Virus record (IMG/VR): IMGVR_UViG_3300006162_000015
Coordinates: 1-58,564 of that record
Origin: a virus
Lineage: Duplodnaviria > Caudoviricetes
Strand: one strand, 5' to 3'
Length of the DNA: 58,564 nt
The notes under the pieces are model-generated. The model saw only the letters and a program-made list of their open reading frames with translations. It had not been told where the DNA came from and ran no database searches. The translations under genes and the position numbers were made by a program. Every line of letters begins with the position of its first letter. Within the stretch, counting starts at the first letter, position 1. Below, in pieces: positions 1-58,564 of this stretch.

Positions 1-217
1 GTAATATAGTGTGTAATTCAAAACGGCCAACCTTGTATTTATTGTCGTAAAAACATAAAAGGCCTCTTATTCTATTATCAGAATGCCTATGGTCAACACT
101 AAGGTTATTTTTAAACGCCGATCTAGGCTTACCGCAGATACCGCATTTATTGCCGTGCTTATCTATAAGCTCTTGTCTAAGCGCGTCGATCTGTTTTTTG
201 GTATAAAGCTTACTCAA
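1..217 (-). CDS. Endonuclease VII-like nuclease (probable Holliday junction resolvase), 5' part; continues across the window ends
   Basis: Hand translation from TTG at 217: MSKLYTKKQIDALRQELIDKHGNKCGICGKPRSAFKNNLSVDHRHSDNRIRGLLCFY, with CxxC, DHxH and RGLLC motifs. Not in the ORF track because it runs off the edge. Confidence 0.8.
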   Translation of the reverse strand, partial: MSKLYTKKQIDALRQELIDKHGNKCGICGKPRSAFKNNLSVDHRHSDNRIRGLLCFYDNKYKVGRFELHTIL

Positions 218-452
218 TGATGCCATATATAATTCTTTCTAATTTTGTTGCGTCTCTTTTAATTTTAAAATAATCTTTAATGTCGTCATCGTCAGCAATC
301 CAGTGGTCGTTTTGATCTTTAATAGTCATAAGAATATAATTTATTCCGTCAAAAAATTTTATCAATGCAAGTTCTTTTTTCTTCATGTCAATATCAACAG
401 GAGAAGTAACTTTTGCTATTATAATCTTACCTATTAATTTCGCTTCGTCCAT
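210..452 (-). CDS. Small hypothetical protein with C-terminal TKLERIIY tag
   Basis: ORF track; packed between neighbours; ends DATKLERIIYGIIE. Confidence 0.7.
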   Translation of the reverse strand: MDEAKLIGKIIIAKVTSPVDIDMKKKELALIKFFDGINYILMTIKDQNDHWIADDDDIKDYFKIKRDATKLERIIYGIIE

Positions 453-1989
453 CTACAAGCTCTACTAATACTTTGTTTTCTATCATTGCTTTGACCGTTT
501 CGCTGTGTTCTACAATATATACGGAATCATAGTCTAAAGCAACTGTTTCTAGCATTTGTATTGCTTTCATTTTATTGCTGTCGTCTAGACCGTCTAAAGC
601 CTCGTCTAAGAATATCTGCCTAAAGTCTAATGCGTGGTGGGTGGCGACTGATTTCATTACCGCAATACCAAAGCATAACTTTAGCATTTGACGCTGACCT
701 TTAGATAGCTGAGTATAGGCGGCCTCGTTACCGTCTTTATTTATTGATACTTCTAATTTATCTGAGTCTGTAATCGTAAACCCCACAGAGATTTCGCCTT
801 CGAAATGCTCTCTTAATAGACGCGTAGTCTCTGTTTCTAGGCTTTCAACAGTATTTTCGATTAGTTCTGATCTAAAGGTATTTACAGCGTCGGCTAAAAT
901 CTCTAGATTTAGTTTCTCATCTAATACTTTTGCCTGTTCGGTTTCTATAGACGCGGCGGTAGCAAGTTCTTTATCGATGTCTTTAGATAGCTTTATAATA
1001 GTACTGGTATGAGGGTTTGTCTGTGCTTTAAAGTCTTGGATTTGGGTTTGATAAGTATTTTCTGAGTGTTGTAGTTCGTCTAGCCTGTTTATTAGACGCT
1101 CTAGCTCTTCGTTGTGGTGTTTTTGCTTTAATAACTCGTTTTCTAATTCTGCGCGTTTTAGATTTTCGCTAACCTTACCGCATTCTTTACACTTAGTGGT
1201 TTTAGGTAGAGCCTTTACCTTATTTTCATCTACATTAAATTGTATTTTTTCTAAACCTTCTATTTGGGCAGCTAAACTGTTTATTTGGGCTGCTTTAACA
1301 ATCTCAAAATTATCGGCTTTAGATTGTAATGCTGATATACGGTTATTGATCTCATGCGCCCATGAATCGTTTTTCTGCTGTATATTTTCTAATACCGACT
1401 TTAAAGAATCGATTTTAGCGTTTACTTTAGTATGGTTTATATCTAATGATTCTATCTGGGATTTAACTGTCTTAGTTTCTGTTTTTATTCGTTCTTGTAG
1501 TCTTATTGGTAGGCTAAGGTCTACAAGGCTTTCTGTAATAGCACGTCTGTTTTTAGCATTGGTAGTAAAAAACTGGGCTGTTTGGCTAAACTCATGAAAA
1601 TACGCGCCTGCAAGATATAATTCAGGCGTCATGCCTAAAAGCTCGTTTATTTGCTTCTGAGTGTCTGTAAGGTCTTTACCTCTAAATTGTTTAAGTCCTT
1701 CTGTATGCTTATAATAATATAAATCATTAGTTTTGCCTCTAATCCTTACTATTTCTGCGTTTTCTACGCATATAGTTACTTTAGTAACGCCGCCGTTCCA
1801 GGATTTTACCTCGTCTGCTTTACCGCCTTTAGAAGTTATGCCAAATAACCCCCAAGGTATTACGTCGCACAGCGTGCTTTTACCAGCGCCTGTAGGCCCG
1901 TGTATAAGAGTTACGCCCTGGCTGTCAAACGAGTACTCAAGTTTTTCATAAGAGGCAAAATTCTCGGCATATACGCTAATTACCTTCAT
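427..1989 (-). CDS. SbcC/Rad50 (T4 gp46-like) ATPase subunit of recombination nuclease
   Basis: Walker A GPTGAGKS, central coiled coil with CKEC zinc hook, signature LSKGQ, Walker B/D-loop FLDEALDGLD; start at MKVISV overlapping the upstream stop. Confidence 0.92.
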   Translation of the reverse strand: MKVISVYAENFASYEKLEYSFDSQGVTLIHGPTGAGKSTLCDVIPWGLFGITSKGGKADEVKSWNGGVTKVTICVENAEIVRIRGKTNDLYYYKHTEGLKQFRGKDLTDTQKQINELLGMTPELYLAGAYFHEFSQTAQFFTTNAKNRRAITESLVDLSLPIRLQERIKTETKTVKSQIESLDINHTKVNAKIDSLKSVLENIQQKNDSWAHEINNRISALQSKADNFEIVKAAQINSLAAQIEGLEKIQFNVDENKVKALPKTTKCKECGKVSENLKRAELENELLKQKHHNEELERLINRLDELQHSENTYQTQIQDFKAQTNPHTSTIIKLSKDIDKELATAASIETEQAKVLDEKLNLEILADAVNTFRSELIENTVESLETETTRLLREHFEGEISVGFTITDSDKLEVSINKDGNEAAYTQLSKGQRQMLKLCFGIAVMKSVATHHALDFRQIFLDEALDGLDDSNKMKAIQMLETVALDYDSVYIVEHSETVKAMIENKVLVELVDGRSEINR

Positions 1990-2987
1990 AAACCCTTCCA
2001 CTTGTCTTTAAGGGCTAGTTTACGCTCTTCACTAACGTCTGTCAAACCGTCTATAATTGCGTCTAATTGATCTGGCTTGGTTTTATGTATGGTTTTAACC
2101 TTACTTACTTCCGATGTAGTCGGTATTAAGTCTAGTTTAAAATTTTTAAGCGGGTATAGCATTTTAGATACATGATCTTTAGTTTTATTGGCAAGCTGCT
2201 CTTTCGAGCCTTTCATTTTAACCCATACTATGTCTCGGTCGCGCACGTCTTCTAAGGGTATTTTTCCTGTAATTTGCCACGCATCGTCGTTTGATTGCTC
2301 TACGTTTAATATAACATGTCTTCTAAGGTTAGTCGATACAAACTCAAGGCTTCCGTCGTCGTATAAGATTTGAAAGCCTTTTGCAGGATCGTTAGCCTCT
2401 GCAAATGTAAGCGTATAAGGGTTACCAACATAGTCCCATTGGCCGCTTTTAGGAAGTTTAATAGTCTGGCGGGTATGGTAGTGCCCGCTGATTATGCGGT
2501 GACCGGCTACGTCTTTAATTAATACCGCGCTTTTGTCTTGTATGTATTCGCCTGAATTAGATCCTGAAAGGCCTTGATGTACAATGTTTATGGCGTCTTT
2601 TATTAGACATTTTTTGAAAAATTTAGGATCGTGCTGGTAGGGTATAAAATTAATGCCTAGATCTGAATAGTATTTAGGCTGATCTACTATTACTGCAATA
2701 CCGCCAAAAAAATTAAGGGCGTGTTCTTGGCTTTTTTCGTTTACTTTGTCGTGGTTGCCTACTAGTACCCATGGTTGCATGTCTGCCAAGGCAAAAGTCT
2801 CTATCATTGCGTTCATGCATTCGGCGCGAATATTAGCTTTTGAATCATGCGTATCGCCACATACAATTAAGGGTACTTTAAAGTTATTAGACAATACTAT
2901 GGCTCTACGTACAGCCTCATCGGCTACATGCATAGTCTTTAAATTGTAGTGGATATCAGATATCAGAATCGCTTTCGGTTTCTTCAC
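1986..2987 (-). CDS. SbcD/Mre11 (T4 gp47-like) metallophosphoesterase nuclease subunit
   Basis: SDIH, CGDTHD, VGNHD, HQG and SGHYH calcineurin-like motifs; adjacent to the Rad50-like gene. Confidence 0.9.
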   Translation of the reverse strand: MKKPKAILISDIHYNLKTMHVADEAVRRAIVLSNNFKVPLIVCGDTHDSKANIRAECMNAMIETFALADMQPWVLVGNHDKVNEKSQEHALNFFGGIAVIVDQPKYYSDLGINFIPYQHDPKFFKKCLIKDAINIVHQGLSGSNSGEYIQDKSAVLIKDVAGHRIISGHYHTRQTIKLPKSGQWDYVGNPYTLTFAEANDPAKGFQILYDDGSLEFVSTNLRRHVILNVEQSNDDAWQITGKIPLEDVRDRDIVWVKMKGSKEQLANKTKDHVSKMLYPLKNFKLDLIPTTSEVSKVKTIHKTKPDQLDAIIDGLTDVSEERKLALKDKWKGL

Positions 2988-3873
2988 TTTGTTCTCCGCT
3001 TACTGTTGCTCCGTTAGCTGTGATCTCAAAGTCGAGTTGATGTAAACTAGTCTCAGACTGCGATAAGTGGTTTTTAGCTACAGTACCGCGAGTCAGTATT
3101 CCGTATTTAACTTTACGCCCTTTGATTACTTTAGTCAAAGTCTTGATGCGCTTTAGCCTTATAATGAGACTAGAATGAAATTCTATTTTTTTACCGCCAG
3201 ATTCAGCGTCGCCTACCTGCATAAAGCCGATTTTAGCGTATACCTGGTTTATAAGAAGTACTGAGATAGAGTCTGGGTATTTGTTTATAAGGCCTACAAA
3301 CATTTTCATTACAGCACCGTTTTCTTTAGCGTCTTGGCCAGGTTGACCGTGTTTTTCTGAGTCTAGTTCGCGTTCGGCAGCGCCTCGGGCTTGGCTGCCG
3401 CCTACTGAGTCCCATACGATGAATACTTTTGCGTTTGGGTATTTGTCTTTAGCCGCGATTGCAAGTTTTCGGACTTTTTCGCCCCCCTGAAGTATTTCGT
3501 TTGTTTTTACTACTAAAAGGTCTTTAGCCGACCCCTTAAACTTAGTATCGTACCTTTGGGCGTCTAACTTGTCTTCTGAGTCCCATACGATTACTATATG
3601 ATCTGTTTTTTGGGCAGATGCCATTGCTTCGCCTGCACATGTAGACTTACCTGAATCAGGAGGACCGCTTATCTGTACTATCTTGTTGTAAGGCAGACAA
3701 GGCAGCCCTGCAAGCTCTCTAACTGGGTGGGTAGGCGGCAATTTAACGCCATCTGTTTCTTTATATTCTTGGCGTATACTATCGCCAGTCGTAATCATAC
3801 CTTGAGATTTTTTGTCTTTTTTATACTGTTCTTGTACTGTGTTTACTATCGCTGATAAATCAAATTTACTCAT
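2956..3873 (-). CDS. RecA/UvsX-like recombinase
   Basis: Walker A GPPDSGKS, Walker B IVWDSV, LINQ and SGGKKIEFHSS RecA-family motifs. Confidence 0.9.
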   Translation of the reverse strand: MSKFDLSAIVNTVQEQYKKDKKSQGMITTGDSIRQEYKETDGVKLPPTHPVRELAGLPCLPYNKIVQISGPPDSGKSTCAGEAMASAQKTDHIVIVWDSEDKLDAQRYDTKFKGSAKDLLVVKTNEILQGGEKVRKLAIAAKDKYPNAKVFIVWDSVGGSQARGAAERELDSEKHGQPGQDAKENGAVMKMFVGLINKYPDSISVLLINQVYAKIGFMQVGDAESGGKKIEFHSSLIIRLKRIKTLTKVIKGRKVKYGILTRGTVAKNHLSQSETSLHQLDFEITANGATVSGEQSEETESDSDI

Positions 3874-3891
3874 TTTTTAAATCCTTCCATA

Positions 3892-4281
3892 TCATTCAAA
3901 TTTCCCTTTGGCTATAGCTCTGTAATGGAGGTGTGCGTCTTTAAATATACCGAATAATCGAAACATTTCATCTCTAGTTACTTCAGCGTCGTCTAATGTG
4001 CCTTGTTCGGCGTTTACTTTCTCGTCTTTATCTACTATAGCATTGAGTAAAGAATCTGAGGGCTTTTTTTCGTTTGCGGTTGCCTCTTTATGAAAAACCT
4101 CTGCTTTAGTCTGTTTTACTAACGCCTTTAAGAGTCGTGCATTAAGATCTAACTGTCGTATCTCTTCTGAGACCTGAATTTGAGCTGCTAAAAACTCGCC
4201 TGCAAGGGCTTCGGCTTCGGATACGGTTACACCTTCTGTATAGCTTGCAATTATTTTGGCTTCCAATGCTTTGTAGTTCAT
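3892..4281 (-). CDS. Helical protein, possibly a UvsY-like recombination mediator
   Basis: All-helical 129 aa ORF directly upstream of the RecA-like gene; function inferred from context only. Confidence 0.4.
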   Translation of the reverse strand: MNYKALEAKIIASYTEGVTVSEAEALAGEFLAAQIQVSEEIRQLDLNARLLKALVKQTKAEVFHKEATANEKKPSDSLLNAIVDKDEKVNAEQGTLDDAEVTRDEMFRLFGIFKDAHLHYRAIAKGKFE

Positions 4282-4288
4282 TTTTACC

Positions 4289-4723
4289 TCAAAAGTTAAT
4301 TCCGACCGATAAGCCTATAGTACCATTAGTTAGCCCAAAAACTCCTAAAGTTAGAGGGCCTACAAATTCCTTAGAGACGCTTATACCGTATAGAGGTATA
4401 CCGAGGTCGTGTATAGAAGTGCCGACTAATGCTGATAGGTTGATTTTACTACCGCCTTTAACCGTAACGGTTTGAGACTTAGTATCCGAGTCTTTATTAT
4501 CTACTTGGTCTTTTACAGTATCTATGACTGTGACAACTGTACTCGATCCGTCCGGACTTTTTTTTTCTGTAATAGTTTCTCGCTGGTGTGTATCTGTTTT
4601 TACAGTCTCGTCGACTTTAGTCTCAGATTTGGTATTTGTAGTAATCGTAGCCGTGTAGTGCCCTAAGGCGTACGCTATTACCATCAGCACTGTGATTAAT
4701 ATAGCAATTCCCTTAACGTTCAT
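4289..4723 (-). CDS. Membrane-anchored protein (N-terminal TM helix, C-terminal beta strands ending in F)
   Basis: IAILITVLMVIAYALG hydrophobic segment; C-terminus GTIGLSVGINF; RBS ggagg upstream. Confidence 0.55.
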   Translation of the reverse strand: MNVKGIAILITVLMVIAYALGHYTATITTNTKSETKVDETVKTDTHQRETITEKKSPDGSSTVVTVIDTVKDQVDNKDSDTKSQTVTVKGGSKINLSALVGTSIHDLGIPLYGISVSKEFVGPLTLGVFGLTNGTIGLSVGINF

Positions 4724-4801
4724 ATAGCCTCCGTTAGAATTGCCCAGGCGGTCAGGGGGTGCTGCCGCCCAGGCTTATGCGCATCAGGATGGAATTACAG
4801 G

Positions 4802-5035
4802 TTAAACGTCTTTTTTATAAATGTCAAGGTTATTGTTTCGAATTTCTTCGTAAAGCTTGTCTTTAAGGATGTACTCGGCTTGCTTTACAAGACTATCAAA
4901 ATCTTTAGGCATTATGTAGTCTTGACCGTAATGTTTAGTAATATCTACTGCGGTTAGGCGTAGTCTTTCTTTTGCTATAGAGTATTCTTCAAATAACTTT
5001 TGGAGTAGCTGTATTTGTGATTTAAGGTTTTTCAT
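4802..5035 (-). CDS. Hypothetical protein
   Basis: ORF track, in operon orientation. Confidence 0.6.
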   Translation of the reverse strand: MKNLKSQIQLLQKLFEEYSIAKERLRLTAVDITKHYGQDYIMPKDFDSLVKQAEYILKDKLYEEIRNNNLDIYKKDV

Positions 5036-5126
5036 CTACCCCCCATATAATTCTTTCTAATTTAGAAGCTTTACGTATTTTTTTTAATTCCGCAATTAAT
5101 GAATCTTTCGTGTACGTTTTCATCAT
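5022..5126 (-). pseudogene. 34 aa chimeric mini-ORF: probable restriction endonuclease N-terminus fused to the phage LERII tag
   Basis: MMKTYTKDSLIAELKKIR-KASKLERIIWGVDEKP; ATGA-coupled to the MTase stop; the first half resembles, from recall, the start of MvaI/BcnI-family endonucleases. Confidence 0.5.
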
Positions 5127-5959
5127 GCATCTGCATCACGAAATAACGATAAATTATCGTTCTCACCGGCTTTGACCGATTTTTTACTTTTCTCAGCTTG
5201 GAATGGGTCAATACCGGTCTTCTCATAACCTTTGATTCTCTGTCTCGCTAGCTCACAATATTCTTTTGATATCTCTATCCCGATAAAATCCCTACCGGCT
5301 TTTTTCGCAGCTAACGCAGTTGTTCCTGAACCCATAAATGGGTCTAAAACAATTTTTGCTTTTTCCGGCGTTGATTTAATAATTCTATCTATTAATGCAA
5401 CAGGAAAAGGAGCTGGATGCTTATTATTCATTTCCTGCGGAAAATTCCAAATATCTCCAAAAGCATTGGCTTTCGGGGCTAATTTAAAAGCTGGCTTTGT
5501 AATCATATAAATAACTTCATAAGTAGGTAAAAAATAACCGGGATTGAAATTGATGCCCCCTGCTCTTTGCCAAATCAAAATCTGCCGTACCGGAAAACCA
5601 CCCACAATATCTTGTCGATTTTGAATCAAACCCGCTTGCACGCGCCATTTATGATTGTAAAAAAAAGCCCCATCATTTTTTAAAACACGAAGAACTTCTG
5701 TAATTAAATTTCTCTGCCATGTAGCATACTCGTCATGAGGCATATTATCGCCATAGGTGGCGTAGCCTTTTAAAAGTGCTGCGTTTGACCACTTGCCTCC
5801 TCGACCATCTTTCATTCCGTTGCCCGTCGAGTTTTTCAAATTATAAGGCGGTGACGTTATCGCCAAATCTATACTTTCATCCGGCAATTCTTTTAAAGCC
5901 TCAATCGAATCACTACAGATTATTTTATTAACAAATTTACTTAAATCTTTCTTACCCAC
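5123..5959 (-). CDS. DNA N4-cytosine/N6-adenine methyltransferase (beta class), orphan
   Basis: Catalytic TSPPYN near the N-terminus, HPAPFP, SAM-binding LDPFMGSGTT, FIGIE. Confidence 0.95.
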   Translation of the reverse strand: MGKKDLSKFVNKIICSDSIEALKELPDESIDLAITSPPYNLKNSTGNGMKDGRGGKWSNAALLKGYATYGDNMPHDEYATWQRNLITEVLRVLKNDGAFFYNHKWRVQAGLIQNRQDIVGGFPVRQILIWQRAGGINFNPGYFLPTYEVIYMITKPAFKLAPKANAFGDIWNFPQEMNNKHPAPFPVALIDRIIKSTPEKAKIVLDPFMGSGTTALAAKKAGRDFIGIEISKEYCELARQRIKGYEKTGIDPFQAEKSKKSVKAGENDNLSLFRDADA

Positions 5960-6247
5960 GCTTATCCGCCTTTCTCAAGATGCTGACATTAATTCCTGTT
6001 ACGATTGTTGTTTTTTAAACTCTTGAAAACACAATTTTTCGAGTATTTCTTCATTGGTCACAAGACCTTTATTCTTTGATTTTATTTCATCCATAGTATG
6101 CGATTGATCCATCCTACTAATATCGCCAGCAGCAGTATTACTATCCATATATCCATTAATTTACCATAAAATAAGTAACCGTAAGAAGGATTACTATAAA
6201 CCCAAGCGTTAGTATCGCGTTTATTTCAGATTGAGTCAAATCATTTC

Positions 6248-6487
6248 TCATAAATCCTCCGCTTCAAATATTATAAGCTCTAATTCTGTAGTAAGCAACC
6301 TGTCGTAAGGGCTGTCGGCGACTAACCAGCCTTCTTTAATCTCTAAATCTTTAACTACGTTACTAATATACCTATTACGCTTAAACCTACAAAAAATCTC
6401 GTTATCTATGTTAGGCTTGTTATTTAAGACTTTGAAAGCAAAATTAGAATTTTTGTCGTAGCAGACCTCGCCTATCTTTTTATTCAC
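6248..6487 (-). CDS. Small hypothetical protein with degenerate C-terminal tag (TELELIIF)
   Basis: ORF track; ends LLTTELELIIFEAEDL. Confidence 0.6.
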   Translation of the reverse strand: MNKKIGEVCYDKNSNFAFKVLNNKPNIDNEIFCRFKRNRYISNVVKDLEIKEGWLVADSPYDRLLTTELELIIFEAEDL

Positions 6488-6698
6488 TAGTGCACTTGCC
6501 TTCTGAGACTTTAATATTATAGTAAGATCCTACGTATTCCTGCTCTCTAGCGTATTTACTAAAATCTACGTATAGGTTTTCACCTTCTATTTTAGTAATC
6601 CTGCCTTTAGCGGCGGTTTCATACCCGTACTCCATTTGTCCAGTACTAGTCTTCAGAGTTACGTTAATCAAACACCATACTATTACGCCTACGTGCAT
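6480..6698 (-). CDS. Small hypothetical protein, first gene of the leftward early operon
   Basis: Strong RBS (aggagg) upstream of ATG; promoter immediately upstream. Confidence 0.65.
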   Translation of the reverse strand: MHVGVIVWCLINVTLKTSTGQMEYGYETAAKGRITKIEGENLYVDFSKYAREQEYVGSYYNIKVSEGKCTSE

Positions 6699-6714
6699 AA
6701 ACCCTCCTATTTAA

Positions 6715-6750
6715 TTATAGTACTTATCGGAAGTATTTGCAAATACTTTA
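6715..6750 (-). promoter_or_regulatory. Sigma-28 (FliA)-type promoter with nested sigma-70 promoter
   Basis: Minus strand TAAA-N15-TCCGATAA, interleaved with TTGCAA-N17-TATAAT. Confidence 0.7.
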
Positions 6751-6878
6751 GCGGTAGAGTATGATTTTGGCATTGCTTAAAGCTAATACGTACGCTAATG
6801 CTTAGGCGTATCGCGCGGCACATCGTTTGCTTTATTCAAAAAAACATTAAAAAAAAGATTACGCGTAAAGCTTATACG

Positions 6879-6908
6879 ATTATACTAACGCTTTAGCCAC
6901 AGTGTCAA
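6879..6908 (-). promoter_or_regulatory. Consensus sigma-70 promoter
   Basis: Minus strand TTGACA-N18-TATAAT in the divergent non-coding region. Confidence 0.7.
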
Positions 6909-6982
6909 CACTTATTTTTCTATGCCAAGGCCTATAACGCCAAATCGCATATATTTGATCTAAGAAAAAAGTATACAAGCCC

Positions 6983-7009
6983 TAAAGTATTTGATAGATT
7001 AACCGATAT
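6983..7009 (+). promoter_or_regulatory. Sigma-28 (FliA)-type promoter
   Basis: TAAA-N15-ACCGATAT just upstream of RBS ggagg and the ATG at 7026. Confidence 0.65.
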
Positions 7010-7025
7010 AACTTTTGGAGGACAT

Positions 7026-7505
7026 ATGAAACACACTATAATTACTATAAGCCTTTTATTAGCCGCTTGCGGCACGCATTACGACCCAGGGTTTGTCACC
7101 CAGCCTACTGTCTCCGAAAGCCCTGCCACGGCCTCACAATGCCCTTCAGGGGGCATCGTAATAGTAGTAGATAACGGGACGCCTCAAGCTATCTGTAACG
7201 GAATTGCTGGGGCTGTAGGCCAAACAGGTGCTACCGGCCCTCAGGGTCCGCAAGGAAACCCTGGACCTCAAGGCACCCCAGGAGTTGATATAACGCCTAT
7301 TACTTGGGTTCAGTTCTGCGCGCCTACGACGGCATACCCAAATACCTTCTCAGAAGGCGGGTTTTGTATAGCCGGCAACCTTTATGCCGTTTACTCTATT
7401 AACGGTGGGTTTATGACGCTTATACCGCCTGGAGTTTATAGCTCAAACGGCGTAAACTCTACGTGTACGTTTACAGTACAAGCCAATTGCGTGGTTACTC
7501 ACTAA
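7026..7505 (+). CDS. Lipoprotein with collagen-like Gly-X-Y repeat
   Basis: Lipobox LLLAAC; GAVGQTGATGPQGPQGNPGPQGTPG; Cys-rich C-terminal domain. Confidence 0.8.
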   Translation: MKHTIITISLLLAACGTHYDPGFVTQPTVSESPATASQCPSGGIVIVVDNGTPQAICNGIAGAVGQTGATGPQGPQGNPGPQGTPGVDITPITWVQFCAPTTAYPNTFSEGGFCIAGNLYAVYSINGGFMTLIPPGVYSSNGVNSTCTFTVQANCVVTH

Positions 7506-7759
7506 TGGTCACAATAACGGTAGATAACTCTTATTCTAGGATTACAGGTTTGTCATTAAAGGACGAAAAAGATCTTAAAGACAAGCTTTCGTATATAGTC
7601 GGCGGCAGTAATAGTTATTTTTCTAAGTTTGGGCCTAGAAAGAGGAGTTTGTTAGGCAAACGAGGCGACTACCCTTCAGGCCTAAACCATAAAGTAATCG
7701 CGTTTTTAAAAAATCGCAAATTGCGATATGAAGTAAAAGACGTTAGGGTAGAACCTTGA
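7505..7759 (+). CDS. Probable N-terminal domain of a split UvsW-like helicase
   Basis: ATG coupled to the upstream stop; ends YEVKDVRVEP, where UvsW-like helicases normally continue into the Q motif; 4-nt overlap with the helicase ORF. Confidence 0.55.
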   Translation: MVTITVDNSYSRITGLSLKDEKDLKDKLSYIVGGSNSYFSKFGPRKRSLLGKRGDYPSGLNHKVIAFLKNRKLRYEVKDVRVEP

Positions 7760-8757
7760 AGCCTTATCTTGACCAATTAAAAGCCGTAGAGGCGGCTGTT
7801 AAGCATAAGCGCGGTACTATATCTATGCCTACAGGCTCGGGCAAGTCACATGTAATAAGGCTTATAATAGAAAGACTAAACCTTAAAACACTTGTAGTAG
7901 TACCAAGCCTTGAGATTAAGCGTCAATTAAAGCATACGCTTAAAGGTCTTAAAAACGTTACCGTAGAGAATATAGATTCTAAAGCACTTAGGTACATGAC
8001 AAATTTTGACATATTAATCATAGACGAGTGTCACCACGTTGCAGCCAAGACATACCAAAAGCTAAACAAAGTAGCCTGGACTAAGATATATTACCGTTTT
8101 TTGTTTACGGCAACGCCTTTTAGAAACGATTCCGAAGAAACCTTGTTATTTGAGGCTATATGCGGAGAGGTGATATACCGCCTGTCTTACGCCGATGCCG
8201 TAAAAGCAGGGTATATAGTCCCTGTAGACGCCTTTTACGTAGAGTCTACTAAAAAAGAGACTGAAGCCTATACATACCGCCAAGTCTACAACGAGCTTGT
8301 AGTAAATAACCTTTCCAGAAATCTACTTCTTAGCTCACTTATGCTGAAGCTAAACGGGTCGCCTACGCTTTGCTTAGTAAGAGAAGTACTGCATGGGCAG
8401 ATCTTATCAGACCTTACAGGATATCCGTTTGTATCTGGCGAAGACGACGAGTCTAGAGATTACATAGATTTATTTAATCGAGGCGAGATTACGACGCTTG
8501 TAGGTACTACAGGTATACTCGGAGAAGGCGTCGACTCTAAGCCTGCCGAGTATATAATAATAGCGGGCTTAGGCAAGGCTAAAAGCCAGTTTATGCAACA
8601 AGTAGGCCGAGGCGTTAGAAAGCACGCAAATAAAGAATCTTGCAAGGTAATCCTAGTAAAAGATAAAAGCCATAAATTTACCTTGCGTCATTTCAATAGT
8701 CAGGCTAGTATATTAAAAGAAGAATATGGCGTTAAACCTATTAGGATAGATATATGA
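7756..8757 (+). CDS. Superfamily 2 DEAD/DExH helicase (UvsW-like)
   Basis: PTGSGKS, DECHH, TATP, EGVD and QQVGRGVR helicase motifs. Confidence 0.92.
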   Translation: MKPYLDQLKAVEAAVKHKRGTISMPTGSGKSHVIRLIIERLNLKTLVVVPSLEIKRQLKHTLKGLKNVTVENIDSKALRYMTNFDILIIDECHHVAAKTYQKLNKVAWTKIYYRFLFTATPFRNDSEETLLFEAICGEVIYRLSYADAVKAGYIVPVDAFYVESTKKETEAYTYRQVYNELVVNNLSRNLLLSSLMLKLNGSPTLCLVREVLHGQILSDLTGYPFVSGEDDESRDYIDLFNRGEITTLVGTTGILGEGVDSKPAEYIIIAGLGKAKSQFMQQVGRGVRKHANKESCKVILVKDKSHKFTLRHFNSQASILKEEYGVKPIRIDI

Positions 8758-9158
8758 ACTTAATACTTAAAAGAACGGATTTTATAGATACAGGCATATT
8801 TGGTTTATTGACTGATACCGACGGCAATCAAGTAGCTGTTACTTTAGAACATGCATTTGATTCGGGCAACGGCGACGGCACATACGCCCCTAAGATACCA
8901 AATGGGGTTTATACGTGCCAGCGCAGCCAGCATAGATTAGAAGGCATGGACCATGATTTTACTACGTTTCAAATAATGAATGTCCCTAACCATACAAATA
9001 TACTGTTTCACTGGGGTAACTATAACCAAGACTCAGACGGCTGCGTACTTTTAGGCAACGAGCGTAACGGCGATATGATTATGAATAGCAAGGTTACATT
9101 CCAAAAATTTATGGACTTGCAAAACGGTTTAGACACATTTACACTAACTGTAACTTAA
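8754..9158 (+). CDS. DUF5675-like putative cell-wall hydrolase (endolysin candidate)
   Basis: LKR...G.FG.L, TLE, IPNGVY, ILFHWGN, DSDGCVLLG pattern typical of DUF5675. Confidence 0.7.
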   Translation: MNLILKRTDFIDTGIFGLLTDTDGNQVAVTLEHAFDSGNGDGTYAPKIPNGVYTCQRSQHRLEGMDHDFTTFQIMNVPNHTNILFHWGNYNQDSDGCVLLGNERNGDMIMNSKVTFQKFMDLQNGLDTFTLTVT

Positions 9159-9166
9159 GGAGACGC

Positions 9167-9841
9167 ATGAAAGTATTAGATAGAGTTTTAGAAGTAGGCC
9201 TTTACGCAGCAGTAATTGCTTTACTTGGAATAGTTATATATGCAGGCTATAGATTTACACATAAGCCTTTAATCGCGATCACAAATCCTAGCGATAGTAA
9301 TAAATTAAGCCCTGTAGTACGCCTTACTACTCCAGACGGCAGGACTTTCTGTACGGGCACTGTAGTAAACCCTAATACTATAGTAACGGCAGCGCATTGC
9401 GTAGTCCAAGAACTTGCACCAGGTACAGGCTTTATGATTGTAGCCCAAGGAATCAATATACGTGCAGTAGACGGTAAAGACCTTGGTATTAGTACCGTAA
9501 CCGTATTTGCGTCTCCTCAAATGGATACTGCTATATTAGAAGGCGATTTTAGGTTATTTGAGCCTAGAGCAATGATTACAGACGTTACTAAGCTTACTGA
9601 AATTGTATCTAAAGGCGCTGTATTTACTAGTTGCGGGTACCCGCTTAGCGGCCCGCTTTATTGCAGTAAAACTAAATACATAGGTCGGATTAACTTTATG
9701 TGGTTAGTCTCGGGCGTATTGTTACCAGGTATGAGCGGCGGCCCTACGATGTTAGAAGACGGGACTGTAGTCGCGATTAACGACGCCGTTACTGGCGAAT
9801 TTAGTGTTGTAGTACCGACTTATAATTTACCTATTAGGTAG
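9167..9841 (+). CDS. Membrane-anchored trypsin-like serine protease
   Basis: N-terminal TM segment; FCTGT, VTAAHC, D, and GMSGGP catalytic-triad motifs. Confidence 0.88.
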   Translation: MKVLDRVLEVGLYAAVIALLGIVIYAGYRFTHKPLIAITNPSDSNKLSPVVRLTTPDGRTFCTGTVVNPNTIVTAAHCVVQELAPGTGFMIVAQGINIRAVDGKDLGISTVTVFASPQMDTAILEGDFRLFEPRAMITDVTKLTEIVSKGAVFTSCGYPLSGPLYCSKTKYIGRINFMWLVSGVLLPGMSGGPTMLEDGTVVAINDAVTGEFSVVVPTYNLPIR

Positions 9842-10046
9842 GATTTGAAGGCGGAGTCTTAGGATTGAGCTCCGCGATTTTGCTTGCGACTTTGCCTGTA
9901 AATGCAGCCCATACAAATATACTTACGTCTGCATCGTGACCAGTAAGAGCTAAGTACCCGCCAATAAGAAGGCTTAATAACGACATAACGCGGGCCATGC
10001 TTACGTCGCCGTTTTCTGAGAATAAACTTTTAAGCCAATGTTTCAT
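9834..10046 (-). CDS. Putative holin
   Basis: 70 aa with two hydrophobic segments; end of the late operon. Confidence 0.5.
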   Translation of the reverse strand: MKHWLKSLFSENGDVSMARVMSLLSLLIGGYLALTGHDADVSIFVWAAFTGKVASKIAELNPKTPPSNPT

Positions 10047-10306
10047 TAATATAATTTCATTAAATAATGCATAATACCATGTGCGCCGCCGCCAGTAGCA
10101 GCTAACCCACCAAGTATTTTAAGGATTGTATTTATAATAGCTACATGTTTTTCTACAGGGGCAAGCTTTGCTTCTAGCAGATTGCTACGCTTTATGTGTT
10201 CGTCTAACAATACGGATTGCTTGGCTAAAGTAACATCTATATTAGCCATGTGGTCTGTAATCTTATCTAATTTATTTTCAATGCGGTCAAATCTATTGTC
10301 GTCCAT
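10046..10306 (-). CDS. Coiled-coil plus TM protein (holin/hemolysin XhlA-like)
   Basis: RFDRIENKLDKI coiled coil followed by a C-terminal hydrophobic Gly-rich helix. Confidence 0.55.
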   Translation of the reverse strand: MDDNRFDRIENKLDKITDHMANIDVTLAKQSVLLDEHIKRSNLLEAKLAPVEKHVAIINTILKILGGLAATGGGAHGIMHYLMKLY

Positions 10307-10312
10307 AAGTCA

Positions 10313-10678
10313 CTATAAAGATGGTTGCCGCGTAATAATCATATCTAATTTAACTGTATTTAACTGCTGGTCGTCTACTTGGCTAGATGTAAGCGTAAAG
10401 CTAATAACATCGCCTACCTGGCAGTTAGCAAGGCCTTCTATAATACGACTAGACTGGCCAGTAGTATTGGGCTGAGGAAGAGGAACTTCTGTAGCAGTAG
10501 CAATCGTAGCAGATACGCTACCAGACTGAGATATAGTAACCGTAAGACCTGAAGTCTGTAGATCTGATACTATAGCACTGCATTTATGAATGCCTGCCGT
10601 TTGTACCGCATATTGATAGGTATTTAGCCCTACCATTGTTTTTTGTGTATCGAAGTTTGGGATATTAATTGTAGCCAT
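10313..10678 (-). CDS. Beta-rich virion protein (hypothetical)
   Basis: T/S/V-rich 121 aa ORF in the tail region. Confidence 0.55.
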   Translation of the reverse strand: MATINIPNFDTQKTMVGLNTYQYAVQTAGIHKCSAIVSDLQTSGLTVTISQSGSVSATIATATEVPLPQPNTTGQSSRIIEGLANCQVGDVISFTLTSSQVDDQQLNTVKLDMIITRQPSL

Positions 10679-10685
10679 ATATTTC

Positions 10686-11048
10686 CTATACGTTTATTGT
10701 GAACATGTTAACTATTACTGAACCTGTGCCAGAAGAAGGCGTGAATACGACTCTTAAAGCCCTAGCGCATACTGTTGAAAGAATTATACTTGCTGCTTGA
10801 ACGTTAGCAGTTACGGTCACCGTAGCGCCTGAAATATCGCTCCAATGCATGTACGTACTAGGGTTAAATGTACCGCTTGCCTGTATATCGTTACTCATCT
10901 GGACTTTATAAATTCCTGCTGCAGTAGTGCTGGCCGTGCTGAACTGAAACGATGCTTGATAGATTTGGCTAGCATCTATAGCAGATCCGTTAATAGGCGT
11001 CGTGCCTGAAATCGTACCTGAAAGAACTGTATTATTACTATTTTTCAT
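10686..11048 (-). CDS. Small jelly-roll-like virion protein, paralog of 15167-15541
   Basis: Shares VQ(M/V)SND, W-x-x-(I/L) and (A)LRVVFTP/AIRLVYTP with 15167-15541. Confidence 0.6.
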   Translation of the reverse strand: MKNSNNTVLSGTISGTTPINGSAIDASQIYQASFQFSTASTTAAGIYKVQMSNDIQASGTFNPSTYMHWSDISGATVTVTANVQAASIILSTVCARALRVVFTPSSGTGSVIVNMFTINV

Positions 11049-12142
11049 TATGGTAACCAACCTGTTACTGGATATCGACCCTGAATCGAAAAATCTATTT
11101 CATTACCAAACGGTCCAATAGCCCCCCACATACCCGTGGCTTGAACATATAAAGACATGGCTATTGAATTTGCCGACATTAAATACCCTACTTGAACGGT
11201 AGAATTTGTCACATCGGACCAAATTCCTTGTCCAAACATTGTTTTTTTAGTAGGTATTCCAGTTCCAGGGTTTGTTTGAGCATTAGTTAAATTAGGAGCT
11301 AAATTTGTCGGGTAAAAAATTCTGTAGTCGCCAGATCCTGCCGTGCCGCCGGATGCTGCCCATTGAGCGTCATAACGAAAATTTAAATACTGGCCAGTTC
11401 TCCACCAAATAAAATTATCAAAAGTTGTAGTGCCTTTAACTGGCGCTGATGTTGCAACTGCACTGAAGGTTAACGTTGCCGGACCAGTGCCAGACGTTCT
11501 TGTCAACGTACCGCTGGCGGCAGGAGCTCCCGTACCAGAAGTAGGCATAGACGTTACCGTGCCTGACGAAGTCACTACAAAACTTTGCGAGTTATTTGTG
11601 TACACGTCACCCGCGACTACTGTAGCTGAAGTGATAGTAAAAGTATAAGCGCTTGTAGATGATATAAAAAGTGCCGTAGATACGGCTTCAGAAGTCGTAG
11701 CGACGTGTTCTGAAACGACCCAGTTAGCCCCGTTAGACGTGAATATAAAGATTTCAGAGTTAGTATAGAGAGCTATCGCACCAGAAGCATTGGCAACACC
11801 GTTATAAGTAATAGTTTGGCTAGACGTAGTGTTTATAGTATAGACTTGCGTAAGCGATGTACCGTTATGATACACACCAATACTTTGACCGCTAACGCCT
11901 ACTGCTGTAGGAAGGGTTATAGTAAAACTCGCGCTTGAAGCTGTTACAAAATCATTTGCAGCAGCACTGTACGCAGTAGTCTGTGCAGTCATGTTATATT
12001 GCGCAGCACTACCAGCAGCAGATATGCTTATATTACCGCTAGCATCTGTTTTAACGTACCCTGCGGTTACTGTAGGTACGAACAAACCTAAACCGCCAGA
12101 GCCGCCTTGGATGATTGCTGAAGGTGATTGATTTAACGCCAT
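11048..12142 (-). CDS. Tail fibre/receptor-binding-like protein
   Basis: T/S/A/G-rich; FTITLPTAVG and FTSNGANW segments typical of phage fibre modules. Confidence 0.65.
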   Translation of the reverse strand: MALNQSPSAIIQGGSGGLGLFVPTVTAGYVKTDASGNISISAAGSAAQYNMTAQTTAYSAAANDFVTASSASFTITLPTAVGVSGQSIGVYHNGTSLTQVYTINTTSSQTITYNGVANASGAIALYTNSEIFIFTSNGANWVVSEHVATTSEAVSTALFISSTSAYTFTITSATVVAGDVYTNNSQSFVVTSSGTVTSMPTSGTGAPAASGTLTRTSGTGPATLTFSAVATSAPVKGTTTFDNFIWWRTGQYLNFRYDAQWAASGGTAGSGDYRIFYPTNLAPNLTNAQTNPGTGIPTKKTMFGQGIWSDVTNSTVQVGYLMSANSIAMSLYVQATGMWGAIGPFGNEIDFSIQGRYPVTGWLP

Positions 12143-12324
12143 TACGGTACCTGTCCTATTATTCGAGACCCGTTTGCTAGTATTTCTTCTACTCTATAAG
12201 AGTTATTATTCGCCGACATTAAAGCCGATATTTTAGCAAGTGCGTCGGCATCGTTTATAGCAGTAGTTGCTTGGATTAGAGAGCCCGAACCATCTGTATT
12301 TATTAAATAAATATTAATATTCAT
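12142..12324 (-). CDS. Small hypothetical virion-associated protein
   Basis: TAATG-coupled on both sides. Confidence 0.55.
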   Translation of the reverse strand: MNINIYLINTDGSGSLIQATTAINDADALAKISALMSANNNSYRVEEILANGSRIIGQVP

Positions 12325-15167
12325 TATGCCTGCTTTGCTGTAAACGGTACTGATGCTGTAGCTGAGATTACGTTAACTGCTTCTGTAGACACAAAAGACG
12401 ACTCTTGTACAAAAGACGCCCCTGGGGTTAATTGTATAGATCCAGCACCTACTGTAGCGGCAGAAGTAAAGTTTATATAAATATTTGCCGTACCTACGTT
12501 TTGAATAAATAAATACTTTCTATTCTGTAGTGCAGTAAGTGCGGTAGTCGAAGTGCTAGGAGTTGCAGAAGTAGTAGTCGACGAATCTGTTAAAATACCG
12601 CCGGCTGCTTGTTGAATAGACGAAGTACTTGCTTGAGCACGAATTATTTGACGAGTAACTGACGTAATAGTATTTAAAGTCTGTACATAACGAAGCGTAG
12701 ACCCAGTCATATTTAACGTAGGTGATACTAATACGCCGTTTGCCGTAACGACACTTGCCGAAACAGTAACTGCAGGAAACGTATAAACCGTATACCAATT
12801 CGTTTGGTCGATAGATTCTTGGATTTGTACAACAAACGAGCCCGTACCCGCTGCAGCCGTTGTATCTAAGCTTACTGTATAACTAGAACCAAATGTCGGA
12901 GTAATCGCCGCCGAAGTTGTAGTTGTGGTAATCGCTGCAGATGCAACGTCTGTTACTGTAGCAGGAGCAGCGCCTTGGCCTTTTGTTACAGTACCTACAG
13001 TCGTAATAGTACCTGCAGTAATGCTTGATACCGTAGATACTGTAGATACTGTAGATACTGTCGTAATAGTACCAGACTCTACTACTACGCCGATATCGTT
13101 ACCAAAAGCCGTTAAAAGGATGTTTTGGCCTAAAGTACCGATAACACCTTGAATTGTAGCTACAGTACCAGTAGTCGTACATTGTACACGGACCCATTTA
13201 AAGCCTTGAGTCGCAATCCTATAAGAAAGAGCTGCAGATAACGTACCTACAGAAGCTGCTTGAGTGCTTGCAGAAGTAGCTGGTAATGCCGTCCAAGTAG
13301 TCAAAGTAGGATCGTTAGTACCTTGAGCCGTGTATACTGTAGTAGTAATAGCCGAGATTTGAACGGCTATTTCAGAAAAAGAAGATGCATCAAACGGACC
13401 TACAAGTGTTTGGCCAGAAGTAACCGTATAAGTCCAAGGAAATACTACGCGGCTATATGCTTGCGATTGAGATTGTACAAAAAAGTAAGCAGTCCCAGAC
13501 GTATAAGACGTCATGTTGGCGCGAATTAATATATACCCTGTCGTACTACCTGTAGCTGCTGGAGCATCTGTAAACCATAATCCGTTTGCGGTTGCAGTCG
13601 TTACGGCGCCTCCTGCAGTCGGAGTTGATACAGGATATACGTTTAAGCTATTCCAAGTCGATCCGTTATTAATAGAATATTGGAATGTAACTGTGCCTGA
13701 CCATGCAGTAGTCGCGCCAGGGCCGTTAGTAAGCGTTAAATAGAGATTAGAGCTAGGGTCTACTGTGTATTGAACTGTAGCGTTAGCTGCAGCCATTGAT
13801 ATAGTAGTAGGAGTGCCGTATACAGCAAGAGATGCAGTGCCAACTTCAAATCCGCCCTGATCAGATGCGATTACGACTGGCAAGCTGCTTGCTGAGGCTG
13901 CAGAACCTTGTGTAATGCCTACTAAATTACCTGATCCGTTTATAACGCCGATCTCAGTAGCGCTAGTAGGCGCTGTAGTGCCTGTAGTACCGACTGACGG
14001 ATTAGAAGCTGTTATTGTACCAGATACAGGTACTGGGGTGCCTGAAGCATTACCTTGAATAGTTACTAAACCTGTAGAAGCGCCAGAGCCTGCAGCCGTA
14101 GAGCCGATTACTGTAGCGTTGAGGGCAGATGCAGTACTTTGAGTAGCCGCAAATGAAGTATTTGTAATAGAGCCGATTGCATTAGAGCCTGTAGGAATAG
14201 GACTGTTAGGGCTTAAAGCGACTACTAACGAAGGATCTGTAGCAGCGGCTGCTGTACTAGCTGCTTTTACTGCTGCGGTATTTGTGCCGTCGTTGATTTT
14301 AGTAGTTTGAGAACCTAAAGTAGTCTGGTTAGCCGCCGTAGCCGCGCCTGTCGGAAGAGGCAGTGTACTTGCGCTTATAGGCTGAGTAACAGCAGATCCG
14401 TCTACTTTAAGTGCGTTTGAGGCCGTAACAGTTGCAGTATTACCGCCTTGGGTAATTTGTGTAGTTTGGTTGCCGTTAGTCTGGTTAGCTGCAGTCGCAA
14501 CGCCTGAAATAGTAGCTGTCACGGTACCAGATATCGGTATAGCAACGCCAGACGCAGAGCCTTGGATTGTAATAGCAGTAGAAGCAGAAGAGCCTGGGGC
14601 TGATTGTACGTTTGTTAAATGAGAGTCTAAAGCCGCGCCTGTAGTGTTGGTAGCGATAGTAGCTAGACTTGTATTACCGGTAGTCTGTAATGCGCTAGTA
14701 GCTGCGCCTGTAGGCAAGACAGAAGAAATTACGTTTGTATTTACGTTACCTGAAGCGTCTACAGAAATAGGCGTTAAATTACCAGCATTTACGCCTGCAA
14801 TTTCTGTGCTAGACGTGGGGGCTGTAGCGCCGTTAGTACCAACACTTGGGTTAGATGCACTAATAGTGCCAGATATAGGTAAAGGATTTGAAGCCGATAC
14901 GCCTACAAGGTTACCGGCTACGATTATACCCATTTCAGTCGCTGAAGTAGGTGCTGTAGTGCCTGTAGTGCCTACGCTTGGGTTAGAAGCAGTAATAGAC
15001 CCTGAAATAGGAAGCGGGTTAGTAGAAGAAACGCCTTGTAGTTTACCTGTATTGTCTATAATACCGATTTCGGTACTAGACGTAGGGGCTGTAGTGTTAT
15101 TAGTACCTACTGAAGCGTTTGAACTAGAACCGCCTGCTGAGGCGGGGTATTGCATGTAAAAGCTCAT
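12324..15167 (-). CDS. Long T/S/A-rich fibre-like virion protein with internal repeats
   Basis: 947 aa; four copies of SN(P/A)SVGT-x-x-(T/A)TAPTS(A/S)TE, repeated LPTGAAT(S/A)A, and TVSTVSTVS. Confidence 0.7.
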   Translation of the reverse strand: MSFYMQYPASAGGSSSNASVGTNNTTAPTSSTEIGIIDNTGKLQGVSSTNPLPISGSITASNPSVGTTGTTAPTSATEMGIIVAGNLVGVSASNPLPISGTISASNPSVGTNGATAPTSSTEIAGVNAGNLTPISVDASGNVNTNVISSVLPTGAATSALQTTGNTSLATIATNTTGAALDSHLTNVQSAPGSSASTAITIQGSASGVAIPISGTVTATISGVATAANQTNGNQTTQITQGGNTATVTASNALKVDGSAVTQPISASTLPLPTGAATAANQTTLGSQTTKINDGTNTAAVKAASTAAAATDPSLVVALSPNSPIPTGSNAIGSITNTSFAATQSTASALNATVIGSTAAGSGASTGLVTIQGNASGTPVPVSGTITASNPSVGTTGTTAPTSATEIGVINGSGNLVGITQGSAASASSLPVVIASDQGGFEVGTASLAVYGTPTTISMAAANATVQYTVDPSSNLYLTLTNGPGATTAWSGTVTFQYSINNGSTWNSLNVYPVSTPTAGGAVTTATANGLWFTDAPAATGSTTGYILIRANMTSYTSGTAYFFVQSQSQAYSRVVFPWTYTVTSGQTLVGPFDASSFSEIAVQISAITTTVYTAQGTNDPTLTTWTALPATSASTQAASVGTLSAALSYRIATQGFKWVRVQCTTTGTVATIQGVIGTLGQNILLTAFGNDIGVVVESGTITTVSTVSTVSTVSSITAGTITTVGTVTKGQGAAPATVTDVASAAITTTTTSAAITPTFGSSYTVSLDTTAAAGTGSFVVQIQESIDQTNWYTVYTFPAVTVSASVVTANGVLVSPTLNMTGSTLRYVQTLNTITSVTRQIIRAQASTSSIQQAAGGILTDSSTTTSATPSTSTTALTALQNRKYLFIQNVGTANIYINFTSAATVGAGSIQLTPGASFVQESSFVSTEAVNVISATASVPFTAKQA

Positions 15168-15541
15168 TATTGCACCTTTCCTGTAACTATTGCATTCATG
15201 GTGCCTGTACCAGAGACTGGGGTATAAACTAGTCTAATTGCGTAGCCCCCTAAAGTATCAATATCTGCAAAACCGTTGCCTGTATTGCCTGAAACAGTGC
15301 CTGTTGCACTCATTGGAAGCGTATTCCATGTACCGGCGTTTAAAACTGTGCCGGCTGCGTTGATAGAATAGTCGTTGGATACTTGGACTGTAACAGTTCC
15401 TGAAGGACTAGAGCCTGACCACGTAATACTATATGAAATCATTGAAGTATTTGGTATTAAAGTAACTGCTGATGTTATGCTAGAGGCCATATTCCCGTTA
15501 GTTATTACTGGGTAGGGGCCTAAGAGTGGGCGTGATGCCAT
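15167..15541 (-). CDS. Small jelly-roll-like virion protein
   Basis: GTVTVQVSND, W, AIRLVYTP; paralog of 10686-11048; own RBS and candidate late promoter. Confidence 0.6.
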   Translation of the reverse strand: MASRPLLGPYPVITNGNMASSITSAVTLIPNTSMISYSITWSGSSPSGTVTVQVSNDYSINAAGTVLNAGTWNTLPMSATGTVSGNTGNGFADIDTLGGYAIRLVYTPVSGTGTMNAIVTGKVQ

Positions 15542-15579
15542 GTATCCTTCCTTTTGAGATTAAGGGCTTTTGACCCTAG

Positions 15580-15604
15580 TACTATAGACGTGTAGTCAGG
15601 ATTC
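15580..15604 (-). promoter_or_regulatory. Candidate late promoter motif, copy 1
   Basis: Minus strand GAATCCTGACTACACGTCTATAGTA; 22 of 25 nt identical to the copy at 47146-47170. Confidence 0.55.
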
Positions 15605-18370
15605 ACGAGACGACCTATCGCCTTCTGCTGCTTGGCTTGTAGTCTTATAAGCATTAGCGCCTTTTTTAAGCGACTTTGCTGCCTCGTTACTGGGTTTCTT
15701 TTGTTTGCCCTGGGGCTGAGGTTGCTGGGCCGGCTGCATTGTGCCTTGGGCCGCCTGGATCGAATTAGGCGTCATTGTAGAGTCTAATGGCTGTCCTAGG
15801 AATAAGCTTAGACTCATGCGTTGCTTATACGGTATGTGATCGCCGTTTTCGCCATGAATAGAAGTCATTTCATTTGATAGCTGTTGTGAGATTTGCTTAT
15901 AAAGACCAGGGTACATGCCTTGAAGGTCGTGCATATCGTTTACTTGGAGCGTACCGTTTTTTATTTTATTTAATACTAACATTGGATTAAGAGCAATATC
16001 TTGCGCGTTTTTATATCTGGTAATATCGGCTTGAGATGGCGGTATTGATTTGTCTAACGGGCCTTGCATTTGAGGCTTTGGTTTAAGGCCTTGAAGGTAT
16101 TGCATCGCACGAGTACTTGCTTGAGTAACAGATTGCTGATGAGGCGGTAAATAATGCCCTAAATCACCTGATTGGCTTTGGGCAAACTGTTGAGGGCTTT
16201 TTTCTGCCTTAGCCATTGCTTTGTCTAGCTTGTCTCTGTCGGCTTGGGCCGGCATGTTGTGCGCAGCAATTACCATCGCACCTGGTTTAAGAGTGTTTTT
16301 AACGGCCCTAGACAGCATGTTTTGGCCTTTATAAGTCTGATCTATAAAATCTATTGCTGCTTTAAGCCCTGGGGCCGATATAGGCTCGCTAGATGCTGCA
16401 AATCTAAGCATTGCAAGTTTTGCGGCTTCTGGCGCTTCTTTACCTAATCTCGTAGCTAGTTCGCCTAACAATAGACTAGAGCCTATACCGTGGCCTGACA
16501 TCATGCCTATCGCACCCATTGCAGACGTGCCTAAATGCTTTACCATGTTCCAAATACCTGCGGGCGTGCCAGAGTCTTTAGGGTTAGTCATTTGTTCTAA
16601 TACTCTCGCGCCGGCTTCTGCTCTTTGTATAAATTCGGGCGGCAAGATAGTATTAAGGTAAGTATCTTTACCGGCCTTGGTTTTTTCGATTATTTTGTTT
16701 AATTTATTTACATCTATAGGCATATCGTCTTTAGCTGCATTTATAGCAGGCTTTAAAAGAGATCTGCGTTCGTTTTTAATTACTTCGTTGAAAGCCTCTG
16801 GAAAATTTTTCTGTAAAAACTCAGCGCCCTCGGTATTATTTTTAATACCAAACTTCTTAAATACTTGTTCTGGCGTCATATTTTGGTCTAGTTGACGCAT
16901 AAAGTCCCTAGAATTATTAGAACGAATATTAAAGTGGTCTGAAAGCTGTTCTCTAATACCTTCTGCTTCAGCGTATTTTTGATTAAGGGCTTTACGCTCT
17001 GCAATCCAAGCAGCAGCTTCTTTAGAGGCATTTGGTATGCCTTCAGACTCCGCAGCAGAATTCATGATTATTTTGTCTTTAAAATCACGAATCATATCGC
17101 GTACTTGTTTATATGCAAGGCCAGATTCATTATCGCCTGCACGAAATGCTTTTGTAGCATCGTTTCTAAGCTCTGTATCGTACTTATCGTAATCGGCAAG
17201 GCTGCCAAAATCTAATTGGCGTTCGCCTGCTTTATAGAATATATCTGAATGAGGCGAATTAGGTGCATAACTAGTAACCCCTTTTTCGCGCAATTGATCC
17301 ATAAGCTTTAATTTATCGTTGTCGCTTGTAGATAACGTAGAAGCCTCTGCTTTACGCTTATCCATTGCTTCCCATAAAGGCTCAAACGTTTCTTTAATTT
17401 GACCGTTTATAGCGTCTTTAACGCTTTTACCGCCGTCGGCTTCGTCGTACGCCCTCATGTCTTCTATGCTAGATCCTAACGGCTCTACTACAGAGTTTGC
17501 GACGTTTTCTTTAAGGGCTTGTCGTTCAGCTAAATATTTAGGGTTTTCAGACCTTATAAGATTTTTAGACCACTCGTTTGCTGTAGGGCTTTCAGAAAGG
17601 TCTGCTGCCTGTAATGGAGTAGTAGTATCGTGTATGCCTAAGGTCTTAAGATCGTTTATAATCTCGTCTGGCGGTTTGATTATACTTTCGCCATTCCATC
17701 GCTTAGCAACAGTATTTAATAGCTGTTCTACTTTAGGGCCGGCGGTCGCCTTCCATAACGGCGATACTACGCCTGTAACGGCTGCGCCTGTCGCACCGCC
17801 TAATACCGCTCCTAACCCTGTATTTATAATAGCAGATTCGGCACTAGTATCAGGATCGTTTAAAAGCATTTTACCGACTTCGTCTGAGCCGGTAAGTACT
17901 GCCATCTCGGCTGCTTGCTGTACTGCACTAGAACCTATTTTATGAGTAAGGCTTGCGCCTTCTGCTGCTTCTGATAATCCTGCAATTCCTTTTGCGCCTT
18001 CGCCTATTTCAGACAGAAGACTTGCAGCACCTGTATCAGTAGCGATACCGCCTACTAGGCCGGCTGCTTCGCCTAAACCAGACGATATAGGATTAGTTTT
18101 TTGTCTTGCAAGGATCGACTGAGGCGATACGCCTAGACCCTGCTCTATTACATTAGACACTGGTGCAGATAGCAACCCGCGCCCAGCACCTTCTAATGCT
18201 GTAATCGCCTGCTGGCCTGTACTTCCGTATCGCTCTTCGTCTGATTGAAATTCATTTTCAGGAATAAAATCAGGCGTTGAGCCTGGGGTTTTAATTCCTT
18301 GATCGGTCTGAGATGTAGGTTGAGCCTGAGGCATTTGTGCGTCAGGAATAAAATCAGGCGTTTCTGCCAT
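15596..18370 (-). CDS. Large internal virion (DNA ejection) protein
   Basis: 924 aa, helical, G/A-rich hydrophobic segments, duplicated TPDFIP at the N-terminus; lies after the tail-tube genes. Confidence 0.65.
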   Translation of the reverse strand: MAETPDFIPDAQMPQAQPTSQTDQGIKTPGSTPDFIPENEFQSDEERYGSTGQQAITALEGAGRGLLSAPVSNVIEQGLGVSPQSILARQKTNPISSGLGEAAGLVGGIATDTGAASLLSEIGEGAKGIAGLSEAAEGASLTHKIGSSAVQQAAEMAVLTGSDEVGKMLLNDPDTSAESAIINTGLGAVLGGATGAAVTGVVSPLWKATAGPKVEQLLNTVAKRWNGESIIKPPDEIINDLKTLGIHDTTTPLQAADLSESPTANEWSKNLIRSENPKYLAERQALKENVANSVVEPLGSSIEDMRAYDEADGGKSVKDAINGQIKETFEPLWEAMDKRKAEASTLSTSDNDKLKLMDQLREKGVTSYAPNSPHSDIFYKAGERQLDFGSLADYDKYDTELRNDATKAFRAGDNESGLAYKQVRDMIRDFKDKIIMNSAAESEGIPNASKEAAAWIAERKALNQKYAEAEGIREQLSDHFNIRSNNSRDFMRQLDQNMTPEQVFKKFGIKNNTEGAEFLQKNFPEAFNEVIKNERRSLLKPAINAAKDDMPIDVNKLNKIIEKTKAGKDTYLNTILPPEFIQRAEAGARVLEQMTNPKDSGTPAGIWNMVKHLGTSAMGAIGMMSGHGIGSSLLLGELATRLGKEAPEAAKLAMLRFAASSEPISAPGLKAAIDFIDQTYKGQNMLSRAVKNTLKPGAMVIAAHNMPAQADRDKLDKAMAKAEKSPQQFAQSQSGDLGHYLPPHQQSVTQASTRAMQYLQGLKPKPQMQGPLDKSIPPSQADITRYKNAQDIALNPMLVLNKIKNGTLQVNDMHDLQGMYPGLYKQISQQLSNEMTSIHGENGDHIPYKQRMSLSLFLGQPLDSTMTPNSIQAAQGTMQPAQQPQPQGKQKKPSNEAAKSLKKGANAYKTTSQAAEGDRSSRES

Positions 18371-18373
18371 AAG

Positions 18374-20710
18374 TTATTTTACCTTTTGCCAGCCGCCGTT
18401 TACTTTACGGTATTGGGCTCCGTTATATGTTTTTACTTCGGGCTCAGATTGTTCTGCAGGTTTTTGTGTAGGTAGACCATAATTGCTTTTAAGCGTGTTT
18501 AGCTGCATTTGGTTAGACTCTAAAATTGTTTTAATTTTAGGCTGAGAGCTAAGAGTTTTTAAAGCGCCTGCAGGGTTATCATCTACAAATTTTTCTAACA
18601 ATGGTTTTTCAGACTCGCGAAACACGGTGCCTAACAAACCTTCTCTAATAGCCTGTTGTAATATCTGGGCTTTTTGAACACCTATATTATATTCAGCAGA
18701 CCCAGGTACTAGATTAGTGTGAGTCTTAGAGTAGTTTAGCACGTCTTTACCGATACTGTCTAGCTTTTGATGCGCGACTAACTCAGATCTTACTGCTTCA
18801 GGCACTGGTATTTTTGATATACCTACGCCAGGTACTAATAACTGTTGGTATTCTGCGGCTTGTTTAGGGTCGACTGCACGCATGTAATTAAGCATATGCT
18901 CAAAGCCTGCGGTATTAGATGGATCGCCGTTATTGCCGTCGGTATAGCTCATAAGGGCTTTGCGCATCGTAAGACCCATTGCAAGCGGCGCCATTTGCTG
19001 CTGTAACTGGCTTTTAGCGTTTAGAGCGGCTGCTTTTGCAAGCGGAGTAGCGGCCTTAGCGGCTGCCTGATCTAATTGGTTTGCTACTATATCTGACTGC
19101 ATAAGGCGCGTCATATCTGTAGCGTCTCGCATATTACCGAATTGGCGAAGGTTTGCTTCTAATAGCGTCTTTTTAGCGCCAAGATTTTGGACTTGAGCGT
19201 TAATATTCTGATCCATTTGGTATTTAAGAAAATCTATTGCAGCGTTTGGTTTGCTGCTAGGATTAAACCCTGCAAGTATCATACCAAGGCCTGCTGCGAT
19301 TTTACTGTGGCTGCCGTTGCCGTTAGCATCGCCTATCCAATATTTATTAGGATCAATATAACCGTTTTGGATATCTGCAATGTGGTCTAATCGTTCTTTA
19401 TTAAGAGCGTCGTAATTAGTCTGATACCTGTTCATGGCATCAGTTTTAACGCGTTCCGCATCTTGTAAAACTTGAGATCTATCTTGACCTAGTTGACCTA
19501 ACGCTGTTGCTTGTTGATTAATACCCGCCATACCTGAATTATAGGCGCCGCTGAGCATGTCTTCATAAGAAGGCATTCCAGGCTTTGCAGGAGGGTTACC
19601 AGCAGGCGGTTGTACTGCCCCCGGCGCAGGCGCGTTAGGATCATTTTGGGTTTGATCTTGAGGCTGTTGAGGCTCGCCAAGGCCTAGGTTTTGCTTTGCT
19701 TGGGCAAAAGCATCTTGCTGCTGCTTAGATTGATCTTGCATTACCTGCTGTTGGGCGTGTTCTTTATCTAACTGGACTTCGGCCTGTTGTTCTGCAGGTA
19801 GATTTATATCTGATGGTGTTTTGCCTGATTGAAAATCAAACTTCTGATTTTGCATTTTTTGATACATATCAGGAGTAGGGGCTTTACCAAGACTTGCGAC
19901 ATGCTGTCTATCTACACTATCGTTATAAAGATGTTGAAAGTGTTCTCGTTCTGGGTTTACTTGAGAAGGCTTTGGAGTCATGTCCATAGCCTGTTGCATC
20001 ATGCTATCTTCTGGTGCAGGATTAGCCGAATTAGGGTCTAGATTGGTCGGGGCATCGTCACTTTTAGATACAAGATCGTCTGAGGACGCGTATTTTTTAC
20101 GGATAACGCCGCCGCATGCCTGGCAAGTCTCAGAGCCTGGGTGACCAGGGACTACGCCGCCGTCGGCTTCTCGGATTATTACTTTACCCCAACCTGAGTC
20201 TATACGAGATGTAGGATTGCCGGCAGTACCGCCTTGTTCTGGAGTTTCTTCTTGCGTAGCTTCGCCGCCTTGGGCCATTTGCGGCTGTTTTGGTTGCCAT
20301 TCAGGCAATTCGCCTGTCTGTTCAAAATGCTGAGCAGCGGCTTTTTGTTCTGGAGTTCTAACATCTCTAGAAGTATCTACTGGGACTTGGTTTTGTGGGG
20401 TAGGTTGGATTGCATTCTGGCCTTCAACGCCCATTGCAGTATTTGCTTTAGAGCCCCAGTTGTTTAGTATAGATTCTACATCACCGCCGTCTGCCATCAT
20501 AGCGCCTTTATGGGCTGCTTGATCTGATTCCGCAGGCGTTGCTGCTTGTTTAGCTATTGCCGATAAAGCTGAAAGGGCTTTTTGGTTTTCTGGGCTTAAC
20601 GCACTATGTGCAAGGCGTATAGAATGCCCGTCTTTATGCTGTAAAGTCGTGTACTTGTCGTCCGAATGGACGTGCTTCATTTTACTGAAGTCTAGCTTTA
20701 CGTTAGCCAT
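18374..20710 (-). CDS. Internal virion (ejection) protein
   Basis: 778 aa, Q/A/P-rich; three A-x-GG motifs; C-terminal YRKVNGGWQKV. Confidence 0.65.
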   Translation of the reverse strand: MANVKLDFSKMKHVHSDDKYTTLQHKDGHSIRLAHSALSPENQKALSALSAIAKQAATPAESDQAAHKGAMMADGGDVESILNNWGSKANTAMGVEGQNAIQPTPQNQVPVDTSRDVRTPEQKAAAQHFEQTGELPEWQPKQPQMAQGGEATQEETPEQGGTAGNPTSRIDSGWGKVIIREADGGVVPGHPGSETCQACGGVIRKKYASSDDLVSKSDDAPTNLDPNSANPAPEDSMMQQAMDMTPKPSQVNPEREHFQHLYNDSVDRQHVASLGKAPTPDMYQKMQNQKFDFQSGKTPSDINLPAEQQAEVQLDKEHAQQQVMQDQSKQQQDAFAQAKQNLGLGEPQQPQDQTQNDPNAPAPGAVQPPAGNPPAKPGMPSYEDMLSGAYNSGMAGINQQATALGQLGQDRSQVLQDAERVKTDAMNRYQTNYDALNKERLDHIADIQNGYIDPNKYWIGDANGNGSHSKIAAGLGMILAGFNPSSKPNAAIDFLKYQMDQNINAQVQNLGAKKTLLEANLRQFGNMRDATDMTRLMQSDIVANQLDQAAAKAATPLAKAAALNAKSQLQQQMAPLAMGLTMRKALMSYTDGNNGDPSNTAGFEHMLNYMRAVDPKQAAEYQQLLVPGVGISKIPVPEAVRSELVAHQKLDSIGKDVLNYSKTHTNLVPGSAEYNIGVQKAQILQQAIREGLLGTVFRESEKPLLEKFVDDNPAGALKTLSSQPKIKTILESNQMQLNTLKSNYGLPTQKPAEQSEPEVKTYNGAQYRKVNGGWQKVK

Positions 20711-21258
20711 TAAAAATCACCTGCATAAGCAAATTGATTAGTAGTTTTGCGCCTTAATTGCCAAGCTAATGTTGATTTTATAATATTGTGCGCGTAAGCT
20801 GCTTCTCGGATACTTTCGTATAAAATACCAGTTTCAAGATTTATAACTTTTTTACCTTTAAATTCGGTCGCAATGCTAATTCTCTGACCTTTTTTCCAAG
20901 TAGCAGAATGTACTAATTTCTTGCCTTTCTTAGAAATGCTTATTTTTCTTTTTGTTTCTTCTGTTCTTAAAAATCCGCCTTCTCCGCCAGTAGTAAGATT
21001 GTAGCCATTAGGCGCTAAAGTATTATACTCTTTAATGTATTTAATTTCTTTCTTATTTAACTCTTCTGAAGAATTACATTTTTCTAACACAGACCAAATA
21101 AAATCGTTTTTACCGTATTTTTTAATCGCAGAGCCAAAAGCATTATTACGCCTATTACAGTCGTCAAAATGGCCTTGCTGACGATTTTTTAATGCCTGTC
21201 TAGTTTGGCCTATATAACTTTTTCCCGATGTTTTACTCGTAGCTTTATATATAATCAT
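20710..21258 (-). CDS. Free-standing GIY-YIG homing endonuclease
   Basis: IIYKAT...SYIGQT, PNGYN, NUMOD3-like ETKRKIS and NUMOD1-like YESIREAA. Confidence 0.9.
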   Translation of the reverse strand: MIIYKATSKTSGKSYIGQTRQALKNRQQGHFDDCNRRNNAFGSAIKKYGKNDFIWSVLEKCNSSEELNKKEIKYIKEYNTLAPNGYNLTTGGEGGFLRTEETKRKISISKKGKKLVHSATWKKGQRISIATEFKGKKVINLETGILYESIREAAYAHNIIKSTLAWQLRRKTTNQFAYAGDF

Positions 21259-22457
21259 TATTTTTTTGCTCTGTGTTTACCTGAAATTATATCCGCCACA
21301 AATTTATGTGCTTGCCATTGAGGATTTTTGGATTGAAGAATCGCATTAGGTATGATTATATCACCTTCGTTTAATGTTTTAGGTACTACATCATTACGAT
21401 AGTCATTGCCAGGGTATTTAGGCTTACCAGGTATTTTTTCGCCGTCTAATGGAGACTTTTTACCTTCAGCTACTTTTTTTACGTCGTTTTTGTGTATTCT
21501 TATTTCTCCTTTTGAAACTAGCGCAGGTACTTTACCGCCTTCAGCCATTTTCATTTGAGACATTGGTTGCATTTGTTTTAATGGTTGCATTGTAGGCATA
21601 GTGCCTAACATGTGACGAGCAGCAAAAGATTGAGGGCCTGATACTGGTGAAGGAGTTTGACCGCCTTGGGCCATTTTTACTTCTCCGCCGTCTGCAAAAC
21701 CGCGTTGGGCTTGTATTGCAGGAGAATTATAATCAGTAGGGCTACTAAACATATTACTAATACCGCTAGCAATAGCACCGCCAGGTATCATTTGTGCAGC
21801 AGAGCCTAAAGCTCCTGTAATACTACCTAGTAAATTCTGTTGGCCTTGGGCTGCTGTATTGGCTATACTTGCGTTTGCGCTATTAGCGTTTTGCTGAAGG
21901 CCATATAGATTGCCTTGGTTTTGAAGGCCGAATTGATTAAGATTAGTAAGCCCAGTCTGCTGCTGATTTACTTGTGTATTTGCAAGGTTAGCCATGTTGG
22001 CTTGCTGGCCTTGAAGGGCTTGCATAGCTGCAAGCTGTTGTTGGGCTTGCATCGTAGCGCCTTGGCCTGCTGCTTGCTGCTGGGTATTAGCGCCTTGCAT
22101 TGCGGCTTGACGTGCTTCTAACCCTACGTTAGCGCCTGCGCCTCTCTGGCCTGCCATTAAAGCAGACTGTGCTGCAATGTTTTGGCCTGTTGCTTGATTA
22201 AGTGCGGCTTGCGCAGGATTAGGGCCTGTACCGTTAGCTACGCCTTGGAGTTGATTTGCAAGTGCTTGCTGTTGACCAAATACTGAAGATTGATTACCGA
22301 GGCCGTTTTGGCCTTGTAGTGCGTTTACGAATGATTGCTGTTGGGTTATATCGTTATTTACTGTGTTATTTGCTTGCGATAACTGTGCAGACGAAGGGCC
22401 TACGGCCTGATAACTCATGCCTTTACCGCCGCCTAAAAGACCTGAAACAAAGCTCAT
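21258..22457 (-). CDS. Internal virion/pilot protein
   Basis: Q/A/G/N-rich; A-x-GG motifs; C-terminal DVVPKTLNEGDIIIP domain. Confidence 0.65.
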   Translation of the reverse strand: MSFVSGLLGGGKGMSYQAVGPSSAQLSQANNTVNNDITQQQSFVNALQGQNGLGNQSSVFGQQQALANQLQGVANGTGPNPAQAALNQATGQNIAAQSALMAGQRGAGANVGLEARQAAMQGANTQQQAAGQGATMQAQQQLAAMQALQGQQANMANLANTQVNQQQTGLTNLNQFGLQNQGNLYGLQQNANSANASIANTAAQGQQNLLGSITGALGSAAQMIPGGAIASGISNMFSSPTDYNSPAIQAQRGFADGGEVKMAQGGQTPSPVSGPQSFAARHMLGTMPTMQPLKQMQPMSQMKMAEGGKVPALVSKGEIRIHKNDVKKVAEGKKSPLDGEKIPGKPKYPGNDYRNDVVPKTLNEGDIIIPNAILQSKNPQWQAHKFVADIISGKHRAKK

Positions 22458-22464
22458 AACACTC

Positions 22465-22902
22465 CTATAGCTTTAAAGATAGAATCGAATGATTTATCTT
22501 AGTGAAACCAGTAGCTTCGGCCCTTACCGTAATCGCCAAGTCAGTAGTAAAAGCTATAATGCCTTCTAATTTCAGTGCTTTAGCCTCATTTATAAGGGCG
22601 TCGACTACTAAATTAATTGCTTCGTGCCTGATTACACTACCAAATACCGGATTACTACAAAGGCCGTCTAACTGTGCAATTACGTCACATTCTACGCGAC
22701 GAAGAAAACCTGCTGCGACTGGGTGCTCGCCTAACATAGCGATATAACCTATTTTTGGAATAGTTTTATTAGTAATCTGGCGAAAGCCGGGGTATTCTTG
22801 CGCTTCTAGCATTTCGTATAAAAGTACTAGATCTGTTGGTTTAAATACTCTTAGCTTAATTTGAGCCAAAACTTCTGCCAGCTCGTTGTGTACGGAATCC
22901 AC
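22465..22902 (-). CDS. GNAT-fold acetyltransferase-like protein of the tail module
   Basis: PVAAGF, LDGLCSNP, LINEAKAL, AEATGF pattern; position matches podovirus GNAT-like genes; true start may be slightly downstream. Confidence 0.55.
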   Translation of the reverse strand: MDSVHNELAEVLAQIKLRVFKPTDLVLLYEMLEAQEYPGFRQITNKTIPKIGYIAMLGEHPVAAGFLRRVECDVIAQLDGLCSNPVFGSVIRHEAINLVVDALINEAKALKLEGIIAFTTDLAITVRAEATGFTKINHSILSLKL

Positions 22903-25900
22903 GTTTAGTACCTACTACAAGATTAAGGCCAGAAAGAGATAGTCCTTGGCCTGGGTTTACGCCGTATGATGCATCGTATACTTCTTGAAACGTAATCTGA
23001 AAACTTTCGCATTTTTGGTTTGCGGGGAAGAAACGAGCTTCAAATACGTTTGTATCTGTATTACCGCCCCACGGACCGCCAGAACCCCACTGTGCTTCTC
23101 CGCCCCAGTTAGGCGCGTAATTATCAGGAGTTATAGTAATATTCTGTACAGATCCTGGGTTATAGTTATATGCGATATTAACGTCTAGCGTAAAAGGCGT
23201 GTAATAAGTACCTAACAAATACCCAAAGTAAAAACGCTCAAATCCTTGTAATCCTGCGATATTTATCCAGGCAGTTGTAACTTTCATAAGTACAGGCGTA
23301 GAGCCATCTACAAATACGTTTGGCGTTTCTTGAAATACCTGGCCATAAGAATTTAAATAAGTCTGATAGCCTTGGTATAACGTACCAGATACAGCCGCTA
23401 CGTTGCTATGCGTACCCCATTGGCTGACGAAGTAGTCGTACATAAGGGTTATATTGTTATTAAGTATAAATCGGACTTGGTTGGTACCTGGTATTGCTTG
23501 CGCCGATACTACTGGAATAGAGTTATACGCTTCTACTGGAGAACCTATGTAATTAGTAGAAAGGTCTCTGCCTAATAACCATATGCCTTTATCAGATTGA
23601 AACATAAGGCCATGAGGCATAAGTACGATACTATTAGGGTTTGTACACCCTACGCTACTAGTAATGAATATAGGGTCAGAGTATTGGCTATTCGCCCCGG
23701 TATTATCAGGGCCTATACCGTTAATGTAATATATCGCGTCTTTTTTAAAGACTATTAGCTTATCATCCATCGGGTAAAGTGCTGTTATAACGCCAGTAGA
23801 TCCTTGTGCGCCCGATGTGGGGGCGACATAAATAGTAAGTAAATCTGACATTTCTACAGGAGTTGCTTCGATTACTTGTTTTGAATACCAAAGAAGGTTT
23901 TGGTCTTCTGCATCTACAAGCCAAAGCCTGTTATTAAACAAGGTGCTTGCAGTAGATGCAGGCGCGGCTATATCTTCTACGACTCCGCCTGTAGTATACA
24001 GTATTGCGTTACCTACTATTGCCGAGTCTGCAAACGTATCAGTAATAGTAACGTAATCTACGGTCGTATCGTTTAATATAGGGCTTGTAATACTAGTAAA
24101 TTGGTAATAAATCTGCTGGCTTAGACTCCAGCGATAGCCTACAATCCGTACAGGGTTAGGCGGTAGTTTAGATGTTAGTCGTAACGTCGGTACGTAAATC
24201 GTATTAGTACTTGTAGTACCTGTAGTTACTTGAGATATAGGAATACTTGGTGCGGATCTATGAAGGTTACCTGCAGCATCGGTCCATTCGTACGTAAACT
24301 GGTAATAATAGGTACCGGCAGTAATACTACCGCCCGAGGCCGAAGTAGAGATAGTCTGAGCTTCTGGCCATACGTGAAAGCCATGTTCTACTGGCTTTAC
24401 GCCGTCATATTCCCATAGTTGTCCACCTGTAAGATGTAATGCGCCTGCAATTTCGCTAGTATATTGCTGGTTATCGTTTATAGTAAACGTAGCAAGGTTA
24501 ATCCCTGTTTGGCTATATATTGCAGCAGACGGGAGTCCTGAGTTTGTTACTTTATTTACAGACGTTAAAAAGTCTTTATAAAGATAAGGTACGTTAAAAG
24601 TATTGTTATAAAATGATACTGACGGTAAGATTTGGGTCGATTCGTACCCGCCGCCGTTAGAGTAGGCTAGGCGCATATATATCTGGCCTGTACTGTCTAT
24701 TAAAAAGTACGTAGGCTGCATAGATACAATTTCGCCGTCTGCAGACGTTGCCTGGTACCCATACGCTACTAACATGTAAATCGTACTGTTATTTACAAAC
24801 GGCTTAGATGCAAGGCCTACAGACCTTAATATTATTGCCGTAGACCCTGGCGTACCTGCGCCTGTAGTAGCAGGGGGCGTAATACTAGTACTTGAAATGT
24901 AATTTTGGTTAGTATTAGATAATTGCGTTACTTGATTGGTAGTTTCAAAGTAAATATTTAATACCCCGTTTTGGAATATACTGGATAAAGTTGCGATGTT
25001 GCTGGCAGATATTACTGTAGTGGCCGTCATTATAGGCCCTAAGTTAAAAGAATAACTAACTGATTGTCCTGTACTTCCGCCGTAATAAGTCACATAAACT
25101 CTAGAAGAAGCCGAGTCTGCTGTTACTGATACTAAACTAGAAGCCGATGATGTAGTAATGTTCTGCGCAGACGCTACTATAAGAGAATTGTTCAAAAACG
25201 AGACTTTAACCGAACTAGAAGAAGCCGACCAAGCCAAATATAGCGTATTATTTACCACGTATCCGTCATAACCGTCTGTAATAGCCGATACCGACGAACT
25301 TATATTAGCGGCTGATTTAGGATAGTTTATATTCATTATAGGAATAGCTACGTATCTGAGAGTAGGCGTAGAAATTATAGTCGCCATATACGTTACTATA
25401 AAATAATTACCTAATACAAACGTCCTAGGGTTTATAGAGGTAGATTCTAAAGCAACTGCAGGAATTATTTGCTTGCCTGACACGCTGTCTGATATCTGGT
25501 AATAGGCAATTCCTGAGTCTTCATATGAAGTACATAAAAGTCCATTAGACGCGATTGCGGCGTCTGGGCTTGATTGAGCAGTACTTTTACGAACTATCGG
25601 GTTGACTGATAACTGGACTGGCTGTATAAGGCCTTTATTGAGCCACTGGTTATTATCTGCGTTGTAGGCATATAGGTTACTACCTGTAGCTACAAGGCCG
25701 CCGCCATAAGTGTTTAAATTAGTCTGGAGGGTATTTGGTAGATTAGTAAGGTTTTGAAACCCATTACGCTTAGTAAGCCTGCCAGTAGTAGTAAATACCG
25801 AGTTTTGAAGTAGCGTAAAGCTATCCATAGGTATTTGATATGGATCAGTCTTTGTCTCCATACCTTTAACAAAGTTAATAGATACTGGTTGCTTGTTAAG

Positions 25901-25906
25901 AGCCAT
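22856..25906 (-). CDS. Tail tubular protein B / nozzle (beta-propeller)
   Basis: 1016 aa; NNRLWL, LWYSK, LIVFK, VGCTNPNSI and FQSDKGIWLL propeller segments. Confidence 0.75.
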   Translation of the reverse strand: MALNKQPVSINFVKGMETKTDPYQIPMDSFTLLQNSVFTTTGRLTKRNGFQNLTNLPNTLQTNLNTYGGGLVATGSNLYAYNADNNQWLNKGLIQPVQLSVNPIVRKSTAQSSPDAAIASNGLLCTSYEDSGIAYYQISDSVSGKQIIPAVALESTSINPRTFVLGNYFIVTYMATIISTPTLRYVAIPIMNINYPKSAANISSSVSAITDGYDGYVVNNTLYLAWSASSSSVKVSFLNNSLIVASAQNITTSSASSLVSVTADSASSRVYVTYYGGSTGQSVSYSFNLGPIMTATTVISASNIATLSSIFQNGVLNIYFETTNQVTQLSNTNQNYISSTSITPPATTGAGTPGSTAIILRSVGLASKPFVNNSTIYMLVAYGYQATSADGEIVSMQPTYFLIDSTGQIYMRLAYSNGGGYESTQILPSVSFYNNTFNVPYLYKDFLTSVNKVTNSGLPSAAIYSQTGINLATFTINDNQQYTSEIAGALHLTGGQLWEYDGVKPVEHGFHVWPEAQTISTSASGGSITAGTYYYQFTYEWTDAAGNLHRSAPSIPISQVTTGTTSTNTIYVPTLRLTSKLPPNPVRIVGYRWSLSQQIYYQFTSITSPILNDTTVDYVTITDTFADSAIVGNAILYTTGGVVEDIAAPASTASTLFNNRLWLVDAEDQNLLWYSKQVIEATPVEMSDLLTIYVAPTSGAQGSTGVITALYPMDDKLIVFKKDAIYYINGIGPDNTGANSQYSDPIFITSSVGCTNPNSIVLMPHGLMFQSDKGIWLLGRDLSTNYIGSPVEAYNSIPVVSAQAIPGTNQVRFILNNNITLMYDYFVSQWGTHSNVAAVSGTLYQGYQTYLNSYGQVFQETPNVFVDGSTPVLMKVTTAWINIAGLQGFERFYFGYLLGTYYTPFTLDVNIAYNYNPGSVQNITITPDNYAPNWGGEAQWGSGGPWGGNTDTNVFEARFFPANQKCESFQITFQEVYDASYGVNPGQGLSLSGLNLVVGTKRGFRTQRAGRSFGSN

Positions 25907-27456
25907 TAAGAATGTCCGAGCCAGTAAATAGTTACTTTACCTGAGCCGCCGTCTCCGCCTTTGCCGGTAGCGATAGTTAAAACGCTATCTCTAGCTCCGC
26001 CGGAACCTCCGCCGCCAGCACCGCTATTTGCGGCAGCATCACTGCCGGCGCTAGAAGGAGTACCATTAGTGCCGTTTGAACCATTACCCCCTGCAGCAAA
26101 ACCTGAACCGCCGCCTCCGCCTCCGCCAGCGCCGCCGCGACTAGAGTCGGGACCTACGCCGCCTGTACCTGCAGTAGAAACTGAATTGTAATAATTAGTA
26201 GGGCCGCCGCTAGTTCCTGCACTACCATTAGAGCCGCCAGACCCATTTCCGCCGGCGCCGCCAGATCCGCCCAACGAAGTAGAGCCTATGGCATGGTAAA
26301 CTTCTGTTCCTGAATTAGTAACCATAGAGTTTACGATACCGCCGGCGCCTGGGCTTGTTGCCCCGCCAAATACGATATTAACTCCTGTACCTGTAATAGT
26401 AGTATTGCCGCCCGATGAACCTGCATTACCATTTTGGCTTGTAGTTGAAGCCACTGCTGCTCCGCCAGCACCTCCAGCACCTATAGTTACAGTTAATACC
26501 TCTGCAGGAGTAACGGGGACGTATAAAAGAGACGGTACAGAGCCAGAACCTCCGGCACCGCCAGTAGTCCCGTTACCTGTAGTAGTAGCAGCCGCGCCTG
26601 AACCGCCGCCTGCACCGCCGCCACAACCAAGTACTAAAAGAGAATTAACGTTCGAGGGTACAGTAAAAGTCCCGGATGCATTAAACACGGAAGAATTCCA
26701 CTGTAATACGGAAGTAGCAAGCTGTGTTAAACCTACAGTATTATTAATTATTTTTGAAGCGTCTAAAGTATTAGCCGTTACTTTGGCTCCGGTAATTGTA
26801 TTATCAGCAATATTAGTATTAGTTAAATACTGCTGCGTAGTCATATTACCTGAAGAATCTATAAACTGTATGCTGTTAGTTGCAGGTAATGCCGGTAAAT
26901 TAATAGTATAAGCACTAGATATTGCTGAGGGCGGGCTAAGCGTAACACCGTTTGTGGTAGCGGCTACGTTAGGACGAAGCGTTATAGAGCCTATATCAAA
27001 GTTTGCAGGAGTAGTGGGCAAGCTAGACTGGTCTTGAGTCCATATAAAAGTACCGCTGCTGTATGTTTCTCCTGGAATACTAGATGCAACTACGTTGAGG
27101 CTGCCAGACTTGGTTACTTGGATTTGAGTTCCGTTACCGTCTGTAAAATAAAGGTCGCCTGAGCCAGTACCAGAGCCTACAGCAACCGAAAGGCTGCCTG
27201 CAACGCTAGATACGCTAGACGAACTAGTAAAGTAAAAATCTAAAGCCGATACGTTTTCAAGGATGTTTTGGTTTATGTTTAACGTAGCGTTTATATTAAG
27301 GCCGGCAGGCGTTATCTTGACGCCTCTGCCTGGGCTGTGGTCGTGCTGGTCTATAAGACTTAGGCTAGAATTTACGTCAAATGCATAAGTCGGACCGCTT
27401 TCAGTACCCACACCTGGTATTATGAGATTCATCGCGGGCGATATTGTGTTGCTCAT
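25906..27456 (-). CDS. Tail fibre protein with glycine-rich domain
   Basis: IDQHDH N-terminal motif; SGTFTVPSNV...GGGAGGG glycine-rich C-terminal domain. Confidence 0.75.
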   Translation of the reverse strand: MSNTISPAMNLIIPGVGTESGPTYAFDVNSSLSLIDQHDHSPGRGVKITPAGLNINATLNINQNILENVSALDFYFTSSSSVSSVAGSLSVAVGSGTGSGDLYFTDGNGTQIQVTKSGSLNVVASSIPGETYSSGTFIWTQDQSSLPTTPANFDIGSITLRPNVAATTNGVTLSPPSAISSAYTINLPALPATNSIQFIDSSGNMTTQQYLTNTNIADNTITGAKVTANTLDASKIINNTVGLTQLATSVLQWNSSVFNASGTFTVPSNVNSLLVLGCGGGAGGGSGAAATTTGNGTTGGAGGSGSVPSLLYVPVTPAEVLTVTIGAGGAGGAAVASTTSQNGNAGSSGGNTTITGTGVNIVFGGATSPGAGGIVNSMVTNSGTEVYHAIGSTSLGGSGGAGGNGSGGSNGSAGTSGGPTNYYNSVSTAGTGGVGPDSSRGGAGGGGGGGSGFAAGGNGSNGTNGTPSSAGSDAAANSGAGGGGSGGARDSVLTIATGKGGDGGSGKVTIYWLGHS

Positions 27457-28043
27457 TATACAACCTTTTTAAAAGTAAAGCCGCCTGTAGATTTTCGTCT
27501 ACCGCTGCAAACTAATGATATTTTATGAGGTTTAAGTTTTAAAACTTTAGCTGCTTCAACCATAGAATTAAATATTTGGTTTAATTCTACACAAATAATT
27601 TTACACATAGTTGATGGTTTTTTACCTAATCTTGAGTTCCGCAATTTTAGTTTGGATGCTTCTGTATGAATAGGTCCAAATTTGCCATACCTAGGATTTT
27701 TTGGCCCTTTTTTAGAATCAGATGCTTTTTTTAGTGATTCTTCGGACCAAACTCTATTTTTTTGAGCGCCTATTACTCGATTGTAACCGTTAGGGCTAAG
27801 AGTATTATAAAATTGAATAAAATAATCTTCTGCGTCATTTAATTGCGTTTCAGAATAGTATTCGCTTTCGATATAAAAACTAAAATTTTCACAACCATAT
27901 TTAGCTATAGCATGAGAAATTGCAGTTTTTTCTTTGTTACTTTTATGCCGCGACCATCGTTTAAACGGGTTTACAGTTTGGCCTATATATTGTTTGCCAT
28001 TAAGTTTATTTGTAATTTTATATATATAACCTACAAAATACAT
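27456..28043 (-). CDS. Free-standing GIY-YIG homing endonuclease
   Basis: YIYKITNKLNGKQYIGQT, PNGYN, NUMOD3 repeats and NUMOD1-like C-terminus. Confidence 0.92.
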   Translation of the reverse strand: MYFVGYIYKITNKLNGKQYIGQTVNPFKRWSRHKSNKEKTAISHAIAKYGCENFSFYIESEYYSETQLNDAEDYFIQFYNTLSPNGYNRVIGAQKNRVWSEESLKKASDSKKGPKNPRYGKFGPIHTEASKLKLRNSRLGKKPSTMCKIICVELNQIFNSMVEAAKVLKLKPHKISLVCSGRRKSTGGFTFKKVV

Positions 28044-28330
28044 TAAAACACCTCTAAAGATATAACGGCTGGACCAGATGCCGTAAGCGTTAAGGTCAAG
28101 TCGTTAAGCGGGGCTGTACGATATAGCGTAATAGCCGCGTTTATGTCTGTTACTATCCAGCCCTGCATTTGTCGCCCAAGTTTATGGTTTATTACGTTAG
28201 TACCTGTAATAATTGGTATATTTGTTAAAAGACTAGAATTGTTAGTAGGCGACTTAAGTATCGGATTTAATTGGGAAGCCCACTGTTGAGCCATTTGAGT
28301 AGGTGTTAAGCGTTGCGGAAGAGTTGCCAT
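28043..28330 (-). CDS. Small tail protein
   Basis: Start MATLPQ coupled to the upstream stop; INHKLGRQMQGW motif. Confidence 0.6.
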   Translation of the reverse strand: MATLPQRLTPTQMAQQWASQLNPILKSPTNNSSLLTNIPIITGTNVINHKLGRQMQGWIVTDINAAITLYRTAPLNDLTLTLTASGPAVISLEVF

Positions 28331-29400
28331 TACCAGCCACCTGTTCCGCCGTTGTAGCCTGAACCGAAGCCGCCTGTTCCCCATCCGTTGCCGTTACCAC
28401 TTCTAGTATCGCTGATTCTATCAGGCTGACCAGCGTCTCTGTTGGCTGCAGTTTCTTCTATACGCTGCTTAAGGAATGCAATCTCTTCTGTAAGTTTTGT
28501 AGTATCTGACTCTTCTTTATCTAGCGCGTATTTAGCCGCGCGTACAATTACGTATTCTTGCCAGCCTGATATACCAAAATTAGTAGTATCAGTATCAGCT
28601 AATAACTCAGTCATTCTAGGTATATACCAGATGCGGATGCCTTGGCCTGCGCTTGGGGTTGGTATAAATTCTATGTTATTACCAAGTACGCGGTATTGGA
28701 GGTTAAAAACTCCGTATATAGTACTTGAAGTATTAGGGTATACGAATCTATTCCTATCGATAAAGTTAAACTTATTTATAGTAACATAAGAGTTATTAGC
28801 GTTATTGAGCGCCAAGTCTACGCCCATGATTTTATAAAAGGGCGGCGCTATATACCCAGGCTGTAACGTAATACCGTTATAATAGCTATTAATACCATTA
28901 GGTAAAGCGTATTGAAACGTAACGCCGTCGGCTGTAAATTGGAGTGGCGTTGCAAGAAAATAGTCTTCATAAGTAGTAACTAATAAATCGTATAGCTCAA
29001 ACATTGCTTGACGAACGTAAACTTTCCATTCTGAGTGAGTGACGAATTGACTGTTTACTCGGTCTGCGCGCTGTTGAGCAGCCAATATAAGCTGGCCTAA
29101 AGACATTTCGCCAGAGCCTGCAGCTAAAGCTGATAACGAATTTGTGTACGAGCTAGAGCCTAACGTGTTTCCCGCGCTTACTTGATACCAGTATTGGGTG
29201 CCCTGCGTTACAGCAGAATCTAAATAAGAGGTAGCTAAAGGAGATCCGCTAACTGTGGCTATAGTTGTAAAAGTAACATTATCTAGGCTTCTTTGAACAG
29301 TATAGAAAGTAGCTCCGGGCGATAAGTCCCAAGAAACTAATATTTGTAAATTAGCGGAATCACAAGCAAAATTTTGCGGAATTCCTGGAATGCCCGCCAT
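28330..29400 (-). CDS. Head-tail adaptor / tail tubular protein A with N-terminal fibronectin type III domain
   Basis: VSWD, YTVQRS, SYLDS, YWYQVSAGN Fn3 pattern; then LGQL..AAQQRAD and IEFIPTP adaptor-like domain. Confidence 0.7.
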   Translation of the reverse strand: MAGIPGIPQNFACDSANLQILVSWDLSPGATFYTVQRSLDNVTFTTIATVSGSPLATSYLDSAVTQGTQYWYQVSAGNTLGSSSYTNSLSALAAGSGEMSLGQLILAAQQRADRVNSQFVTHSEWKVYVRQAMFELYDLLVTTYEDYFLATPLQFTADGVTFQYALPNGINSYYNGITLQPGYIAPPFYKIMGVDLALNNANNSYVTINKFNFIDRNRFVYPNTSSTIYGVFNLQYRVLGNNIEFIPTPSAGQGIRIWYIPRMTELLADTDTTNFGISGWQEYVIVRAAKYALDKEESDTTKLTEEIAFLKQRIEETAANRDAGQPDRISDTRSGNGNGWGTGGFGSGYNGGTGGW

Positions 29401-29738
29401 TATCTAATCCTCAATCTAAATTCTTTGTTAACGTATGTTTTTAATCTATGGCAATTAGCACACAAAGTTTGAAGATTAGATGGATCGTCATTAAAATGAT
29501 TGCCGTCTATGTGGTCTACGTCTAATTGGCATTTGTGTATAGCCACAAAACCGCAATTATCGCATTTATCTTTTTTAAATCTGCGATAAGTTTCAGTTTC
29601 TCTTCGTTCTTTTGTTCTAATTTTAATGCAGTCAATACACTCAAAACGTCTACGAGCGCGATTAGAATCAAACCTATAGAAACAATCTATAGGTTTTTCA
29701 ATCTTGCATTTTTTACACGTACGAGTAGGCTCCCTCAT
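29400..29738 (-). CDS. HNH endonuclease
   Basis: CxxC pairs, LDVDHIDGNH, NLQTLCANCH. Confidence 0.9.
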   Translation of the reverse strand: MREPTRTCKKCKIEKPIDCFYRFDSNRARRRFECIDCIKIRTKERRETETYRRFKKDKCDNCGFVAIHKCQLDVDHIDGNHFNDDPSNLQTLCANCHRLKTYVNKEFRLRIR

Positions 29739-29761
29739 ACTAACTCCTTGATTTTACGGAG

Positions 29762-30466
29762 TTATTCGCCTGCTACTTGAACAGATGAATTGCTTAAGTA
29801 CATTACTAGGCTTATTACTGAGCCGTCTGCAGGGTTTGCAAGTGCGCCAGAGTTGTTACGGCATTGCAAAATGATCTGACCGCCGAAGCCTTGGTTTGCG
29901 CTTACGTTTGGCGAAAGCGTTGTATTAGGGTCGCCAAGTGTCTCGATAGTCATTACTGAAGAGCCTGCGCTAGCTGCAATCTCTACTGCTGCTGAGCCGC
30001 CGATAGTGCCTGATGCTGTAGGCACAAAACTAACGCCGATTGCAGGTGTAATTCCTTTAGGAAGGCCTACTGCTTGCCATTGTGCAAGTGTTGCAGTACC
30101 TAGGCTTACGATTGTTACAGGAACGTTAGCTGTAGTAGAAGTAAGCGGCGTGCCAGATACAGGCGATACGATTGAGTTAAAGCCTGAAAAACTTCGGTTA
30201 AAGTTGTCTTGGAGTTGTACGATGATAGTGCCGGCGCTAGGATTGGGGTTTAAAGGCTGGACGTTAGGGCTAGACGGGTTAGCGTTGCCTTTACCTGGGG
30301 TTGCAGAAGTGTGCATAAACACGTTCTGAACCATTGGGCCTTTAAGGTTACGAATACCTAAGCCGTTACCGTTAGCTGAATCGACTACGAAATTGCAGTC
30401 AATCATTACGGGTGTAGTGTGTGGGATGTAGATTCTTCCGCCGTTGGCGAAATTACGATTTGCCAT
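29762..30466 (-). CDS. Virion structural protein (decoration-like)
   Basis: 234 aa beta-rich; heads the tail operon; RBS gagg; preceded by a candidate late promoter. Confidence 0.6.
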   Translation of the reverse strand: MANRNFANGGRIYIPHTTPVMIDCNFVVDSANGNGLGIRNLKGPMVQNVFMHTSATPGKGNANPSSPNVQPLNPNPSAGTIIVQLQDNFNRSFSGFNSIVSPVSGTPLTSTTANVPVTIVSLGTATLAQWQAVGLPKGITPAIGVSFVPTASGTIGGSAAVEIAASAGSSVMTIETLGDPNTTLSPNVSANQGFGGQIILQCRNNSGALANPADGSVISLVMYLSNSSVQVAGE

Positions 30467-30600
30467 GAGTTACCTCTTTTTGCCACGTTATGAGCGTAGA
30501 GGCTAAGGCCGCGCTCTCACCAGGTTGCTGTGGCTAGCTTCCAGGGAAGGAGGTGAGGTAATCTCAAGTCCTAACCTAGACGCTTAGTCAGAGGTAACTA
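30467..30600 (-). promoter_or_regulatory. Structured 5' leader and late-promoter motif copy 2
   Basis: CTGACTAAGCGTCTAGGTTA at 30572-30591; nested stems GCCAC/GTGGC and GAGCG/CGCTC; (G)TTACCTC complementary to the RBS region GAGGTAAC. Confidence 0.45.
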
Positions 30601-30701
30601 ATCTAACTAACTGATATGATTAGATAATATAATTGCTATGCCTATTAACGCTGATAATGCAGATAACGTTAAGTAAAGGACTTGGTCAAATGTAATTCTC
30701 A

Positions 30702-30893
30702 TTAGTGGCCCTCCAGGTTAATAAGTGTTTTATCAAATACTATATTTGCAGTCTTCAAGTCTAAAAAGCTAGAATACGTAAAATCCTGCATATCTGCCAT
30801 GGCATTTTTGTACTTTACTACAAATCTGCCATCTTCGTCTTTCTCAAGGATTAATTCAAAAATCTTGTTTTCTATTGATTTAATTCTTGTCAT
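30702..30893 (-). CDS. Hypothetical protein
   Basis: ORF track; ATGA coupling. Confidence 0.6.
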   Translation of the reverse strand: MTRIKSIENKIFELILEKDEDGRFVVKYKNAMADMQDFTYSSFLDLKTANIVFDKTLINLEGH

Positions 30894-31102
30894 AGATCAC
30901 CTGTATTAATCATTTCGTTTATAATAGCCGAGACTTGCTGAGGCCCGTAAGTATTGATTAGATTAGTCAAGTGTTGCGTAATTGCAGTCACGTTATCGCG
31001 GTAGAAATGCTTGCTGCGCGTAACATTGCCTTTAGGCTGTGCAAGTTCTCGTCTCTCTGCTAATTTAAGTACTAACTCTGTAAACTGTTTATTATCGTAC
31101 AT
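30890..31102 (-). CDS. Hypothetical protein
   Basis: ORF track; RBS aggggg. Confidence 0.6.
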   Translation of the reverse strand: MYDNKQFTELVLKLAERRELAQPKGNVTRSKHFYRDNVTAITQHLTNLINTYGPQQVSAIINEMINTGDL

Positions 31103-31114
31103 ATAAACCCCCTA

Positions 31115-31249
31115 TTAGTTAATTAAAATTAAAAAGCCTTTAGGATGCATAGATTTCGCAATGCTTAAGGCTTGGTTATTGTTTTTAGCGTCTACTCGTA
31201 CTATATAAGTTACTTTTTCGGTTAATACTTCAAATATATACGTTTTCAT
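31115..31249 (-). CDS. 44 aa hypothetical protein
   Basis: MKTYIFEVLTEKVTYIVRVDAKNNNQALSIAK; RBS aggag; below the ORF-track cutoff. Confidence 0.55.
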   Translation of the reverse strand: MKTYIFEVLTEKVTYIVRVDAKNNNQALSIAKSMHPKGFLILIN

Positions 31250-31250
31250 A

Positions 31251-31451
31251 TTACTCTCCTACTATTTTATAGTTAGGTAGCCATTTAAGTTTTTCTTCTC
31301 GATCTGTATTGTCCCAAAGCACAAATGCTTCTATTGTCTCTAATTGGGTTTCTATTACTTTTGATACTCGGCCATATGAGTTATTGACCGTATCATATAC
31401 TCTATCGCCGTTTTTAAGGTCAAATACTGTCTGTCCTGTCTGTGTTTTCAT
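31251..31451 (-). CDS. Small SH3/KOW-like hypothetical protein
   Basis: LKNGDRVYD...YGRVSKV...VLWDN; RBS aggagg. Confidence 0.65.
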   Translation of the reverse strand: MKTQTGQTVFDLKNGDRVYDTVNNSYGRVSKVIETQLETIEAFVLWDNTDREEKLKWLPNYKIVGE

Positions 31452-31471
31452 ATCGCCTCCTGTTATAATAC

Positions 31472-31498
31472 TTATCGGAGGGTTTTACCAGGACTTTA
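31472..31498 (-). promoter_or_regulatory. Sigma-28 (FliA)-type promoter
   Basis: Minus strand TAAA-N15-TCCGATAA upstream of RBS aggagg. Confidence 0.7.
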
Positions 31499-31583
31499 GC
31501 TTTATTTAAAGTTTTTCTATTATTTTGAGACTTAACTACTAATAATGAGGGTTTAGTGGTATTCTGTAATAAATGGAGGATAT

Positions 31584-31808
31584 ATGGATGATGAACGGTA
31601 TTTACCAGGTCTTTTATTGCGCGCTACGGACCCTCTTAGTCTTTACCCTGGTATTAGGGTATATGATAAAGGAAGCCATCGTACTGGCGAGATTATTAAA
31701 ATCGAGACTAACGGACGCGGATTACCGGACGTTCTTGTGGTTTTTGATAACTCTGACCGCCCTGTCAATAGCTTAGATTACCCAGGCTTAGTTATAATCG
31801 AGGATTAA
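31584..31808 (+). CDS. Small SH3/KOW-like hypothetical protein
   Basis: RBS ggagga; GIRVYD...TGEIIKI...VVFDN resembles 31251-31451. Confidence 0.6.
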   Translation: MDDERYLPGLLLRATDPLSLYPGIRVYDKGSHRTGEIIKIETNGRGLPDVLVVFDNSDRPVNSLDYPGLVIIED

Positions 31809-32044
31809 TGGGCATTAAAGTAGGCGATTTAGTAAAAGCTATTGAAGACGTTAATTCTGAAATATTTAAGGATAAAGTTTATCCTGTTTTAGAAATTAAT
31901 GAGAGGTTTGGTAGAGCTACCTTTATATACGTTTCAGAACAAGAAGGGTTTAAGCGCAAAGGATGGTATTCTTATAGATTTAAAAAATTTAGAGAAATGA
32001 CTACATTAGAAAAAATAGTGTACGGGATTAACGATGGAGACTAA
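31808..32044 (+). CDS. SH3-like protein with C-terminal TTLEKIVY tag
   Basis: IKVGDLV N-terminus; ends MTTLEKIVYGINDGD. Confidence 0.7.
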   Translation: MGIKVGDLVKAIEDVNSEIFKDKVYPVLEINERFGRATFIYVSEQEGFKRKGWYSYRFKKFREMTTLEKIVYGINDGD

Positions 32045-32279
32045 TATAGCTCTTTTTACGTTATTGGCTATAGCGTCTGCCCAAAACCATGGGCAGGCGA
32101 CCTCTAAGTCTTTAGACGCTTATTTGCGATATACCGGGGTAGATAAGCAAATCGACGTCATTAATAACAATGCTAAGAACATGGTACCTGAAGAGGTTAA
32201 GTTTTATTTGGCACCTGGTATATTCATAGGTAAGACTATAATCGACCGTAAAATCGTAATACAATGGACTTTTAAATGA
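32034..32279 (+). CDS. Hypothetical protein, possible signal peptide
   Basis: IALFTLLAIASAQ N-terminus; coupled to neighbours. Confidence 0.55.
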   Translation: METNIALFTLLAIASAQNHGQATSKSLDAYLRYTGVDKQIDVINNNAKNMVPEEVKFYLAPGIFIGKTIIDRKIVIQWTFK

Positions 32280-32491
32280 AAGAATTTAAAGTAGGCGATA
32301 GAGTATTAGTAGTGGATTGGGACATCGGCGAGCCCTATTGGAACGGCCCCGGTAGAATTGTCTATATTATTAATGATAATATTCTTGTAGTAAATACGGA
32401 TACAGGTAAACAAGGCGGGTTTGATGCGCAAAACGTGCGTCATTATTCTGAAACAAGATTAGAGAAAATCATATACAACATTGAGGGCTAA
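32276..32491 (+). CDS. SH3-like protein with C-terminal TRLEKIIY tag
   Basis: FKVGDRV N-terminus; ends ETRLEKIIYNIEG. Confidence 0.7.
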   Translation: MKEFKVGDRVLVVDWDIGEPYWNGPGRIVYIINDNILVVNTDTGKQGGFDAQNVRHYSETRLEKIIYNIEG

Positions 32492-32880
32492 TGAAATTCA
32501 AGGTAGGCGATGTAGTCGCCTGGGAATTCGACAGAATTCCGATTAGATGCTATAAAATAGAAAAAAGATATGGAATGGTATACTGTAAACACCCTATTTG
32601 GGGCGCTATAGGGTTTAGCGAAAACGAGCTTATTCTATATAACAGTATTACGCTAATAGAGAAGATTATTTATGACGTTCCAGAAACCGCAGAAATCGTC
32701 CCGTCTCGATGGCAGTCGCTTGTGACGTACCTACGAGACATTTATCACGTACGCAATTTTTATTTCTTTTTGATACGATTCCGACTCTACTACCTTTACC
32801 GGAGAATCCGTCGTAGGTGCCGACGACGGTTATACGTTTATCTATGCAGGCTGGGTAAACTGTGCAAATTTCTTCCGTAA
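32491..32880 (+). CDS. SH3-like protein with TLIEKIIY tag and a tail running antisense into the subtilase gene
   Basis: FKVGDVV; tag at about aa 53-60; the remainder overlaps 32666-33295 on the opposite strand. Confidence 0.6.
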   Translation: MKFKVGDVVAWEFDRIPIRCYKIEKRYGMVYCKHPIWGAIGFSENELILYNSITLIEKIIYDVPETAEIVPSRWQSLVTYLRDIYHVRNFYFFLIRFRLYYLYRRIRRRCRRRLYVYLCRLGKLCKFLP

Positions 32881-33295
32881 GCTTATCACCATCGTTACCC
32901 GCCGCCGCAAATACGATTACGCCTTGGTCTAATAACTTTTTTATATATTTAGTCTCTGGAGCGTATTCTAATCGGCCTGCAAAACTGAGATTTAAAACGT
33001 CTATATGCATTTTAGTCAATAGTTCTAATGCTTTAACATACATATCGTAATTAAATGTAGGCGTAAACACAGATATTGGTATTAAGCAATAATCTGAATT
33101 TTCCGCGTTTTTTATAATCGCGTCTGCTACATTAGTGCCGTGATACTCGTATCTAGGGCCGTCTGGGAACGGGTTAGAATCTTTACATAGCGGCGCTGAT
33201 ACCTTGGTCCTATCAAGACCAGTGTCTATTATAGCTACTCTAATAGTAGCGTTTGATATCATAGGTAACAGTAAAATACTAAATATCAGTTTCAT
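32666..33295 (-). CDS. Secreted subtilisin-like (S8) serine protease, minimal
   Basis: Signal-peptide-like N-terminus; VAIIDTG, HGTNVA, AAAGN, GTSQAT. Confidence 0.88.
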   Translation of the reverse strand: MKLIFSILLLPMISNATIRVAIIDTGLDRTKVSAPLCKDSNPFPDGPRYEYHGTNVADAIIKNAENSDYCLIPISVFTPTFNYDMYVKALELLTKMHIDVLNLSFAGRLEYAPETKYIKKLLDQGVIVFAAAGNDGDKLTEEICTVYPACIDKRITVVGTYDGFSGKGSRVGIVSKRNKNCVRDKCLVGTSQATAIETGRFLRFLERHK

Positions 33296-33809
33296 AAATT
33301 ATTTTCTCAAGCTTTGACATGTTTTTCAATAATTCTTTTAAATATTCGTAATAGTGTTTCATTTTAGTATCTTTGGCCGCGCTGTAGGCCGCGCTGTTGG
33401 CCGCGCTGGCCGCGATGGCCGCGCTGTAGGCCGCGCTGGCCGCGCTGTTGGCCGCGCTGTGGGCCGCGCTGTAGGCCGCGCTGTAGGCCGCGCTGTTGGC
33501 CGCGCTGGCCGCGCTGTAGGCCGTGCTGGCCGCGCTGTAGGCCGTGCTGTTGGCCGCGCTGTAAACCGCGCTGGCCGCGCTGTTGGCCGCGCTGGCCGCG
33601 CTGTAGGCCGCGACTACTTCTGCGTGTGATGCATTTCCTTTATTATAGCGTTCGACTACGTTTAATGCGTCTGAGCATTGCTTTTTAATATCCTCGTCTT
33701 TAATGTTAGGCAATGTATCTCTAGCACAGTAAACCGCAAAAGCAACGTATATAGGCTTAGGTGTTTTGTTTATTAGTTTTTCTATTTCGTTAAAGTAATC
33801 TTGTGCCAT
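33279..33809 (-). CDS. Imm5-like helical protein with Ala/Ser/Tyr repeat tract and C-terminal SKLEKIIY tag
   Basis: [11 protein letters not shown]...ALNVVERY N-domain; [11 protein letters not shown] repeats; ends [13 protein letters not shown]. Confidence 0.7.
33375..33612. repeat. GC-rich tandem array of 9/12-nt units, in frame
   Basis: About 20 units of GGCCG(C/T)GCT with or without GTA/GTT/GTG; encodes SAA, YSAA, NSAA, HSAA. Confidence 0.95.
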
Positions 33810-34954
33810 TATTTTGCCTCGACGTATATTTTAGAGCCAAACTTGCCTGGAGGTTCTTGCGTACCAAATATAGCCCATAACACCGGGTATTTAGGTTTTT
33901 TAAGGTTTTCAGTATCGTAGCAATCCATATCGCCTAAATATATAAGCGCGTCGACTTGATTTTCTTTTTTATTGAAAAAGTCAAATACAGGCTTGTATGC
34001 AGTACCGCCTCGGCCTTTTACTGAGTACTTTTTGCGAGAGTCGTAGATGTAAGAGTCTTTAATCTCAGCATCAGCTTCTACAACGAATACTTCTGCGTAT
34101 TTAGCGATATTGCCTATCTCACTCATGCACTGGGTTAAAGCCTCGTTACTCATGCTACCTGAAGTATCTATAGCAACGCCTACACGAAGTCTTTCTGTCT
34201 TGATCTGGCCTGGAATGTGTATACCGTATCTGCGGTTTCGTTTCTTTTTAGACGAGTCTATCACAGTCTCCATAGTACGCGCAGCAAAACGCCGTAACTG
34301 TTCGCGCCAGTTTACTAGATTCTCGTTTAAACTAGCTACTAATAACTCGTCGTTATGCGTCATCTTGCCTGCTGCACGCGTACGCTTAGCGGCCTTGTTA
34401 ACGGCTTGACGGACTTTCTCTTTCAAGATCTCTTTATCGCCTTCGCTTTCTGCCCATAAAGAATGATCGTCAAACTCCATAAGATCTTTTGCTTTTTCAT
34501 TGTCTTCAAGGTTAGCCAAATACCATTCCATGGTGTGGCCGTTCTCTAAATCAAAAGTCTTAGGGAATACGCCAAATTCTGGTAGATTAGCCATAATACC
34601 GTTTATCGCGCAGTCCATTGCGATATTAAGGGTTTTATGCTTTTGGTTATTAATAATTTGGTCTTCTATCTTATCAGTCTTGGCATACACCTCGGGGGCT
34701 AATTCTTTAGCCCTTGGTATGTGATTACGTAGTATATGCTCACATTCGTGCTTTAATACGGCTACTCTCTCGTCTACAGTCAAGGCTTCCATGCCTTTCG
34801 GGTTTAAATGAAGCTCTATACCGTCTTTTATGCATACGCCTGCAACTGGTATTTTATCGTCTATTACGCGCTTCATTTGAGATATGATCTCAGCATAGAA
34901 ACGCTCTGATTCAAAAAGCTTTACTATCGTCTGCGAGATCATATCGTTATTCAT
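33809..34954 (-). CDS. DUF2201-like metallopeptidase plus VWA domain protein
   Basis: HExxH (LKHECEH), NIAMDCAIN, MIDAS DTSGS, GRGGT. Confidence 0.88.
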   Translation of the reverse strand: MNNDMISQTIVKLFESERFYAEIISQMKRVIDDKIPVAGVCIKDGIELHLNPKGMEALTVDERVAVLKHECEHILRNHIPRAKELAPEVYAKTDKIEDQIINNQKHKTLNIAMDCAINGIMANLPEFGVFPKTFDLENGHTMEWYLANLEDNEKAKDLMEFDDHSLWAESEGDKEILKEKVRQAVNKAAKRTRAAGKMTHNDELLVASLNENLVNWREQLRRFAARTMETVIDSSKKKRNRRYGIHIPGQIKTERLRVGVAIDTSGSMSNEALTQCMSEIGNIAKYAEVFVVEADAEIKDSYIYDSRKKYSVKGRGGTAYKPVFDFFNKKENQVDALIYLGDMDCYDTENLKKPKYPVLWAIFGTQEPPGKFGSKIYVEAK

Positions 34955-36078
34955 TTTTTACCTTCTTTTTTAGTAACGATGCCTTTAGCAGTCAAAGTCA
35001 ACTCTGCGAGTGGTTTTTCGTATACCGGGTCTATGCTAAAGTCCTTGAAAGTCTCGTTACTAGAGATTACAAGTGCTTTTATAAGTGAAAAACTAATATC
35101 TTTTGGTATTGTAGTAAGAAACCACATAAAGTTACTTTTTTCTGTAGAGTTTAATATTTGCTTTGCTACGTTTTTAGCCTCAAATACTTCTTTTACGTTA
35201 TCGCACGTAATATTTAAGAAGCTAGCCTCTACGTTAACAGGGTTACTCCACTTCTCGATAAGGTCTGGTCGCTCGTGCTTCAAAATCTGATCGCCAGTCA
35301 GCGGTTTATCTACTTCTTTTAAGTACTGCTTATATGCAATAGTACGCTCTAAGCCTATAATACCTGGTATTAAACTATCCATTAAATGCTGTGGCGTTTT
35401 AATCTCGAATAGCCGGCTTAGACGCTCGTAGGCCCTACGGTCTACCTTTACGATCTTATTAAGATCAAACTCTGTCCTAGTAGCTTCAAGGAGGTTTGGT
35501 TGATCTTGAATAAAGCCTACGAGCGTCGGCTCGATTTTACGTTCTTTAGCATATTGAACCCACTCAGATACCGTAGGATCAAGTTTAATATGTACGAATC
35601 TAGCCATTAGCGCCGTCTCGTCTACGTCGGTCGTGAAGTACTCGTCTGTAGGCGGGTTACCTGCTGCGATTACGTAGCAGTTTTTAGGAAGTTTAATAGT
35701 ATGAAACGTCTTGTCTAAGGCTAGGCTAAACATACCATTTAGGATGTCGCGCCGGCCTCGGTTAAACTCGTCTAAAAATATGATCGCACCAGAGTCTGGA
35801 TTGGCATTACAGTAAGATACCACGTCAGTTAACCACTTTGGAGTTGCAAATTCAGTAGACTTTGATCCATCACCGTTGTCTACGAATTCAGCCAATCCTA
35901 ATATATCGCCTAAATCGCTCATAGTACCTAAGTGTAAAGGGAAGAAATGATACCCTTTAGACTTTGCATATTGAGATATAGATTCTGTCTTGCCCACGCC
36001 TGCATGAGACCAGACATATGGCGTTAATTGAGCCTTAAACAAATAATCAAGGCTTTCTTTAAAATCGGTAATGTTCAT
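34951..36078 (-). CDS. MoxR-like AAA+ ATPase
   Basis: HAGVGKT, FLDEFNR, AAGNPP, ALMARF; paired with the VWA gene. Confidence 0.9.
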   Translation of the reverse strand: MNITDFKESLDYLFKAQLTPYVWSHAGVGKTESISQYAKSKGYHFFPLHLGTMSDLGDILGLAEFVDNGDGSKSTEFATPKWLTDVVSYCNANPDSGAIIFLDEFNRGRRDILNGMFSLALDKTFHTIKLPKNCYVIAAGNPPTDEYFTTDVDETALMARFVHIKLDPTVSEWVQYAKERKIEPTLVGFIQDQPNLLEATRTEFDLNKIVKVDRRAYERLSRLFEIKTPQHLMDSLIPGIIGLERTIAYKQYLKEVDKPLTGDQILKHERPDLIEKWSNPVNVEASFLNITCDNVKEVFEAKNVAKQILNSTEKSNFMWFLTTIPKDISFSLIKALVISSNETFKDFSIDPVYEKPLAELTLTAKGIVTKKEGKK

Positions 36079-36104
36079 TTTAACTCCTTTGGTTAGTTAG
36101 GTAT

Positions 36105-36139
36105 ACTATACTATTCGGCAGGAGTTTAGTCAAACTTTA
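36105..36139 (-). promoter_or_regulatory. Sigma-28-type promoter with nested sigma-70 promoter
   Basis: Minus strand TAAA-N16-GCCGAATA interleaved with TTGACT-N17-TATAGT, upstream of the MoxR RBS aaggag. Confidence 0.6.
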
Positions 36140-36141
36140 GA

Positions 36142-36372
36142 TTATTTATGTCTCGTTTCGATATCGTATATGATTTTTTCTAGGCGGGTCAACTGGTGTA
36201 CCGTTCGGTATTTAGACAATGCGTCTTCGTTTTCCCACAGATTAAAATGATTTAGATAGTCTGATATGTCGGAATATACGGATATAAGGTGTCGTCCTGT
36301 AATTTCACCTTGGTAAAAACAAACGTTTCCCTCAGGGCTTATAAGCTTGGTACCTTTAGCGTATTTCATCAT
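36142..36372 (-). CDS. Small protein with C-terminal TRLEKIIY tag
   Basis: Ends LTRLEKIIYDIETRHK. Confidence 0.7.
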   Translation of the reverse strand: MMKYAKGTKLISPEGNVCFYQGEITGRHLISVYSDISDYLNHFNLWENEDALSKYRTVHQLTRLEKIIYDIETRHK

Positions 36373-36578
36373 AAGATATTGTAAATAATTTTTTCAAGTT
36401 TTGAAAGGTTTGATACTAAAATAAAGTCTAATAGTACGTGGTCTCTAGGGCCGTTCCAAGCGTAATCCATGGGCGTTAATGATACTAACGTTATTTGGTC
36501 GCCTTCTATATTTGAGACTATACAGAGTACGTTGTTGCTAGTTCTCATGTAAACCTGATTTAGGCTAATCGATGTCAT
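36369..36578 (-). CDS. Small protein with C-terminal SKLEKIIY tag
   Basis: Ends [12 protein letters not shown]. Confidence 0.7.
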   Translation of the reverse strand: MTSISLNQVYMRTSNNVLCIVSNIEGDQITLVSLTPMDYAWNGPRDHVLLDFILVSNLSKLEKIIYNIL

Positions 36579-36813
36579 ATATTATGCGTTCTAACTGCGT
36601 GTCTAATTTTATCTTTTTACATCCAAGAAACGATTCCAAAAATACAAGGGGCCTAAGATCTTTATAATTTGATTGAAATGTAGAATAAATAATTTTACAT
36701 TCAAACAAGTTATTTTTGTAATCATAATTTAAAAGCTCGTATATTTGAGTATGTCTGTCCACATCGCCTGCCCATTCCCAAATAACAAAATCACCTACTT
36801 TGAATTCAGCCAT
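36565..36813 (-). CDS. SH3-like protein with C-terminal TQLERIIY tag
   Basis: MAEFKVGDFV; ends DTQLERIIYDID. Confidence 0.7.
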   Translation of the reverse strand: MAEFKVGDFVIWEWAGDVDRHTQIYELLNYDYKNNLFECKIIYSTFQSNYKDLRPLVFLESFLGCKKIKLDTQLERIIYDID

Positions 36814-37157
36814 TGTCTGCACTCTTCTAGTTTTTTAGCTATAAATTCTTTATCGTTGATTTGGCGGTTGCGGCCCGATGGGTGCGGTAGCTTGAAAAAT
36901 GGTACGTTGCCCTGCTTAAGGTATTCGGCAGCACTATTGCCTAATGCAATCCATTTATGGTGCGGGTCTAACTGCTGCCCTCTAAATTGGTTTATTTGGT
37001 TTAATATTTCATATGTAGTAGATTCTATTGACTTATCTTTAGGCTTCAATACGTACTGTATCCAAGAACGTAAACGCGGTTCGCATGCCGCTCCTTCGAA
37101 CGGCTTGGCACCAGGTTTCATGCGAGGGCTTGGTTTGTCGCCTACGAAGATTATCAT
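36795..37157 (-). CDS. Minimal uracil-DNA glycosylase-like protein
   Basis: IFVGDKPS, IALGN and LPHPSGRN motifs of the UDG superfamily. Confidence 0.7.
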   Translation of the reverse strand: MIIFVGDKPSPRMKPGAKPFEGAACEPRLRSWIQYVLKPKDKSIESTTYEILNQINQFRGQQLDPHHKWIALGNSAAEYLKQGNVPFFKLPHPSGRNRQINDKEFIAKKLEECRQWLNSK

Positions 37158-37342
37158 TTTACTGCCTTTAGTTCGCCCGGATCAAAATAAATATGACGCC
37201 GGATAGAAGATTTAAGGTTAAAAACTACTAATAACCCAAGTCTATTGTGTGAAATCACTGTGCCTTTCATACGTTTAGAAACGCCTAAATATTCGTGGTT
37301 TTCAACGGTTTTTACTTTCTGCCCAGGCTTAAACTTTTTCAT
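37154..37342 (-). CDS. Small SH3-like hypothetical protein
   Basis: KKFKPGQKV...KGTVI; RBS aggag. Confidence 0.6.
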   Translation of the reverse strand: MKKFKPGQKVKTVENHEYLGVSKRMKGTVISHNRLGLLVVFNLKSSIRRHIYFDPGELKAVK

Positions 37343-37666
37343 TTATTCTCCTAACAACCAAATTTTAATTTTTTGAAAAAAAGTCAAATCCGCTTTAGGC
37401 ACTTCAAAATTTTTTACTAATTTAAAAGATCTTTCTTCAGCTATTTTCTCAAGCGCCGCTAAATACATATTAGAAGCGCGTAACCAACCAGAGTAGTACC
37501 CTGTAGTTATTTTTTCTATTGATCCGTGATAATTAATTGCTGCTATTTCAGCAGTTTTATTATTAACTAATTCTTCAATATATCTAGCCTGCAATTCAGA
37601 ATTTGATTTACAGCTATAAACGTCATATAAATTTTTAGCGGCTTGACTTTGCCAATGATTACACAT
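37343..37666 (-). CDS. Hypothetical protein
   Basis: ORF track; coupled to neighbours. Confidence 0.6.
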   Translation of the reverse strand: MCNHWQSQAAKNLYDVYSCKSNSELQARYIEELVNNKTAEIAAINYHGSIEKITTGYYSGWLRASNMYLAALEKIAEERSFKLVKNFEVPKADLTFFQKIKIWLLGE

Positions 37667-45483: not shown

Positions 45484-46881
45484 TTACATTTCAGAAAAAC
45501 TACGTTTTGCCTTTAGTTTTCTGCGTATACTAGATACCATATCATTCTCGTCTGCTGGAATATCGTCACCATGCATATTAGAGTCCATGGGTTGGTCTTT
45601 AGAGTGTATAGCTTCTGAGTCTTCGTCCCATTCAAGGGCGTCACCGTTCATGGGCGGGTACTCGTTTGGCTGTTCTGTAGCGTTAAGGTCTAGGTCTACT
45701 TCGCCGCCGTCTGCGTATCGGGCTGCAAGGTCCTCGTCGTGAGCGCCTGAGTCTACTTCGGCCTTCATGCGATCTCGTCTGGCCATGATAGCTGCTGCGA
45801 TAGAGTCGTGGTGCTCTTCTTCTGCTTCTTCGGCTATACCGCCTTCTGCAAGCATAGGTTCGTCGCTATAGATCTTTTCCATAGATTGACCTTCTTGGTC
45901 GTCGTCTTCTTGTAAACCTTTAGGTTCGACTTGCATGTCTTCTTCAACTTCGCCGCCGTATTCGTCGTCTACTGCTTTGTTATGAATATTACCTGAGTGG
46001 TCGGCGTCTTCTGCCATACCGCCTTTAGCGTATTTATTAAGATTTTTAGTATGTAATGGCTGTTTTGGGGGCGTAGGGCCTTGTCGGTCTGCGCCTTCTT
46101 CATTGTCTACTTCTGGAGGCTGTCGTTGAGGGCCTTCGTTTGTAGCTGCTGATGATTGTAAGTCGTCTTCTTCGTCGCGTAAACGGACTTGTAAGACGTC
46201 TGATTTCACCATTTTGGGGTGTTTGATCTTTTGGGTTTGCATGCCTTTCTTAGGCATAGGGCGACTTTCGTTTGCTGCTGATAGCATTTCAGTTTTTTTG
46301 TCTTCTTGCTGGCTTGCCATTTTACCTGAATTGGTAGTCTGGTCTGGCATTGGACGTTTTTCGTCTACGGCTGATTGAGCCATATCACGTTCAAAAGGAT
46401 GTATTTTAAGGCCTGAAGTATTGCGTGATTTATGCATTGCAGCAGTATTTTCTTTAAGGGCTGCTATAAGGCCGCCTTCAGCTAAGCCTTGAAGTTTAGG
46501 TTTAGGCATAGCGCGGAGTTCTTCAAGTTTTGTTCTATGCTCTTGTTTGGCTTTAGATAACTGAGCTTCTTTGTAGCCTTCTGAGTGTTTGCCTAGTACA
46601 TTAGCTGCATCTACTCTTGCGCCTGCTGGAGATGATCCATGTCTAACTCCGCGTTTCATTTCATAAGTAGGCATTATTTCATGAACGCCTTTAATATCTT
46701 TGTTAGCTTTTTCTGCGGGGCCTTCATCTGCGCTGCCGCCCATAGCCATTTTCTTTTTGGCTGCTTTACGCTTCATGCTATAGGCGATTGCAAGTGATTG
46801 TTTTTGAGGCTTGCCAGCTTCCATTTCGGCTTTGATATTGTGTTCAAATGCGTGTTTTGATTTACCTTTTATTAATGGCAT
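45484..46881 (-). CDS. Acidic, largely disordered head-associated protein with five A-x-GG motifs
   Basis: N-terminal MPLIKGKS...NIKAEMEAGKPQKQSLAIAY domain common in phage head modules; D/E-rich body. Confidence 0.65.
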   Translation of the reverse strand: MPLIKGKSKHAFEHNIKAEMEAGKPQKQSLAIAYSMKRKAAKKKMAMGGSADEGPAEKANKDIKGVHEIMPTYEMKRGVRHGSSPAGARVDAANVLGKHSEGYKEAQLSKAKQEHRTKLEELRAMPKPKLQGLAEGGLIAALKENTAAMHKSRNTSGLKIHPFERDMAQSAVDEKRPMPDQTTNSGKMASQQEDKKTEMLSAANESRPMPKKGMQTQKIKHPKMVKSDVLQVRLRDEEDDLQSSAATNEGPQRQPPEVDNEEGADRQGPTPPKQPLHTKNLNKYAKGGMAEDADHSGNIHNKAVDDEYGGEVEEDMQVEPKGLQEDDDQEGQSMEKIYSDEPMLAEGGIAEEAEEEHHDSIAAAIMARRDRMKAEVDSGAHDEDLAARYADGGEVDLDLNATEQPNEYPPMNGDALEWDEDSEAIHSKDQPMDSNMHGDDIPADENDMVSSIRRKLKAKRSFSEM

Positions 46882-47132
46882 TACTCTTTATCCTCATTAG
46901 TGTGCGGCCCCTCGGAATGAGGCATGCTATCCGCGATCTCAAAAGCTGCTTTAAGGGCTTCTGCAATGCTTTTAACGTCTTTAGACTCTATGGCCGATAA
47001 AAGGTCTTGTGCGGCTGCATGCATGCCTTCGTGGCTATCATCTTGATTTTCTTCGTTTTTATCCGGAGTTCGGTTTTTAACTATTAACCCTGGACTAGAT
47101 TGTTCGTCGCGCTTTCTTAAAAATGGTAGCAT
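46881..47132 (-). CDS. Hypothetical protein
   Basis: RBS gagg; follows the late motif. Confidence 0.65.
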   Translation of the reverse strand: MLPFLRKRDEQSSPGLIVKNRTPDKNEENQDDSHEGMHAAAQDLLSAIESKDVKSIAEALKAAFEIADSMPHSEGPHTNEDKE

Positions 47133-47145
47133 GCATACCTCTGTC

Positions 47146-47170
47146 TACCATAGGCGTATAGTCAGGATTC
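47146..47170 (-). promoter_or_regulatory. Candidate late promoter motif, copy 3
   Basis: Minus strand GAATCCTGACTATACGCCTATGGTA upstream of the head operon. Confidence 0.55.
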
Positions 47171-48598
47171 GTCGCCATTCATCCATTTTTCGTATTGGGC
47201 GGATGCTTGGGCGCCTTCTAGCTCTGCTTCCCACATTTCGTCTTGCTGGGCTTCGGCATATTCTTTAGTACCGTATTTAGGTTTTGGAGGCGGCGGCTTT
47301 ATGTATGCATATGCAGGGCTTAATTTAAACGCATATAACACCGAGTCTATGATATCTGAGTGAAATCTAGTACTTACTTTAATCCTGTCTGGGGTAGATT
47401 TATCTCTATCTATCTCTACAAGGTAAGAGTCTTGCGCAAACCTAGAATCTCGCTTTGCTTTTAATTTACCTGTCCTTAGAGCATCGTTTAAAAATGCAAC
47501 GTTTTCCATTTTACGGGTTTTATCTGCGGCTTCTACTGGAATAGAGTGCCTACGTATAAGCTCTTCGCCTATCTTTTTACCAAGGGCGCCCATATCCATT
47601 ATCATTTTATTTACTTTATATTTTTTATCTAAAGCCTTTATTTGGTCTGCAAGGGCTGTAATATCTTGCTTAGGCGTTATAAGCTCTTCTACCAAGAAAG
47701 TAGTCGGGTCGTCGTCTGAATACGCTAATATAGAGATTGCGTCTGCGTCTTCATGGCCTACGTCTACACCCATTATGTATTCGTATTTAAGCTTTGCAGG
47801 AAGGCTATCAAAATGGTTTATATCAGGAGTATACCTTATAAGTAATGAATCTACGTCCGTAGCCCATTCGCCGAAGAACTCTCTGCGCACGCTTGGGTCT
47901 GTTATTACTCGGCCTGATCGCTTCATTTCTCGGTCAAATACGGCCTGATGGGTTGTTTTGGCGGTTACAGGAATGTGAGGGTTGTCCCAGAAAGTCCAGG
48001 CGTGCTTAGACCAGCCTTCAGGGGCGACCCAGCACTTATGAAAATACCCTGTCGGTACAGCACCAGGTGTGCCTATAAGGCAAAGGCTACCTGCATAGTC
48101 CATAAGGGCAGGGCCTATAATATCGTCTATAAGGTCTTGAATATAAGCCTTAAATGATTGACACTCGTCTATATAGCAAAGTTTAATAGCAATACCACGT
48201 ATTTTTTCTATCTCTGTCTCGTCTTTAGCGCCTATAACAAGTACGCTAGATCCGTTAGGGAACGTAAGCGAAAGGTCTAAATCGTTGATTTTAGCTGGTA
48301 GTCCAAACCTACGGACTAGCTTTTTAAACTCATTCCATATAATACGCTTACCAGAAGTACCAGTAAGTGTTATATACACCGACATGGTCTCTGGGTTATT
48401 TATAGCCGTATGTATTAAATGCGCGGCGCAAGAAACAGTCTTGCCTGCTCTACGCGAGCATACTGCTATCTTGAATGGCGCCGGGTCTTCAACAAAAGCT
48501 AATTGCTTATCAAATAAAAACTGGGTTATGTTGAATTTACGGTGCCAAAACTGGTCAAGGCTTGTCTGTGTCGTCTGAGGCTTTGCTATTCGTTTCAT
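47162..48598 (-). CDS. terL: Terminase large subunit
   Basis: CSRRAGKT Walker A, CYIDECQ Walker B, GTP coupling motif, REFFGEW, RNase H-like MGVDVG and HSDIIDS. Confidence 0.92.
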   Translation of the reverse strand: MKRIAKPQTTQTSLDQFWHRKFNITQFLFDKQLAFVEDPAPFKIAVCSRRAGKTVSCAAHLIHTAINNPETMSVYITLTGTSGKRIIWNEFKKLVRRFGLPAKINDLDLSLTFPNGSSVLVIGAKDETEIEKIRGIAIKLCYIDECQSFKAYIQDLIDDIIGPALMDYAGSLCLIGTPGAVPTGYFHKCWVAPEGWSKHAWTFWDNPHIPVTAKTTHQAVFDREMKRSGRVITDPSVRREFFGEWATDVDSLLIRYTPDINHFDSLPAKLKYEYIMGVDVGHEDADAISILAYSDDDPTTFLVEELITPKQDITALADQIKALDKKYKVNKMIMDMGALGKKIGEELIRRHSIPVEAADKTRKMENVAFLNDALRTGKLKAKRDSRFAQDSYLVEIDRDKSTPDRIKVSTRFHSDIIDSVLYAFKLSPAYAYIKPPPPKPKYGTKEYAEAQQDEMWEAELEGAQASAQYEKWMNGDES

Positions 48599-48708
48599 TT
48601 ACGACCTTTTTAGCTTTTTCTACAAATTCTAGCCACTCTTTATTTTCTTCCGCGTCTTTATATATTTTCTTGAGTTCGCTTAAAGCAGCGCTAATATTTT
48701 GAAAAGCA

Positions 48709-48963
48709 TTACCCATTTGGTTGTTCCATAGGCACTAAGTGGCTAAAATAAGTAAGCGGTACTAATATTAATTCTTTTTTAGCGCGGTCTATTACTACAA
48801 GTTCTACTAGATTGCCTTTAAGAGTAATGCTTTCGCATACCTTGTTAGTCTGCGTAGGAATCAAGCCTAAGCTTGTTTTGATGTGCCCAGACTTAACTGT
48901 ATGAATCTGAGCTACTAGCGTAGCTTCTTTTATTTTAACGCCTTCATTAGCCATTTTGAGCAC
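48709..48963 (-). CDS. Hypothetical protein
   Basis: ORF track, in operon orientation. Confidence 0.55.
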   Translation of the reverse strand: MLKMANEGVKIKEATLVAQIHTVKSGHIKTSLGLIPTQTNKVCESITLKGNLVELVVIDRAKKELILVPLTYFSHLVPMEQPNG

Positions 48964-49189
48964 CTGCGGCGGCTTTGTCTAACTCGCGTCGTTTAAAACC
49001 CTCGTTATTAAGGCTTGTTACTAGCAATGATTTTTCTTCGATTTCACGCTCAAGGTCTTTAAGCTTTGCGGTTGCTTGGCCTAACTGAGCACATGCAGAT
49101 ACGTATTCTTTTTCGATTACGTCTAATGCACGCGGCGGTACTTCTTTTGGTTTAAGATCTACTTTATTGTTTCTAAAAAATTTAGACAT
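48947..49189 (-). CDS. Coiled-coil hypothetical protein
   Basis: RBS aggag; ORF track. Confidence 0.6.
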   Translation of the reverse strand: MSKFFRNNKVDLKPKEVPPRALDVIEKEYVSACAQLGQATAKLKDLEREIEEKSLLVTSLNNEGFKRRELDKAAAGAQNG

Positions 49190-49204
49190 TATTGTCTCCT
49201 TTGG

Positions 49205-49624
49205 TTATAAGTTATAAAAAGGGTTAAATATTGTTCCTTGAAGCTTAGGCATTAAATCTTCGCCAAGTTTAGATAAATGCATTGCGGCTACCGGGTATTG
49301 AGGTATAAGGCTACGACCTATTCCTTTTAAGCGCCAGGCTTTTTTAACGTATACCCACGATACCGCCATGTAATCGGCGCTTAATATACTATACCCTATG
49401 ATTATATTAGGGTCGTCGGGTAAACACGCTATTTTCACTACGAACTTAGGACTTTCAAGGATCTGCTCTGCTATGTTAGAATACGCATCCATAAATACGT
49501 CTTTAGGTATTTTTGAAAACCAGCTATCGCCGTAATAAAGGCCTCGTAAAAACGTAGATTTAACAAATGCCTTGTCTGATTCTTTATAGTCTCGGATGTC
49601 GTATAAACCTTTAAAGTCGTTCAT
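49205..49624 (-). CDS. GNAT-family acetyltransferase
   Basis: IIGYS and WVYVKKAWRLKGIGRSL acetyl-CoA-binding motif. Confidence 0.75.
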   Translation of the reverse strand: MNDFKGLYDIRDYKESDKAFVKSTFLRGLYYGDSWFSKIPKDVFMDAYSNIAEQILESPKFVVKIACLPDDPNIIIGYSILSADYMAVSWVYVKKAWRLKGIGRSLIPQYPVAAMHLSKLGEDLMPKLQGTIFNPFYNL

Positions 49625-50025
49625 TTTTTTAAATACATGTCTTTCATGGTGTTTGCAAGCCGTTTAATAATCTCAAATACTGCGTCTCTATTGGTCTTTT
49701 TACTAGGTAGTTTATTAAGTACTTTTACTATGCCTCTAATGCTAATGCCGTTTGAGTGGTATTCCCATATGTTTCTTTCGCGAACAGATGCAAATTTATA
49801 CTGATGTAAAAACTGATTAGCCAAGTAATAATATTCATGTTTAGAAGCCCAGTAAATCCTTGCCTGTTCCATTGTATACTCTCTACGCCTATCCATATGC
49901 GAGTATCTATAAGAAGGGTTCTTAAGAGCATAGTCGTTAATTTCTTGGTCTTCAAAACCGGATCGTTCTAGTTTTTTATACCACTTTTTACGAAGTTCTG
50001 CGTAACTAGGTTGTTTTTTCGCCAT
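49621..50025 (-). CDS. HTH protein (sigma region 4-like), candidate late transcription regulator
   Basis: ERNIWEYHSNGISIRGIVKVL...RDAVFEIIKRL C-terminal HTH pattern; located at the early/late boundary. Confidence 0.5.
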   Translation of the reverse strand: MAKKQPSYAELRKKWYKKLERSGFEDQEINDYALKNPSYRYSHMDRRREYTMEQARIYWASKHEYYYLANQFLHQYKFASVRERNIWEYHSNGISIRGIVKVLNKLPSKKTNRDAVFEIIKRLANTMKDMYLKK

Positions 50026-50416
50026 TTGCCGTACCTGAGGTAGTGGCAGTGGCTTCTGCGTCTAGTTTATTAGCTTCATTTAAGGCAGATTGTTGCAGGG
50101 CTTTTGCTTCTTGCTCTGCTTTTAGCGCGGCTTGCTGCGCTTCTTTAATATCGTTTAGAATTACTGAAACTACTTGGTTTGCGGCGGCTTTACGTAACGC
50201 TCTTGCAAAGTACTGTTTAGAAACTCTAGAAGTAGTCGAGTCTAGTCTTAGGACCATGCTTGAGATCGCAAACTTCATAGAGTCTACGTCTGCAAATTTG
50301 CCTGATACTTCAATAATATCTTCCATCCATTGATGCATCTCGGTTTTGCCTACTGGCAGCTTTGAAGGCAAGTAAGCTAAGATTTGTTTAATTAGTGTTT
50401 TTAGTTTTTGTAGCAT
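50006..50416 (-). CDS. Hypothetical protein
   Basis: RBS ggag; ORF track. Confidence 0.6.
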   Translation of the reverse strand: MLQKLKTLIKQILAYLPSKLPVGKTEMHQWMEDIIEVSGKFADVDSMKFAISSMVLRLDSTTSRVSKQYFARALRKAAANQVVSVILNDIKEAQQAALKAEQEAKALQQSALNEANKLDAEATATTSGTANGEKTT

Positions 50417-50471
50417 GTTATCTCCGTTGGTTACAAGTTCTAGCCTAAGAATATCATAATGATACGTAAAG

Positions 50472-50945
50472 TCAATCTTTTATTTCATTTAATTTAGCAA
50501 ATTCGCCAAAATGTTCTAAAGCCGCGATATTATAGGCTTTTGCAGCTTCTTTAAGATCAGTAAACAACCCTAAATACAATTTTTTATTTCCGCATTTTAA
50601 ATGTACTTGCCATTTATCTTTTTGATGTCTACTGACTCCTTTATACCCAGATTTATTGCGCGCACGAGATTTTGTATTAGCTCCATTTTGAGAAGTAGTG
50701 GCTAGCCTTAAATTAGCTTTTGTATTATTTAGCCCGTTGCCGTCTATGTGATCCACAGTAATACCTTTGGGCGCATTTAATATTTCTCTATGTAATCTAA
50801 TTAATCTTTTTAAGATCGGGCACCATCTGGCTACATAAACGGTATTGGGTCGCGCTTCATAAAACCATTTATAGTCTTTAATCCTATCAAAATCTTCATA
50901 GTCCACATAAGCTATTTCGCCGTGCAATAAAACTAATTCTTTCAT
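50472..50945 (-). CDS. HNH-AP2 homing endonuclease
   Basis: LHREI, VDHIDGNGLNN, NLR; AP2 domain SGYKGV...YLGLF...AAKAYN. Confidence 0.92.
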   Translation of the reverse strand: MKELVLLHGEIAYVDYEDFDRIKDYKWFYEARPNTVYVARWCPILKRLIRLHREILNAPKGITVDHIDGNGLNNTKANLRLATTSQNGANTKSRARNKSGYKGVSRHQKDKWQVHLKCGNKKLYLGLFTDLKEAAKAYNIAALEHFGEFAKLNEIKD

Positions 50946-53008
50946 TTTGCCAAAGTCCTTGTTACTCTAGGTATCGCCTCTAATGGAACGCCTTGTAATA
51001 TTGTACTTGTTTCCATTGCATCTCTCAACAATAAACTTATTATATCTTCATCTTCTTTTTTACACTCTACTATAACTTCGTCGTGCACCATGCTTACTAT
51101 TTTGCAATCTAAATCCAGATTTCTCGCATTACTATAAAATGCTATCATGGCTCTGTTTACTATGCTAGCGCCTGTACCTTGTATTCTGAAATTACAAGCC
51201 AAATTAAGTATTTGTCTTGCCTCATAAGGAAGATTTTCATGAGACTGTCTACCGTATATCTTTGATATTTTAATAGCATCAGGTATGCGTCTTTTTCGGC
51301 CAAAAATATTTGTCACATAACCGTTATTTTTAGCTAATTCATGCGCTTCTAACATCATTTTTTTAACGCCGGGAAACCTTTCTAAATAGTTATTCATGTC
51401 TTGCTGCGTATCGTCGATACTTTTTCCTGTAGTAGAGGCTAATTTATGGGGGGTAGCTCCATAAGCAGTAGCAAGGGCTATCACCTTTGATAGGTCTCTA
51501 AGCTTCTTATATTTGACGCCAAACGCGTTTGGATGGCCTTCTTTAAGTGGCAGCGCGTCGTGCTTATCAAAAACTTCTATGCCTACTACGCTATAAAAAT
51601 CTGATTTACCGTCGAAAGCAGACATTAACCTCGGGTCCTGGCTGTAATAGCTAAATACCCTAGGCTCTAGCTGGCTGTAGTCGGCAGATACAAACACTTT
51701 GCCGGGTCTTGATACTATGCACTCTTTTATGCGCTGATCGTCTCTAGGCAAATTTTGCCAATTTGGATTTTGGCTAGAATATCTTCCAGAAGTGGTGCCT
51801 GTTTGTAAAAACCTAGGCTGTAAAACGCTATAATGTATTCCATCTTCTATGCCTTTTATATAAGTATTAAGAAGTTTCATATTGGCTTTATATTCTAATA
51901 ATTTTTCAATCCATTTATATCTATGCGAAAGTGACTTTAAAGTACTTTTATCTGCTGCTATATACGCCCAAGGAGCTTTTACTAATTTTGCCTTTACTTT
52001 TTTGCCGTTAACTATTGCTTCGGGCTGGTAGGGCGTTCCTTCGTCCCTAAGGCAAATATCTATAAAGTCTCTACGCGCCTTTGGGTAATAAGGAAGTCTA
52101 CCTGTAAGTTTTTTACAGACTTCTTTACCGACTGATGTTAAGCGTTCGTAATCAAGATTTAACTGGCCAAATAACAACCATGATAGCTGCTGAGGAGCTT
52201 CTACGTTAAACTTTGCTTTGCCTTTAATTAGAGGGCCTATCTCGTCGTATATAAATGCCTTTGCTTCTGCGCATTCGGCTTCAAGTGTTTTTTTAAGCGT
52301 AGTAAGCGCGTTTATGTCTACTTGTAATCCTGTAGTATTCATGTCGTACGTAGGGCCTCTAAGAAGAGGCATAGACTCGTCTTTATAAAAAAAGTCTTCG
52401 AGGCCCTGCTGGTATAGCTCTGGTACTAAATCATTAAATAGCTTTAGTGTCAGCAGCGCGTCTTTCGCCCCGTACTCGCCTATAAGGTGTTTATCGGCCT
52501 TGAATAGCTCGTATTTGGCTTTAGTGGCCAAACCGCCGTTCTTTGCAATGCTTTCTTTCATTGCGGCTTGCTCGAATGTACTAGATTCGCCGTACATTGT
52601 AGACGCAAGGTCTTTTAAGCCTACACGACGGTTTTCGTTTAAAAGATGTGCAAGTATCATAGTATCGGTGTGTATGCTATCTATAAGCCTAATTCCCATA
52701 TAGCTTTCTAGCATCATGCAATCAAATACTGCGTTATGGGCTATAAGGTTTTTAGTCTTAAGATGGTTTAGCAGGTTTTTAACCTCAGGCCATAGATCGT
52801 GATTATATACTAGTTTATTGGTATTAGTGTCCCAGTACGACAAGACTATATAAAAAGCCTTGTCTTCTTCTGCGCACACAGATATGCCTATTACCTCATC
52901 TCGCTTAGTCAACCCTGTAGTCTCTGTGTCAAAAGCGACGTATTCAAAAGGCTTTAAATACTCTATTAAGCTTTTTACGCCTTCTATGTTTTCAATTACC
53001 TTTAGCAT
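50942..53008 (-). CDS. Family A DNA polymerase with 3'-5' exonuclease
   Basis: FDTETTGL, HNAVFD, YGAKDA; TTSGRYSSQNPN, ADYSQLEPR, KVIALATAYG, IQGTGA, VHDE; start at MLKVIEN. Confidence 0.95.
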   Translation of the reverse strand: MLKVIENIEGVKSLIEYLKPFEYVAFDTETTGLTKRDEVIGISVCAEEDKAFYIVLSYWDTNTNKLVYNHDLWPEVKNLLNHLKTKNLIAHNAVFDCMMLESYMGIRLIDSIHTDTMILAHLLNENRRVGLKDLASTMYGESSTFEQAAMKESIAKNGGLATKAKYELFKADKHLIGEYGAKDALLTLKLFNDLVPELYQQGLEDFFYKDESMPLLRGPTYDMNTTGLQVDINALTTLKKTLEAECAEAKAFIYDEIGPLIKGKAKFNVEAPQQLSWLLFGQLNLDYERLTSVGKEVCKKLTGRLPYYPKARRDFIDICLRDEGTPYQPEAIVNGKKVKAKLVKAPWAYIAADKSTLKSLSHRYKWIEKLLEYKANMKLLNTYIKGIEDGIHYSVLQPRFLQTGTTSGRYSSQNPNWQNLPRDDQRIKECIVSRPGKVFVSADYSQLEPRVFSYYSQDPRLMSAFDGKSDFYSVVGIEVFDKHDALPLKEGHPNAFGVKYKKLRDLSKVIALATAYGATPHKLASTTGKSIDDTQQDMNNYLERFPGVKKMMLEAHELAKNNGYVTNIFGRKRRIPDAIKISKIYGRQSHENLPYEARQILNLACNFRIQGTGASIVNRAMIAFYSNARNLDLDCKIVSMVHDEVIVECKKEDEDIISLLLRDAMETSTILQGVPLEAIPRVTRTLAK

Positions 53009-53167
53009 TAAGTACCTTTTCGCATTTATACAAAAATACAGCAAAACGTAGCTCGTCTTTGTTTAAAGCGCTTAAAAAAGGATTCATAACGACCCAATTA
53101 ACTCCATCTATTGAACCCTCGTATATAATATCGCCGCTAACATCTTTTACCCTAACATATCTGTACA

Positions 53168-54985
53168 TTATTCAATCCACTTTATAGAAGTATAATTTAC
53201 TACTTCGGTTTTGCGGTCTTGTTTTCTGCGATTAGTAGCCTGCCCTACCCAGTAACTAAGCCCTTTCTCTTCTATTTCAGTCAAAGGTCTTATAAGCTGA
53301 GTTTCAGTATCAAAAAACACTGAATAAGGCGTATCTTCTATTATTTTATCTCTTTTTTGGTTTTTGTGGCGAATCTTGCAAAACTTATAAGACAAAATCG
53401 TAGGGCATCCTTCTATTGAATATACGCGCTTAAGGGGTTGCCAAAGCGTTACTAAGTAGTCGCAAAAATTCTCAAATACCGAGGTACCAAAAGCGGCGTC
53501 CTTATTTAACTCTAAATCGCCTATGCCGGCTTTCTCGCGCGAAGTCTGAGACTGCATTATTAAAAACGTCTCAGTCTCCATTGCAAACCCTTTCATAGCT
53601 TTTGCTATGCCTTTAAGCCCTTCTTCTACGCCTAGCTTGTTATTGTTACATAGTACGCCTATATGGTCAATAACTACACAACCGACTTTTTTACCAGTAT
53701 TTTTCTTAAAGTCTAATATATGCTGTTTTATATCGTTTAAAGACAAGTCTCTAAATACGCCCTCGTCTGTATAGTTGCTTATTACGTGTACTTTAGAGTG
53801 TAAATGCGTCTTGCCTTGGCACATAAGCGCCCAACGTTCTGCTATCTCGCGTGCAGGCTGTTCTAAAGGTATAAAAAAGTGCTCGTAATCTGGGTTGTTT
53901 TCTACAAAACCTAAAAATATATTTAAAGCCATGGTAGTCTTACCGACGCCTGAGCCTGCTACAAGGCCTAATACCTGGCCTATTCTAAATCCGTTTTCGG
54001 TATCATCAATATACTTCCAGCAGTTAAGCCTTGTGCCTTTAATATTTTCGCCTGTTTTCTGGAGAATGTCTTTAACACTACTGTAAATCGGGTCTTTTTT
54101 ATTTTCATCGGTTTCTCCTTCAAAAGTCCATATCTTGTCTACTATATTCTGGGCATACGATACTCGGTGTATAGGGGCTCGCTGTAGTGCTTTTGCAGAC
54201 TGGGCTAGTACGGCCATAGCCTCTTCTTTACTAAAGCCGTTGCCGAACATTATGTGGCCTAGGCGGTAATCACCGCTACTTCTATCGTCCGTAGGCCCTG
54301 TCCATATGTTTTTAGCCTCTTCATTAGCTCTGAGTAGTACTCCGAATTTAGCGGGTATTTCGTCGGGTATAGTTACTGGCTCTGAAAGCTTATAAGTCTT
54401 ATCGTGGTGGGCTTTGCAGTATTCCTCGTCTTCTTTAGTAATAGAAGGTAATAGCCTATCAAACTCTTCTGCGGTGTACGAAGCTTCTGTTTCTACTACT
54501 ATTTCGCATCTAGAATAAGGTCTGTCTTTAGTATTAAAAGTATTTGGTAACCGCATAAGCTGAGAGATTTTGCTTACTGCTTCGTCTGTATTAAATAGCC
54601 TGCATAATCTACGCTGAAATCTAAGGTAACTCATAGCGTTTAAATTAGATACGCGCCAGTATACGTGTACGCCTCGGCCTGAGTCTACTATTCTAGTAGG
54701 GTTTAAGTCTGCTGCGATTATAGTATCTATAAACGCGTCTTTATTAGGGTAAACGCCGTCTTTAAGGTCCATATCTATAAACACCCAGTCAAACTTATCG
54801 ATCTGACTGCCGTCTACTATTTTACTAGGGTCGTATACTGATGGCGCGTTCGGGAAGTAATATACGTTGTAGCCCTGTTCGTTAAGTGAATGAAGGTCAG
54901 CATTGCTAAACTGGCCTTCAATTGCTTTTTTGGTTATTTTGCCTTCGGTTAAGGCCCAGTCTGGCGCAATTAGGCGGTAGATCAT
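53168..54985 (-). CDS. Primase-helicase (RepB-like primase fused to a DnaB/RecA-fold helicase)
   Basis: FIDMD, DSGRGVHVYW, MRLPNT primase motifs; DRSSGDY; AGSGVGKT, VVIDH, QSQ helicase motifs. Confidence 0.88.
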   Translation of the reverse strand: MIYRLIAPDWALTEGKITKKAIEGQFSNADLHSLNEQGYNVYYFPNAPSVYDPSKIVDGSQIDKFDWVFIDMDLKDGVYPNKDAFIDTIIAADLNPTRIVDSGRGVHVYWRVSNLNAMSYLRFQRRLCRLFNTDEAVSKISQLMRLPNTFNTKDRPYSRCEIVVETEASYTAEEFDRLLPSITKEDEEYCKAHHDKTYKLSEPVTIPDEIPAKFGVLLRANEEAKNIWTGPTDDRSSGDYRLGHIMFGNGFSKEEAMAVLAQSAKALQRAPIHRVSYAQNIVDKIWTFEGETDENKKDPIYSSVKDILQKTGENIKGTRLNCWKYIDDTENGFRIGQVLGLVAGSGVGKTTMALNIFLGFVENNPDYEHFFIPLEQPAREIAERWALMCQGKTHLHSKVHVISNYTDEGVFRDLSLNDIKQHILDFKKNTGKKVGCVVIDHIGVLCNNNKLGVEEGLKGIAKAMKGFAMETETFLIMQSQTSREKAGIGDLELNKDAAFGTSVFENFCDYLVTLWQPLKRVYSIEGCPTILSYKFCKIRHKNQKRDKIIEDTPYSVFFDTETQLIRPLTEIEEKGLSYWVGQATNRRKQDRKTEVVNYTSIKWIE

Positions 54986-54996
54986 GGGCCCGTCCT

Positions 54997-55554
54997 TTAC
55001 TTCTTAGCTTTTGACTTCAATAATGCCTGTACTCGGGCTTGACGCTCTGCTGCCGTTGTGCCGTTGGTAGCTGGCGCTGCTGCGAGCGGAGTTTCTGTCG
55101 GCTCTTCGTAATCGTCGCCGTCATCGCCTTGGCCGCCACCTTCATATGAATAGCCAGTATCGCTTTCGTTGTTTTCTAGCTCGTCTTCGTATGCGGGTGC
55201 CGATGCGCTAATCTCTACCTCAATAGTATTTTCTTTGTCTTGAGATACTTTAAAAGAACGCATATCGCCTCGAGGAGTAGGCTTCATGCCGGTAAACTCG
55301 ATTTTTACCATTGTGCCTACGGATACGTTACCAAGCTTTTTGTTAAGGTCGCCTGAGCCCCATACGCCAAGGTTGCCTTTTGGCGTCTTAAGAAAGTGCA
55401 ATACGCTTTTACCGTATTTACCGCCTTCTACTGTACGGTTACCAAGGTAATAGCCCTCTGCTGTTTTAGGGTCCGTCTTGCCAGTCTTTTTATTTAGCTT
55501 ACCTAGACTGTAGGTAATATCAGCGTCAAGGCTGATTACTTCTTCAAAACCCAT
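54997..55554 (-). CDS. Single-stranded DNA-binding protein (putative)
   Basis: OB-like N-domain (EGYYLG, VWGSGDL, VKIEFTG) plus acidic tail; next to the primase-helicase. Confidence 0.65.
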   Translation of the reverse strand: MGFEEVISLDADITYSLGKLNKKTGKTDPKTAEGYYLGNRTVEGGKYGKSVLHFLKTPKGNLGVWGSGDLNKKLGNVSVGTMVKIEFTGMKPTPRGDMRSFKVSQDKENTIEVEISASAPAYEDELENNESDTGYSYEGGGQGDDGDDYEEPTETPLAAAPATNGTTAAERQARVQALLKSKAKK

Positions 55555-55579
55555 TGTAGCTCCTTTGCTTAGGGGTTAA

Positions 55580-55792
55580 TTAATTTAAACTAAGACTACG
55601 TCGTTCTAATTCAAATTGCAAGTCAGAAATTTTAGTGCCGGCAATCATAAAGTTATTAAGCGCAACTACTGTTTTATGATCGATTTTTTGATCTTTTTTA
55701 ATAATCCGCTTAAGATGTTCTGCAAGGTCGGCACCTGCGTTAAAATATTCGATTAATGCCTGCTCTGTTTTGGTAAATTCAGCTTCGCTCAT
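55580..55792 (-). CDS. Hypothetical protein
   Basis: ORF track; ATGA coupling. Confidence 0.6.
   Translation of the reverse strand: MSEAEFTKTEQALIEYFNAGADLAEHLKRIIKKDQKIDHKTVVALNNFMIAGTKISDLQFELERRSLSLN

Positions 55793-58564: not shown

Follow-up and report, generated by a model that had tools for sequence, protein, structure and literature searches.

Tagged genes and their neighbors in the podophage genome

The window, that is, the whole stretch of DNA analyzed here, is the complete 58.6-kb genome of an uncultured podophage. Six-frame translation recovered a short peptide tag at all ten sites listed in the initial annotation (Table 1). Three sites are on the plus strand and seven on the minus strand, and in nine of them only 3–7 residues separate the aromatic residue of the tag from the stop codon, as had also been described. 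The tenth site (ORF 32491–32880) is followed by 68 residues before the stop, and its frame enters the convergent S8 protease gene. The strict tag pattern, which occurs 10 times in the window, was found on average 0.105 times and at most once in 200 dinucleotide-preserving shuffles of the window.

Table 1. Tagged genes and neighboring genes in the window. All tag positions are from the six-frame translation.
Gene	Strand	Product	Tag core	Tag position	Evidence
210–452	-	Tagged small protein, 80 aa, ATKLERIIYGI, 4 aa to stop	TKLERIIY	225–248	33.4 bits
5022–5126	-	Tagged mini-protein, 34 aa, one predicted helix and tag ASKLERIIWGV	SKLERIIW	5043–5066	28.4 bits
6248–6487	-	Tagged small protein, 79 aa, weakest copy, TTELELIIFEA	TELELIIF	6266–6289	16.6 bits
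31584–31808	+	p74, small conserved protein, no tag			Seen in other genomes
31808–32044	+	Tagged small β-barrel-type protein, 78 aa, MTTLEKIVYGI	TTLEKIVY	32000–32023	Alignment
32034–32279	+	p81, 81 aa, untagged			Sequence comparison
32276–32491	+	Tagged small protein, 71 aa	TRLEKIIY	32453–32476	AlphaFold2 model: barrel and tag helix
32491–32880	+	Tagged protein, frame continues beyond tag	TLIEKIIY	32650–32673	Six-frame translation
32666–33295	-	Subtilase (Peptidase_S8), signal-peptide-like N-terminus			PHROG/Pfam matches
33279–33809	-	Tagged Imm-5-like Ala/Ser/Tyr-repeat protein, 176 aa, predicted all-helical	SKLEKIIY	33294–33317	Relatives and model
33809–34954	-	Zincin-like metallopeptidase (DUF2201_N, HExxH)–vWA-like (DUF2201) fusion, complete MIDAS motif			Pfam
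34951–36078	-	MoxR-type AAA+ ATPase (AAA_5; phrog_1297)			Pfam/PHROG
36142–36372	-	Tagged small protein, 76 aa, LTRLEKIIYDI	TRLEKIIY	36166–36189	36.2 bits
36369–36578	-	Tagged small protein, 69 aa	SKLEKIIY	36381–36404	Motif matrix
36565–36822	-	Tagged small β-barrel-type protein, 85 aa, DTQLERIIYDI	TQLERIIY	36577–36600	Alignment

The MoxR gene (AAA_5, E 3.6e-5) and the vWA protein gene (vWA-like part DUF2201, E 1.5e-13; zincin part DUF2201_N, E 1.8e-17; all Pfam) overlap by 4 nt, the vWA and Imm-5-like genes overlap by 1 nt, and the module is flanked by the major capsid gene on one side and by the tail genes on the other. Seven of the ten tagged genes lie less than 2 kb from the MoxR–vWA pair, the same seven-gene grouping that the initial annotation had pointed out. 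The other three are 27–33 kb away, amid recombination and methylase genes; among them, the mini-protein gene overlaps its two flanking genes by 4 and 14 nt. The same tag was found in four relatives (G001–G004) of the window phage (G000). The subtilase gene, the last of the MoxR operon, is present in three of these four. Protein p74 is restricted to tag-bearing genomes (G001, G002, and G004; 55–69% identical), and p81, the N-terminus of which was judged by eye to be hydrophobic and signal-peptide-like, occurs in all four and in none of the tag-free genomes examined.

Conservation of the tag peptide

The tag consensus comprises 11 residues, L-[TS]-[KR]-L-E-[KR]-[IV]-I-[YFW]-[GND]-[IV], with a short, N-capped amphipathic helix as its predicted structure, and is followed by 2–10 residues that vary in number and kind. 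Across the five tag-bearing genomes, a motif matrix built on 39 tags located 45 sites of at least 14 bits, of which 6 are new and 39 circular; 43 of the 45 lie no more than 12 aa from the stop, and the matrix located none in six close tag-free relatives. The tag is also absent from thirteen near-complete relatives with capsid proteins 72–88% identical. The acidic residue is kept in 39 of 40 copies, the sole exception being a Gln in the tag of G003 258–473. The nine G003 tags all have Val at +3 (0/30 in the other four genomes) and Gly at +6 (8/30), and the codons among them still vary despite these shared variants.

The mean nucleotide identity of the 33-nt tag is only 58–75%, and synonymous differences occur at 47–60% of the identical-residue codons in tag pairs; Leu is encoded by TTA, CTA, CTT, and CTC, and Arg by AGA, CGC, CGA, and AGG. 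Because identical residues are encoded by synonymous codons, selection acts at the peptide level, as the initial annotation had suggested, and the tag is held by purifying selection on the peptide. The rest of the carriers has diverged beyond BLAST recognition: once the tag is removed, BLAST finds no partner for 29 of 40 at E<1e-3, and in an alignment of 26 small carriers Glu is the sole invariant column, with a mean column identity of 20%. A conserved DNA or RNA element (promoter, terminator, or recombination site) overlapping the gene ends by chance would fit the location of the sites where genes meet in densely packed operons, but its probability is negligible, because it is contradicted by the codon data, in which approximately half of the identical residues use different codons. 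Our literature search found no published description of the tag.

Predicted folds of the carriers

From their sequences, most small carriers look like one very divergent Tudor/SH3-like β-barrel family. These proteins share an N-terminal FKVGD strand, a Trp approximately 15 residues before the tag, and the tag itself; a profile of the tag-less part re-finds them, a circular result as the profile was built from the same sequences, and proteins 210–452 and 36369–36578 fit it poorly. The AlphaFold2 model of protein 32276–32491 (pLDDT 79) consists of a five-strand Tudor/SH3-like barrel (residues 1–60) and a tag helix (residues 61–66); the barrel fold comes from this model, and the remaining small carriers were assigned to it by alignment. 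The model superposes on the solved Tudor/KOW domains 8h43_A (rmsd 2.2 over 57 aa; Z 8.8) and 3pmt (rmsd 2.1 over 53 aa; Z 7.9), with the Tudor matches spanning residues 1–60 only, and its top Foldseek matches were PWWP domains (67 columns).

The model of protein 33279–33809 (pLDDT 63.5) is all-helical, with a break before the tag helix (residues 166–171). Its best match was 7jtu chain B (Z 14.2, in a range where helical proteins call for caution; rmsd 2.6 over 139 aa), in an alignment confined to residues 1–161, and the comparison with DUF416 gave a Z of 12.6. The protein had no Pfam match at E≤0.01 and matched phrog_18326 at 3.2e-8; its 98 sequence relatives include many, from E 3e-8 down, with PF21805 (Imm-5-like).

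The evidence supports a portable tag, ending at least two predicted folds (the Tudor-like barrel and the Imm-5-like helical protein) as well as a 34-residue mini-protein. The description of about ten unrelated proteins was too strong, because most carriers look like members of one divergent family, and the N-terminal folds do not differ in all of them. The initial annotation had itself raised the alternative that the tag is the last helix of one shared domain. Such a purely structural helix, stabilizing one divergent paralog family and having no common partner, would agree with the shared layout, with the circular profile result, and with the top matches to PWWP domains, barrels against which a C-terminal helix packs. 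However, (i) the identical 11 residues terminate the all-helical Imm-5-like family and the mini-protein; (ii) the domain to be stabilized is much less conserved than the tag; (iii) the best Tudor superpositions stop at residues 60–62, and those including the helix have rmsds of 5–6 Å; and (iv) the tag regions of the two models (pLDDT approximately 68 and 70) score below the best-modeled core blocks. We therefore regard a purely structural role as unlikely.

Linkage to the MoxR/zincin–vWA module

The numbers of tagged genes within 3 kb of the MoxR–vWA pair are 7/10, 3/8, 3/6, 3/9, and 6/6 in G000 to G004, respectively, and three of the eight in G001 are 27–33 kb away, as in the window phage. 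A tagged mini-ORF lies between the MoxR and vWA genes in G001 and immediately after the vWA gene in G004, and every tag-bearing genome encodes 1–3 tagged Imm-5-like proteins. Among 82 family contigs, which are not phylogenetically independent and many of which are locus fragments, MoxR and/or vWA occurs on 11 of the 12 with Imm-5-like genes versus 1 of the 70 without; a 37-kb, 75% complete contig (L056/G022) has two Imm-5-like genes with SELEKLLL tails and no vWA match. In the MoxR-bearing tag-free relatives, related tails occur on Imm-5-like paralogs only: G011 has five SELEKLLL[ND]I tails and G005 four DEFERxIRRK tails, and the tails of two further relatives read LSKLEKILIFG and LTKFEKLVILKL. 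These data support a genetic tie between the tag and the MoxR/vWA module, and the co-occurrence that the initial annotation had suggested looking for was observed, with tags only where MoxR/vWA occurs.

In an alignment of 126 vWA homologs, HExxH and the MIDAS residues D263, S265, S267, T318, and D342 are invariant, and all 116 of the picked homologs contain HExxH. The MoxR/zincin–vWA pair occurs in 303 records of cultured phages, N4-like and AR9-like ones among them, and in a tblastn comparison the vWA protein is 27–28% identical over 96% of the query to the AR9/PBS1 "zincin-like protease fused to vWA domain." In the two records inspected (Vibrio phage D505 and Synechococcus phage MinM2), no tags or Imm-5-like genes were found near the pair; therefore, the pair does not need the tags.

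This distribution bears on three other roles for the tag. It could dock the carriers on a host hub (an adaptor site of a protease or unfoldase, the sliding clamp, or RNA polymerase) and thereby time or aim host-takeover proteins. Unrelated adaptors sharing short C-terminal tethering peptides do exist, such as the ClpX-binding tail of SspB, and the three window carriers among recombination and methylase genes are distant from MoxR. Yet the tag and its precursor track the MoxR/vWA module instead, the thirteen near-complete tag-free relatives would also possess the hub on the assumption that hosts are shared, and the variable residues after the motif are unlike degrons requiring a free C-terminus; we consider this role to have only an outside chance.

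The tag could also be a virion-loading signal comparable to encapsulin cargo-loading peptides, so that small proteins would enter the capsid and be injected, a reading that fits the position of the module and the role in virion assembly and processing proposed by Iyer et al. for the MoxR/peptidase–vWA pair (PMC7824862). We hold it to be quite unlikely, given that the capsid, portal, and scaffold proteins are 41–92% identical in tag-free relatives and the tags are found only with MoxR/vWA. Even more improbable is that the tags bind one another or the Imm-5-like protein, so that the carriers form hetero-oligomers on an Imm-5-like scaffold: the constant presence of tagged Imm-5-like proteins and the amphipathic character of the helix would suit such assembly, but it leaves the MoxR/vWA link unexplained.

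Proposed role of the tag

We tentatively propose, with a confidence somewhat short of even, that the tag is a portable docking helix passing variable proteins to the MoxR/vWA–peptidase pair. The tag may originally have been the C-terminal helix native to Imm-5-like proteins in an accessory phage operon, which encodes the MoxR AAA+ ATPase, the zincin–vWA protein, and one or more Imm-5-like proteins. In a sub-lineage including the window phage and at least four relatives, the tag module is further found at the ends of an expanded, fast-diverging barrel family and of a few odd mini-proteins. The shared handle would dock these variable proteins onto the MoxR/zincin–vWA machine, which would remodel or clip either the carrier itself or the cargo of its variable domain. 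The near-invariant Glu may supply the vWA MIDAS site with its acidic ligand; to our knowledge, known acidic MIDAS ligands lie in loops rather than helices, which counts against a helical tag as ligand. According to Kaur et al. (PMC7159879), the vWA domains of MoxR pairs are considered to capture a substrate peptide. The data establish the motif with its position, selection, and distribution, the two predicted scaffold folds, and the genetic linkage; the binding itself, vWA/MoxR as the partner, and the later steps are inferred, and the case for docking on MoxR/vWA is built from comparative genomics and from what has been published on vWA domains. Of the initial proposal of a portable docking peptide, portability across at least two predicted folds and the tie to MoxR/vWA thus stand, and the docking partner remains conditional.

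An unlikely extension of the docking helix is a modular adaptor platform, in which the tag would be the constant "box" and dozens of fast-evolving binder domains (Tudor-like barrels and immunity-protein-like helical repeats) would each catch a different host protein, all delivered through the same handle to one MoxR AAA+/vWA–zincin machine for unfolding or cleavage. If true, it would provide a function for the uncharacterized MoxR/vWA–peptidase pairs of hundreds of cultured phages. 

MoxR AAA+/vWA–peptidase pairs are common in phages, and the approximately 45 proteins of five genomes that share one 11-residue peptide constitute a candidate client set. If the handle is real, it would be a compact natural recruiting tag, and the variable barrels and immunity-like proteins would represent a catalog of phage binders.

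Comparison with known systems

SspB-type ClpX-binding tails, encapsulin cargo-loading peptides, and microcompartment encapsulation peptides are short terminal peptides with one reader each. The tag resembles them in being a short terminal peptide on unrelated proteins, but their motifs and partners are different, and neither the ClpX N-domain nor shell proteins are linked here to tag occurrence. A C-terminal degron or ClpX-tethering tail with a free carboxylate does not fit the 2–10 variable residues after the motif, and the tag distribution argues against an encapsulin-type cargo-loading peptide.

In the MoxR-class systems Rea1/midasin with Ytm1/Rsa4, CbbQO, and NorQD, the vWA metal site is completed by an acidic residue that the client contributes through its side chain, and the AAA+ ring provides the force. 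The single acidic residue kept in nearly all tags is reminiscent of this recognition; however, those systems have one dedicated client each and are not known to use a portable tag, whereas the tag here is on many proteins. NorQD is the subject of PMC9976466 and PMC13036017.

The phage pair of Iyer et al. 2021 (phrog_1297/phrog_1314) likewise consists of adjacent MoxR and metallopeptidase–vWA fusion genes with intact HExxH and MIDAS motifs, but the part of that study considered here describes neither a set of tagged clients nor a third component of the Imm-5-like kind, and the virion role that it proposes is itself inferential (PMC7824862).

Kaur et al. 2020 describe vWA–MoxR systems that in some cases are joined by a zincin peptidase and by a small protein that diverges rapidly except for its conserved C-terminal peptide (PMC7159879); there, the peptidase would cut the precursor and set its C-terminal peptide free. 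The phage system has counterparts of these parts, namely the MoxR AAA+/vWA pair, the zincin-type peptidase, and small proteins that evolve fast apart from the C-terminal peptide. The third core component of such modules (VMAP, iSTAND, FtsH, or β-propeller) and the radical-SAM/SPASM enzyme of their FxSxx type were absent from the PHROG matches (66 window proteins) and Pfam matches (30), a search blind to proteins without any match. As far as section 24 of that paper describes them, the peptide-processing modules differ from the phage system in that (i) their peptidase is a separate gene, whereas in the phage it is fused to the vWA protein; (ii) they have short precursors ("FxSxx-COOH"-type), whereas the phage carriers are predicted to be folded (barrel and helical repeat); (iii) the phage tag, a predicted helix with a variable tail, is none of the FxSxx, RxD, acidic, or FtsH-associated types; and (iv) the phage MoxR/vWA system is set in a lytic phage.

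Genome organization and the accessory block

The window is a whole linear virus record of 58,564 bp (estimated completeness 100%, 41% G+C), and scans of its proteins against PHROG and Pfam, on which the gene map is based, delimited an accessory block that holds 7 of the 10 tagged genes. On the - strand of this block, 3 tagged genes are followed by MoxR (AAA_5) and then by a zincin-vWA fusion, which is composed of a DUF2201_N domain with an HExxH motif and a DUF2201 domain; downstream of the fusion lie a tagged Ala/Ser/Tyr-repeat protein and an S8 subtilase. The MoxR, zincin-vWA, repeat-protein, and subtilase genes overlap head to tail. Cultured phages gave no match to positions 30001-38000 (blastn) or to the capsid protein (tblastn), and PADLOC returned no match for 6 module proteins.

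Coordinates of the modules, genes, and ORFs discussed in the text
Feature	Position	Strand	Basis or remark
SbcCD, UvsX-like recombinase, methylase, helicase	0-9 kb		PHROG/Pfam
Tail and large virion genes	10-30 kb		PHROG/Pfam
Accessory block	30.7-38 kb		PHROG/Pfam
SU10-type capsid protein, portal, large terminase	39-48.6 kb		PHROG/Pfam
DNA polymerase, primase-helicase	51-55 kb		PHROG/Pfam
Tagged mini-protein	5022-5126		34 residues
Lipoprotein-like ORF	7026-7505	+
p74	31584-31808	+	untagged
p81	32034-32279	+	untagged
Tagged five-stranded carrier	32276-32491		AlphaFold2 model
Tagged ORF extending past the tag	32491-32880	+
S8 protease gene	32666-33295	-
Tagged Ala/Ser/Tyr-repeat carrier	33279-33809	-	all-helical model
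'GRAVGRAV' ORF	33354-33629	+	91 aa; rejected
Zincin-vWA fusion	33809-34954	-
MoxR	34951-36078	-
Three tagged genes	36142-36822	-
ORF adjoining the tagged triplet	36795-37157	-	120 aa
DNA methyltransferase frame	37923-38174	-	stop-to-stop
Split of the major capsid gene	38652-38955	-
Capsid gene piece for last 24 residues	38652-38732	-
Capsid ORF	38922-39923
HTH core protein	49621-50025	-
Homing-endonuclease-like genes	20710-21258, 27456-28043, 38102-38554, 29400-29738, 50472-50945, 57997-58512, 40038-40436, 40684-41406		eight genes

The 8 homing-endonuclease-like genes (3 GIY-YIG, 3 HNH, and 2 endonuclease-VII-like) represent an unusually high density for a 58-kb phage, and several of them are missing from close relatives. 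The GIY-YIG gene at 38102-38554 overlaps, with its 3' end, the upstream end of a frame in which just the C-terminal portion of a DNA methyltransferase is encoded (motifs HPTQKP and FTMGSGST), and this methylase gene may have been broken by the endonuclease. The major capsid gene is split: its ORF diverges from the sequence of the relatives after '...LRVGNADA', and the 24 conserved C-terminal residues that it lacks, EIRIGYYGNLICSAPGFNCVVQLSS, are found in a frame ~216 nt downstream. The RNA between the 2 pieces has many GNRA-type hairpins (MFE z -2.9) and matched no Rfam intron family; a small self-splicing intron with no ORF is the probable explanation. The lipoprotein-like ORF contains a collagen-like Gly-X-Y run, GATGPQGPQGNPGPQGTPG, and weakly matched a PHROG tail protein. 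The 120-aa ORF product gave a weak match to the uracil-DNA-glycosylase superfamily (E 2.4e-5, 24.9 bits against a cut-off of 24.3) and neighbours proteins resembling immunity proteins of deaminase toxins. The 'GRAVGRAV' ORF is not a gene but the Ala/Ser/Tyr repeat read from the opposite strand.

A C-terminal tag on ten proteins

A six-frame scan with the pattern [TS]xxE[KRL]I[IV][YWF] recovered ten sites in the window, identical to the set listed in the initial annotation, whereas 200 dinucleotide-preserving shuffles contained 0.105 sites on average and 1 at most. The ORFs of all ten agree with the gene map, and many share 1-14 nt with their neighbours. The features first ascribed to the tag were also observed: it occurs on both strands (3 sites on +, 7 on -), synonymous positions differ among the DNA of the ten sites, and the stop codon lies 3-7 residues beyond the aromatic residue in 9 ORFs. 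The tenth continues for 68 residues beyond the tag into the convergent S8 protease gene, with an overlap of 215 nt between the 2 genes; its stop codon looks to have been lost, or else the 68-residue tail may be genuine.

The tag is confined to one sub-lineage

A MoxR query in IMG/VR returned 15 loci, 4 of which are from close relatives (G001, 57.8 kb; G002, 54.3 kb; G003, 58.1 kb; and the fragment G004, 12.7 kb), and the tag was found in all 4. Using 39 tags, we derived a position matrix that, at 14 bits or more, detected 45 sites (10 in the window and 9, 7, 12, and 7 in G001 to G004). The C-terminal placement first described for the window extends to these 5 genomes, 43 of the 45 sites ending at most 12 aa before the stop, in a count that is circular for 39 sites; of the 6 new sites, one is in a mini-ORF that separates MoxR from vWA in G001, and another is in the ORF that immediately follows vWA in G004. 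The matrix scored zero sites in 6 fully fetched tag-free close relatives. Among the 80 relatives kept of 164 found by a capsid search, only G001, G002, and G003 carry the tag, and 13 near-complete relatives gave zero pattern matches. Scanning a TKLEKIIYG-type DNA pattern over IMG/VR yielded 8 stretches, 7 from G001/G003 and a chance match that encodes Phe for Leu; over metagenome contigs it yielded 18 stretches, comprising 7 from the G001/G003 contigs, 10 chance matches, and 1 true new tag on a 78-aa ORF (L144). Because the relatives, the capsid loci, and the pattern scans all give this distribution, the tag is real, rare, and sharply lineage-specific. A looser expression matched single unrelated C-terminal strings (e.g., VVDLVVF) in 6 of the 80 capsid loci, which we treated as chance.

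Two untagged proteins placed among the + strand tagged genes, p74 (well conserved, with 55-69% identity and 33 invariant columns) and p81 (81 aa, with a signal-peptide-like start), are confined to the tag-bearing genomes and mark the tagged sub-lineage.

All family genomes encode a core protein of 125-160 aa with a C-terminal sigma-region-4/LuxR-like HTH, whose first helix is tag-like (e.g., SERERIIWEY, SGLEKVIWEY). Because tag-free relatives have this protein too, the likeness is probably only that of a common capping-box helix pattern, and the internal match at G003 1196-1672, which is this helix, was left out of the tag counts.

Selection acts on the peptide

The 39 tags have the consensus L(21)-[T25/S12]-[K16/R12]-L36-E39-[K22/R15]-[I30/V9]-[I34/V5]-[Y29/F8/W2]-[G17/N10/D8]-[I23/V11], followed by 2-10 variable residues; in a fortieth copy, Gln replaces the Glu. 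Within a genome, 47-60% of the codon pairs for identical residues differ synonymously. Therefore, the similarity is old and maintained at the peptide level, not a product of recent gene conversion, and these codon data exclude conservation of the tag as a nucleic-acid element. After removal of the tag, BLAST (E<1e-3) joined only 9 repeat proteins and 1 further pair, and the other 29 carriers were singletons. In G003, 9 of 9 tags read V-[IV]-Y-G, in place of the I-[IV]-[YFW]-[GND...] of the other genomes; this change spans proteins that are otherwise not alignable, as a common reader would produce.

Most small carriers belong to one barrel family

The tag had been thought to sit on about ten unrelated proteins with different N-terminal folds. 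Twenty-six small carriers can be aligned, but only at an N-terminal FKVGD-like strand, a Trp ~15 residues upstream of the tag, and the tag; the columns average 20% identity, and only that of the Glu is invariant. The AlphaFold2 model of the 32276-32491 carrier (pLDDT 79) has 5 strands followed by a helix of residues 61-66 (RLEKII). Tudor domains superpose on its residues 1-60 (8h43_A, Z 8.8, rmsd 2.2 over 57 aa), and structural matches that take in the helix have an rmsd of 5-6 A; a homologue search returned only the protein itself, and a Protein Atlas look-up gave nothing beyond generic SH3-like folds (feature scores below 0.9). Pfam and PHROG scans assigned no family to 9 of the 10 carriers. 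A carrier profile lacking the tag re-found its own members and, weakly, only 2 untagged ORFs, with no match in tag-free relatives. The alignment, the Tudor-like model, and the profile therefore indicate that most small carriers are one expanded, fast-diverging barrel family and not ten unrelated folds. The repeat protein differs from them in its all-helical model, and the mini-protein is scarcely more than the tag.

A barrel family agrees with the possibility that the tag is purely the structural last helix of its carriers. We consider this unlikely, since the tag also occurs on the helical carrier and the mini-protein and shows far stronger conservation than the domain.

An Imm-5-like carrier and a possible origin of the tail

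In the model of the repeat protein (pLDDT 63.5), the tag forms a separate helix (residues 166-171) after a three-residue break. Structurally the model is similar to 7jtu chain B (Z 14.2, rmsd 2.6 over 139 aa), which we take to be the immunity partner of the toxin in that structure, and to DUF416 (Z 12.6); Pfam Imm-5-like domains occur in remote sequence relatives of the protein. Where family members have MoxR/vWA and lack tags, Imm-5-like paralogs with related tails are interleaved with the pair: MSELEKLLL[ND]I in G011 (5 copies), MDEFERxIRRK in G005 (4 copies, one between MoxR and vWA), and LSKLEKILIFG and LTKFEKLVILKL in 2 other contigs. No other protein of the tag-free MoxR/vWA genomes has such a tail. 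More distant Imm-5-like relatives on other contigs have LT/SxFER-type tails as well, and a locus search with a narrower alignment returned only known contigs. The simplest history suggested by these sequences is that the tail belonged originally to the Imm-5-like third component of a MoxR/vWA operon, and that the barrel family of one sub-lineage came to share it afterwards.

Linkage to MoxR/vWA and a possible docking function

Co-occurrence of Imm-5-like genes with MoxR/vWA was assessed across 82 family contigs (the 80 capsid loci, the window, and G004; whole records where obtained). Imm-5-like genes are present in 12, and MoxR and/or vWA in 11 of these, the exception being a 75%-complete contig, versus a distant MoxR/vWA pair in 1 of the 70 contigs without them (Fisher's P 1e-11, inflated by shared ancestry and fragmentary loci). 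Shared termini were also sought de novo at other MoxR/vWA loci (L011-L019, L139, L140, and G015), with nothing comparable found. In 2 distant phages, sets of small genes with similar C-termini directly follow a MoxR-like gene: 3 tandem Trp-rich full-length paralogs (L018 12966-13613), and 2 proteins with only an L.KDIES.NE tail in common (L012 2362-2803). A cluster of 5 tails in G015 was unrelated and of low complexity and was treated as chance.

The initial annotation regarded the tag as a portable docking or addressing peptide. Since vWA domains are treated as peptide-capturing partners of MoxR ATPases in passages of PMC7159879, and since the HExxH motif and all 5 MIDAS residues are invariant in 126 aligned homologues of the window vWA protein, we tentatively propose that the tag is a docking helix for the vWA/MoxR machine. 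The helix would dock the carriers on the machine, the conserved Glu would be a candidate metal-site ligand, and the peptidase may clip the docked carriers. The lineage distribution appears to favour MoxR/vWA over capsid or host partners: binding of the tag to a host hub agrees less well with it and seems improbable, and a capsid-loading signal, which also fits it less well, is somewhat less probable still. Our confidence in docking stays short of an even balance because one contig lacks the pair, some tagged genes lie far from it, and many phages have the pair without tags. Co-folding of the zincin-vWA protein with a tagged 71-aa protein (Mg, Zn) scored 0.00 in 2 runs without controls, a result that counts neither for nor against docking.

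PMC7159879 also describes vWA-MoxR systems to which a zincin peptidase is coupled, together with a small protein that diverges quickly and has a conserved peptide at its C-terminus. We found no published account of the tag motif, nor one of phage MoxR/vWA pairs having a set of tagged clients. The phage MoxR/peptidase-vWA pair itself is already known, with an inferred role in virion assembly and processing (PMC7824862).
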